This document shows positions 1 through 64,000 of a stretch of 64,000 bases of DNA, piece after piece. This DNA comes from Mobula hypostoma (taxonomy: Eukaryota), in contig NC_086097.1 of assembly GCF_963921235.1 (NCBI RefSeq), positions 186,001 to 250,000 of the forward strand, in the 5' to 3' direction. Position 1 is the stretch's first letter. Every line of letters begins with the position of its first letter. Under the pieces are notes generated by a model. The model had not been told where the DNA came from. It made no database searches and worked only from the letters and a program-made list of their open reading frames with translations. The translations under genes were made by a program, and so were the position numbers.

Positions 1-99
1 AAACTTATTTCACTGACGTTGTTGATTATATAGAAAGGCAATTAAAGATTGCTACACACCTGGTGTTTGGGAATATTCAGGAAGTTCCATCACCAGCAA

Positions 100-770
100 T
101 AGATTAGGTTACGGGGACACTCAGTTCTTGTTTATTGTCATTTAGAAATGCATGCATTAAAAAATGATGCAATGTTCCTCCAGTATGATATCACAGAAAC
201 ACAAGACAGACCAAGACTAAAACTGACAAAGACCACATAATTATAACATATAGTTACAACAGTGCAAAGCAATACCGTAATTTGATAAGAGCAGACCATT
301 AGCACGGTAAAAAAAAGTCTCAAAGTCCCGATAGCCCCAACATCTCACACAGACGGTAGAAGGGAGAAATTCTCCCTGCCATGAGCTTCCAGCGCCACAA
401 ACTTGCCAATGAAGCATCCTGGAAGTACCCGACCACAGTCCGACTCTGAGACCATCCGAAAACTTCGAACCTCCGACCAGCCCTCTGACACCAAGCACCA
501 ACTCTGCCGAGCGCTTCGACCCTGCCCCGGCCGCCGAGCAACAAGCAAAGCCAAGGATTTGGGACCTTCCCCTCCGGAGATTTCAGATCACACAGTAGCG
601 GTGGCAGCGAAACAGGCATTTCAGAAGTTTCACCAAATGTTCCTCTGTGCTCTTACGTCTGCCTCCATCAAATCAGAATTGTGCACGGCATCCTACTTGA
701 CAGATAACAGATATTCATCACCGGAGAGGCTGCACGCGCTATGTCGCGCCGCCATCTTCTCTTCCTCCGA
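100..770 (-). mobile_element. Non-autonomous ~0.65 kb retroelement (SINE-like, Rex/L2-type 3' end)
   Basis: Colinear with the copy at 61499-62122. 5' end GGAAGAGAAGATGGCGGCGCG; 3' end ATGCATGCAT...TGACAATAAA plus a short-repeat tail; no credible ORF. Confidence 0.7.
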
Positions 771-923
771 TAAGCAAATGTGTAAACAAATCTAAGCCAC
801 AATTTCGTTCTAAGTGTAGGGTTCTCAGTAATATTAGCTAGACTGTTAATTGTTAATCACTTATTACCAAAATGGCTTCTCATATGTTAACTACTGAGAA
901 AATTCTCTCTCCAGCAGCTTGTT

Positions 924-3900
924 TAGAAACATAGACAATAGGTGCAGGAGTAGGCCATTCGGCCCTTTGAGCCTGCACCGCCATTCAGTATGATCATGGC
1001 TGTTCATCCAACTCAGATCCCTGTACCAGCCTTCCCTCCATACCCCCTGATACCTTTAGCCACAAGGGCCATATCTAACTCCCTCTTAAATATAGCCAAT
1101 GAACTGGCCTCAACTGTTTCCTGTGGCAGAGAATTCCACAGATTCACCACTCTCTGTGTGAAGAGGTTTTTCCTAATCTCGGTCCTAAAAGGCTTCCCCT
1201 TTATCCTCGAACTGTGACCCCTCGTTCTGGACTTCCCCAACATCGGGAACAATCTTCCTGCATCTAGCCTGTCCAATCCCTTTAGGATTTTATACGTTTC
1301 AGTAAGATCCCCCCTCAATCTTCTAAATTCCACCGACTATAAGCCTAGTCGATCCAGTCTTTCATCATATAATAGTCCTGCTATCCCAGGAATCAAGTGT
1401 GATCTCACCAAGGCCTTGTACAACTGCAGTAGTACCTCCCTGCTCCTGTACTCGAATCCTCTTGCTATGAATGCCAGCATACCATTCGCCTTTTTTACCG
1501 CCTGCTGTACCCGCATGCCCACTTTCAAAGACTGGTGTATAATGACACCCAGGTCTCGTTGCACCTCCCCTTTTCCTAATCGGCCACCATTCAGATTATA
1601 ATCTGTTTTTGCCACCAAAGTGGATAACCTCACATTAAACTGCATCTGCCATGAATTTGCCCACTCACCTAATCTATCCAAGTCACCCTGCATCCTCTTA
1701 GCATCCTCCTCACAGCTAATACTGCCGCCCAGTTTCGTGTCATCCACAAACTTGGAGATGCTGCATTTAATTCCCTGATCTAAGTCATTAATATATATTG
1801 TAAACAACTAATATTAATATATATGTAAGCACTGAGCCTTGTGGTACCCCACTCGTCACTGCCTGCTATTCTGAAAAGGTCCCGTTTATTCCCACTCTTT
1901 CCTTCCTGACATGATTTTCCTTTCACAAATCCATGCTGAATTTGTCCGATGATTTCACCACTTTCCAAATGTGCTGTTATCACATTTTTGATAACTGACT
2001 CTAGCATTTTCCCCACCACCGATGTTAGGCTAACCGGTCTATAATTCCCCGGTTTCTCTCTCCCTCCTTATTTAAAAAGTGGGGTTACATTAGCCACCCT
2101 CCAATCCTCAGGAACTAGTCCAGAATCTAAAGAGTTTTGAAAAATTATCACTAATGCAGCCACTATTTCTTGGGCTACTTCCTTAAGCACTCTGGGATGC
2201 AGACCATCTGGCCCTGGGGATTTATCTGCTTCTAATCCGTTCAATTTACCTAACACCACTTCCCTACTAACATGTGTTTCCCTCAGTTCCTCCATCTCAC
2301 TGGTCCCTATGTCCCCCTACTATTTCCGGAAGATCATTTATGCCCTCCTTCGTGAAAACAGAACCAAAGTAGTTATTCAATTGGTCTACCATGTCCTTGC
2401 TCCCCATAATCAATTCACCTGTTTCTGTCTGTAGGGGACCTACAGTTGTCCTAACCAATCTTTTTCTTTTCACATATCTATAAATGCTTTTACAGTCAGT
2501 TTTTATGTTCCCTGCCAGTTTTCTCTCATAATCTTTTTTCTCTTTCCTAATTAAGCCCTTTGTCCTCCTCTGCTGGACTCTGAATTTCTCCCAGTCCTCA
2601 GGTGAGCCACTTTCTCTGGCTAATTTGTATGCTTCTTCTTTGGAATTGATACTATCCCTAATTTCTCTTGTCAGCCACGGGTGCACTACCTTCCCTGATT
2701 TATTCTTTTGCCAAACTTTGATGAACAATTGTTGTAGTTCATCCATGTGATCTTTAAATGCTTGCCATTGCATATCCACTGTCAATCCTTTAAGTGTCAT
2801 TTGCCAGTCTATCTTAGCTAATTCACTTCTCATACCTTCAAAGTTACCCCTCTTTAAGTTCAGAACCTTTGTTTCTGAATTAACTATGTCACTCTCCATC
2901 TTAATGAACAATTCCACCATATTATGGTCACTCTTACCCAAGGGGCCTCTCACGACAAGATTGCTAATTAACCCTTCCTCATTGCTCAATACCCAGTCTA
3001 GAATAGCCTACTCTCCAGTTGGTTCCTCGACATGTTGGTTCAAAAAACCATCCCACATACATTCCAAGAAATCCTCTTCCTAAGCACCCTTACCAATTTG
3101 GTTCATCCAATCTATATGTAGATTGAAGTCACTCATTATAACTGCTGTTCCTTTATTGCACGCATTTCTGATTTCCTGTTTAATACCATCCCCAACCTCA
3201 CTACTACTGTTAGGTGGCCTGTACACAACTCCCACCAGCGTTTTCTGCCCCTTAGTGTTATGCAGCTCTACCTATATCGATTCCACATCCTCCCGGCTAA
3301 TGTCCTCCTTTCTATTGCGTTAATCTCCTCTCTAACAAGCAATGCTACCGCACCTCCTTTTCTTTCATGTCTATCCCTCCTGAATATTGAATATCCCTGA
3401 ATGTTGAGCTCTCATCCTTGGTCACCCTGGAGCCATTTCTCTGTGATCCCAACTACATCATATTCATTAATAACAATCTGCACTTTTAATTCATCCACCT
3501 TGTTACAAATGCTCCTTGCATTGACACACAAAGCCTTCAGGCTCGCTTTTACAACACTCTTACCCCTTATACAATTATGTTGAAAGGTGGCCCTTTTTGA
3601 TTTTTGCCTTGGATTTGCCGGCCTGCCACTTTTACTTTTCACCTTACTACTTTTTGCTTCTACCCTCATTTTACACCCCTCTGTCTCTCTGCACTTGCTC
3701 CCATCCCCCTGTTGTGAACTAACTTCCTCTCTCCTCGTCTCTTTAATTTGATTCCCACCCCCCAACCATTCTAATTTAAAGTCACCTCAGTAGCCCTCGC
3801 AAATCTCCCCACCAGGATATTGGTCCCCCTAGGATTCAAGTGTAACCCGTACTTTTTATACAAGTCACACCTGCGCCAAAAGAGGTCCCAATGATCCAAA

Positions 3901-4790
3901 AACTTGAATCCCTGCCCCCTGCTCCAATCCCTCAGCCACACATTTATCCTCCGCCTCATTGCATTCCTACTCTCACTGTCGCGTGGCACTGGCAGTAATC
4001 CCGAGATTACAACCTTTGCTGTCCTTTTTCTCAACTCCCTTCCTAACTCCCTATATTCTCCTTTCAGGACCTCTTCCCTTTTCCTACCTATGTCATTGGT
4101 ACCTATATGTACCACGACCTCTGGCTCCTCACCCTCCCACTTCAGGATATCTTCTACGTGATCAGAAATATCCCGGACCCTGGCACCAGGGAGGCAAACT
4201 ACCATCCGGGTCTCTGGACTGTGTCCACAGAATCGCCTATCTGACCCCCTTACTATCGAGTCCCCTATTACAACTGCCCTCCTCTTCCTTTCCCTACCCT
4301 TCTGAGCTACAGGGCTGGACTCTGTGCGCTCTGTCGCTTCCCCCAGGTAAGCTGTCCCCCCCCCAACAGTACTCAAACAGGAGTACCTATTGTCAAGGGG
4401 CACAGCCACCGGGGTACTCTCTAGTACCTGACTCTTCCCCTTCCCCCTCCTAACCGTGATGCACTTGTCTGCCTCCCGTGGCCCCGGTGTGACCACCTGC
4501 CTGTAACTCCTCTCTATCAACTCCTCACTCTCCCTGACCAGACGAAGGTTCCCTTAGGAGCTGCATCTTGACGCACCTGGCGCAGATATGGACATCCGGG
4601 AGGCTTGGAGACTCCAGGGCCTCCCACATCCGGCATTGAGAACAAGCTGCCCTCACACTCATACTGCCCCTCTCCTCAAATAACAACAAAAAATGAATAC
4701 CAAACCTCCTCCGCCTCACCCATTTCCACCTGAGCCCGTTGAGCCGAAGCCCTTAAGCCTTCACTCTGCTCCCGGCTCACTCCGCAGCCT
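924..4790 (-). mobile_element. Near full-length CR1 LINE (family A), decayed; ORF1 zinc-finger/SGNH esterase, ORF2 APE-RT
   Basis: ORF1 motifs GDSIVRG, VHIGTND, GLHLN (3771-4520). ORF2 motifs NARSI, KSPGPDG, FVDDTKLGG. 3' hairpin and (CTATGTTT)-type tail at ~924-960. Stops, frameshifts and internal deletions. Confidence 0.95.
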
Positions 4791-4792
4791 GC

Positions 4793-5190
4793 TGTATGAG
4801 GCTGTGTTCCTTTTAAATCTTCCGCGTTTGGGTTATATTTACTGATAATGAGGAGTGTATTCATTTGCTAGCCAATGCAAGTCATGTTATGTTATCCTGT
4901 ATATGTGTGCTGAGTTAAGGAGCGCAGGCTTTTTCGGGAGACAAGCAGAGAGGACAGATGTGGGTGTAACGGACAGCGGTTCCAGGGCAGCAGATACCGA
5001 ACCTCAGAGGTTCAGATGGTGGCCGGAGTCTCGGAAGGACGTTGTGGATGGAATTGGAGGCGTGAGCTCCAACGTATTAAAATATTATGTGCACAAGACT
5101 TATAAGTTACTTGTGTGGCGCCTTTTCTTTTAGTTGTTCCTACTAACCCATCACCAAAATTTGCTATAAAGTATAATTCGTTACTCGCAC
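4793..5190 (+). mobile_element. Probable truncated LTR fragment
   Basis: Begins TGTA, contains CCAAT and an LTR-like AT-rich 3' part. No terminal CA or TSD found; it is cut by a CR1 fragment. Confidence 0.35.
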
Positions 5191-5417
5191 TTGTGGAATT
5201 CTCTGCCACAGGAAACAGTTGAGGCCAGTTCATTGGCTATATTTAAGAGGGAGTTAGATATGGCCCTTGTGGCTAAAGGGATCAGGGGGTATGGAGAGAA
5301 GGCAGGTATAGGGTTCTGAGTTGGATGATCACCCATGATCGTAATGAATGGCGGTGCAGGCTCGAAGGGCTGAAAGGCCTACTCCTGTACCTATTTTCTA
5401 TGTTTCTATGTTTCTAT
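5191..5417 (+). mobile_element. CR1 family A 3' end fragment
   Basis: Reverse complement of 924-1140, with tail ctattttctatgtttctatgtttcta. Confidence 0.9.
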
Positions 5418-5580
5418 TGACATCAATGGATCTGGAGTTGAGAGGGTAAACAACTTCAAGTTCCTCGGCATCCACATCACCGAGGACATCACTGTGCACA
5501 CCAGCTGTGCGGTGAAAAAGGCACAACAGCGCCTCTTTCACCTCAGACGGTTGAAGAAGTTTGGTAGGGGCCCCAAAATC
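5418..5580 (+). mobile_element. Rex1/Babar RT C-terminal fragment
   Basis: Encodes VERVNNFKFLGIHI and KKAQQRLFHLRRLKKFG, homologous to 47932-48630. Confidence 0.75.
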
Positions 5581-7637
5581 CCAAAGAGGAAGAAAGATCC
5601 TAAGGGGAGTAAGGGGAGGCCGTGGCTGACAAGGGAAGTAATGGACAGTATGAAAATAAAAGAGAAGTATAACATAGCAAAGACGAGTGGGGAAGCCGTA
5701 GGACTGGGAAACTTTTAAAGGACAACAGAAGGTAACTAAAAAGGCAATAAGCGTAGAAAAAATGAGGTACGAAGGTAAACTAGCCAAGAATATGAAGGAG
5801 GATAGTAGGTATGTGAAAAGGAAAAAAATAGTTAAGACCAAAATTGGGCCCTTGAAGACAGAAGCAGGTGAATTTATTATGGGGAACAAGGAAATGGCAG
5901 ATGAGTTGAACTGATGAGATGAGTGGATCTGTCTTCACTAGGGAAGACACAAACAATCCCCCAGATATAATCGTAGCCAAAGGATCTAGGGCAATGGATG
6001 AACTGAAGGAAATTTATATTAGGCAGGAAATGGTGTTGGCTAGACTGTCGGGTCTGAAGGCGGATAAGTTCCCGGGACCTGATGGTCTGCATCCCAGGGT
6101 ACTTAAGGAGGTGGCTTTAGAAATCGTGGATGCATTGGTAATCATTTTCCAATGTTCTATAGATTCAGGATCAGTTCCTGTGGATTGGAGGGTGGCTAAT
6201 GTTGTCCCTCTCTTCAAGAAGGGAGGAAGAGAGAAAACAGGGAATTATAGACCAGTTAGCCTGACGTCGGTGGTGGGAAAGATGCTGGAGTCAATTATAA
6301 AAGATGAAATTACGACACATCTGGATAGCAGTACAGGATCGGTCCGAGTCAGCATGGATTTACGAAGGGGAAATCGTGCTTGACTAATCTTCTGGAATTT
6401 TTTGAGGATATAACTATGAAAATGGACAAGGGAGAGCCAGTGGATATAGTGTACCTGGACTTTCAGAAAGCCTTTGATAAAGTCCCACATAGGAGATTAG
6501 TGGGCAAAATTAGGGCACATGGTATTGGGGGCAGAGTACTGATATGGATTGAAAATTAGCTGGCTGACAGAAAACAAAGAGTAGCGATTAACGGGTCCCT
6601 TTCGGAATGGCAGGTGGTGACCTGTGGGGTACCGCAGGGTTCAGTGCTGGGACCGCAGCTGTTTACAATATATATTAATGATTTAGATGAGGGAATTAAA
6701 AGTAACATTAGAAAACTTGCCGATAACACAAAGCTGGGAGGCAGTGTGAAATGTGAGGAGGATGTTATGAGAATGCAGGGTGACTTGGACAGGCTGGGTG
6801 AGTGGGCAGATGCATGGCAGATGCAGTTTAATGTGGATAAATGTGAGGTTATCCACTTTGGTGGTAAGAACGGGAAGGCAGATTATTATCTAAATGGAGT
6901 CAAGTTAGGAAAAGGGGAAGCACAATGAGATCTAGGTGTTCTTGTACATCAGTCACTGAAAGCAAGCATGCAAGTACAGCAGGCAGTGAAAAAAGCTAAT
7001 GGCATGTTGGCCTTCATAACAAAGGGAATTGAGTATAAGAGCAAAGAGGTCCTTCTGCAGCTGTACAGGGCCCTGGTGAAACCACACCTGGAGTACTGTG
7101 TGCAGTTTTGGTCTCCAAATTTGAGGAAGGACATTCTTGCTATTGAAGGAGTGCAGGATAGGTTCACAAGGTTAATTCCCGGGATGGCGGGACTATCATA
7201 TGTCGAAAGACTGGAGTCACTGGGCATGTATACACTGGAATTTAGAAGGCTGAGAGGGGATCTTATTGAAACATATCAGATTATTAAGGGATTGGACACG
7301 CTGCAGGAAGGAAGCATGTTCCCGCTGATGGGTGAGTCCAGAACCAGAGGCCACAGTTTAAGAATTAGGGGTAGGCCATTTAGAACAGAGTTGAGGAAAA
7401 ACTTTTTCACCCAGAGTGGTGGCTATATGGAATGCTCTGCCCCAGAAGGCTGTGGAGGCCAAGTCTCTGGATGCTTTCAAAAAAGAGATGGATAGAGCTC
7501 TTAAAGATAGTGGAATCAAAGGTTATGGGGATAAGGCAGGAACTGGATACTGATGGTGGATGATCAGCCATGATCACAGTGAATGGCGGTGCTGGCTCGA
7601 AGGGCGGAATGGCCTACTCCTGCACCTATTGTCTATT
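5580..7637 (+). mobile_element. 5'-truncated CR1 LINE (family B)
   Basis: RT motifs [32 protein letters not shown]1 3' tail at ~7620-7637. Confidence 0.93.
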
Positions 7638-8348
7638 ATTCAGCTTCCTGAGTACTTTCTCTGCCGTAATTGTGACTGCGCACACTTCTCTTCCCTGACA
7701 CTCCTGAGTGTCCGGTATACTGCTGTCTTCCTCAGTGAAGACTGATGCAAAATACTCATTCAGTTTCTCCACCATCTCCTTATCTCCCATTACAATTTCT
7801 CCAGCATCATTTTCTATCGGTCCTATATCTACTCTCACCTGGCTTTTACTCCTTATATACTTGAAAAAGCTTTAATATCCTCTTTGATATTATTTACCAG
7901 CTTCCTTTCATAGTTCATCTTTTCCCTCTTAATGACCTTCTAAGTTTCCTTTTGTGAGCTTTTAAAAACTTCCCAATCCTCTGTCTTCCCACTAATTTTT
8001 GCTTCCTTGTATGCCCTCTCCTTTGCTTTAACTTTGGCTTTGACTTCTCTTGTCAGCCATGGTTACATCCTTTTTCCATTTGAAAATTTCTTCTTTTTTG
8101 GAATATATCTGTCTTGCACCTTCCTCATTTCTCGCATGAACTCCAGCCACTGCTGCTCTGTCGTCCTTCCCACCAGTGTCCCTTTCCAGTCAACTTTGGC
8201 CAGATCCTCTCTCATGCCACTGTAATTTCCTTTACTCCACCGAAATACCGACACATCGGATTTCCGCTTCACTTTCTCAAATTTCACAGTGAACTCAATC
8301 ATGTTATGATCACTGCCTCCTGAGGGTTCCTTCACCTCAATCTCTCAA
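7638..8348 (-). mobile_element. CR1 ORF2 internal fragment
   Basis: Motif SDHNMIEF and post-endonuclease linker (ORFs 8063-8335, 7626-7838). Confidence 0.85.
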
Positions 8349-10107
8349 AGGACCAATCAAGTGTGACAGTGGAAAAGTGTGTATGGAACAAGAGGAGATA
8401 GCAGAGGTACTTAATGAATGCTTTGCTTCAGTATTCACTACAGAAAAGGATCTTGGCGATTGTAGGGATGACTTACAGGGGACTGAAAAGCTTGAGCATG
8501 CAGATACTAAGAGGATGTGCTGGAGCTTTTGAAAAGCATCAAGATGGATAAGTCACCGAGATCGGTGGAGGTGTACCCCAGGCTACTGTGGGAGGCGAGG
8601 GAAGAGATTGTTGAGCCTCTGGCGATGATCTTTGCATCATCAATGGGGACGGAAGAAGTTCCGGAGGATTGCAGGGTTGCGGGTGTTGTTCCCTTATTGA
8701 AGAAAGGGAGTAGAGATCGCCCAGGAGATTATAGACCAGTGAGTCTTACTTCAGTGGTTGGTAAATTGATGGAAAAGATCCTGAGAGGCAGGATTTATGA
8801 ACATTTGGAGAGGCTTCACAATATGATTAGGGATAGTCAACATGGCTTTGTCAAAGGCAGGTCGTGCCTTATGAGTCTGACTGAATTTTTGAGGATGTGT
8901 CTGAACACATTGATGAAGGTAGAGCAGTAGATGTAGTGTATATGGATTTCAGCAAGGCATTTGACAAGGTACACCATGCACGGCTTTTTAAGAAAGTAAG
9001 GACGCATGGGATCCAAGGGGACATTGCTTTGTGGATCCAAAACTGGTTTGCCCACAGAAAGCGAAGAGCGGTTGTAGATGGGTCATATTCTGCATGGAGG
9101 TCGGTGACCAGTGGTGTACCTCAGGGACCTGTTCTGGGACCCCGACTCTTTGTGATTTTATTAAGAGACCTGTATGAGGAAGTGGAGGGATGGGTTAGTA
9201 AATATGCTGATGACACAAAGGTTGGGGGTGTTGTGGATAGTGTGGAGGGCTGTCAGAGATTGCAGCGGGACATTGACAGGATGCAAAACTGGGCTGAGAA
9301 GTAGCAAATGGAGTTCAACCCAGATAAGTGTGAGGTGGTTCATTTTGGTAGGTCAAATATGATGGCAGAATATAGTATTAATGGTAAGACTCTTGGCAGT
9401 GTGGAGGATCAGAGGGATCTTGGGATCCGAGTCCACAGTACACTCAAAGCTGCTACGCAGGTTGACTCTGTGGTTAAGAAGGCATACGGTGCATTGGCCT
9501 TCATCAATCGTGGGATTGATTTTAGGAGCCGAGAGGTAATGCTGCAGCTATATAGGACCCTGGTCAGACCCCACTTGGAGTACGGTGCTCAGTTCTGGTT
9601 GCCTCACTACAGAAAGGATGTGGAAACCACAGAAAGGGTGCAGAGGAGACTTACATGGATGTTGCCTGGATTGGGGAGCATGCCTTATGAGAATAGATTG
9701 AGTGAACTCAGCTTTTTCTCCTTGGAGTGCCAGACAATGAGAGGTGACCTGATAGAGGCGTACAAGATGACGAGAGGCATTGATTCTGTGGATAGTCAGA
9801 GGCTTTTTCTCCAGGGCTGAAATGGCTAACACGAGAGGGCACAGTTTTAAGGTGCTTGGTAGTAGGTACTGAGGAGATGTCAGGGCTAAGTTTTTTTTAT
9901 GCAGAGAGTGGTGAGTGAGTGGAATGGGCTGCCATGGCGGAGGCGCGTACAATAGGGTCTTTTAAGAGATTCCTGGACAGATATATGGAGCTCAGAAAAA
10001 TGGAGGGCTATAGGTAACCTTAGGCAATTTCTAAGTAAGTACATGCTCGGCACAGCTTTGTGGGCCGAAGCGCCTTTAATGTGCTGTAGGTTTTCTATGC
10101 TTCTAGA
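8349..10107 (+). mobile_element. 5'-truncated CR1 LINE (family C)
   Basis: RT motifs [18 protein letters not shown]; tail ttttctatgcttcta. Confidence 0.93.
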
Positions 10108-10149
10108 CACCAGTCAGGTGGCAATTGGAGTATTGTCAACAGTTTTGAG

Positions 10150-10515
10150 TCACTGGAAAGAGTCCAGAGTCGGTACATGAAGATGATTCTGGGAATGAAG
10201 GAGTTAACATAGGAGGAGCATTGAGCAGCTTTGGGCCTGTACTCACTGAAATTTAGAAGAATATGGGGAGGTATCTCATTGAAATCTACTGAACATTGAA
10301 AGGACTAGATAGGGTGGATGTGAAGAGGATGTTTTTTCTGATGGGGTATCCAGAACTAAGAGGCAGAGCCTCAAAATTGCAGGGTGACGCTTTAGAACAG
10401 AAGTAAGGAGGAATTTTTTTAGCCAGAGAGTAGAGAATCTGTGGAATGCTCTGTCACAGACTAGATGGGCTGAATGGCCTAAATCTGCTCCATGTTTTAT
10501 GGTCTCATGATCTAT
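10150..10515 (+). mobile_element. Old CR1 3' fragment
   Basis: Degenerate CR1 C-terminus and 3'UTR (gggctgaatggcctaaatctgctcc). Confidence 0.75.
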
Positions 10516-10777
10516 AAAACTTTTACAGGGGTTGGAGAGTTGAGAAATTACTTTTACCCAACAAGTAGCATGTCACTTCACTTCTCCAACGCATGTACAC
10601 CTAACCCTTGCCAAAACCCTGACACACGCGCATGCAATACCATAACACACACCCCTCCCAAAAGTCCAGGCACCCAGACATGCACACACATGCACCTCAC
10701 CGATACCGTAACACAATCACACACACTCCTCCCCAACACTCCACTCCTGACAGATACAAAGTTCAAAGTTGAAAGTA

Positions 10778-12349
10778 CAAACCCCATTTCCAGAAAAGTT
10801 GGGATATTTTCCAAAATGGAATAAAAACAAAAATCCGTGATATGGTAATTCACGTGAACCTTTATTTAACTGACAAAAGTATAAAGAAAAGATTTTCAAT
10901 AGTTTTACTGACCAACTTAGTTGTATTTTGTAAATATACACAAATTTAGAATTTGATGGCTGCAACACACTCAACAAAAGTTGGGCCAGAGTTAAAATAA
11001 GATTGAAAAGTTCACAGAATATTCAAGTAACACCAGTTTGGAGGACTCCACATTAAACAAGCTAATTGGCAGCAGGTGAGGTATCATGACTGGGTATAAA
11101 AGAAGTGTCCATCAAAGGCTCAGTCTTTGTAAGCAAGGATGGGTTGTGGCTCACCCCTTTGTGCCAAAATTCATGAGAATTGTTAGTCAGTTCAAAAGGA
11201 ACATTTCTCAACGCAAGATTGCAGAGAATTTAGGTCTTTCAACATCTACAGTACATTATATTGTGGAAAGGTTCAGAGAATTCAGAGACATCTCAGTGCG
11301 TAAAGGGCAAGGTCAGAAACCACTGTTGAATGCGCATGATCTTCGAGCCGTCAGGCGGCACTGCCTAAGAAACCGTCATGCTACTGTGACAATTATAGCC
11401 ACCTGGGCTCGGAGTACTTCGGAAAACCATTGTCACTCAACACAGTCCGTCGCTGCATCCAGAAATGCAACTTGAAACTGTATTACGCAAGGAGGAAGCC
11501 ATACATCAACTCTATGCAGAAACACCGGCGAGTTCTCTGGGCCTGAGCTCATCTAAGATGGAGCGAAAGACTGTGGAACCGTGTGCTGTGGTCAGATGAG
11601 TCCACATTTCAGCTAGTTTTCGGAAAAAACAGGCATCAAGTTCTCCGTGCCAAAGATGAAAATGACCATCCAGATTGTTATCAGCGAAAGGTGCAAAAGC
11701 CAGCATCTGTGATGGTATGGGGGTGCATCAGTGCCCACGGCAAGGGTGAGTTGCATGTATGTGAAGCTACCATTGACTCTGAGGCGTATATAAGTATTTT
11801 AGAGAGACATATGTTGCCATCAAGGTGACGTCTCTTCCCGGGACGTCCATGCTTATTTCAGCAGGACAATGCCAGACCACATTCTGCACGGGCTACAACC
11901 GCGTGGCTTTGTAGACTGCCAGTCCAGATCTATCTCCTATTGAAAATGTATGGCGCATCATGAAGAGGAGAATCAAAAATGGAGACCACGGACTGTTGAG
12001 CAGCTGAAGTCTCATATCAAGCAAGAATGGACAAAATTTCCAATTGCAAATCTACTACAATTAGTATCCTCAGTTCCAAAATGATTAAAAAGTGTTATTA
12101 AAAGGAAAGGTGATATAACACAATGGTAAACATGCCTCTGTCCCAACTTTTCTTGAGTGTGTTGCAACCATCAAATTCTAAATTTGTGTATGTTTACAAA
12201 ATACAATTAAGTTGGTCAGTAAAACCATTGAAAATTTTTTCTTTGTACTTTTGTCAGTTAAATAAAGGTTCACGTGAATTAACTTATCACAGATTTTTGT
12301 TTTTATTGCATTTTGGAAAATATCCCAACTTTTCTGGAAATGGGGTTTG
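10778..12349 (+). mobile_element. Tc1/mariner DNA transposon (long-TIR type) with pseudogenised transposase
   Basis: ~200-bp TIRs CAAACCCCATTTCCAGAAAAGTTGGG / CCCAACTTTTCTGGAAATGGGGTTTG; TA duplication at 10776-77 and 12350-51. HTH QRKIAENLGLS; catalytic motifs WSDES, QQDNA, SPDLSPIENVW. Stops, frameshifts and a small deletion. Confidence 0.96.
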
Positions 12350-12370
12350 TACATTTATCATCAATGCACG

Positions 12371-15300
12371 TAGAAACATAAAAAACCTACAGCATGATAC
12401 AGGCCCTTCAGCCCACAAAGTTGTGCCAAACATGTCCTTATCTTAGAAATTACTAGCCTTACCCTTAGACCTCTATTTTTCTTAGCTCCGTGTACCGACC
12501 CAAAACTCTCTTAAAAGACCCGATCATATCCACCTCCACCAACGTTGCCGGCAGACCATTCCACACACTCACCACTCTCTATGAGTATAAAGCTTACCCC
12601 TGACATCTCCTCTGTACCTTCTCCCCAGCACCCTCAATCTGTGTCCTCTTGTGGCAACCATTTCAGCCCTGGAAAAAAGCCTCTGACTAGTTCCAAGGGT
12701 TTAGATGGGGCAGAATTTGTTAAGTGTGTCAAGGATGGATTCCTGACAGAGTACGTGGACAGGCCGACCAGGGGGAATGCCATACTAGATCTAGTACTAG
12801 GTAATGAACCGGGTCAGGTCACAGATCTCTCAGTGGGTGAGCATCTGGGGGACAGTGACCACCGCTCTCTGGCCTTTATAATTATCATGGAAAAGGATAG
12901 AATCAAAGAGGACAGGAAAATTTTTAATTGGGGAAAGGCAAATTATGAGGCTATAAGGCTAGAACTTGCGGGTGTGAATTGGGATGATGTTTTTGCAGGG
13001 AAATGTACTATGGACATGTGGTCGATGTTTAGAGATCTCTTGTGGGATGTAAGGGATAAATTTGTCCCGGTGAGGAAGATAAAGAATGGTAGGGTGAAGG
13101 AACCATGGGTGACAAGTGAGGTGGAAAATCTAGTCAGGAGGAAGAAGGCAGCATACATGAGGTTCAGGAAGCAAGGATCAGATGGGTCTATTGAGGAATA
13201 TAGGGAAGCAAGAAAGGAGCTTAAGAAGGGGCTGAGAAGAGCAAGAAGGGGGCATGAGAAAGCCTTGGCGAGTAGGGTAAAGGAAAACCCCAAGGCATTC
13301 TTCAATTATGTGAAGAAAAAAAGGATGACAGGAGTGAAGGTAGGACCGATTAGAGATAAAGGTGGGAAGATGTGCCTGGAGGCTGTGGAAGTGAGCGAGG
13401 TCCTCAATAAATACTTGTCTTCGGTATTCACCAATGAGAGGGATCTTGATGACGGTGAGGACAATATGAGTGAGGTTGATGTTCTGTAGCATGCTGATAT
13501 TAAGGGAGAGGAGGTGTTGGAGTTGTTAAAATACATTAGGACAGATAAGTCCCCGGGGCCTGACGGAATATTCCCGAGGCTGCTCCACGAGGCGAGAGAA
13601 GAGATTGCTGAGCCTCTGGCTTGGATCTTTATGTCCTCGTTGTCCATGGGAATGGTACCGGAGTATTGGAGGGAGGCGAATGTTGTTCCCTTGTTAAAAA
13701 AAAGGTAGTAGGGATAGTCCGGGTAATTATAGACCAGTGAGCCTTACGTCTGTGGTGGGAAAGCTGTTGGAAAAGATTCTTAGAGATAGGATCTCTGGGC
13801 ATTTAGAGAATCATAGTCTGATCAGGGACAGTCAGCATGGCTTTGTGAAGGGCAGATCGTGCCTAACAAGCCTGATAGAGTTCTTTGAGGAGGTGACCAG
13901 GCATATAGATGAGGGTAGTGCAGTGGATGTGATCTATATGGATTTTAGTAAGGCATTTGACAAGGTTCCACACGGTAGGCTTATTCAGAAAGTTAGAAGG
14001 CATGGGATCCAGGGAAGTTTGGCCAGATGGATTCAGAATTGGCTTGCCTGCAGAAGGCAGAGGGTGGTCGTGGAGGGAGTACATTCAGATTGGAGGATTG
14101 TGACTAGTGGTGTCCCACAAGGATCTGTTCTGGGACCTCTACTTTTCGTAATTTTTATTAACGACCTGGATGTGAGGGTAGAAGAGGGGTTGGCAAGTTT
14201 GCAGACGACACAAAGGTTGGTGGTGTTGTAGATAGTGCAGAGGATTGTCAAAGATTGCAGAGAGACATTGATTGGATGCAGAAGTGGGCTGAGAAGTGGC
14301 AGATGGAGTTCAACCCGGAGAAATGTGAGGTGGTACACTTTGGAAGGACAAACTCCAAGGCAGAGTACAAAGTAAAGGGCAGGATACTTGGTAGTGTGGA
14401 GGAGCAGAGGGATCTTGGTGTACATGTCCACAGATCCCTGAAAGTTGCCTCACAGGTGGATAGGGTAGTTAAGAAAGCTTCTGGGGTGTTAGCTTTCATA
14501 AGTCGAGGGATAGAGTTTAAGAGTCACGATGTAATGATGCAGCTCTATAAAACTCTGGTTAGGCCACACTTGGAGTATTGTGTCCAGTTCTGGTCACTTC
14601 ACTATAGGAAGGATGTGGAAGCATTGGAAAGGGTACAGAGGAGATTTACCAGGATGCTGCCTGGATTAGAAAGTATACATTATGATCAGAGATTAAGGGA
14701 GCTAGGGCTTTGCTCTTTGGAGAGAAGGAGGATGAGAGGAGACATGATAGAGGTGTACAAGATAATAAGAAGAATAGACAGAGTGGATAGCCAGCGCCTC
14801 TTCCCCAGGGCACCACTGCTCAATACAAGAGGACATCGCTTTAAGGTAAGGGGTGGGAAGTTCAATGGGGGATACTGGAGGAAGATTTTTTACTCAGAGA
14901 GTGGTTGGTGCGTGGAATGCACAGCCTGGATCAGTGGTGGAGGCAGATACACTAGTGAAGTTTAAGAGACTACTAGACAGGTATATGGAGGAACCTAAGG
15001 TGGGGGCTTATATGGGAGGCAGGGTTTGAGGGTCGGCACAACATTGTGGGCCGAAGGGCCTGTACTGTGCTGTACTATTCTATGTTCTATCCACACGATC
15101 AATGACTCTCATCATCTTATACACCTCTATCAGGTCACCTCTCATCCTCCATCATTCCGAGGAGAAAAGGCTGAGCTCACTCAACCTGTTATCATAAGGC
15201 ATGCCCCCCAATCCAGGCAACATCCTTGTAAATCTCCTCTGCACCCTTTCTATGGTTTCCACATCCTTCCTGTAGTGAGGCGACCAGAACTGAGCACAGT

Positions 15301-16311
15301 ACTCCAAGTGGGGTCTGACCAGGCTCCTGTATAGTTGCAACATTACCTCTCGGCTCCTAAATTCAATTCCATGATTAATGAAGGCCAGTACACCGTATGC
15401 CTTCTTAACCACAGAGTCAACCTGCGCAGCTGCTTTGAGCGTCCTATGGACTCGGACCCCAAGATCCCTCTGATCCTCCACACTGCCAAGAGTCTTACCA
15501 TTAATACTGTATTCTGCCATCATATTTGACCTACCAAAATGAACCACCTCACACCTATCTGGGTTGAATTCCATCTGCCACTTCTCAGCCCAGTTTTGCA
15601 TCCTATCAATGTCTCACTGTAACCTCTCACAGCCCTGCATACTCTCCACAACACCTCCAACCTTTGTGTCATCAGCAAACTTACTAACCCATCCCTCCAC
15701 TTCCTCATCCAGCTCATTTATAAAAATCACGAAGAGTAAGGGTCCCAAAACGGATCCCTGAGGTACACCACTGGTCACCGACCTCCATGCAGAATATGAC
15801 CCGTCTACAACCACTCTTTGCCTTCTGTGGGCAAGCCCGTTCTGGATCCATAAAGCAATTTCCCCTTGGATCCCATGCCTCCTTACCTTCTCAATAAGCC
15901 TTGCATGGGGTACCTCTCCAAATGTTCATAAATCCTGCCTCTCAGGATCTTCTCCATCAACTTACCAAACACAGAAGTAAGACTCACTGGTCTATAATTT
16001 CCTGGGCTATCTCTACTCCCTTTCTTGAATAAAGGAACAATATCTGCAACCCTCCAATTCTCCGGAACCTCTCCCGTCCCCATTGATGATTCAAAGATCA
16101 TCGCCAGAGGCTCAGCAATCTCCTCCCTCGCCTCCCACAGTAGCCTGGGGTATATCTCGTCCAGTCCCGGCGACTTATCCATCTAGATACTTTCCAAAAG
16201 CTCCAGCACATCCTCTTTCTTAATATTTACATGCTCAAGCTTTTCAGTCTGCTGCAAGTCAGCAGTACAATCACCAAGATCCTTTTCCATAGAGAATACT
16301 GAAGTAAAGTA
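12371..16311 (-). mobile_element. CR1 family C (minus), split into 12371-12689 and 15091-16311 by a nested CR1
   Basis: The halves rejoin as gcctctgacta|tccacacgatcaatg, as in uninterrupted family C copies (cf. 44438-44463). Confidence 0.9.
12688..15090 (+). mobile_element. 5'-truncated young CR1 LINE (family D)
   Basis: Long ORF2 pieces (12545-13489, 13737-14231, 14255-14965); tail tattctatgttctat; very similar to 53876-56760. Confidence 0.95.
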
Positions 16312-16879
16312 TACACAATTTTACCATGAGATTCCTCTCCTTCCAGGCAGCCACAAAACAAAGAAACCTAAAAAAATGTCAGATACCCAGTGCGCAGAGA
16401 AAGAAAAAATAACAAACCGTGCAAAAAACGAAAGCAAGCAAATAGCTTCAGAACTGGAGCTTTACGAAAGACACAAAGCCAAGCATCACTGCAACTGGCA
16501 CAGGCACAGTTAACAGCCATAGTCCATTCCAAAGCCAAGTAAGCGTTGTGAGACAACGGAAGCGAAACCAGGCATTACTGTAGCCTGCACTGCACTCCAG
16601 CGTACAGCCAAACCAACGCCCTGACTTAGCAAGCAGAACCGGCCCGTCCCTTGCCTCTGGTCCCAGCACTTTGACCTATTCAATCTGGCCCAGCGCTTAA
16701 ATTGGCCGAACAGTGGGTTATTCCTTGCTCCCAGAGCACTTTGCCGGTCTGTACCTAACCATTCCAATTCAGCCCAGTGTTTAAATGAATCAGACATCAC
16801 CAATTTCCTCACTCTCAGGGCGCCATGATTCTGCCTTGAATCTCCTTCGACCCTGATTACACTTGCCATAACCAGGCCT
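16310..16879 (-). mobile_element. Body of a second non-autonomous retroelement whose tail lies at 10758-10777 and 12350-12372
   Basis: Removing the Tc1 and CR1s gives a continuous aagttcaaagttgaaagta-catttatcatcaatgcacgta-tacacaattttaccatgagattc, a LINE/SINE-like 3' end with a short-repeat tail. Confidence 0.55.
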
Positions 16880-17090
16880 TAAGACCATAAGATATAGGAG
16901 CAGAATTAGGCCATTCAGCCCATCAAGTCTGCTCTGCCATTCCATTATGACTGATCCTGGATCCCACTCAACCCCAAACACCTACCTCCTCCCCATACCC
17001 TTTGATGTCCTGACCGATCAAGAAACAATCAACTTCTGCCTTAAATATACGTACGGACTTGGCCTCTACTGCAGTCTGTGGCAGAGCATT
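16880..17090 (-). mobile_element. CR1 3' end fragment
   Basis: Tail taagaccataagatatagg and ORF2 terminus ALPQTAVEAKS. Confidence 0.8.
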
Positions 17091-17259
17091 CTTCCCTGCA
17101 CATCTGCCACCGCTCGTCTCTGCTTGCCATGATACCTCTTTACTCGCCTCTCCATTGTCATTAATCAAGTGTTATTAAATAGGCATATATTGCAGTTGTT
17201 TTCATTCCATTACAGTAATCGCTGGGCATCGCCAGTGTCATCTTAAACCGAAAGAACAA

Positions 17260-17260
17260 T

Positions 17261-17316
<56 letters not shown>
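17260..17316. repeat. Compound (CT)n(CA)n microsatellite
   Basis: Directly visible. Confidence 0.95.
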
Positions 17317-17486
17317 CTATCTCATCTCCTCAACAGTCCGCTCACCGACTGTTCCATGCACAAATTCTCAACTCCCCAGTGTTTGCATCCACTCACACCC
17401 ACCCCTTGCATGCATTTAACAAACTCATGGTAAAAGCTCAGCCTTGTTCTGGTTTTAAATGTGGAAGCCAAACAAGTGACAGAGTG

Positions 17487-17709
17487 CAAACACGTGGAAA
17501 TCTGCAGATGCTGGAAATTCAAGCAACACACATCAAAGTTGTTGGTGAATGCAGCAGGCCGGGCAGCATCTCTAGGAAGAGGTACAGTCAACGTTTCAGG
17601 CCAAGACCCTTCGTCCTGACGAAGGGTTTCGGCCCGAAACGTCGTCTGTACCTCTTCCTAGAGATGCTGCCTGGCCTGCTGTGTTCACCAGCAACTTTGA
17701 TGTGTGTTG
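17487..17709. mobile_element. Palindromic Penelope-like terminal-repeat insertion with hammerhead motif
   Basis: Inverted arms ~17523-17615 / 17618-17710; 14-bp TSD CAAGTGACAGAGTG (17473-86, 17710-23); CTGACGA...GAAACGTC at 17616-17643. Confidence 0.9.
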
Positions 17710-17760
17710 CAAGTGACAGAGTGAATAAGATAAAGTGAACAGCAGACACTGAACCACTAC

Positions 17761-17933
17761 CTGTGACAATGAACCATATTGGTCTGGGTATCTTCCCAGG
17801 TGGTTTTGATCTCTCTCAGTGCCTGATGGATCTCGTGCTTCTTGGCTTCACTGGTGTGGTCCAGCAATAAATCTGCCTTCACCTGCACCTTATGTATCCA
17901 CATGCTTCCTTCAGGTTCCTTAGCCAAAATTTC
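17761..17933 (-). CDS. SYNE3: Nesprin-3 (SYNE3)-like second coding exon (173 nt, spectrin repeat)
   Basis: Not in the ORF track. Reads EILAKEPEGSMWIHKVQVKADLLLDHTSEAKKHEIHQALREIKTTWEDTQTNMVHCH, matching human KICQLEPEGRVRVDLVLRMAEALLACCPGDQKPGILARLKDIKAQWEETVTYMTHCH. Acceptor ttttatgtttgatag|GAA is phase 0 and fits the upstream exon; donor CAG|gtagtg. The next exon was not found, so the gene probably continues left of the window. Confidence 0.88.
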
Positions 17934-17980
17934 CTATCAAACATAAAAAAAATAAGGGAAGAGATAAAGATTGGCATGTA

Positions 17981-18229
17981 CATCGAAACATCAAAACATA
18001 TATGGAGATGTATCATTTTCATCCTAAACTAAACCATTCCAAGGTGTTCTGGTGGCAGCCCGCAAGTGTCAACATGCTTCTGGCACCAACACTAACCCTA
18101 ACCCAAATGTGGGAAGAACCTAGAACACCAAGAGGAAACCCATGCAGTCATGGGGAGAACATACAAGCTCCTAACAAACAGTGGAAGGAATTGAACCCTG
18201 ATCACTGGCCACTATTCTACTGTGTTGCC
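17981..18229 (-). mobile_element. Degenerate tRNA-derived V-SINE (HE1-like)
   Basis: Minus strand has B-box GGTTCAATTCC followed by a V-domain-like TGTTCTCCCCATGACTGCATGGGTTTCCTC...TTCTTCCCACA. Confidence 0.7.
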
Positions 18230-18276
18230 ACAAATAAAAAGTTGCCAATTTTTAAACAGTTGATTAACTCTAGTGA

Positions 18277-19716
18277 CTTGTTACACACACCTGTTAGGGT
18301 GCATTCTCCAGTTACCTTATAAGTAGCCTTCAGCCAGGAGCAGATGTCATCAGGTGGTTCCTAACCTTCACCGAGTGTTTTGACCCTTAACCACGACACC
18401 CTCCAGTTGCCAAATCACTGCCCGTCTGCTCCTGGCTTCCAGCTCCCCTCCTCTCGCCTACTCCAAATCCAACAAGAAGCTCGTTCTGCCTCTTCCCCAT
18501 CCTACGAACTGCTTGTTTTTTGCTCTTTTCGTTCAGGCCCAGATCTGACAACAACCGCCATGCTGATTTGGCTGGGAAACCTCTGCAGCCAATCTCCACA
18601 GGGAACAACCATGCCTGCCATCCCTTGTCTTTACACTCCTGCAGTAAAGGGCTGGTACTTCAAGGCCTTTCTCTCGTGGGCCTCTTCTCATCCCTCCTCC
18701 CACGGCACAGTCAACTCGACCAGAATTATTTTCTTGTCTTCCATTGACCACCGTACAATGTCCGGGCGTAGGATTGTGTGCACATCTGGGGAACTGCAAC
18801 CTCCTTTCCACATCGACCCTCATCTCCCAGGACCTGGCCGTTAGCAGCAGATTGGGCTTTGGTTGTTCGGTTACGAAAGGCCTGGCTCCCTCTTTGATGA
18901 AGGTGATGGCCTTCCTCAAATCTGTGCCAGCCATCCTCTTCTTGCATCTCTCCCGCTCTAGTGTGTCAGCAAGAGCCAGAAGCACCTTATCATGGCGCCA
19001 TCTACACCATCCTTGAGTTAGAGCTGTTTTACATCCAGACAGTATATGAGCCAGTGTCCTCTTTTTGACCACAGAGCTTACAGATCGGGTCCTCTCCCAT
19101 CCCTCATGTGTACAGATGTAATGGTGAAGGAAGGGTGTAATACACGGATCGCAAGAGGAAGGAAATACGGAAGGGCTCCAGTCTCCATAACTCTGCTCAT
19201 GAGATCTTGTGCTTAGGCAGATCCCATTTTGTCCAGGCACCCTGGGACCCTTGTTCCACTGTCTTTGAAATCTGCTTCTCTTCCTCACGGATCCGTACTT
19301 CTGCCTGTATCATGTCTCGCCTGTTCCCTATGCTTACGTTTCCCCACTTCTGGAAGTGAACTGAGCTGAGGTCTTGCTGCCCGACGCAGGGGTTGCCGAT
19401 GATATCTCGCAGCTTCAGAGAGCACACTGCCTCCTCCACAGCTGCGTTGGCTGCCCACTTATGCCCAGATATGGTTGTAACGCCTGCTCGCTTTACGAGA
19501 CGTCATTAGAATCTCTCAAGCTTAATAAAGCTCTGCATTTTGCCACCTTGAATTCCTCCACAACAGATGACAGGGGAAGCTGCAGTTGCCCAGACGAATG
19601 TAAAGGCCCACTGAAGAGAAGCTTGGGGAAACTCCCAACCATCTCTGCAGGTGCTTGTTGGTTTTCCTCTCGATGCCCTCTACAACAGTCATGGGAACTC
19701 ATAAAGTGTGAAGAGC
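18277..19716 (-). mobile_element. 5'-truncated Hero-like (RLE-type) non-LTR retrotransposon
   Basis: Frameshifted ORF with CCHC knuckle CKLCGQK/RTLAHILSGC, WRHDKVL, restriction-like endonuclease RPDIVRWS...IILVELTVPWEE and PVEIGCRGF. Flanked by 113-bp direct repeats. Confidence 0.88.
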
Positions 19717-20751
19717 CAAGCTCCTAACAAACAGTGGCAGGAATTGAACCCTGATCACTGGCCACTATTCTACTGTGTTGCCACAAATAAAAAGTTGCCA
19801 ATTTTTAAACAGTTGATTAACTCTAGTGAGAACCAGGCTGAATGTTGCAAACAAGAGAAAATCTGCAGATGCTGGAAATCGAAGCAACACCACACAAAAT
19901 GCTGGAGGAACCTAGCAGGCCAGGCAGCATCTATACAGTCGACGTTTCAGGCCAAAATCCTTCAGCAGGACTGGAGAAAGAAAGGTGAGTAGTAGATTTA
20001 AAAGGTGGGGGAAGGGGACAGAGAAACACCAGGTGATAGGTGAAACCTGGAGGGGGAGGGATGAAGTAAAGAGCTGCAAAGTCGACTGGTGAAAGAGAGA
20101 GAAAGCCATGGAAGAAAAAAAGGGGGAGGGACATATCAGAATGGGAATGGGAAGTGGTCACTGGGACATCTGGCTTGTTCTGGCGAACTGAGCATAGATG
20201 CTTGGTGAAGCCGTCTCCCAATCTACGTCGGGTCTCACTGATATACAGAAGGCCACACCATGAGCGCGAACACAGTAAATGACCCCAACAGACTCACAGG
20301 TGAAGTGTCGCCTCACCTGGAAGGACTGCTTAGGGCCCTGAATGGTAGTGAGAGAGGTGGTGTAGGAACAGGTGTAGCACTTGTTCTGCTTGCAAAGATA
20401 AGTGCCAGCATGGAGATCAGTGGGGAGGGGCAAATGAACAAGAGAGTCTCGTAGGGAGCAATCTCTGCAGAATGCAGAATGTTGGGGGGGGGGGAAGAAA
20501 GAAAGTTATGCTTGGTGGTGGGATCCTGTTGGAGGTGGTGGAAGTTTTGGAGAATTATGTGCTGGACAGGGAGGCCGGTGGGGTGGTAGTGAGGACAAGA
20601 GGAACCCTATCCCTGGTAGGGTGGCGGGAGGGTGGGTTAAGAGCAGACTACGTGAAATGGAAGAGATGCGGTTGAGGGCAACGTTGATGGTGGAGGAAGG
20701 GAAACTCCTTTCTTTGAAAAAGAAGACTATCTCCTTTGTTCTGGAATGTAA

Positions 20752-21346
20752 AGCTTCATTCAAGAGGTCTAGAATACAAGAGCAGGGATGTGATGCTGAG
20801 GCTTTATAAGGCACTGCTGAGGCCTCACCTTGAGTATTGTGAACAGTTTTGGGCCCCTTATCTTAGAAAAAATGTGCTGGCATTGGAGATGGTCCAGAGG
20901 AGGTTCAGAAAGATGATTTCAGGAATGTAAGAGTTATCATATGAGGAATGTTTGAAGGCTCTGGGTCTGTACTCGCTGGAATTCAGAAGGATGATGGAGG
21001 ATCTCATTGAAACCTTTCGAATGTTGAAAGGCCTAGACAGAGTAGATGTGGAAAGGATGTTTCCCATGGCGGGAGAGTCGAGGACAGCCTCAGGATAGAG
21101 GAGTGCCCTTTCAAACGAAAGATGCGGAAAAATCTCTTTAGCCAAAGGATGATGAACTTGTGGAATTTGTTGCCACATGCAGCTGTGGAAGCCAGTTCGT
21201 TGGTCGTATTTAAGGCAAAGATTGATAGGTTCTTGATTGGACATGACATCAAAGGTTACGGGACAAGGCCAAGAACTGGGGTTGAGGAAGGGGAAAAAAA
21301 AAAGGATCAGCCACGATTGATTGGCAGAGCAGACTCAATGGGCCAG
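20752..21346 (+). mobile_element. CR1 3' fragment (last ~30 bp displaced to 23600-23630)
   Basis: HLEYCEQFWAP motif; the 3'UTR is interrupted at gggcca|atggcct. Confidence 0.85.
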
Positions 21347-23598
21347 ATAGAAACATAGAAAATAGGTGCAGGAGTAGGCCATTTGGCCCTTCGAGCCTGC
21401 ACCGCCATTTATTATGATCATGGCTGATCATCCAACTCAGAACCCCGCCCCAGCCTTCCCTCCATACCCCCTGATCCCCGTAGCCACAAGGGCCATATCT
21501 AACTCCCTCTTAAATACAGCCAATGAACTGGCCTCAACTGTTTCCTGTGGCAGAGAATTCCACAGATTCACCACTCTCTGTGTGAAGAAGTTTTTCCTAA
21601 TCTCAGTCCTAAAAGGCTTCCCCTTTATCCTCAAACCGTGACCCCTTGTTCTGGACTTCCCCAACATCGGGAACAATCTTCCTGCATCTAGCCTGTCCAA
21701 TCCCTTTAGGATTTTATACGTTTCAATCAGAACCCTCTCAATCTTCTAAATTCCGATGAGTACAAGCCCAGTTCATCCAGTCTTTCTTCATATGAAAGTC
21801 CTGCCATCCCAGGAATCAATCTGGTGAACCTTCTTTGTACTCCCTCTATGGCAAGGATGTCTTTCCTCAGATTAGGGGACCAAAACTGCACACAATACTC
21901 CAGGTGTGGTCTCACCAAGGCCTTGTGCAACTGCAGTAGTACCTCCCTGCTCCTGTACTCGAATCCTCTCGCTATAAATGCCAGCATACCATTCGCCTTT
22001 TTCCACCGCCTGCTGTACCTGCATGCCCACTTTCAATGACTAGTGTATAATGACACCCAGGTCTCGTTGCACCTCCCCTTTTCCTAATCGGCCACCATTC
22101 AGATAATAATCTGTTTTCATATTTTTGCCACCAAAGTGGATAACTTCACATTTATCCACATTAAATTGCATCTGCCATGAATTTGCCCACTCACCCAACC
22201 TATCCAAGTCACTCTGCATCCTCTTAGCATCCTCCTCACAGCTAACACTGCCACCCAGCTTCGTGTCCTCCGCAAACTTGGAGATGCTGCATTTAATTCC
22301 CTCATCCAAGTCATTAATATATATTGTAAACAACTGGGGTCCCAGCACTGAGCCTTGCGGTACCCCACTAGTCACCGCCTGCCATTCTGAAAAGGTTCCG
22401 TTTATTCCCACTCTTTTCTTCCTGTCTGCTAACCAATTCTCCATCCACATCAATACCTTACCCACAATACCGTGTGCTTTAAGTTTGCACACTAATCTCC
22501 TGTGTGGGACCTTGTCAAAAGCCTTTTGAAAATCCAAATATACCACATCCACTGGTTCTCCCCTATCCACTCTACCGGTTACATCCTCAAAAAATTCTAT
22601 GAGATTCGTCAGACATGATTTTCCTTTCACAAATCCATGCAGACTTTGTCCGATGATTTCACCGCTTTCCAAATGTGCTGTTATCACATCTTTGATAACT
22701 GACTCCAGCAGTTTCCCCACCACCGACGTTAGGCTAACCGGTCTATAATTCCCCGGTTTCTCTCTCCCTCCTTTTTTAAAAAATGGGGTTACATTAGCCA
22801 CCCTCCAATCCTCAGGAACTAGTCCAGAATCTCACAAGTTTTGAAAAATTATCACTAATGCATCCACTATTTCTTGGGCTACTTCCTTAAGCACTCTAGG
22901 ATGCAGACCATCTGGCCCTGGGGATTTATCTGCCTTTAATCCCTGCAATTTACCTAACACCACTTCCCTACTAACAAGTATTTCGCTCAGTTCCTCCATC
23001 TCACTGGACCCTCTGTCCCCTACTATTTCTGGAAGATTATTTATGTCCTCCTTAGTGAAGACAGAACCAAAGTAATTATTCAATTGGTCTGCCATGTCCT
23101 TGCTCCCCATAATCAATTCACCTGTTTCTGTCTGTAGGGGACCTACATTTGTCTTTACCAGTCTTTTCCTTTTTACATATCTATAAAAGCTTTTACAGTC
23201 AGTTTTTATGTTCCCTGCCAGTTTTCTCTCATAATCTTTTTTCCCCTTCCTAATTAAGCCCTTTGTCCTCCTCTGCTGAACTCTGAATTTCTCCCAGTCC
23301 TCAGGTGAGCCACTTTCTCTGGCTAATTTGTATGCTTCTTCTTTGGAATTGATACTATCCCTAATTTCTCTTGTCAGCCACGGGTGCACTACCTTCCTTG
23401 ATTTATTCTTATGCCAAACTGGGATGAACAATTGTTGTAGTTCATCCATGCAACCTTTAAATGCTTGCCATTGCATATCCACCGTCAATCCTTTAAGTGT
23501 CATTTGCCAGTCTATCTTAGCTAATTCACGTCTCATACCTTCAAAGTTACCCCTCTTTAAGTTCAGAACCTTTGTTTTTGAATTAACTATGTCACTCT
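21347..23598 (-). mobile_element. 5'-truncated young CR1 family A
   Basis: ORFs 22040-22801 and 22832-23536; near-identical to 924-2900. Confidence 0.95.
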
Positions 23599-26500
23599 CA
23601 TGGCCTGATACTGCTCCTAGGTCTTATAGGATGGCAATTTTACAAGTAGCAGGGTGGGACAAGGTGAAGTCCAGGTAGCTGCGAGAGTCTATGGGTTTGT
23701 ACTAGACATCAATGGATAAGCTGTCTCCGGAGATAGAGACAGTAAGATTGCGAAAGGGAAGGGAGATGTCAGAAATGGACCAGGTGAATTTGAGGGCAGG
23801 GTGGAATTCAGAGGCAAGTGGATGAAGTCGACGAGTTCAGCACAGGTGCAGAAAACAGCACCAATACAGTCATTGATTTAGCGTAGGAAAAGTGCAGGAC
23901 GGTCACCCGTATAGGCTTGGAACACAAACTGTTGCACAGAGCCGACAAACAGGTAGGCATAGCTGGGACCCAGGTGATTGCCCATAGCTACCCCCTTTTT
24001 TTTAAGGAAGTGGGAGGAGCCAAAGGAGAAATTGTTGAGAGTGAGGACAAGTTCTACTAGGCAGACGAGAGTGGTGGTGGAGGGGAACTGGTTAGGTCTG
24101 ATGTCCAGAAAAAAAACAGAGCTTTGAGGCCTTCCTGGTGGACGATGGAGGTGTACACAGGGACTGGACATCCATAGTTAAAATAAGATGATGGGGACCA
24201 GGAACTTGAAATCCTTGAAAAGCTCAAGAGCACGTGAGGTGTCATGGACGTAGGTAAGAAGTGACTGAACTATGGGGGATAAAACAGAGTCAAGGTATGC
24301 CGATATGAGTTCAGTGGGGCAGGAACAAGCTGAAACAATAGGTCTACCTGGACAAGCGGGTTTGTCGATCTTGGGTAGGAGGTAGAAACAGGAGGTGCAG
24401 GGTGCAGGAACAATGAGGCTGGTGGCAGTGGATGGGAGATACCCAGAGTCAATAAGGCTGGCGATGGTGCGGGAGACAATGGTCTGGCATTCCTTAGTGG
24501 GGTTTTGTTTGAGGTGTAGGTAAGAGGAGGTTTCTGAGAGTTGGCGCTGGGCCTCAGCAAAGTAAAGGTCAGTACGCCAGTCTACAGCAGCACTTCCCTT
24601 ATCTGCTGGTTTGATGGTGAGCTTAGGATTGGTGCGGAGGGAGTGGAGAGCCGGGCGTTCAGAAGGAGTGAGGTTGGAATAGGAGAGGAATGTTAAAGTC
24701 TACACATTTATGTCCTATCGGCAGTTGGCAATAAAAAGGTCCAGGCAGAAGACCAGGGTGAGGTGTCCAGGAAAGGGACATTCAAAGGAAATATTACAAT
24801 CAGGAGAATTGAGAAGAAAAGTAAGGTAGGTAGAATCAGTGATACATAGCACAAAAACAGGCCCTTCAGCCCAACTTAAAGTTGGTTACTTAAATTCATC
24901 CTATTTATCTGTATTTGGCCAATACTTTCCTACAGTGTATCTGTCCAAATGCTGCGAGTCTTCCATATCCACGTATACCTCCTATCCATGTACCCATCCA
25001 AACTTCTCTTAAACGTTGAAATCTAGCTCGCATACATCATTTGTGCTGGCAGCTCATTCCACACACTCATGAGCAATGAGTGAGGAAATATCCCCTCGTA
25101 TTCCCCTTAAACCTTTCGCCTTTCAACCTTAACCCATGAACTCTGGTTTAGTCACACCCAAAAGGGAAAATGTCTGCTGCACTTACCCCATCTAAACTCC
25201 TCATAATTTTGTAAACTATCAAATCTCCTCTCAATCTTCTAGCTCTAAAGAATACAGTCCGATCCAGTCATCAACAAATTTACCAACCCATTCCTCCACT
25301 GCCTCATCCAGCTCATTTATAAAAATCACGAAGAGAAGGGGTCTAAGAACAGATCCCTGAGGCACACCACTGGTCACCAACCTCCATGCAGAATATGACC
25401 CGTCTACAACCACACTTTGCCTTCTGTGAGCAAGCAAATTCTGGATCCACAAAGCAAGGTCCCCTTGGATCCCATGCCTCCTTACTTTCTTAATAAGCCT
25501 TGCATGGGATACGTTACCAAATGCCTTGCTGACATCCATGTATACTATATCTACTGCTCTACCTTCATCAATGTGTTTAGTTACATCCTCAAAAAATTCA
25601 ATCAGGCTCGTAAGGCATGACCTGCCCTTGACAAAGCCATGCTAACTATTCCTAATCATATTATACCTCTCCAAATATTCATAAGTCCTGCCTCTCAGGA
25701 TATTCTCCATCAACTTACCAACCACTGAAGTAAGACTCACTGGTCTATAATTTCCTGGGCGAACTCTACCCCCTTTCTTGAATAAGGGAACAACATCTTC
25801 AATCCTCCAATCCTCCAGAACTTCTCCCATCTCCATTGATAATGCACTGATCATTGCCAGAGGCTTGCAATTTCCTCCCTTGCCTCCCACAGTAGCCTGG
25901 GGTGCATCTCATCCAGTATCGGAGACTTTTTCAACTTGATGCTTTCCAAAAGCTCCAGCACATCCTCTTTCTTAATATCTACATGCTCAAACTTTTCAGT
26001 CCATTGTAAGTCATCCCTACAATCACCAAGATCCTTTTCCATAGTGAATACTGAAGCAATCCATTAAATACTTCCTCTATCTCCTCCGGTTCCATACACA
26101 CTTTTCCACTGTCACACTTGATTGGTCCTATTCTCTCACATCTTATCTTCGTGTTCTTCACATACCTGTAGAATGCCTTGGGGTTTTCCTTAATCCTGCT
26201 CGCCAAGGCCTTCTCATGGCCCCTTCTGGCTCTCCTAATTTCATTCTTAAGGTCCTTCCTGCAAGCCTTATAATTTCCTAGATCGCTATCATTACCTAGT
26301 TTTTTTAACCTTTCGTAAGCTTTTCTTTTCTTCTTGACTAGATTTTCAACAGCCTTTGTACACCACGGTTCCTGTACCCTACCATCCTTTCCGAGTCTCA
26401 TTGAAATGTACCTATGCAGAACTCCATACAAATATCCCCTGAACATTTGCCACATTTCTGTCATACATTTCCCTGAGAAGCTGTTCCCAATTTCTACTTC

Positions 26501-28203
26501 CAAGTTCCTGCCCGATAGCTTCATATTTCCTCTTACTCCAATTAAACGTCTTCCTAACTTGGCTGTTCTTATCCCTCTCCAATGCTATGGTAAATGAGAC
26601 AGAATTGTCTCCAAAATGCTCTTCCACTGCGAGATCTGACACCTGATCAGGTTCATTTCCCAATACCAGATCAAGTACAGCCTCTCCTCTTGTAGGCTTA
26701 AAGCAGAACAACATTGGCTATCCTCCAATCCTCTGGTACCTCTCCAGTCGTTCAGGATGTTTTAAATATCCCGGCAATTTCTGCACACCTCCCATAGGGT
26801 CTCAAGGAACACCTTGTCAGGCCCTGGGAATCTATCCACCCTGATCTGCCTCAGGGTAGCAAACACCTCCTCTTCTGTAATCTGTACTGAGCCCATGAAG
26901 TTGATGCTACTTTGCCTCACTCCTATTGACTCTATCCATCTCCTGAGTAAATACTGATACAGAGAATTCATTGAAGATCTCTCTCATCTGTTTTGGCTAC
27001 ACACATGGTCTTCCAAAGGACCAATCTTGTCCCTTGCAATCTTTCTGCTCTTTATACATCTGTAGAGTCCCTTAGGGTTCTTCCTCACCTTGTCTGCTAA
27101 AGCAACTTCATACCTTCTTGTAGCCTTCCTGATTTCTGTCTTAAGTGTCTCTTGCATTTCTTGTACTCCATCAGCACCGCATTTATTCCTACTTGCCTAT
27201 ATCTGCTGTGCACCTCCTTTTTTCTCTTAACCAGGGCTTCACTATCTCCTGAACATGAAGGTTCCCTACACTTGTTATCTTTATCTTTTTTTCTGACAGG
27301 TATACACAAGCTTTGTCCCCTCAAAATTTCATATTTGAAGGCCTCCCACTTTCCAAGTACAACTTTGCCAGAAAACAGCCTGTCCCAATCCACATTTCTA
27401 ATACCATCAAAATTGGTCTTTCTCCAGTTTAGAATCTCAACCTGTGGACCAGACCTATCTTTCTGTATATTTACTTTGAAACGAATGGCATTTCGGTGAC
27501 TGAATGCAAAGTGTTCCCCTACACAAATTTCTGTCACCTGCCCTGTCTCATTCCCCCAATAGCAGATCCAGCATCATACGCTCTCTCATTAGGACTTCTA
27601 CGTACTGATGAAGGAAACTTTCTTGAATACATCTCACAACTTCTATCTGGAAGATTGTTCACTCTCCCTCTTAAGAATGCCAAGGATTCAATCTGAGATG
27701 TCCCAGACCCTGGAACCCCGAAGGCAACATACCATCCAGGAATCTTGTTCTCGCCCACAGAATCTCCTGTCCATTCCTCTAACTAATGAGTCTGCTATCA
27801 CTGCAGTACGCCTTTTCTACCCGCTTCCGTTTTATGACACAGGGCCAATGCCAGATACCCAACCACTTGACTTTCCTGTTAAGTCATCCTTCGAATAGTA
27901 TCCAAAGTGGTATACTTGTTCTTAAGGGGGAATGGCTGCAGGAGTACTCTGCAATGGCTCCTTAATCCCTTTCCCCTGCCGACTGTCACCCAGTTTCCTG
28001 TCCTGCACCTTCGGTGTAACTACCTCTCTAAGTGTCTTATCTATCACTCCTTCCACCTCCCGAATGTCCAGTTCCAGCTCCAACTCCTTAAAACTGATTG
28101 TTAGAAGCTGCAGCTGGATGCACATATCACAGTTGTCGTCGTCAGGGACACTGGAGGTCTCCCTGCCTTCCCACATCCCGCAAGAGGAGCACTGAACTAT
28201 CCT

Positions 28204-28392
28204 CAAAGTTGCTGGTGAACGCAGCAGGCCAGGCAGCATCTATAGGAAGAAGCGCAGTCGACCTTCGTCAGGGTCTCGGCCTGAAACGTCGACTGCGCTT
28301 CTTCCTATAGATGCTGCCTGGCCTGCTGCGTTCACCAGCAACTTTGATGTATGTTGCTTGAATTTCCAGCATCTGCAGAATTCCTGTTGTTT
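28204..28392. mobile_element. Palindromic Penelope-like insertion inside a CR1 ORF1
   Basis: Perfect 59-bp inverted arms 28204-28262 / 28288-28346; 15-bp TSD GCACTGAACTATCCT (28189-203, 28393-407). Confidence 0.92.
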
Positions 28393-29384
28393 GCACTGAA
28401 CTATCCTGCCTGGCGTCTCTACTGTCCTAACAGACATAAAGGGAAGGAAAAAAAACTTTACCTAGAGCTTTTCTGTTTTTTTTACTGAAGCCTCAAAGAG
28501 CTAAAGCCTCAAGATCACCACTCTAATCTGTCCATTCAGATGGTGGCTACAGCGCTTGGCCCTGCCTTCCTTAAATTTGCTCTTGCTAATCAATCCCAAA
28601 CACTGAATGGTCGTCGGTCAAAGATCAATTACACTTCCTCGATCTGCCACTGCCTTTTTCCACTCAGTCAATGGACCTGACAGAAATCTCAAATCCTCTC
28701 CTCTCAAACCTCTGATGTCCAGATTGGTCACTGGTCAAAGCTCAATCCTGGTTTGACTCCCCTACCCTGGTGATAAAAAACTCTGGCCACCATAAACTTC
28801 AGTAAGGTCACCCTCAGCCTCTCATTATCAAGCCTTCCAGTCCCAGTAACATTCTATTGAATTTGTTGCACTCTTTCTAGTTTAAAGATATCTTTCTTAT
28901 TGCTGGGTGACCAGAACTGCACACAATACTCCAAGTGTAGTCTCATCAACAACTGGCATAGATGCAACATAACGTCCCAACCCCTGTACTCAGTGTGCGC
29001 ACTGATGAAGGAAACTCCGCTAATGCCTTCTTCACCACCCTCTCAACCTGTGGCACCACTTTCAGAGAACTAAGAACCTGAACCCATAGGCCTCTCGATT
29101 CTATCACACTCTCCAAGACTTGGCCATTTACTGTGCAGGTACTGCCTGGTTTAACCTACCAAAAAGTAATACTTCACACTTGGAGTTAAGCTCCATCTTC
29201 CATTCTTTGGTCCACTTCCCCAGTACGTCTGGATCCTGATGACAACAGTCTTCACTGTTCATTACACCACCAATTTTAGTATCATCCATAAAATTACTAA
29301 CCACATTAACAATGTCATTAAAGTCATTAATATAGATGACAAACAACAGTGGGACTAACACCAATCCCTGGAGCCTCAAATCTC

Positions 29385-29545
29385 AGAATCAGAACCAAGT
29401 TTATTGTCACTGACATATGCTGTGAAATTTGTTTCAGTAGTACAGTGCAAGATATAAAAAATAAACAAGTTAAAATAAACAAGTTACAATAAACAAGTTA
29501 GTGAAAGAGAATTGTAAGGTGGTGTTCATGGACCATTCAGAATTC
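29385..29545 (-). mobile_element. Rex/L2-type LINE 3' tail fragment
   Basis: cagaatcagaaccaagtttattgtca tail; shares ccattcagaa with 31027-31180. Confidence 0.65.
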
Positions 29546-30485
29546 AGAATGATCCATTTCCCTCTCAGTCCCAATCTCCTGCCTTCTCCCCCGTAACCTT
29601 TCATGCCGTGACTAATCAAGAACCTATCAATCTCTGCTTGAAATACACTCAATAACCTGGTCTGCACAACTGCCTATGGCAAAGAACTCCACAGATTCAC
29701 CACCCTCTGGCTAAAGAAATTCCTCCTCATCTCCGTTCTAAATGGATGTCCTCTATTCTGAGACGGTGCCCTCTGGTCTCAGACTCTCCCACTATAGGAA
29801 AGATCCACCATAAACCTTTTATTCTCAGAATCACTCTTGTGAACCTCCTCTGATTCCTCTCCAACATCAACACATCCTTTCTTAGATAAGGGACCCAAAA
29901 ATGCTCACAATACTCCTCAAGTGATACATCAGCATTACATCTTTGCTTTGATTTATAGTCCTCTTGAAATGAAGACTAACACTGAATTTGCCTTCCTCAC
30001 TGACTCAACCTGCAAACTAACCTTATGGAATCCTGCATGAACACTCCCAAATACTAAATGAACTCAGCAGGTCAAGCAACATCCCTGAAGGTAAATAAAC
30101 ACTAGACAGAACGGACAACATACCACCCTGTGCTATGAATCATACGAAACAACCATAAATGCAGTTGTGGTCATGAGTCCTAAACCGTGGAACACATCAC
30201 AACAGCGTACCCAGTGAGTCTTTTCTGAGGGAGGTACTTCATTCTGCCACTTGGCATCAGAAGCTATTGAGTGGATTGACAGATCAGACATCCAGTGAGA
30301 TTTCTGTCATATAAAAGGTAGTATAATCGTTTACAAAAATCATATTTAAAGCACTTGTCTCTGGGTATGCTTCCAGATTATGGAGGGCTATTATATCACA
30401 CACTACTACAAGGATCAGACAACACCCCGTGTCTGCATCACTTTAAGCTTCCTACACAATCAGCTGAATGCTGATGTTAACAAAT

Positions 30486-30665
30486 CTTGAAATGATGTTT
30501 CAAATCTCTTACTAGCTCTTCTTTCAGTTAGACCTGACGAAGGGTCTCGGCCCGAAGCGTCGACTGTACCTCTTCCTAGAGATGCTGCCTGACCTGCTGT
30601 GTTCACCAGCAACTTTTATGTGTGTTACTTGAAATTCCAGCATCTGCAGATTTCCTCAGGTTTGC
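30486..30665 (+). mobile_element. Penelope-like terminal-repeat insertion (hammerhead core mutated GAAA>GAAG)
   Basis: 10-bp TSD GTTAACAAAT (30476-85, 30666-75). Confidence 0.88.
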
Positions 30666-30854
30666 GTTAACAAATAATTACTCTGTCTTTGTGTCCAGAT
30701 GACGCACTTTAATCCTTATCCTACCATGTAGTACTAGAAAACTCAACAATGATTTGCTTCAAGTGCTAGGAACTATTTATTTAGTTTAATATATACATCA
30801 GACACACCCATGTGGATGCATGAGAGGCAACTCCACAATGCACTCGCTACTCAC

Positions 30855-31001
30855 CTTTGTCTCCTTCAGCCTGGCTTCAAGAATTTCCTTTGACCCTTGC
30901 ACTTTGTCACAGGTTTGCAAACGATCATGGATTGTTTGTATCCAGGACTGAGCCTTTGTGTAGCAAGTTTCAAAATCATCATCTTCCCCCTGCACAACCA
31001 T
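30855..31001 (-). CDS. SYNE3: Nesprin-3 (SYNE3)-like first coding exon (exon spans 31015-30855, including 14 nt of 5'UTR)
   Basis: Translates MVVQGEDDDFETCYTKAQSWIQTIHDRLQTCDKVQGSKEILEARLKETK, colinear with the recalled human nesprin-3 N-terminus MTQQPQDDFDRSVEDAQAWMKAVQDQLQVNDNTQGPRAALEARLWETE. Acceptor tctctttgcag|TTCC at 31016/31015; donor AAG|gtgagt at 30855/30854, phase 0. Confidence 0.85.
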
Positions 31002-31025
31002 TTCAGCAACTGGAACTGCAAAGAG

Positions 31026-31185
31026 AGAATCAGAATCAGATTTATTGTCATTGAGGAATACCAAGATAGTGCTTATGGGCCATTCAGAAAGCCGACGGTG
31101 GAAGGAAAAAAGCTTTTCCCAAAATGTTGAGAAGGCACATACTGGATGAATAGGGTCCACACCTACCAACCAGATGCTCAGCAAG
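31026..31185 (-). mobile_element. Rex/L2-type LINE 3' end abutting the SYNE3 splice acceptor
   Basis: Minus strand TGACAATAAA(TCTGAT)2 tail; body resembles 29385-29545 and the 3' part of the Rex1 ORF. Confidence 0.7.
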
Positions 31186-31329
31186 ATGTAGTTTGCCATA
31201 GTTTGCCAATGTAGTTTGCATTGGCTGTTTGTGCTGTTTTCTGGGGTTCGATGTGAAGAACAGCACAAACAGCCAATGCATCAACTATCAGAAGGAAAGT
31301 GAGGTCAAGGAGCAGCGGCATCCAAAGAG

Positions 31330-31905
31330 AAATTCGGGCTATAAAACCATTAAGGACAAAGTCTCCGCCCAATCCACTCCTGCAATAATCTGCGGAAATC
31401 GAGAAACAATACATCCAGTCCGAGCTCAAGCATCCTTCCCCGGGCATCTCGCCTATGCCTAACCAGGCAAGGCCAAAGCTCCGGCCCTCGTCCACCTCCC
31501 TCTCTCCGGCCTCTCATCCTCACGGCCTTGCCTCCGTCCACAGCTACGGCCCACTCTCCATCGCTCTAAGTAACGGCACCGACCTCGGGATTCACCGCAT
31601 CTACCGCGCGCTCCCCCAGAGCGGAAGACGCAGACTGACCAATGCAACCCCGATACCGTCTGCTGCTCCCCGCCGAATTGGCCTCGGCTCCTTCACTCCT
31701 AGCGCGTCGCTTCCGCCCCGGACGTAGAGTTGGGGCCGGGCTGGGGCAGCAGTGGGCGGGACCAGAGGGCTGGGGCTGGGGCCGGGGCCGAGGCCAGATG
31801 GTTGGGACAGCTGCGGAGGGGAGCAGTGGGACTGCAGCAGCCGGGGCGAAATCGGAGGGGAGGTTCATTGCAAAGCGGCGGGCGGAGCAGTAGCTGGCGG
31901 GACAG
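31330..31905. promoter_or_regulatory. CpG island / probable SYNE3-like promoter and non-coding exon 1
   Basis: GC- and CpG-dense unique sequence 0.3-0.9 kb upstream of the first coding exon. It contains CCAAT (~31639), ATTGG (~31677) and GC boxes (~31713, ~31754, ~31880). Candidate minus-strand donor GCG|gtgaat near 31596. The TSS cannot be determined. Confidence 0.7.
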
Positions 31906-32685
31906 GAGCAACACGCAAAATGCGAAAGGAACTCAGTCGGCCAAGCTGTATCTTTGGAAATGAACAATCAATGTTTCGGGCGGAGACGCTTCATGAAGAC
32001 AGGAAAGGAAAAGAAGGGGAGGGGGGAGATGCCAGAATAAAAAGCATGAGGGAGAGGAGTACAAATGCGAAGGTGAGCGGTGAGGGGGAAGGTAGCTGGG
32101 AGGTGATAGGAGACGTGATGGGCAAGTTAGGAGAAGGGTTAAGAGTGGAAACCAGAATGGGGAATGGAAAAATAAAAGAAAGAAGGGGAAGTGGGGAAAA
32201 ATTACCAGTCAGAAAAATCAATGTTCATGCCATCAGGTTATAGGCTACCTATTTGCAATATGAGGTGTTAACTCCTCCAACCTGAGAAACATGGACTGAC
32301 ATGTCAGAATTGGAATTGAAAGTTGAAATGAAATGAGTAGCCACCGGGAGATTCTCCTTTTAGCAGTGGACAGAACAAGGCGCTCGACAAAGCAGTCCCC
32401 CGAACTGCATCGGGAGCACCAGATACAATAGATGATCCCAGCAGGTAAAGTATTGCCTCACCTGGAAGGACTGTTTGGGACTCTGAACAGTGGTGAGAGT
32501 GGAGATGCAGGGGCAGGTGTAGCAAAGTCATATTTGCAGGGATAAGTGCCAGGAGAGTGATCAGTGGGGAGGACAAGTGAATCACATAGAGAGTAATCCC
32601 TATGGAAAGCAGTCTCTGGAGTGGTAGGATCCTGCTGGAGATGGCAGTAGTTAGAGAATGATATGCTAGATACGGAGGCCCGTGG
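31906..32685 (-). mobile_element. Old Penelope-like 3' fragment
   Basis: Diverged homolog of 19847-20600 and 42015-42495. Confidence 0.8.
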
Positions 32686-33003
32686 GGTCAGAGGCTTTTC
32701 CCAGGGCTGAAATAGCTATCACGAGAGGGCACAGTTTTAAGGTGCCTGGAAGTAGGTGCAGAGGAGGTGTCAGGGTAAGTTTTTTTATGCAGAGAGTTCT
32801 GAGTGGATGGAATGGGCTGCGGGTAATGGAGGCAGATACGATAGGGTCTTTTAAGAGACTCCTGGATAGGTACATGGAGCTGAGAAAAATAGAGGGCTAT
32901 GGGTAACCCTAGGTAATTTCTAAGGTAAGTACATGTTCAGCACGGCATTGTGGGCCAAAGAGACTGTATTATGTTGTAGTTTTTCTATTTTTCTATGTTT
33001 CTA
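32686..33003 (+). mobile_element. CR1 family C 3' end
   Basis: FPRAE.AITRGH motif and tail tttctatgtttcta. Confidence 0.9.
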
Positions 33004-34803
33004 AATTAAAATCTTCCACCACGCCAACCCTGTTATTATTGCATCTTTCCAGACCCTGTTTCAATATCTGCTCCTTGATGTCCCTGTTACTATTGGGTGG
33101 TCTATTAAAAAACACCCAGTGGAGTTATTGACCCCTTCCTGTTTCGAACTTCCACCCACAGAGACACAGTAGACAATCTCTCCATGACTTCCTTCTTTTC
33201 TGCAGCCATAACACTATCTCTGATCAGCAGTGCCACGCCCCCGCCTCTTTTGCCTCTCTCCTGTCCTTTCTGAAACATCTAAAGCCTGGCACTCGAAGTA
33301 GCCATTCCTGTCCCTGAGCCATCCAAGTCTCTGTAATGGCCACCACATCAGCTCCAAGTACTGATCCACGCTCTAAACTCATCCGCTTTGTTCATGATAC
33401 TCCTTGCATTAAAATAGACACATCTCAAACCATCAGTCTGAGCGCATCCCTTCTCTATCACCTGCCTATCCTCCCTCTCACACTGTCTCCAAGTTTTCTC
33501 TGGATGTGAGCCAACAGCCCCTCCTTCCGTCTCTTCAGTTTGGTTCCCACCCCCTGCAATTCAAGTTTAAACTCTCCCAAATAGCCTTAACAAACCTCCC
33601 TGCCAGGATATTGGTTCCCCCTTGTATTCAAGTGCAACCCGTCCTTTTTGTACAGGTCACTCATGCCCAAAAAGAGGTCCTGATGATCCAGAAATCTGAA
33701 TGCTTGCCCCCTGCTCCAATCCCTCAGCCATGCATTTATCATCCATCTCACTCTATTCCTATACTCACTGTTGAATGGCACAGGCAGTAATCCCGAGATT
33801 ACTACCTTTGTGGTCCTACACCTTAACTTCCTTCCTAACTCACTGCAGTCTGTTTTCAGAACCAACCCTCTTTTCCTACCTATATCATTGGTACCAATAT
33901 GTACCACGACCTCTAGCTGTTCACCTTCCCACTTCAAGATGTCATGGACGCGATCAGAAACATTCCAGACCCTGGCACCTGGGAGGCAAACTACCATCTG
34001 TGTTTCTTTCCTGCGTCCACAGAATTGCCCGTCTGACCCCCTAACTATAGAGTCCCCTGTCACTGCTGCCATCCTCTTCCTTTCCCTCTCCTTCTGAGCC
34101 ACAGGGCCAGACTCTGAGCCAGAGGAACAGCGACTGTTGCTTCCCCCAGGTAGGCCGTTCCCCCCCCCCCCCAACTGCACTGAAACAGTAGTACTTGTGT
34201 TAAGGGGGAGAGCCACAGGGGTACTCTCCAGTATCTGACTCTTGCCCTTCCCTCTCCTGACTGTTACCCACTTGCATGTCTCCTGAGGCCCTGGTGTGAC
34301 TACTTGTCTATAACTCCTCTCTATCACCTCCTCACTCTCTCTGACCAGACAAAGGCCATCGAGCTGCACGTCCAGTTCCCAAACCCAGTCCCTAAAAAGC
34401 TGCAGCTCAACGCACCTGGCGCAGATGTGGCTGTCCGGGAGGCTGGAAGTCACCCAGACATCCCACATCCAACACCCAGTACAGAACACAGGCCTTGCAG
34501 TAATACTTCCTATTCTTCATAAGTAAGTTACTTTGCCTCAACCCATTATCGCCGAAGCCCTGTTGAACCAAAGCCCTCCTACTCTGACTCCCTTTACTCT
34601 GTCACCTGCTCCTATAATGCCCGGTCTATAAAGCTGTCTTCTTTTTAAACTCTTTCCACTGGTCTAACTTGCTGATGTCCACGTGCCTGCGCAGTCATTC
34701 CACGATCAAACCGTAGAAGAAAAAAATTATCTCCTTTTATACTTCTCCCACTGGTCTAACTCACTGACATCCTCGCGCCTGCGCAGTCATTTCCCGATTA
34801 ACC
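33004..34803 (-). mobile_element. CR1 5' half: tandem 5' monomers, almost intact ORF1 (33587-34489), start of the APE domain
   Basis: 300-aa ORF with CxxC...CxxC zinc finger, coiled coil, GDSIVRG, VHIGTND and DGLHLN. Confidence 0.92.
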
Positions 34804-35120
34804 TTTAGGGAATCCTGCACAAGTACTCCCAAGTCCCTCTACGCCTCAGTTTTTTGTATTTTCTCTCCACTTAGAAAATAGTCAACCCTTTCATTTCTTT
34901 TGCCAAAGTGCATGATCATACACTTCCAGCACTATATTCCTCTGCCATCTCTTTGCCCATTCTCCAAATCTAATGCCTTCTGTAGCCTCTCTACTTCCTC
35001 AAAACTACCTGCCCCTCCATCTATCTTTTCATTGTCTGCAGATTTTGCAAGAAAGCCATCAATTCCATCATCCAAATCATTGACATATAACATCAAAAGA
35101 ATCGGTCCCAACACAGACCC

Positions 35121-38100
35121 TGCTTGGTGTCAGATGTGGGAGGCCCTGGAGTCTCCTGGCCTCCCGGACGGTCATATCTGCATCCGGTGTGTCGAGCTGA
35201 GCGCCTAAGGGACCACGCTAGGGAACTGGAGATCCAGCTCGATGACCTTCGTCTAGTCAGGGAGAGCGAGGAGGTGATAGAAATGAGTTATAGGCAGGTG
35301 GTCACACCGGGGCCAGGGGAGACAGACAAGTGGGTAACAGTCAGGAGAGGGAAGGGGAAGAGTCAGGTACTAGAGAGTACCCCTGTGGCTGTACACCTTG
35401 ACAATAAGTACTCCTGTTTCAGTACTGTTGGGGGGGACAGCCTACCTCTGGAAAATAACAGTGGCCATTCCTCTGGCACAGAGTCCGGCCCTGTGGCTCA
35501 AAGGGGTAGGGAAAGGAAGAGGAAGGCAGTAGTGATAGGGGACTCTCTAGTTAGGGGGGTCAGACAGGCGATTCTGTGGATGCAGGAAAGAAACTCGGAA
35601 TGTAGTTTGCCTCGCAGGTGCCAGGGTCCAGGATGTTTCAGATCGTGTCCAAGATATCCTGCAGTGGGAAGGAAAACAGCCAGAAGTCGTGGTACATATT
35701 GGTACCAATGACATAGGTAGGAAAAGGGAAGAGGTCCTGAAAACAGACTACAGGGAGTTAGGAAGGAAGTTGAGAAGCAGGACCGCAAAGGTCGTAATCT
35801 TGGGATTACTGCCTGTGCCATGCGACAGTGAATAGAGGAATAGATTGAGGTGGAGGATAAATGCGTGGCTGAGGGTTTGGAGCAGGGGCCGGGGATTCAC
35901 ATTTCTGGATCACTGGGACCTCTTTTGGGGCAGGTGTGACCTGTACAAAAAGGATGGGTTGCACTTGAATCCCAGGGGGACCAATATCCTGGTGGGGAGG
36001 TTTGCTAAGGTTACTGGGGAGAGTTTAAACTAGAATTGTTGGGCGGTGGGAACTGAACTGAAGAGACTGGGAAAGAGGTGGTTGGCTCACAAATAGAGAA
36101 AGCTTAGAGACCGTGTGTGAGGGAGGATAGGCAGGTGATAGAGAAGGGACGCACACAGATGGACGGTTTGAGATGTGTCTATTTTAACGCAAGGAGTATT
36201 GTGAACGAAACAGATGAGCTTAGAGTGTGGATCAGTACCTGGAGCTATAATGTGGTGGCCATTACAGAGACTTGGATGGATCAGGGACAGAAATGGTTAC
36301 TTCAAGTGTCGGGTTTTAGATGTTTCAGAAAGGACAGGGAGGAAGGCAAAAGAGGTGAGGGTATGGCACTGTTGATCAGAGATAGTGTCACGGCTGCAGG
36401 AAAGGTGGATGCCGTGGAGGGATTGTCTACGGAGTCTCTGTGGGTCGAGGTTAGGAAGAGCAAGGGGTCGATAACTTTACTGAGTGTTTTTATAGGCCGC
36501 CTAATAGTAACAGGGATATCGAGGAGCAGATAGGGAAACAGATCCTGGAAATAATAACAGAGTTGTCATGATGGGAGATTTTAATTTCCCAAATATCGAT
36601 TGGCATCTCCCTAGAGCAAGGGGTTTAGATGGGGAGGCGTTTGTTAGGTATGTTCAGGAAGGCTTCTTGACACAATATGCAGATAAGCCTGCAAGAGGAG
36701 AGACTGTACTTGATTTGGTATTGGGAAATGAACCTGGTCAGGTGTCAGATCTCTCGGTGGGAGAACATTTTGGAGATAATTCTACCTCCTTTACAATAGC
36801 ATTGGAGAGAGATAGGAACAGACAAGTTAGAAAAGTGTTTAATTGGAGTAAGGGGAATTATGAGGCTATCAGGCAGGAACTCAGAAGCTTATATTGAGAA
36901 CAGATGTTCTCAGATAAAAGTACGGAAGAAATGTGGCAAATGTTCAGGGGGTATTTGTATGGAGTTCTGCATAGGTATATTCCAATGAAACAGGGAAGTT
37001 ATTGTAGGGTACAGGAACTGTGGTGTACAAAGACTGTAATAAATCTAGTCAAGAAGAAAAGAAAAGCTTACAAAAGGTTCAGAGAGTTAGGTAATGTTAG
37101 AGATCTAGAAGATTATAAGGCTAACGGGAAGGAGCTTAAAGAAGGGGACATGAGAAGGCCTTGGCGGGCAGGATTAAGGAAAACCCCAAGGCATTCTACA
37201 AGTATGTGAACAGCAAAAGGACAAGACATGAAAGAATAGGACCTATCAAGTGTGACAATGGGAAAGTGTACATGGAATCGGAGGAAATAGCAGAGGTACT
37301 TAATGAATACTTTACTTCAGTATTCACTATGGAAAAGGATCTTGGTGATTGTAGTGATGACTTGCAGCGGACTGAAAAGCTTGAGCATGTAGATATTAAG
37401 AAAGAGAATGTGCTGGAGCTTTTGGAAAGCATCAAGTTGGATAAGTTGCCGGAACCAGATGAGATATACCCAAGGCTCCTGTGGGAGGCGAGGGAGGAGA
37501 TTGCTGAGCCTCTGGCGATGATCTTTGCATCATCAATCGGGATGGGAGAGGTTCCGGAGGATTGGAGGGTTGCCGATGTTGTTCCTTTATTCAAGAAAGG
37601 GAGTAGAGAGAGCCCAGGAAATTATAGACCAGTGAGTCTTACTTCAGTGGTTGGTGAGTTGATGAAGAAGATCCTGAGAGGCAGGATTTATAAGATTTGG
37701 AGGGATATAATATGATTAGGAATAGTCAGCATGGCTTTGTCAAGGGCAGGTTGTGCCTTACGAGCCTGATTGAATTTTTTGAGGATGTGACTGAACACAT
37801 TGATGAAGGAAGAGTAGTAGATGTAGTGTATATGGATTTCAGCGAGGCATTTGATAAGGTACCCCATACAAGGCTTATTGAGAAAGTAAGGAGGCATGGG
37901 ATCCAAGGGGACATTGCTTTGTGGATCCAGAACTGGCTTGCCCACAGAAGCGAAGAATAGTTGTAGATGGGTCATATTCTGTATGGAGGTTTGTGACCAG
38001 TGATATGCCTCAGGGATTTGTTCTGGGACCCTTACTCTTCATGATTTTTATAAATGATCTGGATGAGGAAGTGGAGGGATGGGTTAGTAAGTTTGCTGAT

Positions 38101-38993
38101 GACACAAAGGGTGGAGGTGTTGTGGATAGTGTGGAGGGCTATTAGAGGTTACAGTGGGACATTGATAGGATGTAAAACTTGGCTGAGAAGTGGCAGATGG
38201 AGTTCAATCCAGATGAGTGTGAGGTGGTTCATTTTGGCAGGTCAAAATGATGGCAGAATATAGTATTAATGGTAAGACTCTTGGCAGTGTGGAGGATCAG
38301 AGGGATCTTGGGGTCTGAGTGCATTGGACACTCAAAGCAGCTGCGCAGGTTGACTCTGTGGTTAAGAAGGCGTACGGTGTATTGGCCTTCACCAATTGTG
38401 GAATTGAATTTAGGAGCAGACAGGTAATGTTGCAGCTATATCGGACCCTGGTCAGACCCCACTTGTAGTACTGTGCTTAGTTCTGGTTGCCTCACTACAG
38501 GAAGGATGTGGAAACCATAGAATGGGTGCAGAGGAGATTTACAAGGATGTTGCCTGGATTGGGGAGCATGCCTTATGAAAACAGGTTGAGTGAACTCGGC
38601 CTTTTCTCCTTGGAGTGATGGAGGATGAGAGGTGACCTGATAGATGTGTATAAGATGATGAGAGGCATTGATCATGTGGATAGTCAGAGGCTTTTTCCCA
38701 GGGCTGAAATGGCTGCCTCAAGAGGGCACAGGTTTAAGGTGCTGGGGAGTAGGTTCACAGGAGATGTCAGGTGTAAGTTTTTTACGCAGAGGGTGGTAAG
38801 TGTGTGGAATGGGCTGCCAACAACAGTGGTGGAGGCGGATATGATTAGGTCTTTTAAGAGACTTTTGGATAGGTACATGGAGCTTAGAAAAGTAGAGGGC
38901 TATAGGTAAGCCTTGTAATTTCTGAGGTAGGGACATGTTTGGCACAACTTTGTGGGCCGAAGGGCCTGTATTGCGATGTAGGTTGCTCTGTAT
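35121..38993 (+). mobile_element. Near full-length CR1 family C, decayed
   Basis: ORF1 esterase (35124-36033), ORF2 from YFNARSI through RT to the 3'UTR gggccgaagggcctgt. Confidence 0.94.
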
Positions 38994-39967
38994 TGTGAGG
39001 GGATCCAGGAGTGCCCCTGTAAACTGTTTGAAGAGAGACAGAGAGAGACATTCATCATTGATGGTTTGTTTGGAAAGGAGAGAGAGAGAGACAAAGATTA
39101 ACGGTTGGACTGTCACTTTAAGGCATTGGAAGTAGCTTTGGATTTTTACTGAGTTTGGAGTTGGAGATAGCACCAAGCAGCTCTTAAGTTTCTATGGTGA
39201 CCGAAGGCGGTGTTATTTAATGGACACTCGATGTTGTGATTTACAGCAGGTTGTTGATGTTACTTTCAAGGACTTGTTGCCTGCTTGTGCACTTCTTTGC
39301 AGAAAAGGAAGGAGGGACTCTTTGAATGACAGGTGATGTTCAGCCTGGTGGGATAAATAGGAGGTCAGATGATACAGACCTCAGGCACATGATCTGCACA
39401 CTGAATGAGCATTGTTGTGCCTGCAGGGAAAGTGAGTTTTGGAGGATCAATCAGGCAGATTGATCCAAAAATTGCTATTCCAGCGAAGAAGAAGGGGTTG
39501 ACTGGTGGGGAGTTGTCTATGTGTCCACCCTTGCTGGGGTGATAGCTCCACCACAGGAAAACCGGTCCCCCTGGTTAAAGTCACAGTCGAGGATGATGAG
39601 GATGACGAGAAGATTGACGGCATCAGCTCACCTGAAGACTCAACTCTCTCTCTCTCTCTCTCTCTCTCTCGCTCTCCATTGCTATTCAACTAAATACCAT
39701 GAACTGAACTGAACTTTACTCAACATCATAAGACTGTATCTTTTTACCCCGAGACTGAAAGAAGCTTGGTTTTCATATATATATATATATATATTCCACA
39801 CTTACTTTTATATATATTAAATCATTGCCAACCTGTTTGATTTATCTACATTTATATTACTGTATTGCGTAGTTACTAATAAATATTAGTAGTTTATAGC
39901 AATACGAGACTCCAAAGTGGTTTCTATTTCTGCTGGTTTCTTAATCCCCGTCACGGGGTACGTGACA
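38994..39967 (+). mobile_element. Solo LTR
   Basis: TGTGA...TGACA termini; AATAAA at ~39878; 4-bp flanks GTAT/CTAT (one mismatch); homologous in its 3' half to 41568-42983. Confidence 0.75.
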
Positions 39968-41563
39968 CTATCAAATTTCATATTGTGATCACTGCCTCCA
40001 GAGAGTCCTTTTACCTTAATTTAATTACCTTAATTAAACTTCCGGTTCATTACCTAACACCCAATCCAGTATAGCTGATCCCCTAGTAGGCCCAACAACA
40101 AACTGCTCTAAAAAGCCATCTCATTGGCATTCAACAAACTCACTCTCTTGGGATCCATTTCCAACCCTATTTTCCCAATCAGCTTGCATGTTCACATCTA
40201 CAATGATTATCATAACATTGCCCATTTGACACACCTTTTCTATTTCCTCTTGTCATCCGTGGTCCATATCCCAGCTACTGTTGGGAGACCTGTATATTAC
40301 TGCCATCAGGGTCCTTTTACCATTGCAGTTTCTTAACTCAGTCCACAAAGATTCATCATCTTCCGATCCTATGTCACATCTTTCTACTGATTTGATGCCA
40401 TTCTTTACCAGCAGAGCCATGCCTCCCCCTCTGCCCACTTTCCTATCCCTTTAAACCTTCCCCAACCACTCTAAACAAACCTGCTCATGAGAATATTGCT
40501 TCCCCTTTTGGGTTCAGGTACAACCCGTCACTTATGATAGGTTATCCCTCCTCCAGAAGAGATCCCAGTGATCCAAGAACCTGCCCCCTGCACCAGCTTC
40601 TCAGCCACATATTAATTTGCCAAATCATCTTGTTTATACACTCACTGGTGCGTGGCACAGGCAGCAATCCAGAAATTACTACCTGGGAGGTCCTGCTTCT
40701 CAACTCTCTGAATTCTCTTTTCAGGGCCTCTTTGCTTTTCCTTCCTATGTCATTGGTACCAATATGTACCAAGACATCTGGCTGCTCTCCCTCCTCCAAA
40801 ATGTGAATGTGATCATGACATCCCTGACTCTGGCACCTGGGAGGCAATATACCATTCAGGTGTTTCATCTACAGAATCTCCTGTCCATTCCCCTGACTAT
40901 TGAGTCCCCTATCACTACCGCTGCCCTCTTTTTCCTCTTTTCCTTCTGCACCATGGACCCATGCTCAGTGCCAGTAACCCAAGCTCCATGATATTCCCCT
41001 GGGAGGTCATACCCCACAACGGTATCCAAAACCGTATATTTATTATCGAGGGGAATGGCCACGGGGTGCTCTGCACTATCTGCCTAATCACAGTTCCAGT
41101 CACCTCATTACTCACCTGCAACATCGGGGTGATTATTTGCCTCGAACTCTGATCGCTATCTCCTTACTCTCCTGTACAAGCTGTAGGCCATTCAGATGCT
41201 GTTCCAGATTCCTAACACGTTCTTCAAGGAGCTGTGGCTCTGTGTAATGTGCATATGGTTACATCTGGCATGAAGACCACACAGCCATTTACTGCACTAG
41301 GTATGGTAAGAGAGAACAAAAAGGGAACCTTAACAGAAGCTTATCCAGAGCCAACGCCTCTTCCGAGTCAAACTCTCCTTTGAGCCAAAACCTGACACTC
41401 CTACTCTCACCACTGGCCGTCCCGCTTGCCCCTTCTGTACTTCCAAACAAGTGTCATTGCCCTGTGAGAAATCTTGTCACTGTGGCCTGTTCCTGCCGCT
41501 GATTGGGCCATCGGAATAAGCCTGAACACCCGCGAAGCTCTCCTTATGAACAAGTGTTGCCTA
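39968..41563 (-). mobile_element. Fragmented CR1 APE and ORF1/5'UTR
   Basis: VHIGTNDIGR and GDSIVRG motifs; APE GGGMALLV. Confidence 0.85.
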
Positions 41564-41567
41564 CCTG

Positions 41568-42794
41568 TGTCATGTACCCCGTGACGGGTTAAAGAACCAG
41601 CAGAAATGGAAAACACTTTGGAGTCCAGCATTGCTATTAACTAATGGCATTTATTAGTAACTATGCAATACGGTAATATAAATGCAGATAAATCAAAGAG
41701 GTTAGAAATGATTATACATAAGTAATTGTGGAAATATATGAAAACCAAGCTTCTTCAAGTCTAGGGGTAAATAGATAATCTTACGATGATGGGTAAAGTT
41801 CAGTTCAGTTTGTGGTATTGACTTGAGTAGTGATGGAGAGAGAGAGAGGGAGAGATTTGAGTCTTCAGGTGAGCTGACGCCGTCGATCTTTCCATTGTCT
41901 CTGAAATCCTTTAGAAGTCACCGACTGTGACCACAACAAAGGGGACCGTTCTTTTGTGGTGGAATTATCAACCCAGGCAAGGAATGGACACACAAACAAC
42001 CTCCCACCGGTCACACACATCAAAGTTGCTGGTGAACGCAGCAGGTCACGCAGCATCTCTAGGAAGAGGTACAGTCGACGTTTCAGGCCGGGACCCTTCG
42101 TCAGGACTAACTGAAGGAAGAGCTGGTAAGAGATTTAAAAGTGGGAGGGGGAGGGGGAGATCCAAAATGATAGGAGAAGACAGGAGGGGGAGGGATGGAG
42201 CCAAGAGCTGGACAGGTGATTGGCAAAAGGGATATGAGAGGATCATGGGACAGGAGGCTCAGGGAGAAGGTAAAAGCCGGGGGGGAACCCAGAGGATGGG
42301 CAAGGGGTATAGTCAGAGGGACAGAGGGAGAAAAAGGAGAGAGGGAGAAAGAATGTGTGTATATAAATAAATAATGAATGGGGTATGAGGGGGAGGTGGG
42401 GCATTAGTGGAAGTTAGAGAAGTCAATGTTCATGCCATCAGATTGGAGGCTACCCAGACGGAATATAAGGTGTTGTTCCTCCAACCTGAGTGTTTCTCCC
42501 ACCGGTCACTCCCTTTTCACATTGCGAGAGCCATTGATCAATCCTCCAAAACCCACTTTTTCTGTGGGCACAACAAAGCTCATTCAGTGTCCAAAACCAT
42601 GTGTCTGTCCGTTTATCATCTGACCTTCTATTTATCTCACCATGCCGAATACTAGCTGTCACTCAAACAGCTCCTCCCTTCTCTGTCTGTAAGAATTTCC
42701 AAGCAGGCAGCGTCCTTGTAGAAATGTAAACATGCTGCAGAAAACCTATAACATCATCCAAAGCTATTTTTGTCTGTGTCTATCTGTGTCTGTC

Positions 42795-42853
<59 letters not shown>

Positions 42854-42910
42854 AACAAGAAGTCGGTGTTAAATAACTCTCTTTTTAACAAGATGTTTGT
42901 GTTGGGCATA

Positions 42911-42941
<31 letters not shown>

Positions 42942-42983
42942 TCAAAAGCACAGTTCATAGGGGTAATTCAGGACCCCGTCACA
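41568..42983 (-). mobile_element. Solo LTR (related family, opposite orientation), interrupted by a Penelope insertion
   Basis: TG...CA termini; perfect 4-bp TSD CCTG (41564-67, 42984-87); internal (CT)n tracts. Confidence 0.8.
42015..42495 (-). mobile_element. Penelope-like 3' fragment with intact hammerhead core
   Basis: 14-bp TSD CTCCCACCGGTCAC (42001-14, 42496-509); minus strand AGTC-CTGACGA-AGGGTCCCGGCCT-GAAAC-GTC-GACT at 42108-42073. Confidence 0.9.
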
Positions 42984-43029
42984 CCTGCAAGAAGCCTTGT
43001 TGCTGTGGCCTGCTGCTGATTGGGCTGTC

Positions 43030-46000
43030 TGAATTCTAATGAATACAGGCCCAGACCCATCATATACTCTTCATATGACAAGCCTGGAGTCACTTTCTTT
43101 TTAGCACATCTTTCCTTTGATAAGGCAGCTGTGGAAGCCACGTCTTTATGTTCCCAATACTACAAGTGAAGCCTCACCAGTGCTCTAGAAAGTTTCAACA
43201 TTACATCTTTGCCCTTGTTTTCTTGTCCTCTTGAAATGAATGCTAACATTGCTTTTGCCTTTCTCACCACAGACTCAACCTACAAATTAACCTTCAGGGA
43301 ATCCTGCACAAGGACTATTAAGTCCCATTTGTGCCTCAGTTTTTTGTATTTTCTCACAATTTAGAAAATAGTCAACCCTTTCATTTCTTCTACCAAAGTA
43401 CATGAAAATACACATCTTGACACTGTATTCCATCTGCCATTTCTTTGCCCACTCACAACACGCTGGAGGAACTCAGCAGGTCGGGCAGCATCCGTGGAAA
43501 AGATCAGTCGACGTTTTGGGCCGGAACCCTTTGTCAGGAAGGCCTGAAACGTCGACTGAGCTTTTCCACGGATGCTGCCTGACCTGCTGAGTTCCTCCAG
43601 CGTGTTGTGAGTGTTGCTTTGACCCCAACATCTGCAGATTATTTTGTGTTTATTTCTTTGCCCAACCTCTCAATCTGTCTTAAGTCCTTCTGTAGTCTCT
43701 CTACTTCCTAAAAACTACCTGCCCCTCCACCTGTCTTCATATCGTCTGTAAACTTTGCAACAAAACCATCAATTCTATCATCCAAATCATTCACATATAA
43801 TGTAACAATAATCAGTTCCAACAGAGACTTCCTGTGGAACATCACTAGTCATTGGCAGCCAGCCAGAAAAGGCTTCCTTTATTCCACTCTGCCTCTTGTC
43901 AATTAGTGACTGCTTTATCCATGCTAGAATCTTTCTTGTCATACCATGGGCTTGTAGATTGTTAAGCAGCCTCATGTGTGGCACCTTGTCAAAGGCCTTC
44001 TGAAAAATCAAATACCAACCTCAGCCATTTCTCCTTTGTCCATCCTGCTTGTTTTTTCTTCAGTGAATTCCAACAGATTTGTAGGCAAGATTTTCCCTTG
44101 AGAAAACCATGCTGGTCCATTTTATTTCATGATAGAAACATTGAAACAAAAACACAGCACAATGTAGGCCCTTCTGCCCACAATGCTGTGCCAAACATGT
44201 ACTTACTTTAGAGATTACCTAGGGTCACCCATAGCCCTCTATTTTTCTAATGTACCTATTCAGGAATCTCTTAAAAAACCCTATCGTATCCACCTCCACC
44301 ACCATCGCCGGCAGCCCATTCCACGCACTCACCACACTCTGTATAAAAAAAACTTAACTCTGACATCTCCTCTGTACCTACTTCCAAGTACTTAAAACCG
44401 TGCCCTCTTGTGATAGCCATTTCAGCCCTGGGGAAAAGCCTCTGACTATCCACACTATCAATGCCTCTCATAATCTTATACACCTCTATCAGGTCACCTC
44501 TCATCCTCTTCCCTCCAAGGAGAAAAGGCCAAGTTCACTCAACCTATTCTCGTAAGGCATGCTCCCCAGTCCAGGCAACATCCTTGTAAATCTCCTCTGC
44601 AACCCTTTCTATAGCTTCCACATCTTTCCCGTAGTGAGGTGACCAGAACTGAGCATAGTATTCTAAGTGTGATCTGACCAGGGTCCTATATAGCTGCAAC
44701 ATTACCTCTCAGCTCTTAAACTCAATCCCACGGTTGATGAAGGCCAATGCACCGTATGCCTTCTTAAGCAGAGTCAACCTGCGCAGCAGCTTTAAGTGTC
44801 CTATGGACTCAGACGCCAAGATCCCTCTGATGCTCTACACTGCCAAGAGTCTTACCATTAATATTCTGCCATCATATTTGACCTACCAAAATGAACCACC
44901 TCACACTTATCTGGGTTGAACTCCATCTGCCACTTCTCAGCCCAGTTTGCATCCTGTCAATGTCCCGTTGTAACCACTGACAGCCCTCCACACTATCCAC
45001 AACACCTCCAACCTTTGTGTCATCAGCAAATTTACTAACCCATCCTTCCACTTCCTCATCTAGGTCATTCCCGAAGAGAAGGGGTCCCAGAACAGAACCC
45101 TGAGGCACACCACCGACCTCCATGCAGAATATGACCTGTCTACAACTACTCTTTGCCTTCTGTGGGTAAACCATAAAGCAAGGTCCCCTTGAATTCCATG
45201 CCTCCTTATTTTCTTAATAAGCCTTGCATGGGGTACCATATCAAATGCCTTGTTGAAATCCATATACACTGTAGAGTGAGTTTTTGGGTAGATGATTCGT
45301 TTACACTTAAATGACTTTGTGCACCAGACTTCTATTTTAACAAAGTACTGTGGATTGAGTCCACAACAATGCACTTCCTAAAATGCTGTGAATAACAGAT
45401 GCTTCTGGTGCCGTAGTTTGACCAGATGTTGTAGTTTCGAAGACCGTATTATCTATACTTTATAAATATTAATTGTCTTCTATGTTAGCACGTAAAATGC
45501 CAAATAAATGTATTGTGGATTTAACTTGCATTCCTAAAGGCTGTGTCGGCGTCGGAAGGAAAGGATGAAGTCAGAAGGTATGATGTTTGTATGTAGCTTC
45601 AAAAGGAATCATTGTCCATGCATTGTCTATAACTTTTTAAGTAGCGATTGCCTTTGTGTTTAGCATTTAAATATCAATCCTCCACACTGTCAAGCGTCTT
45701 ACCATTTATATTATTTTCAAATTTGACCTACCAAAATGAACCACTTCACACTTTTCTGGGTTGAATTCCATCTGCCACTTCTCAGCCCAGTTCTGCATCC
45801 TATCGATGTTCCGCTGTAACCTGTGACAACCCTCCACACTATCCACAACACCCCAACTATTGTGTCATCAGTTAACTTACTAACCCATCCCTCCACTTCC
45901 TCATCCAGGTCATTTATAAAAATCAGAAAGAGGGCAGGTCCCAGAACAGATCCCTGTGGAACACCACTGGTCACCATTCATCAAGCAGAATACGAACCAT

Positions 46001-46417
46001 CTACATTCACCCTTTGCCTTCTGTGGACATGCTAATTCTGGATCGACAAAGCAAGGTCTCCTTGGATCCAATGCCTCCTTACTTTCTGAATGAGCCTTGT
46101 ATGGGGAAACTTATCAAATGCCTTGCTGAAATCCATATCCACTACCTTCATCAATGTGTTTTGTTACCTTCTCAAAGAATTCAATTAGGCTCATAAGGCA
46201 TGACCTACCCTTGACAAAGCCATGCTGACTATCCCTAATCAGATTATGTCTCTCCAAATGCTCATAAATCCTGCCTCTCAGGATCTTCTGCAACAACTTG
46301 CCCACCACTGAAGTAAGACTCACTGGTCTATAATTTTCTGGGTTATTTCTATTCCCTTTCTTGAATACGGGAACAACATATGCAACCCTTCAATCCTCTG
46401 GAACCTCTCCCGTCCTC
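43030..46417 (-). mobile_element. Cluster of CR1 fragments (43030-44125, 44131-45270, 45678-46417)
   Basis: RT motifs [29 protein letters not shown]. Confidence 0.87.
43452..43651. mobile_element. Palindromic Penelope-like insertion (second subfamily)
   Basis: ~65-bp near-perfect inverted arms; 13-bp TSD ATTTCTTTGCCCA (43439-51, 43652-64). Confidence 0.88.
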
Positions 46418-46799
46418 AAAACTTTCAATTTTGTCGAATTCACTTTCATCGAATTTTGTGTAAGGTGCAGAAGAGTGCAAGTCATTCAAAGCAGAAAGGC
46501 TTATTATCCTTAGAATAGTTTCAGGTTTACTTCCACTTAAACATTCAGTGTGCACATGTTGTTGGCACTGGGCAAAACAATGCACAGCATAAAATTTTTA
46601 CAAATTTGAGGGTACATTGGTGAGGGAGGGGGTGTGTCTGTGTCCCATCGATGAGTTCTCTCTGTACATAGAACAGTGCAGCACAGGAAAAGGCCCATAT
46701 TTATGCTGACCATGATATTCATTTAAACTACGATTATCTAGAGGCCTCAATTCTCTGCACTTTTGTGCAGCTATCTAAATTACTCTTAACCATTGCTAT

Positions 46800-47692
46800 C
46801 ATATAGGGGAGGAGGGGTGGCATTACTGGTCAGGGATATTATTACAGCTACAGAAAGGGTGGGTAATGTAGCAGGATCCTCTTTGGAGTCAGTATGGGTG
46901 GAAGTCAGGAACAGGAAGGGAGCAGTTACTCTATTGGGGGTATTCTATAGGCCCCCTGGTAGCAACAGAGATAGAGAGGACCAGATTGGGAGGCAGATTT
47001 TCAAAAGGTGCAAAAATAACAGGGTTGTTATCATGGGTGACTTTAACTTCCCTAATATTGATTGGCACCTAATTAGTTCCAAGGGTTTAGATGGGGCAGA
47101 GTTTGTTAAGTGTGTCCAGGACGGATTCCTGTCACAGTATGTTGACAGGCCGACTATGGGGAATGTCATACTAGATCTAGTACTAGGTAACGAACCGGGT
47201 TAGGTCACAGATCTCTCAGTGGGTAAGCATCTGGGGGACAGTGACCATCGCTCCCTGGCCTTTAGCATTATCATGGAAAAGGATAGAATCAGAGAGGACA
47301 GGAAAATTTTTAATTGGGGAAGGGCAAATTATGAGGCTATAAGGCTAGAACTTGCGGGTGTGAATTGGGATGATGTTTTTGTAGGGAAATGTACTATGGA
47401 CATGTGGTCGATGTTTAGGGATCTCTTGCAGGATGTTAGGGATAAATTTGTCCCAGTGAGGAAGATAAAGAATGGTAGGGTGAAGGGACCATGGGAAACA
47501 AGTGAGGTGGAAAATGTAGTCAGGTGGAAGAAGGCAGCATACATGAAGTTTAGGAAGCAGGGATCAGATGGGTCTATTGAGGAATATAGGGACGCAAGAA
47601 AAGAGCTTAAGAAGGGGCTGAGAAGAGCAAGAAGGGGGCATGAGAAGGCCTTGGTGAGTAGGGTAAAGGAAAATCCCAAGGCAGTCTTCAAT
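46800..47692 (+). mobile_element. CR1 family D APE fragment
   Basis: GGGVALLV, GDFNFP, SDHRSL; near-identical to 55640-56520. Confidence 0.92.
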
Positions 47693-49440
47693 TATACTTT
47701 ATACTTTATTGTCACCAAACAATTGGTACTAGAATGTACAATCATCACAGCGATATTTGATTCTGCGCTTCACACTCCCTGGATGACAAATATTAAATAT
47801 TAAAAATAGTTAAAATTAGTAAATATTAAAAATATAAATTATAAATCATAAATAGAAAAATGGGAAGTAAGGTAGTGCAAAAAAACTGAGAGGCAGGTCC
47901 GGATATTTGGAGGGTACGGCCCAGATCCGGGTCAGGATCCGTTCAGCAGTCTTATCACAGTTGGAAAGAAGCTGTTCCCAAATCTGGCCGTACGAGTCTT
48001 CAAGCTCCTGAACCTTCCCCTGGAGGGAAGAGGGACGAAAAGTGTGTTGGCTGGGTGGGTCGTATCCTTGATTGTCCTGGCAGCACTGCTCCAACAGCGT
48101 GCAGTGTAAAGTGAGTCTACGGATGGAAGATTGGTTTGTGTGATGTGCTGTGCCGTGTTCACGATGTTCTGCAGCTTCTTTTGGTCTTGGACAGGACAAC
48201 TTCCATACCAGGTTGTGATGCACCTTAGAAGAATGCTTTCTACAGTGCATCTGTAAAAATTAGTGAGGGTTTTAGGGGACAGGGCAAATTCCTTTAGTTT
48301 TCTCAGGAAGTAAAGGTGCTGGTGGGCCTTTTTGGCAGTAAACTCTGCTTGGTTGGACCAAGTCAGGTCATTTGTGATATTGACCCTGAGGAACTTAAAG
48401 CTTTTGACCTGTTCCACTTGCGCACCACCGATGTAAATTGGGTCGTGCGGTCCGCTACTCCTTCTGAAGTCAACAACCAATTCCTTCATCTTGCTGACGT
48501 TGAGGGATAGATTATTGTCTTCGCACCATGCCAGCAGGTTCTTAATTTCCTGTCTGTACTCAAACTCATCATTACCCGAGATATGGCCTACAATTGTGGT
48601 GTCATCAGCAAACTTATATATTGAGTTCAATGGAAACTTGGCTACACAATCATGGGTGTACAGTGAGTACAGCAGGGGGCTGAGTACACAGCCTTGTGGG
48701 GCACCGGTGCTCAGAGTGATTGTAGAGGAGAGCTTGTCCCCTATTTTTACAGCCTGGGTCCTGTCTGTGAGGAAGTTGAAGATCCAGCTGCAGATCTGAG
48801 TGCTAAGGCCGTGGTTCCGGAGCTTAGGAATCAGTTTATTTGGAATGATGGTATTAAAGGCAGAGCTGTAGTCAATGAAAAGGAGCCTTACGTATGCGTC
48901 TTTATTCTCCTAAGGAAGAATGTAGGGCCAGAGAGATGGCAGCTGCCATTGACCTGTTGCTCCGGTAGGCGAACTGCAAAGCGTCGAGGTTGACCGGTAG
49001 GCTGTGGTTGATGTGTGCCATACCCAATCTTTCGAAGCACCTCATAGCAATTGATGTCAGAGCCACAGGTTGATAGTCATTCAGGCATGCCACCTTGCTC
49101 TTCTTCGGCACTGGGATTATCATTGCCTCCTTAAAACATGAGGGGATCTTAGACTGAAGCAAGGAGCAGTTGAAGATGTCAGCAAATACTCCAGCTAGCT
49201 CGCTTGCACAGGCTCAGAGAACCCATCCTGGGAGGCCATCTGGGCCTGTCGCCTTCCTTGGATTTATCTTCAGGAAGGGCCTTCTAACGTCCTCCTCGGT
49301 GATGATGAATCTCGATGCCACCAGGTAGGGTTCATCCGGAGGGAGTGGAATGCTCCTCTTCTGTTCGAATCTTGCGTAGAATACGTTAAGTTCGTCAGGA
49401 AGAGAAGCGCCACAGTTAGTGATATTCCCAGCATTTTCTT
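47693..49440 (-). mobile_element. 5'-truncated Rex1/Babar LINE
   Basis: [10 protein letters not shown]...[32 protein letters not shown]; tail TGACAATAAAGTATAAAGTATA. Confidence 0.9.
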
Positions 49441-49675
49441 TTCTTTTTATTTTATATATATCTCAAAGAGAAAGAAGTATTCTAAAGGCAAGGTTACAAT
49501 TCAGAAGGCACAGAAGGGGTTCAAAGGAGGTTCATGAAAATGATTCCAGGATTGAGTGGCTTGTCACATGAAGTGTGTTCAATGGCTCTGGGCTGTGCTC
49601 AGTAGCATACAGAAAAATGAGGGGTGACCGCAAGGCCTTGATAAAGTGGATGTGGATGTAGGTGTGGAGAGGATA

Positions 49676-50645
49676 CATTAATGATTTAGATGAAGGGATT
49701 AAAAGTAACATTAGCAAATTTGCGGATGACACAAAGCTGGGTGGCAGTGTGAAATGTGAGGAGGATGTTATGAGAATGCAGGGTGACTTGGACAGGCTGG
49801 ATGAGTGGGCGGATGCATGGCAGATGCAGTTTAATGTGGATAAATGTGAGGTTATCCACTTTAGTGGTACGAACAGGAAGGCAGATTATTATCTAAATGG
49901 AGTTAAGTTAGGAAAAGGGGAAGTACAACGAGATCTAGGTGTTCATGTACATCAGTCACTGAAAGCAAGCATGCAAGTACAGCAGGCAGTGAAAAAAGCT
50001 AATGGCATGCTGGCCTTCATAACAAGGGGAATTGAGTATAGGAGCAAAGAGGTCCTTCTGCAGCTGTACAGGGCCCTGGTGAGACCACACCTGGAGTATT
50101 GTGTGCAGTTTTGGTCTCTAAATTTGAGGAAGGACATTCTTGCTATTGAGGGTGTGCAGCGTAGGTTCACAAGGTTAATTCCTGGGATGACTGGACTGTC
50201 ATATATTGAAAGTTTGGAGTGACTGGGCTTGTATGCACTGGAATTTAGAAGGCTGAGAGGGGATCTTATTGAAACATATAAGATTATTAAGGGATTGGAC
50301 ACGCTGGAGGCAGGAAGCATATTCCCACTGATGGGTGAGTCGAGAACCAGAGGCCACAGTTTAAGAATTAGGGGTAGGCCATTTAGAACGGAGTTGAGGA
50401 AAAACTTTTTCACCCAGAGAGTGGTGGATATGTGGAATGCTCTGCCCCAGAAGGCAGTGAAGGCCAAGTCTCTGGATGCTTTCAAGAAAGAGATGGATAG
50501 AGCTCTTAAAGATAGCGGAATCAAAGGTTATGGGGATAAGGCATGAACTGAATACTGATTTTGGATGATCAGCCATGATCACAGTGAATGGCGGTTCTGG
50601 CTCCAAGGGCCAAATGGCCTACTCCTGCACCTATTGTCTATTGTT
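49676..50645 (+). mobile_element. CR1 family B 3' fragment
   Basis: Near-identical to 6672-7637. Confidence 0.93.
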
Positions 50646-50712
50646 TCCTATGGTGGGAGAGTCTAAGACCACAGCCTCAGAATAGAGGGGCATCCTTGTA
50701 GAACAGAGATGA

Positions 50713-52100
50713 GTCATAGTCATACTTTATTGATCCCGGGGGAAATTGGTTTTCGTTACAGTTGCACCATAAATAATAAATAGTAATAGAACCATAAATA
50801 GTTAAATAGTAATATGTAAATTATTAAATAAGTCCAGGACCAGCTTATTGGCTCAGGGTGTCCAACCCTCCAAGGCAGGAGTTGTAAAGTTTGATGGCCA
50901 CAGGCAGGAATGACTTCCTATCATGCTCTGTGCTGCATCTTGGTGGAATGAGTCTCTGGCTGAATGTACTCCTGTGCCCACCCAGTACATTATGTAGTGG
51001 ATGGGAGACAATGACCAAGATGGCATGCAACTTAGACAGCATCCTCTTTTCAGACACCACCATGAGAGAGTCCAGTTCCATCCCCACAACATCACTGGCC
51101 TTATGAATGAGTTTGTTGATTCTGTTGGTGTCTGCTACCCTCAGCCTGCTGCCCCAGCACACAACAGCAAACATGATAGCACTGGCCACCACAGACTCGT
51201 AGAACATCCTCAGCAGATGTCAAAAGACCTCAGTCTCCTCAGGAAATAGAGACGGCTCTGACCCTTCTTGTAGACAGCCTCAGTGTTCTTTGACCAGTCC
51301 AGTTTATTGTCAATTCATATCCCCAGGTATTTGTAATCCTCCACCATGTCCACATTGACCCCCTGGATGGAAACAGGGGTCACCGGTACCTTAGCTCTCC
51401 TCAGGTCTACCACCAGCTCCTTAGTATTTTTCACATTAAGCTGCAGATCATTCTGCTCACACCATGTGACAAAGATTCCTACCGTAGCCCTGTACTCAGC
51501 CTCATCTCCCTTGCTGATGCATCCAACTATGGCAGAGTCATCCGAAAACTTCTGAAGATGACAAGACTCTGTGCAGTAGTTGAAGTCCGAGGTGTAAATG
51601 GTGAAGAGAAAGGGAGACAAGACAGTCCCCTGTGGAGCCCCAATGCTGCTGATCACTCTGTAGGACACAGTGTTGCAAGCACACGTACTGTGGTCTGCCA
51701 GTCAGGTAATCAAGAATCCATGACACCAGGGAAGCATCCACCTGCATCGCTGTCAGCTTCTCCCCCAGCAGAGCAGGGCGGATGGTGTTGAACGCACTGG
51801 AGAAGTCAAAAAACATGACCCTCACAGTGCTCGCTGGCTTGTCCAGGTGGGCGTAGACACGGTTCAGCAGGTAGACGATGGCATCCTCAACTCCTAGTCG
51901 GAGCTGGTAGGCGAACTGGAGGGGATCTAAGTGTGGCCTGACCATAGGCCGGAGCAGCTCCAGAACAAGTCTCTCCAGGGTCTTCATGATGTGGGAGGTC
52001 AATGCCACTGGTCTGTAGTCATTGAGGCCGCTGGGGCGCGGCGTCTTCGGCACAGGGTTGAGGCAATACGTCTTCCACAGTACAGGAACCCTTGAGTACA
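50713..52100 (-). mobile_element. 5'-truncated Rex1 LINE inserted in an older CR1 3' end (50646-50712, 52125-52285)
   Basis: LNDYRPVALTSH, FFDFSSAFNTI, GAPQGTVLSP, QKFSDDSAIVG; tail AATAAAGTATGACTATGACT. Confidence 0.92.
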
Positions 52101-52738
52101 GTACAGGAATTTCTTGAGGCAAACTGGTGAATCTGTGGAATTCTTTGCCACAGGCAGCCGTGGAAACCAAGTTTTTATGTATATTTAAGGCAGAGGTAGA
52201 TTGATTCTTGATTGGTCAAGGCATTAAAGGATACAGGGAGAAGGAAGAGATTGGGGCTTTGAGGAATATTGGATCAGCCATGATGAAATGGCATAGCAGA
52301 GACACACCCTGACCCATGGGATACAGACACATACACCAGCACCCATGGGATATAGAGATGCACCTTCACAACCATGCATTAGGGATCCCAGGTTACATGA
52401 CTGATGATATGCCCCAATGCACACACAGTTAATTAAGCCAAGTGGTGTTGGACCAGGTCAAAGGCATGGACCAGATTAAAGTGGCTCTACTGCCCTATCC
52501 ACAGCACCACTTACCTCCTGACACTAAACTCCATAACCCTATCTCCCCTAGCCCCACAAATATGTCCTTCAACCCTACCTTAATCCTAATCCTAACGTCC
52601 AAACACACTCCAACTGACGTGGACTGCACTCGACTAACCCTGTTCACACCCCCACAAATGAGCTGACGTGTATGGAGGAGGACCATCCAATAAAGGCAAA
52701 TGCTGGACCTGGTTTATGAAGGTGTGGGCAGATCAAAA

Positions 52739-55700
52739 CAGGGTTACCAGCTTGGCTTTTTTTTGTGCCAAATTCCAGAAAGCTGGCTTTTTCTGGTTGG
52801 CGTCAGCAAAATCATTTGGCTTTTTTGGCTTTTCCTGGCTTTTCTACATGCTAAGATTGTCTGCACGAAAATTACATACCATCCTTTTTCTGAACCATTT
52901 TCCTTTCAGAAAAATGTTTTTTGGTCAGTTATGTTTGGCAATATTTCTGCCGCCAAGTGTCTGGGCAAGAAGGCGCCAACCAGCAAGTCGGCAACACGAT
53001 CATGTGCCCACCCGTCCGGGTGGGTGCAGTTTTTCTCAGATTTCCAAAGTGTTTGGATGTGGTTTATAATCATACAAATCGACCGTGAAGCGTACTTTCT
53101 GTACATAATAACGATTTGTGGTGAAACTGTGATGCCTTCGGCTGTTTTTATAAAGGCTAGTAACCTTACAAATCATGAAAAATCGGAGAAACACAAGTGG
53201 TAAACGCCATCAAAAGGCCAGACGCAACTTAATGTAACAAAGACTCCAAGGCAAGATAATGATAAAGTTAAGGCAGCAGAGCTGCAAGTTGCTGTAAGCA
53301 TGACCTGCCATTGTGCGATACGTACAGTTGACCACCTGAGTGAAATCATGATAGCACATGGGCATGGGAATACACTGGAGCACATAAAGTTACATAAAAC
53401 TAAATGTACATGCTTAATCAAAAACATCATTTCGCCTGCACTGAAAACTGGTCTCATTGATGACTTTCAGAATAAGAAATATGCCATCATTATAGATGGA
53501 TCTACTAACATTTCAACACAAAGACACTTGTGTATTTTAGTTCAAATTTTAAGTGATAGAACAAAGGAAACTGTAACTGGATTTCTAGGTTTAATTGCGG
53601 TGCAAGAGGCTACAGGAAAAACATATTCAATTCGATTGACGAGGAAATCAAAAGATGTGGCCAGAGTCTTGAAAATTGCATTGGTTTTGCATCGGATGGT
53701 GCACCAAACATGGTTGGGTGCAACAACTCTGTGTGGTCTAGATTAAAGATGTGCCTCCTTTCTGTGTGCAACTCAAACGTATCTGTCATTGGCTGGCACT
53801 GTGCATTCAATATGCAGTGTCCAAGCTACCATCAAATATTGGATTTTTGCTGTCTGAAGTACGCAATTGGTTTCATAGAACATAGAATAGTACAGCACAG
53901 TACAGGCCCTTCGACCCACAATGTTGTGCCGACCCTCAAACCCTGCCTCCCATATAAGACCGCACCTTAAATTCCTCCATATACCTGTTTAGTAGTCTCT
54001 TAAACTTCACTAGTGTATCTACCTCCACCACTGACTCAGGCAGTGCATTCCACGCACCAACCACTCTCTGAGTAAAAAACCTTCCTCTAATATCCCCCTT
54101 GAACTTCCCACCCCTTACCTTAAAGCCATGTCCTCTTGTATTGAGCAGTGGTGCCCTGGGAAAGAGGCGCTGGCTATCTACTCTATCTATTCCTCTTATT
54201 ATCTTGTACACCATATCATGTCTCCTCTCATCCTCCTTCTCTCGAAAGAGTAAAGCCCTAGCTCCCTTAATCTCTGATCATAATGCATACTCTCTAAACC
54301 AGGCAGCATCCTGGTAAATCTCCTCTGTACCATTTCCAATGCTTCCACATCCTTCCTATAGTGAGGTGACCAGAACTGGACACAGTACTCCAAGTGTGGC
54401 CTAACCAGAGTTTTATGGAGCTGCATCATTATATTGCGACTCTTAAACTCTATCCCTCGACTTATGAAAGCTAACACCCAATAAGCTCTCTTAAGTACCC
54501 TATCCACCTGTGAGGCAACTTTCAGGGATCTGTGGACATGTACCCCCAGATCCCTCTGCTCCTCCACACTACCAAGCATCCTGCCATTTACTTTGTACTC
54601 TGCCTTGGAGTTTGTCCTTCCAAAGTGTACCACCTCACACTTCTCCGGGTTGAACTCCATCTGCCACTTCTCAGCCCACTTCTGCACCCTATCAATGTCT
54701 CTCTGCAATCTTTGACAATCCTCAACACTATCTACAACACCACCAACCTTTGTGTTGTCTGCAAACTCGCCAACCCATCCTTCTACCCCCACATCCAGGT
54801 TGTTAATAAAAATCATGAAAAGTAGAGGTCCCAGAACAGATCCTTGTGGGACACCACTAGTCACAACCCTCCAATCTGAATGTACTCCCTCCACCACCAC
54901 CCTCTGCCTTCTGCAGGCAAGCCAATTCTGAATTCACTTGGCCAAACTTCTCTGGATCCCGTGCCTTCTGACTTTCTGAATAAGCCTACTGTGTGGAACC
55001 TTGTCAAATGCCTTACTAAAATCCATATAGATCACATCCACTGCACTACCCTCCTCTATATGCCCGGTCACCTCCTCAAAGAACTCTATCAGGATTGTTA
55101 GACACGATCTGCCCTTCACAAAGCCATGCTGACTGTCCCTGATCAGACCATGATTCTCTAAATGCCTAGAGATTCTATCTCTAAGAATCTTTTCTAACAG
55201 CCCTCTGGTCTATAATTACCCGGACTATCCCTACTACCTTTATTGAACAAGGGGACAACATTCGCCTCCCTCCAATCCTCTGGTACCATTCCCGTGGACA
55301 ACGAGGATATAAAGATCCTAGCCAGAGGCTCAGCAATCTCTTCCCTCGCCTCGTGGAGCAGCCTCGGGAATATTCTGTCAGGCCCTGGGGACTTATCCAT
55401 CCTAATGTATTTTAACAACTCCAACACCTTCTCTCCCTAAATATCAACATGCTCTAGAACATCAACCTGACTCATATTGTCCTCACCATCATCAAGTTCC
55501 CTCTCATTGGTGAATACCGAAGAAAAGTATTCATTGAGGACCTCGCTCACTTCCACAGCCTCCAGGCACATCTTCCCACCTTTATCTCTAAACGGTCCTA
55601 CCTTCATTCCTGTCATCCTTTTTTTCTTCACATAATTGAAGAATGCCTTGGGGTTCTCCTTTACCCTGATTGCCAAGGTCTTCTCATGCCCCCTTCTTGC

Positions 55701-57926
55701 TCTTCTCAGCCCCTTCTTAAGCTCCTTTCTTGCTTCCCTATATTCCTCGATAGACCCATCTGATCCTTGCTTCCTAAACCTCATGTATGCTGCCTTCTTC
55801 CACCTGACTGGATTTTCCACCACACTTGTCACCCATGGTTCCTTCACCCTACCATTCTTTATCTTCCTCACCGGGACAAATTTATTCCTAACATCCTGCA
55901 AGAGATCACTAAACATCGACTACATGTCCATTAGTAAAATTGCCTGCAGAAACACCATCGGAATTCACACCCGCAAGTTCTAGCCTTATAGCCTCATAAT
56001 TTGGCCTTTCCCAATTAAAAGTTTTCCTGTCCTCTCTGATTCTATCCTTTTCCATGATAATGCTAAAGGCCAGGGAGAGGTGGTCACTGTCCCCCAGATG
56101 CTCACCCACTGAGAGATCTGTGACCTGACCCGGTTCATTACCTAGTACTAGATCTAGTATGGCATTCACCCTAGTTGGCCTGTCCACATACAGTGATAGG
56201 AATCCATCCTGGACATACTTAACAAACTCTGCCCCATCTAAACCCTTGGAACCAATCAGGTGCCAATCAATATTAGGGAAGTTAAAGTCACCCATGATAA
56301 CAACCCTGTTATTTTTGCACCTTTTGAAAATCTGCCTCCCAATCTGGTCCTCTCTATCTCTGTTGCTACCAGGGGGCCTATAGAATACCCCCAATAGAGT
56401 AACTGCTCCCTTCCTGTTCCTGACTTCCACCCATACTGACTCCAAAGAGGATCCTGCTACATTACCCACCCTTTCTGTAGCTGTAATAGTATCCCTGACC
56501 AGTAATGCCACCCCTCCTCCCCTTTTTCTGTCCTCTCTATCCCTTTTAAAGCACTGAAATCCAGGAATATTGAGAATCCATTCCTGCCCTGGTGCCTCTC
56601 TGTAAGTGGCCACTACATTATAATTCCATGTATGTATCCAAGCTCTCAGTTCATCACCTTTGTTCCTGATGCTTCTTGCATTGAGGTACACACATTTCAG
56701 CCCTTCTACCTTCCTGTCTTTACACCGTTTATTCTGCTTCTCTTTCCTCAAAGCCTCTCCCGCCATAGTGAATTAAGACAAGAAGCATACAAAGAATTGT
56801 TTTGAGTGATGAACACAGCTATAGAATTTGAGCTAACTTGAACTGCCCCCCTCCCCTTTATAAAGCCTTCATCTATTTCGTGGCTTGTGCGTGGAAAGGT
56901 CATGTTTAATATTTTGATGAACTGGGAAGAGCTAAAGGCTTATTTCACTTCTGCTGAACTAGCCCAATCAAAGCTTGATACAAAATTCAAAGCAAGACTC
57001 CTAAAGTTTGCAACACCGACCTGTTGTGCAGGAATTTGAAAGACTGAACAGCCTTTTCCAGCAAACCAAAGTTGATCCTCATGAATTGTAGCAACAAATA
57101 TTCTTACACCAGAAGAGTCTTCAGAACAGACTGTATGATGCGAAAAAACAGAAAAAAAAATATTAATGATGTTGGATTTTGGTATCAAATTCTTAACATC
57201 ATGTAATAAGTTCCTACAGCAGAACAATAGTGCTGAGGCCCATCTGGAAATAAAAAATGTCAAAGAAAGATGTATGTCTTTGCTGGAAGAAGCTCTGAGT
57301 CAAGTTACATGTGGACTTCCGTCGGTGAGAGATACATTTGAAAGTTTATCAAAATTGAGCCCTGTGATAATTTTAAACCAAGCTTCAAGGCCCATGTTTT
57401 CCGAGTTACCCTTTATACACCTTGCAGGAAACAATGTCAGCACTACTGAAGAAGAATAGAGAAAAATGCCTTTTGTGGATTGGAAAGAAGCAGCTCCATT
57501 TAAGAAAGATGGACTCCCGACAGACACTGAAGAGTTTTGGCTTGGTGTACTTCAGCAACAGGCATTTAAAGAGGTCGCCACCTTTGCCCTTACTTGCCTA
57601 ATAACCCCTGTCAGCAATGCTGTCGTTGAGAGGTTATTTTCTCTTGTATCCTCCATTAAAAATAAGGCAAGAAAGGGAATGCAGCTGAATCTTCCTGATG
57701 CTATTGTGAGAATCAGGACAGAACTATTGCTTTCAAGCAAATGTTGTAAAGACTTCACTGCATCTCCAGAAATGCTAAAAAAAACTTCACATCGGCCGTA
57801 CGTTCCACTGATTCCAGTGAAGAGGAGAGTAATGACCTGGATCTGGAGTTTTTGTTGTGATGTGAGTGTCGGGGAAACAGTGGAATTTCTCTGGCTTTAA
57901 ATTAAAATTTCAATCTGGCAACCCTG
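52739..57926 (+). mobile_element. hAT DNA transposon with decayed transposase, interrupted by a CR1
   Basis: TIRs CAGGGTTACCAG / CTGGCAACCCTG; perfect 8-bp TSD GATCAAAA (52731-38, 57927-34). Motifs IIIDGSTNIS, GFASDGAPNMVG, ICHWLALC and C-terminal PVSNAVVERLFS; subterminal TGGCTTTT repeats at 52753-52843. Confidence 0.95.
53875..56762 (-). mobile_element. CR1 family D, whole ORF2 region, nested in the hAT
   Basis: ORFs 55909-56766 (APE), 55437-55916 and 54199-54900 (RT); tail atagaacatagaatag. Confidence 0.95.
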
Positions 57927-57939
57927 GATCAAAATAGCA

Positions 57940-58117
57940 GGGCTGCGTGATACTGACTCTCGAATGACGCGTTCAAGAAGGCTAATTTGCTCACTGTTCG
58001 CATAAGCACAACTTATTCCACTCCATGGTATCCAAAGCACCCGGGTAGTGCCGCGCATGCGCGCTATCTGTTGCCACGGGAGACGCGGCCTGTGCTTCCT
58101 GCTCAATCCGTGGCGAG
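57940..58117 (+). promoter_or_regulatory. POMT2 CpG-island promoter with NRF1 and RFX X-box-like motifs
   Basis: Perfect NRF1 palindrome GCGCATGCGC at 58053-58062 and X-box-like GTTGCCACGGGAGAC at 58070-58084, directly upstream of the ATG. Confidence 0.7.
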
Positions 58118-58338
58118 ATGTCCTGCAGGCAAGCGAAGTATTCCCGGGATTTTACTGCATTGAGGGTTGCAGAAAGGCTGTTGGAAGGCTTGGGTTGCAA
58201 ACGAGCCTCGGTGGAACCGGCCAAGGGAATAAGGGGTGACGGCGACGGCCACGGCCATCGCCATTTGCTGCTGATGTTGGTCACCGCGCTGTCGCTGCTC
58301 AGCCGCTTCCACCACTTGTCGGAGCCCCAGCATGTTTG
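58118..58338 (+). CDS. POMT2: Protein O-mannosyltransferase 2, first coding exon
   Basis: The ORF ends ...LLLMLVTALSLLSRFHHLSEPQHV(C), matching recalled human POMT2 [24 protein letters not shown]. It lies in a CpG island; phase-2 donor TG|gtgggt at 58338/58339. The start ATG at 58118 is less certain. Confidence 0.85.
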
Positions 58339-58489
58339 GTGGGTGAGCGTTGGGTGGGGAGGTCGGTGTCTGGGGAGTGTCTGTGAGATTGGAGTGTGAG
58401 GTGTTTAGTATGCAGGCGGGTGGTGGGGGAATGTGCAGTGTCGGTGCGGAGTGTCTGTGAGGTGGGGAATATCCGGGAGGGTGGTAGCC

Positions 58490-59465
58490 TGCTTCCATTT
58501 ATTCTATCTATACCTCTCATAATTTTGTGTATCTCTATCAAATCTCTCAATCTTTACGTTCTAAGGAACAAAGTCCTAACCTATTCAATCATTCCTTATA
58601 TCCCGGCAACATTCTTGTAAGTGTTCTCTGTACAATTTCAACGTCATTTACATCTATCGTCTAGGTGACCAAACTACACACAATACTTCAAATTAAGCCT
58701 CACCAATGTGATATACAACAACATAACATAGAAAAATAGAAAACCTGCAGCACAATACAGGCCCTTTGGCCCACAATGCTGTGCCAAACATGTACTTACT
58801 TGGAAATTACCTGAGGTTACCCGTATCTCTCTATTTTTCTAAGCTCCATATACCGATCCAGGAGTCTCTGAGAAGACCCGATTGTATAACATCCTATCTC
58901 CAGTAATCAATACTCTGATTTATGAAGGCCAATGTGCCAAAAGTTTTCTTCTCACCCAGTCTCCTTGTGACGCCACTTCTGATAAATTATGAACTGTAAT
59001 CCCTGATTCCTTTGTCCTACAACATGCCCCAGTGCCCTACTGTTCACTGTGTAAAACCTCTGGTTGGACCTACCTAAGTGCAACACCTCACACCTATTTG
59101 CATTAAATTTCATATGGCATTTTTCAAGCTGGTCCAGATTGCACTGCATGTTCTGATAGTCTTCCTCACTGTATAGTCAGAGGCAATCATCTACTACCAA
59201 TTTCTGGCTTCTGCCACAAAGCCAATGTCTAATTGAATTTCCCAGCTTGAATGCCGAGCGACTGAACCTTTTTGAATAACCTCCCATGCAGGACCTTGTC
59301 AAATGCCTTGCTAAAGCCCATGTAGACAACATCCATTGCCTTGTCTTCATCAATTTTCCTGGTAGCTTCCTCGAAAAACTCTGTAAGGTTGTTTCGACCC
59401 AACATACCATGCATGAAGCCATGCTGACTATCTCTAATTAGTCCATGTCTATCCAAATACTCATA
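58490..59465 (-). mobile_element. Old CR1 fragments in POMT2 intron 1 (nested 3' end at ~58728-58885)
   Basis: SQHGF and FSKAFDKV motifs. Confidence 0.8.
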
Positions 59466-59467
59466 CG

Positions 59468-59930
59468 CAGGTGTCCCCCGTTTTACAAACATTTGCTTTA
59501 CGCCACTTTGCTTTTATAAAAAACCTACGTTAGTACCTGTTTTTGCTAACCGAAAGAGGATTTTTGCTTTTACGAAAAAAGACGCCCGCTTTAAACTCGT
59601 GTTTACCTTGAGAAAGACTACCATGACCATGAAGTCTTGCGCAGGCAGGTGTGTGCGAATGCGTGTACTTGCTGATTTTTTTTCCTACAAATTGGTTTTG
59701 GCTAAATCTTCCTGATTCTGTTAAGTGAACCTACACTGTACATACACTATTTCTACTTTATATAGGCTGTGTATTTATCATATTTCTGCTTTTACTGTAT
59801 GTTAGTGTTGTAGGTTTTATGTGCTATTTGGTATGATTTGGTAGGTTATTTTTTGGGTCTGGGAACACTTAAAAATTTTTCCCATATAAATTAATGGTAA
59901 TTGCTTCTTCGTTTTACGCCATTTCAGCTT
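59468..59930 (+). mobile_element. Tigger/pogo-like non-autonomous DNA element, right end cut by CR1
   Basis: Terminus CAGGTGTCCCCCGTTTTAC; repeated TTTACGCCA subterminal motif at both ends; CCCATATAAATTAATGG. Second TIR not seen. Confidence 0.55.
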
Positions 59931-61498
59931 ACATAGAAAATAGGTGCAGGAGTAAGCCATTCGGCCCTTCGAGCCTGCACCACCATTCAGTATGATCATC
60001 CAACTCAGTACCCTGTACCTGCCTTCTCTCCATACCCCTTGATCCCTTTAGCCACAAGGGCCATACCTAACTCCCTCTTAAATATAGCCAATGAACTGGC
60101 CTCAACTGTTTCCACAGATTCACCACTCTCTGTGTGAAGAAGTTTTTCCTCATTTTGGTCCTAAAAGGCTTCCCCTTTATCCGTAAACTGTGACCCCTCG
60201 TTCTGGACTTCTCCAACATCAGGAACAACCTTCCTGCATCTCGCCTGTCCAATCCCTTTAGAATTTTATAAGTTTCAATAAGATCCCCCCTCAATCTTCT
60301 AAATTCCAGAGAGTATAAGCCTAGTCAATCTAGTCTTTCATCATATGAAAGTCCTGCCATCCCAGGAATCAATCTGGTGAACCTTCTTTGTGGCAAGAAT
60401 GTTTTTCCTCAGATTAGGGGACCAAAACTGCACACAATGCTCCAGGTGTGGTCTCACCAAGGCCTTGTACAACTGCAGTAGAACCTCCCTGCTCCTGTAC
60501 TCGAATCCTCTTGCTATGAATGCCAGCATACCATTTGCCTTTTTCACCGCCTGCTGTACCTGCATGCCCACTTTCAATGACTGGTGTACAATGACACCCA
60601 GGACTCGTTGCACCTCCCCTTTTCCTAATTGGCCACCATTCAGATAATCTGTTCTCGTGTTCTTGCCCCCAAAGTGGATAACCTCACATTTATCCACATT
60701 AAATTGCATCTGCCATGAATTTACCCACTCACCTAACCTATCCAAGTCACCCTGCATCCTCTTAGCATCCTCCTCACAGCTAACACTGCCGCCCAGCTTC
60801 GTCTCATCCGCAAACTTGGAGATGCTGCATTTAATTCCCTGATCTAAGTTATTAATATATATTGTAAACAACTGGGGTCCCAGCACTGAGGCTTGCGGTA
60901 CCCCACTACTCACTGCCTGCCATTCTGAAAAGGTCCCGTTTATTCCCACTCTTTGCTTCCTGTCAATTCTCTGTCCACATCAATACCATACCTCCAATAT
61001 CGTGTGCTTTAAGTTTGCACACTAACTCCTGTGTGGGACCTTGTCAAAAGCCTTTTGAAAATCCAAATATACCACATCCACTGGTTCTCCCCTATCCACT
61101 CTACTAGTTACATCCTCAAAAAATTCTATGAGATTCATCAGACGTGATTTTCCTTTCACAAATCCATGCTGACATTGTTCCATGATTTCACCACTTTCCA
61201 AATGTGCTGTTATCACACCTTTGATAACTGGCTCTCGCATTTTCCCCACCACCGATGTCAGGCTAACTGGTCTATAATTCCCTGGTTTCTCTCTCCCTCC
61301 TTTTTTAAAAAGCGGAGTTACATTAGCCACCCTCCAATCCTCAGGAACTAGTCCAGAATCTAAAGAGTTTTGAAAAATTAGCACTAATGCGTCCACTATT
61401 TTCTGGGCTACTTCCTTAAGCACTCTGGGATGCAGACCATCTGGCCCTGGGGATTTATCTGCCTTTAATCCCTTCAATTTACCGAACACCACTTCCCT

Positions 61499-62122
61499 AT
61501 TATGATTATGAAGGCACATAGTCCTCTTTTATTGTCATTTAGTAATGCATGCATTAAGAAATGATACATTATTTCCTCCGGTGTGATATCACAAAACACA
61601 GGACAAACCAAGACTGAAAAAACTGCCAAAACCACATAATTATAACATATAGTTACAAACAGTGTAACAATACCATAACTTGATGAAGAAGTCCGTGAGC
61701 GCAGTAAAGTTCAAAGTTTCTCAAATGTCCCACATCTCATGCAGACGGGAGAAGGAAGAAAAAATCTCCCTACCATGCCGACCACAATCCGACTCTTGAG
61801 TCATTCGAAAACTTCGAGCTCTGATCAGCTCTCCGACACCGAGTACTGAGCATCATCTCTGTCTGAACGATTCGACCTCCTTCTCGGTCGCCAAAAGCAG
61901 GCAAGGCCGGGGATTTTGAGGCCTACCCTCCGAGAGATTCCCGACCACACAGTAACGACAGCAGCGAACGGGCGTTTCAGAAATTTCTCCAGATGTTCCT
62001 CTGTGCTTTCATGTCCAATTTCCATGAAATCAGAATTGTCCACGGCCCTTATTTAACAGATACGATATCATTTTTCACCGGAGGGCTGCGCACACGCAGG
62101 CGCGCCGCTGCCTTCTCCTCCC
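61499..62122 (-). mobile_element. Non-autonomous ~0.62 kb retroelement (related to 100-770)
   Basis: Cleanly interrupts CR1 at cacttccct|actaacat; short-repeat tail CATAATCATAAT. Confidence 0.8.
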
Positions 62123-62235
62123 ACTAACATGTATTTCCCTCAGTTCCTCCATCTCACTGGACCCTCGGTCCCCTACTATTTCCGGAAGATTATTTATGTC
62201 CTCCTTAGTGAAGACAGAACCAAAGTAGTTATTCA

Positions 62236-63029
62236 TTCAGGCCCACCATTCAGGGCCCCAAACCGTCCTTCCAGGTGAGGCATCACTTCACCTGTGAGTC
62301 GACTGGGGTGATATGCTGCGTCCGGTGCTCCCGATGTGGCCTTTTGTATGTTGGTGGGACCTGACGCAGACTGGGAGACCGCTTTGCTGGGCATCTGTGT
62401 TCTGTCCACCAGAGAGGGCAGGATCTCCCAGTGGCCACACATTTTGGTTCCACATCCCATTCCCATTCTGACATGTCTGTCCACGGCCTCCTCTACTGTA
62501 GAGATGAAGCCACACTCAGGTTGGAGGAACAACACCTTATATTCCGTATGGGTAGCCTCCAACCTGATGGCATGAACATTGACTTCTCTGGCTTCCGCTG
62601 GGCCCCACCTCCCCCTCGTACCCCATCTGTTACTCTTTTTTATGCACACATTCTTTCTCTCACCCTCCTTTTTCTCCCTCTGTCCCTCTGAGTATACCTC
62701 TTGCCCATCCTCTGGGTCACCCCCCCCCCGTCTTTCTTCCCGGACCTCCTGTCCCATGATCCTCTCGTATCCCCTTCTGCCTATCACCTGTCCAGCTCTC
62801 GGCTCCATCCCTCCCCCTCCTGTCTTCTCCTATCATTTTGCATCTCCCCCTCCCCCTCCAGCTTTCAAATCCCTTACTCACTCTTCCTTCAGTTAGTCCT
62901 GACGAAGGGTCTCGGCCTGAAACGTCGACTGTGCCTCTTCCTATAGATGCTGCCTGGTCTGCTGCGTTCACCAGCAACTTTGATGTGTGTTGCTTGAATT
63001 TCCAGCATCTGCAGAATTCCTGTTGTTTG
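62236..63029 (+). mobile_element. Penelope-like 3' portion (GIY-YIG endonuclease and terminal repeat)
   Basis: Encodes IQGPKPSFQVRHHFTCESTGVICCVRCSRCGLLYVGGT; 15-bp TSD CAAAGTAGTTATTCA (62221-35, 63030-44). Confidence 0.93.
62895..62930 (+). ncRNA. Minimal type I hammerhead ribozyme motif (Penelope-type)
   Basis: AGTC-CTGACGA-AGGGTCTCGGCCT-GAAAC-GTC-GACT: stem I AGTC/GACT, intact CUGAnGA and GAAA, loopless palindromic stem III (ACGT), predicted cleavage after 62926. Confidence 0.8.
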
Positions 63030-63384
63030 CAAAGTAGTTATTCAATTGGTCTACCATGTCCTTGTTCCCCATGATCAATTCACCTGTTTCTGACTGTAAG
63101 GGACCTACATTTGTCTTAACCAATCTTTTTCTTTTCACATATCTATAAAAGTTTTTACAATCAGTTTTTATGTACCCTGCCAGCTTTCTCTCATAATCTT
63201 TTTTCCCTTTCCTAATTAAGCCCTTTGTCCTCCTCTGCTGGACTCTGAATTTCTCCCCATGCTCAGGTGTGCCGCTTTTTCTGGCTAATTTGTATGTTTC
63301 TTCTTTGGAATTGATACTGTCCCTAATTTCCCTTGTCAGCCACGGTTTCATAGGAATGCTCTACCTTCGGATAGCGGGGGATAC

Positions 63385-64000
63385 CTGTATAGGACCCTGG
63401 TCAGACCCCACTTGGAGTACTGCGCTCAGTACTGGTTACCTCACTACAGGAAGGATGTGGAAGCCATAGAAAGGGTGCAGAGGAGATTTACAAGGATGTT
63501 GCCTGGATTGGGGAGCATGCCTTATGAGAATAGGTTAAGTGGACTTGGCCTTTTCTCCTTGGAGCGACGGAGGATGAGAGGTGACCGAATAGAGGTATAT
63601 AAGATGATGAGAGGCATTGATCGTGTGGATAGTCAGAGGTTTTTCGCCAGGGCTGAAATGGCACAGTTTTAACGAGTTAGTGAGTCTTGACGAAGGGTCT
63701 CGGCCTGAAACGTCGACTGTACCTCTTCCTAGAGATGCTGCCTGGCCTGCTGCGTTCACCAGTAACTTTGATGTGTGTGGCACAGTTTTAAGGTGCTTGG
63801 AAGTAGGTACAGAGGAGATGTCAGAGGTAAGTTTTTACGCAGAAAGTGGTGAGTGTGTGGAATGGGCTGCCGACGATGGTAGTGGAGGCATATACGGTAG
63901 CGTCTTTTAAGAGTCTCTTAAATAGGTACATGGTGCTTAGAAATATAGAGGGCTATGGGTAACCCTAGGTAATTTCTAAAGAAAGTACATGTTTGCCACA
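63385..64000 (+). mobile_element. CR1 family C 3' fragment running off the window
   Basis: HLEYCAQYW and RRFTRMLPGL motifs. Confidence 0.9.
63673..63777 (+). mobile_element. 105-bp Penelope-like mini insertion with hammerhead variant
   Basis: 14-bp TSD TGGCACAGTTTTAA (63659-72, 63778-91); core AGTC-TTGACGA...GAAAC-GTC-GACT. Confidence 0.88.

What the first reader, a model, noticed from the sequence alone, without database searches (positions are those of the whole stretch)
17473..43664. Three palindromic Penelope mini-elements whose fold-back centre lies in the hammerhead motif
Seen: 17487-17709, 28204-28392 and 43452-43651 are ~190-225 bp insertions, each with its own TSD, made of two inverted copies of the Penelope terminal repeat. 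In all three the inversion point is in or at the CTGAnGA/stem II part of the hammerhead (e.g. CTTCGTC-CT-GACGAAG at 17609-17624). The arms share private variants (59/59 identity at 28204), so both derive from one template, and two subfamilies show the pattern. Known: Penelope-like elements carry minimal hammerheads and often have inverted 5' segments. Inference: the ribozyme structure may fix the template-switch point, producing a recurrent MITE-like hairpin class that could yield dsRNA or siRNA.
Basis: partly seen in the sequence, partly recalled or inferred. Interest (0 to 1): 0.72.

Follow-up and report, generated by a model that had tools for sequence, protein, structure and literature searches.

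The report
Truncated fold-back Penelope retroelement insertions
The three small hairpin-shaped insertions are real, but they are the shortest versions of the head-to-head double copies that Penelope-like jumping genes usually leave behind, each made afresh at insertion, with the join falling most often at the front edge of the element's small ribozyme.

Summary
All three elements are inverted-repeat insertions with their own 13-15 bp target duplications. Each is built from the last ~100-135 nt of a Penelope-like element (PLE) that carries a minimal hammerhead motif.

They are not a self-spreading MITE-like family. In 68 genomic copies the arms are near-identical, while the central junction differs from copy to copy and each copy has its own duplication. 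Both arms carry the same subfamily markers. One arm has the 36-45 nt PLE 'tail' and the other stops at the tail's inner end. Fold-backs of the same build run up to 2.9 kb, and one carries a GIY-YIG ORF.

This is the known PLE insertion architecture in its most 5'-truncated form. It fits priming on both target strands at the two PLE start sites.

Genome-wide pattern counts show a peak where both arms end at the 5' edge of the hammerhead, with a ~5-fold drop just beyond. Junctions also occur throughout the motif and far upstream. The cause of the edge is open. dsRNA or siRNA output was not testable. An earlier scan note on another genome reached the same verdict.

The parts
17473..17486 (.). E1 target-site duplication, left copy (14 bp)
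   Evidence: 100% identical to 17710-17723
17487..17522 (-). E1 'tail': 36-nt extension present only on the long arm
   Evidence: the inverted arms start at 17523; the long arm aligns to unit positions up to 134
17523..17615 (-). E1 long arm, paired part. It is antisense on the + strand and holds the antisense hammerhead motif.
17618..17709 (+). E1 short arm (sense). It has CTGACGA at 17606-17612 and GAAAC at 17626-17630, and ends at the inner start site with no tail.
17710..17723 (.). E1 target-site duplication, right copy
28189..28203 (.). E2 target-site duplication, left copy (15 bp)
28204..28265 (-). E2 short arm (antisense, no tail). Its outer end lies about 8 nt inside the usual site.
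28266..28284 (.). E2 junction: a rearranged fragment of the hammerhead region (antisense CTTCGTCAG joined to sense GGTCTCGGCC...). This junction is unique among the 8 related copies.
28285..28392 (+). E2 long arm (sense). Its unpaired 3' extension, the tail, is 28348-28392.
28393..28407 (.). E2 target-site duplication, right copy
43439..43451 (.). E3 target-site duplication, left copy (13 bp)
43452..43522 (-). E3 short arm (antisense, no tail). With 43523-43535 it carries a full antisense hammerhead motif that has decayed core positions.
43523..43540 (.). E3 junction
43541..43651 (+). E3 long arm (sense, inner end inside helix II). The 38-nt tail is 43614-43651.
43652..43664 (.). E3 target-site duplication, right copy
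62400..63029 (+). Collinear (not folded-back) copy of the same PLE family: pLTR, hammerhead motif (62896-62929), unit and tail (62993-63029). I used it as the coordinate reference, with G of GTCCTGA = 0 at 62896. The copy may extend further upstream.
30478..30664 (+). Solo 5'-truncated copy with tail, flanked by the 10-bp repeat GTTAACAAAT. Its 5' end lies ~58 nt upstream of the motif.
   Evidence: read by eye
63682..63781 (+). Solo copy without tail, flanked by the 12-bp repeat GCACAGTTTTAA. Its 5' end lies a few nt upstream of the motif.
   Evidence: read by eye
42013..42493 (-). Collinear copy without tail (pLTR + motif + unit)

Best explanation
Each mini-element is a dead-on-arrival insertion of an endonuclease-encoding Penelope-like element (PLE). 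It was made in a single integration event in the head-to-head configuration typical of PLEs.

Shown:
- Two copies of the same 3'-terminal unit lie in inverted orientation between a 13-15 bp target duplication.
- One copy ends at the outer 3' end (with the tail). The other ends 36-45 nt further in (without it).
- The inner junction is different at almost every locus.
- Both arms carry the same subfamily markers.
- The same build exists at every size up to near full length.

Inferred mechanism:
- After a staggered cut, both target strands prime reverse transcription on the same template lineage, one at each of the two adjacent PLE start sites.
- The two like-sense cDNAs run towards the template's 5' side.
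- Their 3' ends anneal at short self-complementary stretches. Each is then extended on the other, which provides second-strand synthesis for both arms.
- In the mini-elements both cDNAs stopped within or just at the 5' edge of the hammerhead region.
- That edge is a preferred stop. The likely reasons are that a template RNA begins there, that the enzyme halts there, or both. The motif's built-in palindromes (GTCGAC, GGCC, GTC..GAC) then favour pairing.

The elements need not do anything afterwards. If transcribed they would fold into long hairpins.
For: Insertion status:
- Exact flank repeats of 12-16 bp occur in 50 of 68 loci, mode 14. The shifted control reaches at most 9.

Junctions made anew:
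- In the young E2 group the arms differ from the majority at only 9 sites in 8 copies over 64 columns, yet there are 8 different junctions in 8 copies.
- Among the 50 listed of 66 E2-marker fold-backs, by my reading 7 carry one recurrent junction, 6 another and 2 a third. The rest are spread over many forms.

One template lineage:
- The TACAG/TGCAG/CGCAG marker is mirrored in both arms in 30 of 30 E1-type loci (by eye).
- Shared non-majority sites number 39, against 8.1 +/- 2.9 with shuffled partners (maximum 17 in 200 shuffles). For E3 the figures are 15 against 7.4 +/- 2.3, maximum 14.

Linear sources exist:
- 524 E2-marker arms continue collinearly into the pLTR.
- Among the first 100 of those places there are 3 tandem pairs (305, 3508 and 3513 bp apart), 14 head-to-head pairs (88-3461 bp apart) and 0 tail-to-tail pairs.

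Continuum of sizes:
- L071:1647-3677 has a 15-bp TSD and ~868-nt arms at 98% (two abutting arm pairs of 272 and 596 nt).
- L072:5406-8306 has a 17-bp TSD and 1184-nt arms at 99%.
- L070:3282-3676 is a further, smaller example.
- All three lie in 50 kb of arbitrarily chosen genome.

One tail per fold-back:
- This holds in 9 of 9 evaluable fold-backs that were not chosen by similarity: 3 in the window plus L038, L056, L057, L070, L071 and L072.
- Short-arm outer ends (about position 97 +/- 3) coincide with the 3' ends of tail-less solo copies.

PLE identity:
- The ORF in L072's long arm has a C-terminal GIY-YIG match.
- Its relatives are 52-53% identical over 97-98% of the query. The one I scanned carries RVT_1 plus GIY-YIG.

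Literature:
- PMC11167929 (main text): the PLE protein cleaves and extends both target strands and initiates at two adjacent internal sites whose spacing is the tail.
- PMC4209133 (parts 1-2): dual min-HHRs lie ~100-700 bp apart on opposite strands in Schistosoma.

Hot spot:
- Anchor-pattern counts are 460 / 1721 / 539 / 326 for inner gaps 0-30 / 31-60 / 61-90 / 91-120.
- Scaled 5-nt bins peak at 45-54 (about 447 and 551) and fall to about 103 at 55-59. A gap of 54 means both arms reach the motif's 5' edge.
- E2-marker arms reaching +18, 0 and -9 number 814, 706 and 524.
Against: - Priming on both strands and mutual priming of two cDNAs are inferred, not seen. A single cDNA snapping back on itself gives the same junction sequences.
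- Some junctions recur at many loci: 9 of 50 listed places have gap 46 and 9 of 50 have gap 50. A few junctions (…GGAC-TTCG-TTAGTCC…) look as if copied from an existing fold-back. Some secondary copying of fold-backs as units is therefore not excluded.
- The 68 aligned loci were retrieved by similarity to the window's fold-backs, and the search skips common words. They are not an unbiased sample.
- The unbiased sample is small, about 320 kb.
- The +18 / 0 / -9 counts use exact patterns of unequal length. Part of each drop is therefore substitution, not termination.
- The GIY-YIG match of the L072 ORF (21.4 bits) is just under Pfam's cut-off (22.6).
- No Rfam hammerhead match.
Confidence: 0.75

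Rival explanations
1. Self-propagating hairpin family (MITE- or SINE-like). A fold-back master copy is transcribed, and PLE reverse transcriptase copies the whole hairpin RNA from its tail. New copies inherit both arms. The centre varies because the enzyme slips or jumps across the hairpin tip at each round.
For: - Every one of 40 scored hits for each of the three queries covers the fold-back essentially end to end at 83-97% identity on the query strand.
- Some junction classes recur many times.
- A few junctions look templated by an existing fold-back.
- Mirrored arm markers would also be inherited under this model.
Against: - Retrieval was biased towards fold-backs like the query (one search shows that common words are skipped).
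- Junctions are mostly unique even when the arms are <1% diverged.
- Arm lengths form a continuum into the pLTR and up to 1.2 kb, and these cannot arise by deletion from a short master.
- The same junction class occurs on at least three subfamily backgrounds.
- No 5' flank is carried along, and the flanks are unrelated.
- Short-arm ends coincide with the tail-less 3' end used by solo copies.
Confidence: 0.1
2. Snap-back of a single cDNA. One target strand primes first-strand synthesis from the outer start site. The cDNA 3' end folds back on itself at a short complementary stretch in the hammerhead region and copies itself back towards the target. It stops ~38 nt short, where it is joined to the other target end.
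For: - It gives identical arms and the observed junctions. For example...CCCTTCGTC|GACTGT uses the CGTC/GACG pairing within one strand, and I counted 6 such places among the 50 listed.
- The 40-nt motif region is self-complementary: fold -11.6 kcal/mol, with 29 of 200 shuffles as good.
Against: - It gives no reason for the copy-back to stop at the same position as the 3' end of tail-less solo insertions.
- The commonest junction would need a 3-bp stem with a 2-nt loop within one strand, but pairs readily between two strands.
- Large fold-backs with 270-500 nt unique centres need a long-range fold-back.
- Extension of both strands has been shown in vitro for a PLE (PMC11167929).
Confidence: 0.15
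3. The hammerhead RNA fold (or its self-cleavage) itself fixes the template-switch point.
For: Junction and termination density is highest at and within the motif.
Against: - The mode lies at the 5' edge, which the enzyme reaches only after it has copied, and so unwound, the whole motif.
- The predicted cleavage site (GTC|GAC, position 30|31) is not a preferred end. The arms nearly always include GTCGAC.
- HHR catalytic mutants did not change insertion products in vitro (PMC11167929, main text).
- Alternative causes sit at the same spot. One is an initiator-like TTAGTCC / CCAGTCC. Another is a pyrimidine tract plus AG with TACTAAC upstream. A third is a possible ACTAACT/AGTTAGT hairpin just upstream (read by eye), although the MFE fold of 62860-62935 does not draw that hairpin.
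- Non-fold-back copies also seem to end there.
Confidence: 0.15

Closest known systems
Canonical EN+ Penelope-like element insertion units (pLTR, adjacent inverted 5'-truncated copy, one-sided 30-40 bp tail). Sources: Craig et al. 2021, PMC8557442 (passages read); Schostak et al. 2008, PMC2377424 (passages read).
   Same: - Inverted 5'-truncated copy abutting the direct copy.
- Tail at one end only.
- Hammerhead motif near the 3' unit.
- Variable size of the inverted repeats.
- RT plus C-terminal GIY-YIG ORF in long copies.
- TSDs.
   Different: - Here both copies are cut down to ~60-135 nt, so nothing but the terminal unit remains.
- The junction positions were counted genome-wide and show a sharp mode at the motif's 5' edge. 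I did not find that stated in the papers I read.
Two-strand cleavage/extension and two internal RT start sites of the Anolis Poseidon PLE in vitro (Frangieh et al. 2024, PMC11167929, main text read)
   Same: - Tail length and position relative to the hammerhead (~100 nt downstream).
- Two alternative 3' ends.
- Both strands usable as primers.
   Different: - That work did not reconstitute joined two-armed products.
- The coupling seen here (one arm from each start site, 9 of 9) and the joining step are inferred from genomic copies of another species' element.
L1 twin priming (inverted/5'-truncated LINE-1 insertions). This is recalled knowledge. The term appears in the abstract of PMC2837659 in the listing.
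   Same: - The second target strand primes a second cDNA.
- The two cDNAs are joined by microhomology.
- A TSD flanks the whole.
   Different: - In twin priming the second primer anneals internally, so the two parts are different segments of the RNA.
- Here both arms copy the same 3' unit from defined start sites, giving a true palindrome.
Minimal (dimeric) hammerhead ribozymes of metazoan PLEs (Cervera and de la Pena 2014, PMC4209133, parts 1-2 read)
   Same: - CUGANGA and GAAA boxes.
- Extra nucleotide after A9.
- G10.1-C11.1 pair in the CCGAAAC variant.
- Palindromic ACGU at 15.1-16.1 with no helix III loop.
- Short helix I.
- That paper also notes pairs of motifs on opposite strands 100-700 bp apart.
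   Different: - Self-cleavage is untested here.
- No Rfam model matches.
- Many copies, including those in the three elements, are truncated or mutated in the core.
MITEs and fold-back DNA transposons
   Same: Short, palindromic, abundant, flanked by TSDs, and able to form hairpin RNA.
   Different: - The arms are retroelement 3' ends with asymmetric outer ends.
- TSDs are 12-16 bp and variable.
- Centres are unique per copy.
- There are no transposase-type terminal inverted repeats.
- The elements were made by reverse transcription.
Animal non-LTR retrozymes (bioRxiv 10.64898/2026.07.22.740005, abstract and passages read; PMC7229834, abstract in listing only)
   Same: Non-coding, PLE-related, hammerhead-bearing short repeats.
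   Different: Retrozymes are direct tandem repeats thought to act through circular RNA. These are single inverted pairs.

Membership tests
Penelope-like element (EN+, canonical) | Single ORF with a reverse transcriptase followed by a C-terminal GIY-YIG endonuclease | tested here: met
   - L072:6566-7891 (441 aa, in the long arm of a 2.9-kb fold-back of the same family) has GIY-YIG at residues 344-418, E 3.2e-4, 21.4 bits, just under the 22.6 cut-off.
- Homologues P0001-P0005 are 803-904 aa and 52-53% identical over 97-98% of the query.
- P0004 has RVT_1 at 291-479 and GIY-YIG at 708-751.
- The RT part of this family's own ORF was not in the DNA I held.
Penelope-like element (EN+, canonical) | Partial tandem copies forming pseudo-LTRs | tested here: met
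   3 same-strand pairs of the E2-marker unit, 305, 3508 and 3513 bp apart, among the first 100 places. I did not read the sequence between them.
Penelope-like element (EN+, canonical) | 30-40 bp tail at one end, and an adjacent inverted 5'-truncated copy | tested here: met
   - Tails of 36-45 nt on one arm only.
- 14 head-to-head pairs against 0 tail-to-tail pairs.
- Large fold-backs L071 and L072.
Minimal hammerhead ribozyme of PLEs | Core boxes CUGANGA and GAAA; helices I and II; unpaired nucleotide after position 9; G10.1-C11.1; palindromic 15.2-16.2 | tested here: met
   Read by eye on window 62893-62932 and related copies against the features listed in PMC4209133.
Minimal hammerhead ribozyme of PLEs | Match to a curated hammerhead covariance model | tested here: not met
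   0 Rfam matches at gathering score on the whole window and 0 at E <= 10 on 62870-62960. My understanding, not checked here, is that the Rfam models expect a helix III hairpin that this minimal form lacks.
Minimal hammerhead ribozyme of PLEs | Self-cleavage (as dimer) | not testable with these tools
   No assay is possible. The RNA runs available were contigs only.
MITE / class II non-autonomous element | Copies propagate as a unit with a fixed internal sequence, symmetric terminal inverted repeats and a short fixed-length TSD | tested here: not met
   - Junctions are unique per copy.
- Outer ends are asymmetric by the tail.
- TSDs are 12-16 bp.
L1-type twin priming product | The inverted segment is a different, upstream part of the template from the direct segment | tested here: not met
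   Both arms are the same 3' unit.

The most novel reading that the evidence does not exclude
The thousands of mini fold-backs are a natural record of the unsolved second half of PLE integration.

- They would show that the two adjacent start sites are used in a coupled way: one per target strand, on one template, giving exactly one tail per insertion.
- They would show that the two like-sense cDNAs prime each other at short palindromes.
- The sharp end at -3..+2 would mark a discrete 5' end of a short template RNA that begins at an initiator-like YYAGTCC right at helix I of the hammerhead.
- The ribozyme would then be the first thing transcribed, and the minimal mobilisable PLE RNA would be only ~100-140 nt long.
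Probability: 0.3. Interest if true: 0.6.

Novelty: new member of a known kind. Interest (0 to 1): 0.4.

Why it matters
How Penelope-like elements finish integration is still unknown. The open points are second-strand synthesis, why inverted copies and one-sided tails arise, and what the hammerhead is for.

If the reading here is right, this genome holds thousands of independent, short, easily aligned junctions that can be used to test models of that step. They would also locate a preferred end of the template next to the ribozyme.

For genome annotation the practical point is simpler. These abundant hairpins should be masked as PLE fragments. They should not be called MITEs, nor taken as microRNA-like genes on hairpin shape alone.

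Tried and rejected
- Rfam scans: 0 matches.
- DNA search of the genome with a single arm: 0 hits, not even the window's own copy. The tool warns that it skips very common words, which I take to be the reason. It could not give an unbiased sample.
- Fetching more genome:
  - 50 kb was granted.
  - A large programmatic census with flanks, tails and TSDs was therefore not possible. The junction lists were classified by eye, and only their coordinates were computed on.
- RNA evidence: no RNA holder was listed. All 24 runs are contigs, and their 'RNA' label is a guess.
- Laying contigs of X1-X4 on 27700-28900 gave very high multi-copy depth over the element and no clean empty-site joint. The joints 28190->28400 and 28191->28401 carry 5 unlike letters with only 27-29 letters on the shorter side. 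Nothing follows from this on expression, small RNAs or insertion polymorphism.
- Splicing idea: the hot spot coincides with a 3' splice-site-like signal. However, the sequences preceding arms that start at -3 are the partner arm, not a constant upstream exon (by eye). Templates spliced at that site are therefore not supported.
- Hammerhead cleavage as the source of ends: the predicted cleavage site is not a preferred arm end.
- Literature searches for a prior description of hairpin, MITE-like or miRNA-like PLE derivatives returned nothing relevant. One search failed on a term format. Supplements of the papers were not opened.

Full report
**Observation**

The three elements are as described. 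The repeat finder gives the following:
- E1 (17487-17709): a 14-bp direct repeat at its flanks and 93-nt inverted arms, 90% complementary, 2 nt apart.
- E2 (28204-28392): a 15-bp flank repeat and 63-nt arms, 98% complementary, with a 19-nt centre.
- E3 (43452-43651): a 13-bp flank repeat and 73-nt arms, 95% complementary, with an 18-nt centre.

Each arm matches a unit that also occurs as single, direct copies in the window: 30478-30664, 62896-63029, 63684-63781, 42013-42107 and 19847-19971. One arm of each element is 36-45 nt longer at its outer end than the other.

**Coordinates and the motif**

I use the collinear copy at 62400-63029 as the ruler, with the G of GTCCTGA (window 62896) as position 0. 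On that ruler:
- CTGACGA is at 3-9.
- The GGG...CCY stem is at 11-22.
- GAAAC is at 23-27.
- The palindrome GTCGAC is at 28-33, with the predicted cleavage after C30.
- Tail-less copies end near 97.
- The tail runs to about 134.

By eye, this meets the features that Cervera and de la Pena give for the minimal, dimer-type hammerhead of metazoan PLEs (PMC4209133, parts 1-2 read). Those features are the two core boxes, an extra nucleotide after A9, G10.1-C11.1 (in the CCGAAAC variant), a palindromic ACGU in place of a helix III hairpin, and a 4-5 bp helix I. Rfam has no match at gathering score or at E <= 10.

In the three elements the motif is incomplete (E2), mutated at G8 and G12 (E3), or altered at the GTCGAC palindrome (E1).

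**What the element belongs to**

Copies that are not folded back continue upstream of the motif into a pyrimidine-rich region shared between loci. The hammerhead is therefore not the start of the repeat, and the inversion points are true breakpoints.

In 50 kb of arbitrarily chosen genome I found three larger fold-backs of the same family:
- L071:1647-3677 has a 15-bp TSD and ~868-nt arms at 98% (two abutting arm pairs of 272 and 596 nt), with a 270-nt single-copy centre.
- L072:5406-8306 has a 17-bp TSD and 1184-nt arms at 99%, with a 500-nt centre.
- L070:3282-3676 is smaller.

Each has the tail on one side only.

The long arm of L072 holds a 441-aa open frame ending ~290 nt before the motif. 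It has a C-terminal GIY-YIG match (E 3.2e-4, 21.4 bits, cut-off 22.6). Its best relatives (P0001-P0005) are 803-904 aa proteins, 52-53% identical over 97-98% of the query. The one I scanned has RVT_1 followed by GIY-YIG. That domain order is the hallmark of canonical endonuclease-positive Penelope-like elements (PMC8557442, passages).

**Are the fold-backs copied as units or made each time?**

Each of the three window elements has many end-to-end relatives in the genome. For each query, 40 of 40 scored hits cover essentially the whole element, from 1650-2727 first-look candidates. That sample is biased. The search skips common words, and an arm alone finds nothing.

I aligned the copies (8, 30 and 30 loci, each set including the window's own) with 25-bp flanks:
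- Flanks are unrelated.
- 50 of 68 loci have exact flank repeats of 12-16 bp, mode 14. A shifted control gives at most 9.
- Arms are nearly identical between copies.
- The centre differs by insertions and deletions.

In the youngest group (E2), only 9 arm sites in 8 copies depart from the majority over 64 columns, yet all 8 junctions differ.

An exact-pattern search for fold-backs with E2 markers on both arms finds 66 places with inner gaps in the modal range. Of the 50 listed, I read 7 with one recurrent junction, 6 with a second and 2 with a third. The rest are spread over many forms.

Linear sources with the same markers exist. 524 arms continue collinearly to at least -9. Among the first 100 of those places there are:
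- 3 same-strand pairs, 305, 3508 and 3513 bp apart (tandem or full-length spacing);
- 14 head-to-head pairs, 88-3461 bp apart;
- no tail-to-tail pair.

Arm length is thus a continuum from ~60 nt to over a kilobase. That cannot come from deletions in a short master copy.

**Both arms come from one template lineage**

- A three-state marker next to the palindrome (TACAG, TGCAG, CGCAG) is mirrored in both arms in 30 of 30 E1-type loci (by eye).
- Sites where both arms carry the same non-majority base number 39 in the E1 set, against 8.1 +/- 2.9 when partners are shuffled (maximum 17 in 200).
- For E3 the figures are 15 against 7.4 +/- 2.3 (maximum 14). For E2 they are 2 against 0.
- The window's own three elements have none of these shared sites.

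**Outer ends**

In all 9 evaluable fold-backs that were not picked by similarity, one arm has the tail and the other stops near position 97. These are the three in the window plus L038, L056, L057, L070, L071 and L072. Position 97 is the same place where tail-less solo copies end.

[quoted passage not shown] Frangieh et al. showed three things for an Anolis PLE protein (PMC11167929, main text):
- It cleaves and extends both target strands.
- It starts reverse transcription at two adjacent internal sites whose spacing is the tail.
- Hammerhead mutants do not change the products.

The simplest reading has four steps:
1. Each target strand primes one cDNA, one from each start site, on the same template lineage.
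2. The two like-sense cDNAs meet.
3. Their 3' ends pair at short self-complementary stretches.
4. Each is extended on the other.

These steps are inferred. A single cDNA snapping back on itself predicts the same junctions. It does not explain why the second arm stops at the tail-less 3' end.

**The hot spot**

The palindromic pattern ACAGTCGACG-gap-CGTCGACTGT counts fold-backs by the length between the two anchors. A gap of 54 means both arms reach position 0.

| Gap (nt) | Whole-genome count | Reversed control |
|---|---|---|
| 0-30 | 460 | 0 |
| 31-60 | 1721 | 1 |
| 61-90 | 539 | 0 |
| 91-120 | 326 | 0 |

I scaled the first 50 places of each of the first three lists to the bin totals. The 5-nt bins from gap 10 to gap 89 run about 101, 64, 92, 175, 200, 241, 207, 447, 551, 103, 129, 119, 129, 75, 32, 32. 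So there is a peak at 45-54 and a five-fold drop at 55.

In the modal list, I judge that in about 40 of 50 places one arm starts within -3..+2, while the partner ends anywhere from 0 to 23. Recurrent classes fit pairing at tiny palindromes, for example GTCAGGAC, CTAG, GGCC, and GACG with CGTC.

For E2-marker arms, 814 reach +18, 706 reach 0 and 524 reach -9. The patterns differ in length, so part of each drop is substitution. Even so, the steepest loss per nucleotide is in the 9 nt at the 5' edge.

On contig C1, comparing the listed places by eye, 8 arms that reach 0 but do not match at -9 belong to listed fold-backs and 7 do not. The edge therefore seems to apply to cDNA synthesis in general.

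But the mode is at the motif's 5' edge, not in CTGAnGA/stem II, and junctions extend far upstream.

**What sets the edge is open**

- The enzyme reaches the edge only after copying the whole motif, which argues against the ribozyme fold as a block.
- The predicted cleavage site is not a preferred end.
- Right at the edge, the parent reads TACTAAC, a pyrimidine tract, then CAG-TTAG-TCCTGA. Other PLE families in this genome have a pyrimidine tract plus AG before TCCTGA.
- This looks like an initiator (YYANWYY, recalled consensus). It also looks like a 3' splice site.
- In D. virilis the Penelope intron ends at helix I (PMC4209133), and the promoter is an internal, initiator-type one further upstream (PMC2377424, passages).
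- Arms that start at -3 are preceded by the partner arm, not by a constant exon, so spliced templates are not supported.
- A short stem (ACTAACT/AGTTAGT) directly upstream could also stall the enzyme. The MFE fold of 62860-62935 does not draw that stem.

**What was not possible**

The census rests on pattern counts, listings read by eye and about 320 kb of sequence.
- No run on record as RNA was available. Contigs laid on E2 show only multi-copy depth.
- As RNA, E2 would fold into a 59-bp hairpin (-140.7 kcal/mol, z -21.2). Whether it is transcribed or yields small RNAs is unknown.

**Verdict**

This is a real, abundant and neatly structured by-product of PLE integration, of a kind already described. 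It is not a new mobile-element class.

The additions here are:
- the genome-wide junction profile with its sharp edge beside the hammerhead;
- the one-tail rule;
- the mirrored markers.

Together these make the two-strand model of PLE integration directly testable.

Noticed in passing
window 62868-62899, and other PLE families in L052, L060, L061, L067 and window 19960-19975: Directly upstream of the hammerhead motif, every PLE family seen has a pyrimidine tract plus AG. In the young family this is preceded by TACTAAC. The signal reads both as a 3' splice site and as an initiator-like YYAGTCC, and the junction hot spot sits exactly there.
   Followed up: partly
L072:3492-5450 (-) and 7999-9225 (-): The 2.9-kb PLE fold-back in L072 interrupts a Ty3/gypsy-type pol frame. 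RVT_1 lies on one side, and RNase H and integrase domains on the other.
   Followed up: partly
G000:C1:36811984-36812339 and G000:C5:190513355-190513493 (places listed; DNA not fetched): Two E2-marker units lie 305 bp apart on the same strand, which may be a short tandem, retrozyme-like arrangement. A separate head-to-head pair lies only 88 bp apart.
   Followed up: no
places listed, e.g. G000:C1:15878204-15878284, C1:71432160-71432240 and C2:53354139-53354220: Junctions of the form ...GGAC-TTCG-TTAGTCC... recur. They look as if one cDNA was copied from an existing fold-back of the common ...CCCTTCG|TTAGTCC... class. This hints that some fold-backs are transcribed and reused as templates.
   Followed up: no
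window 63300-63680 and 63782-63900: The tail-less solo PLE copy at 63682-63781 sits inside another interspersed repeat, which continues on both sides of the 12-bp duplication. The host repeat was not identified.
   Followed up: no
window 28351: In contigs of four runs, most depth over this multi-copy position reads G where the window has A. This is a family-level variant, not evidence of editing.
   Followed up: no

Follow-up and report, generated by a model that had tools for sequence, protein, structure and literature searches.

R2 makes its second break at or upstream of the first, and its reverse transcriptase (RT) is capable of end-to-end template jumping. R9 of bdelloid rotifers, a LINE with a restriction-like endonuclease (RLE), is reportedly specific for a site in the rDNA, and a target-site duplication (TSD) of 126 bp is said to be the rule in that family. 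Little is understood of the second half of LINE integration, meaning the place at which the second strand is opened and the agent that opens it, especially for non-site-specific RLE elements. In the excerpted text of PMC4640811 and PMC9004415, the HERO clade comprises non-site-specific RLE LINEs of deuterostomes, and in that of PMC4640811, Utopia (NeSL clade) leaves 20-bp TSDs in its reptile families and none in arthropods. The excerpts of PMC4245944 (Yamaguchi, Kajikawa and Okada 2014) count long TSDs (>20 bp) among the recognised target-site alterations by LINEs, in which they form a minority class, and truncated inserts there show microhomology at their 5' junctions.

We analyzed a window of 64,000 nucleotides from Mobula hypostoma (contig NC_086097.1, positions 186,001 to 250,000), in which a LINE copy lies between direct repeats of 113 nt. 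The family of this copy shares with R9 an RLE and the occurrence of duplications of more than 100 bp, whereas the long TSD, reportedly the family rule for R9, was found here in 2 of 73 copies, at unrelated sites and with different lengths. It resembles R2 (structures 9nl3, 9dou of R2Tg, and 8gh6 and 8ibw of R2Bm) in having one open reading frame (ORF) in which the RT is followed by a CCHC knuckle and a C-terminal PD..(D/E)..K endonuclease, in lacking poly(A), in usually leaving no TSD and in forming head-to-tail tandems that fit template jumping; in contrast to R2, it is not rDNA-specific, its flanks being unrelated, and the absence of a single-sequence match in the PDB marks it as a distant relative. 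With HERO, to which the sequence-only reading had likened the element, and so far as the excerpts describe that clade, it has in common the RLE, dispersed copies, non-specific insertion and a vertebrate-type genome, HERO itself being defined by RT phylogeny. Utopia is likewise an RLE LINE whose second-strand cut varies in position between lineages and can lie far from the first, although its TSD length is a property of family and site and here the length varies from copy to copy. The long TSDs of de novo LINE-1 inserts, as the PMC4245944 excerpts present them, are similarly a sporadic minority of target-primed reverse transcription (TPRT), associated with 5' truncation, microhomology and an unfixed length, whereas LINE-1 is of the APE type with a normal TSD of ~15 bp and the family here is of the RLE type and normally leaves none.

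The repeated host DNA and the element

The features on which the analysis rests are the following, in window coordinates.

About 17962 or 17975 to 18209, unstranded: SINE-like host repeat of ~240 nt, its right end falling inside the duplication; genome matches cover positions 3 or 16 to ~250 of the query 17960-18276.
18164 to 18276, unstranded: left 113-nt copy of the target-site duplication, adjoining the element's 3' terminus; ~46 nt of SINE-like repeat end and ~67 nt of unique sequence.
18277 to 19716, minus strand: 5'-truncated RLE-type LINE copy, the 3'-terminal 1,440-1,442 nt of ~3,720-3,735.
18387 to 18659, minus strand: what is left of the RLE domain's C-terminal part (...FPVEIGCRGF...), and the 3' UTR.
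18688 to 18819, minus strand: remnant of the RLE core (...LRPDIV...LVELTVPWEEG), its homologous D348 and E363 invariant; aligns to KPDLI/DVTVRYE of the R2 protein.
19031 to 19057, minus strand: CCHC knuckle remnant (TLAHILSGC) that has lost its first two cysteines relative to the intact ORF of the longer copy L014.
19717 to 19719, unstranded: CAA microhomology of 3 nt at the 5' junction, common to element (...GAGCCAAAGAAGCC in other copies) and target (...ACATACAAGCTCC).
19717 to 19829, unstranded: right 113-nt copy, adjoining the truncated 5' end of the element and running on into the right flank.

The sequence-only reading had described 113-bp direct repeats with one mismatch bracketing a 5'-truncated element, and this was confirmed by pairwise alignment of 18164-18276 with 19717-19829, which gave 113 nt with no indel and a sole mismatch (A at 18174, C at 19727), and by blastn within the locus (99.1% identity, E 6e-55). 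A repeat finder reported a stretch of 120 nt at 97% (18157-18276 and 19710-19829), of which the extra 7 nt match at 4 of 7 positions and are attributed to chance. Element sequence at 19687-19696 and SINE sequence at 18146-18155 ('cagtcatggg', left flank) also resemble each other, a chance similarity outside the repeat that was set aside. The same reading took the repeat for pre-existing host DNA, and this held: the unit, composed of a repeat end and unique flank, occurs only twice in the 3.48-Gb assembly, both times at the window locus, and its repetitive part was limited to the first ~45-53 nt in a whole-assembly search. The 113-nt repeat is thus duplicated host DNA and not part of the element. 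It is A+T-rich and contains no CpG. The SINE-like repeat that runs into it, a candidate V-SINE in the sequence-only reading, has 2,458 candidates in the genome, and ARAGORN detected no tRNA in 17900-18300.

The position of the element's 3' end was determined from its other copies. With 18277-18700 as the query, 1,360 candidates were obtained from the genome, 40 of which were scored; all 29 other loci fetched among these have matches beginning at query position 1, 2 or 5 and have the terminus CTTGTTAC... in common, and the terminal 40-mer had 549 matches in the genome with up to one mismatch, compared with 0 for its reversed control. Therefore, the element is a repeated one with its true 3' end at 18277. 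The sense strand of the window copy ends ...GTGTAACAAG (also given as ...GTAACAAG) without poly(A). At the other end, the window copy ceases to match longer copies at element position 1442, corresponding to 19716-19718, where other copies go on ...GAGCCAAAGAAGCC and the window reads ...GAGCCAAGCTCC, as seen in the junction comparison with L023. Because CAA belongs to both element and target, the length of the duplication is given as 110-113 nt. The copy is cut off downstream of the RT, its reading frame is broken, and it has accumulated private indels (7 deletions and 2 insertions); a Pfam search of the ORF fragments in the window yielded a weak DUF3025 match alone (E 0.012).

The protein was characterized from a longer copy (L014 together with L031), in which one minus-strand frame, interrupted by stops in that copy, carries an N-terminal Cys/His motif, an RT with FMDD, and CCHC and RLE motifs. 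A search of 1.84 billion representative proteins returned 7,307 relatives, and a profile was built from an alignment of 20 sequences, namely, the L014 ORF and 19 relatives, in which C241, C244, H252, C257, D348, E363 and K379 are invariant. This profile matched the solved R2 proteins 9nl3_A (E 1.5e-60), R2Bm 8gh6 (E 7.8e-39) and R2Tg 9dou, and the endonuclease stretch aligned separately, with profile positions 910-1019 against residues 1042-1157 of 9nl3_A (i-E 4e-5) and pairings of RPDIV with KPDLI, ELTVpwE with DVTVRYE, and K..KY. A profile was needed, as phmmer with the single C-terminal ORF of L014 gave no match in the PDB. The Pfam domain RVT_1 was recognized above the Pfam cut-off in four longer relatives (P0007, P0013, P0033 and P0107; E 1e-13 to 3e-22), whereas the L014 fragment scored below it (E 1.2e-4) with the FMDD motif present. 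The family protein accordingly combines an RT domain with a CCHC knuckle followed by a PD-(D/E)XK restriction-like endonuclease, and by its predicted protein the element is an RLE-type LINE of the R2 group, the matches to R2 proteins not separating the clades within that group. The classification of the insert as a 5'-truncated RLE-type non-LTR element, already proposed from the sequence, was borne out by the shared 3' terminus, the stop of homology at 1442 and the R2 profile match.

Termini and flanking duplications in the family

In the assembly, this family is represented by no fewer than 549 3' ends, together with at least 309 candidate 5' ends. The longest copy seen has 3,720 nt and is without ~14 nt of the 5' end that is present in tandem copies, and the truncated copies range from 43 nt upward, with the 3' terminus shared by all sampled copies; the family thus displays the precise 3' end and variable 5' truncation that are the signature of TPRT. 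The 3' flanks of 60 copies are unrelated apart from a terminal TTA or TTG, and the family is without a sequence-specific target. Immediately before CTTGTTAC, the triplet is TTA in 22 of 60 copies and TTG in 7 of 60, compared with backgrounds of ~1.8% and ~2.1%, respectively. In two copies with duplications (L086 and L029, described below), the terminal TTG or CTG beside the 3' terminus lies outside the duplication, and the triplet is therefore element tail rather than target preference; the tail seems to be a variable partial repeat of a TAACAAG unit. The heptamer CTTGTTA was seen in 6 of the 60 flanks. The 5' truncation points cluster at 463-491 nt (eight copies: L006, L007, L009, L042, L048, L060, L061 and L084) and at 1408-1486 nt (seven copies: L008, L012, L023, L028, L040, L045 and the window copy at 1442), and these clusters may be pause sites of the RT.

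A census of flanking duplications was taken in samples drawn from copies with well-kept 3' ends. Set 1 consisted of the 29 best 3'-end matches, of which 17 end inside the locus, 2 are interrupted and 10 run off, 8 of the latter being extended as long copies. Set 2 was 30 copies in genome order (23 ending inside), set 3 was 20 more (15 ending inside), and set 4 was 8 more (5 usable). To these were added 10 full-length copies, located by their 5' ends and matched to 3' ends, of which 7 were usable (d and f being a single duplicated locus, and the upstream partial copies of b and c running off). L011, L051, L057, L112 and L114, in which the supposed 3' flank is another copy's 5' end, were dropped, L056 and L057 were counted as one composite, and L030, L115, five run-off copies of set 3 and six of set 2 were left unextended. 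The census covers 72 other insertions with both flanks visible and the window copy, that is, 73 of at least 549. For each, blastn (word size 7, E up to 0.01-0.1) was run with 300-854 nt of the 3' flank against all sequence lying beyond the 3' end; TSDs under ~12 nt were tested against controls in sets 1 and 2, and by blastn and eye in sets 3 and 4 and the full-length pairs.

As a result, a flanking repeat was absent from 70 of the 72 other insertions, including 7 full-length or composite ones and 7 of the 8 extended long copies, and 70 of all 73 were without any repeat reaching 10 nt. In sets 1 and 2 with the window copy, 41 copies in all, exact anchored matches of 4-6 nt were no commoner than in mispaired controls (matches of 0, 4, 5 and 6 nt in 21, 14, 5 and 1 of 41, compared with 104, 65, 28 and 5, and 3 longer, of 205 controls). 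Thus, the family normally leaves no duplication. The two exceptions differ from the window copy in the length of the duplication. L086 has an exact 15-nt duplication (TTCCATGTGTGATAC) adjoining both ends. L029, a nearly full-length copy (G000:C36, about 71.175-71.181 Mb, with L066), is surrounded by a duplication of ~289 nt that starts 4 nt from its 5' end and stops 3 nt from its 3' end, and that consists of a 124-nt unique part (90.4% identical, only two copies in 6.1 kb) and ~4 units of a 41-nt satellite, the array of which continues only beyond the right copy, the element sitting four units into it. Three further matches were rejected as TSDs: 57 nt at 75% in L060, which lies ~276 nt and ~150 nt from the junctions; 31 nt in L079, far from both junctions; and 13 nt in L018, inside the element.

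Duplications of more than 100 nt are therefore represented by 2 of 73 copies (113 and ~289 nt), with no peak near 100-125 bp, and a long TSD at nearly every insertion, as reported for R9, is not a feature of this family. The proposal made from the sequence that the second-strand nick falls ~110 bp away at each insertion is contradicted by the 70 of 72 other copies without a repeat: flanking-repeat lengths measured across copies were 15, 113 and ~289 nt, and among the other copies most have no TSD (70 of 72) and one has a short TSD of 15 nt. For a purely accidental process, two cases above 100 nt in 73 may be too many. With at least 549 dated copies that normally show no duplication, the family is a natural data set for the question of how the second strand is opened.

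Origin of the 113-nt duplication

We consider it likely that the window copy was inserted by ordinary TPRT in which the second-strand break happened 113 nt away and the 5' end was joined on the CAA microhomology, which would place it in the long-TSD minority class. In this sequence of events, the + strand would have been nicked after ...CTCTAGTGA (18276), and the 3'-OH at 18276 would have primed cDNA synthesis on the 3' end of the element RNA (...GUAACAAG), with reverse transcription stopping 1,440 nt in. The - strand would have been broken 113 nt to the left of the first nick (- strand: ...GGAGCTTG^TATG...), and the two breaks would leave overlapping 113-nt 3' overhangs, the cDNA end pairing with the overhang tip by CAA/TTG and fill-in copying the 113 nt on both sides. 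On this account, the uninterrupted site would be a single 113-nt unit joined directly to GAACCAGG.... Overlapping 3' overhangs are needed for a duplication; therefore, the + nick should lie after 18276 and the - break 110-113 nt to its left. The data show the anatomy of the locus with its exact ends, the CAA microhomology, the derivation of the repeat from host DNA and the statistics of the family; we infer the order of the nicks and the maker of the second break. The position of the second break is not fixed by the element, because the duplications are 15, 113 and ~289 nt long and most copies have none, and the usual product without a duplication implies that the second strand is broken level with the first or upstream of it, as in R2. 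The window case adds one example to a known class of rare outcomes, and the window copy alone shows no new mechanism.

One may ask whether the repeat was made at insertion at all, as the element could have entered where two tandem 113-nt units already met, or a later local duplication or gene conversion could have made or homogenized the repeat. The degree of identity speaks for such an origin, as one mismatch and no indel were found in 113 nt, despite 3.5% divergence and nine private indels in the element copy. Relative to the family majority, the window copy has diverged at 3.5% of sites (2.8% at non-CpG sites, 1.32% counting singletons only), from which 3.0-6.3 mismatches were predicted between the 113-nt copies versus the one observed, the probability of one or fewer being 0.20 to 0.013. 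The 113-nt copies are thus more alike than the age of the element copy predicts, and this copy is not young. However, the figure of 0.20 is that for the singleton rate, and the 113 nt, which are A+T-rich and contain no CpG, may plausibly have decayed more slowly; the copies, separated by 1.5 kb, could also have undergone gene conversion. Both boundaries of the repeat coincide with the element termini within 0-3 nt, which would otherwise be a matter of luck, the 113-nt unit is found nowhere else in the genome, and L029 independently shows the same geometry. An origin apart from the insertion is therefore unlikely.

Insertion by TPRT with a distant break could, in a broader interpretation, belong to a genuine second route of integration used at low frequency, with the opposite strand opening 100-300 nt away from the nick that primes synthesis, and we give this a slim chance. 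Nucleosomes and Okazaki fragments have dimensions of this order. If such a route were real, the long TSDs of RLE LINEs (R9, Utopia and the Mobula family) would be a shared latent property of the R2 group rather than accidents.

A further reading assigns the second break to the element, its own endonuclease or a second particle nicking the opposite strand ~100-300 nt away in the manner of a first-strand cut. The - strand end at the second break of the window copy, ...GCTTG^, is reminiscent of the 3' flanks, 29 of 60 of which end in TTA or TTG; however, the triplet belongs to the element tail in L086 and L029, where it is outside the duplication, the TTG at the window break is also accounted for by the CAA microhomology, and the second break of L029 (...GGTAGGGGCC^ with a 4-nt filler) is without a motif of the TTA/TTG type. 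We thus regard a minor element-driven route as quite improbable. The census leaves still less room for an endonuclease that, as in R9, routinely cuts the second strand ~110 bp away, perhaps by nucleosome spacing, and duplicates ~110 bp every time: duplications of more than 100 nt do occur (113 nt in the window and ~289 nt in L029), but lengths of 15, 113 and ~289 nt give no mode and 70 of 72 other copies have none, so that this is very doubtful. A false duplication of the 113 nt during assembly is hardly credible, as the two copies differ at one base, the 1.7-kb structure lies within a 256-Mb contig, and a contig of run X1 matches 19739-19872 exactly, across the end of the right repeat into the right flank. 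Contigs of the four public runs X1, X5, X20 and X15 were compared over 17950-20050; they are short (~100-450 nt) and swamped by other family copies, with no listed piece bridging either element junction and no 1,553-nt skip, the mark of an empty site, among the joints shown.

Tandem copies and other repeats

The usual behavior of the family is R2-like, with no TSD, head-to-tail tandems and often a partial copy ahead of a full-length one. Among 10 full-length 5' ends (...CACTGGTACAAACCAGA[A/G]ATTA), 8 are directly preceded by the 3' end of another copy with no spacer (L091, L093, L095, L097, L099, L101, L106 and L107), and the preceding copies are usually short, from 15 to >730 nt. Seen from the other side, 6 of 87 sampled 3' ends adjoin another copy's 5' end (L011, L030, L051, L057, L112 and L114). 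Such an arrangement would be consistent with an RT that jumps end to end from one RNA template to another. One full-length copy with identical flanks was encountered twice in opposite orientation, ~34 kb apart (L096/L097 and L100/L101; G000:C18, 87,250,285-87,255,194 and 87,288,500-87,293,407), representing an inverted segmental duplication.

Two other repeats were observed in the window. A dispersed repeat (CATA[A/G]A.ATAGG.GCAG...GGCCATT...), unrelated to the duplication, has copies on both sides of the region, at 16886-17091 and 21171-21560, in direct and inverted orientation. A near-perfect hairpin at 17523-17710, with 93-nt arms of 90% complementarity and a 2-nt loop, is a member of a repeat family of very high abundance (CTGCAGATGCTGGAAAT...), and half of such a copy lies at 19846-19971, just to the right of the duplication; the word depth at this hairpin repeat is in the millions in all four public runs.
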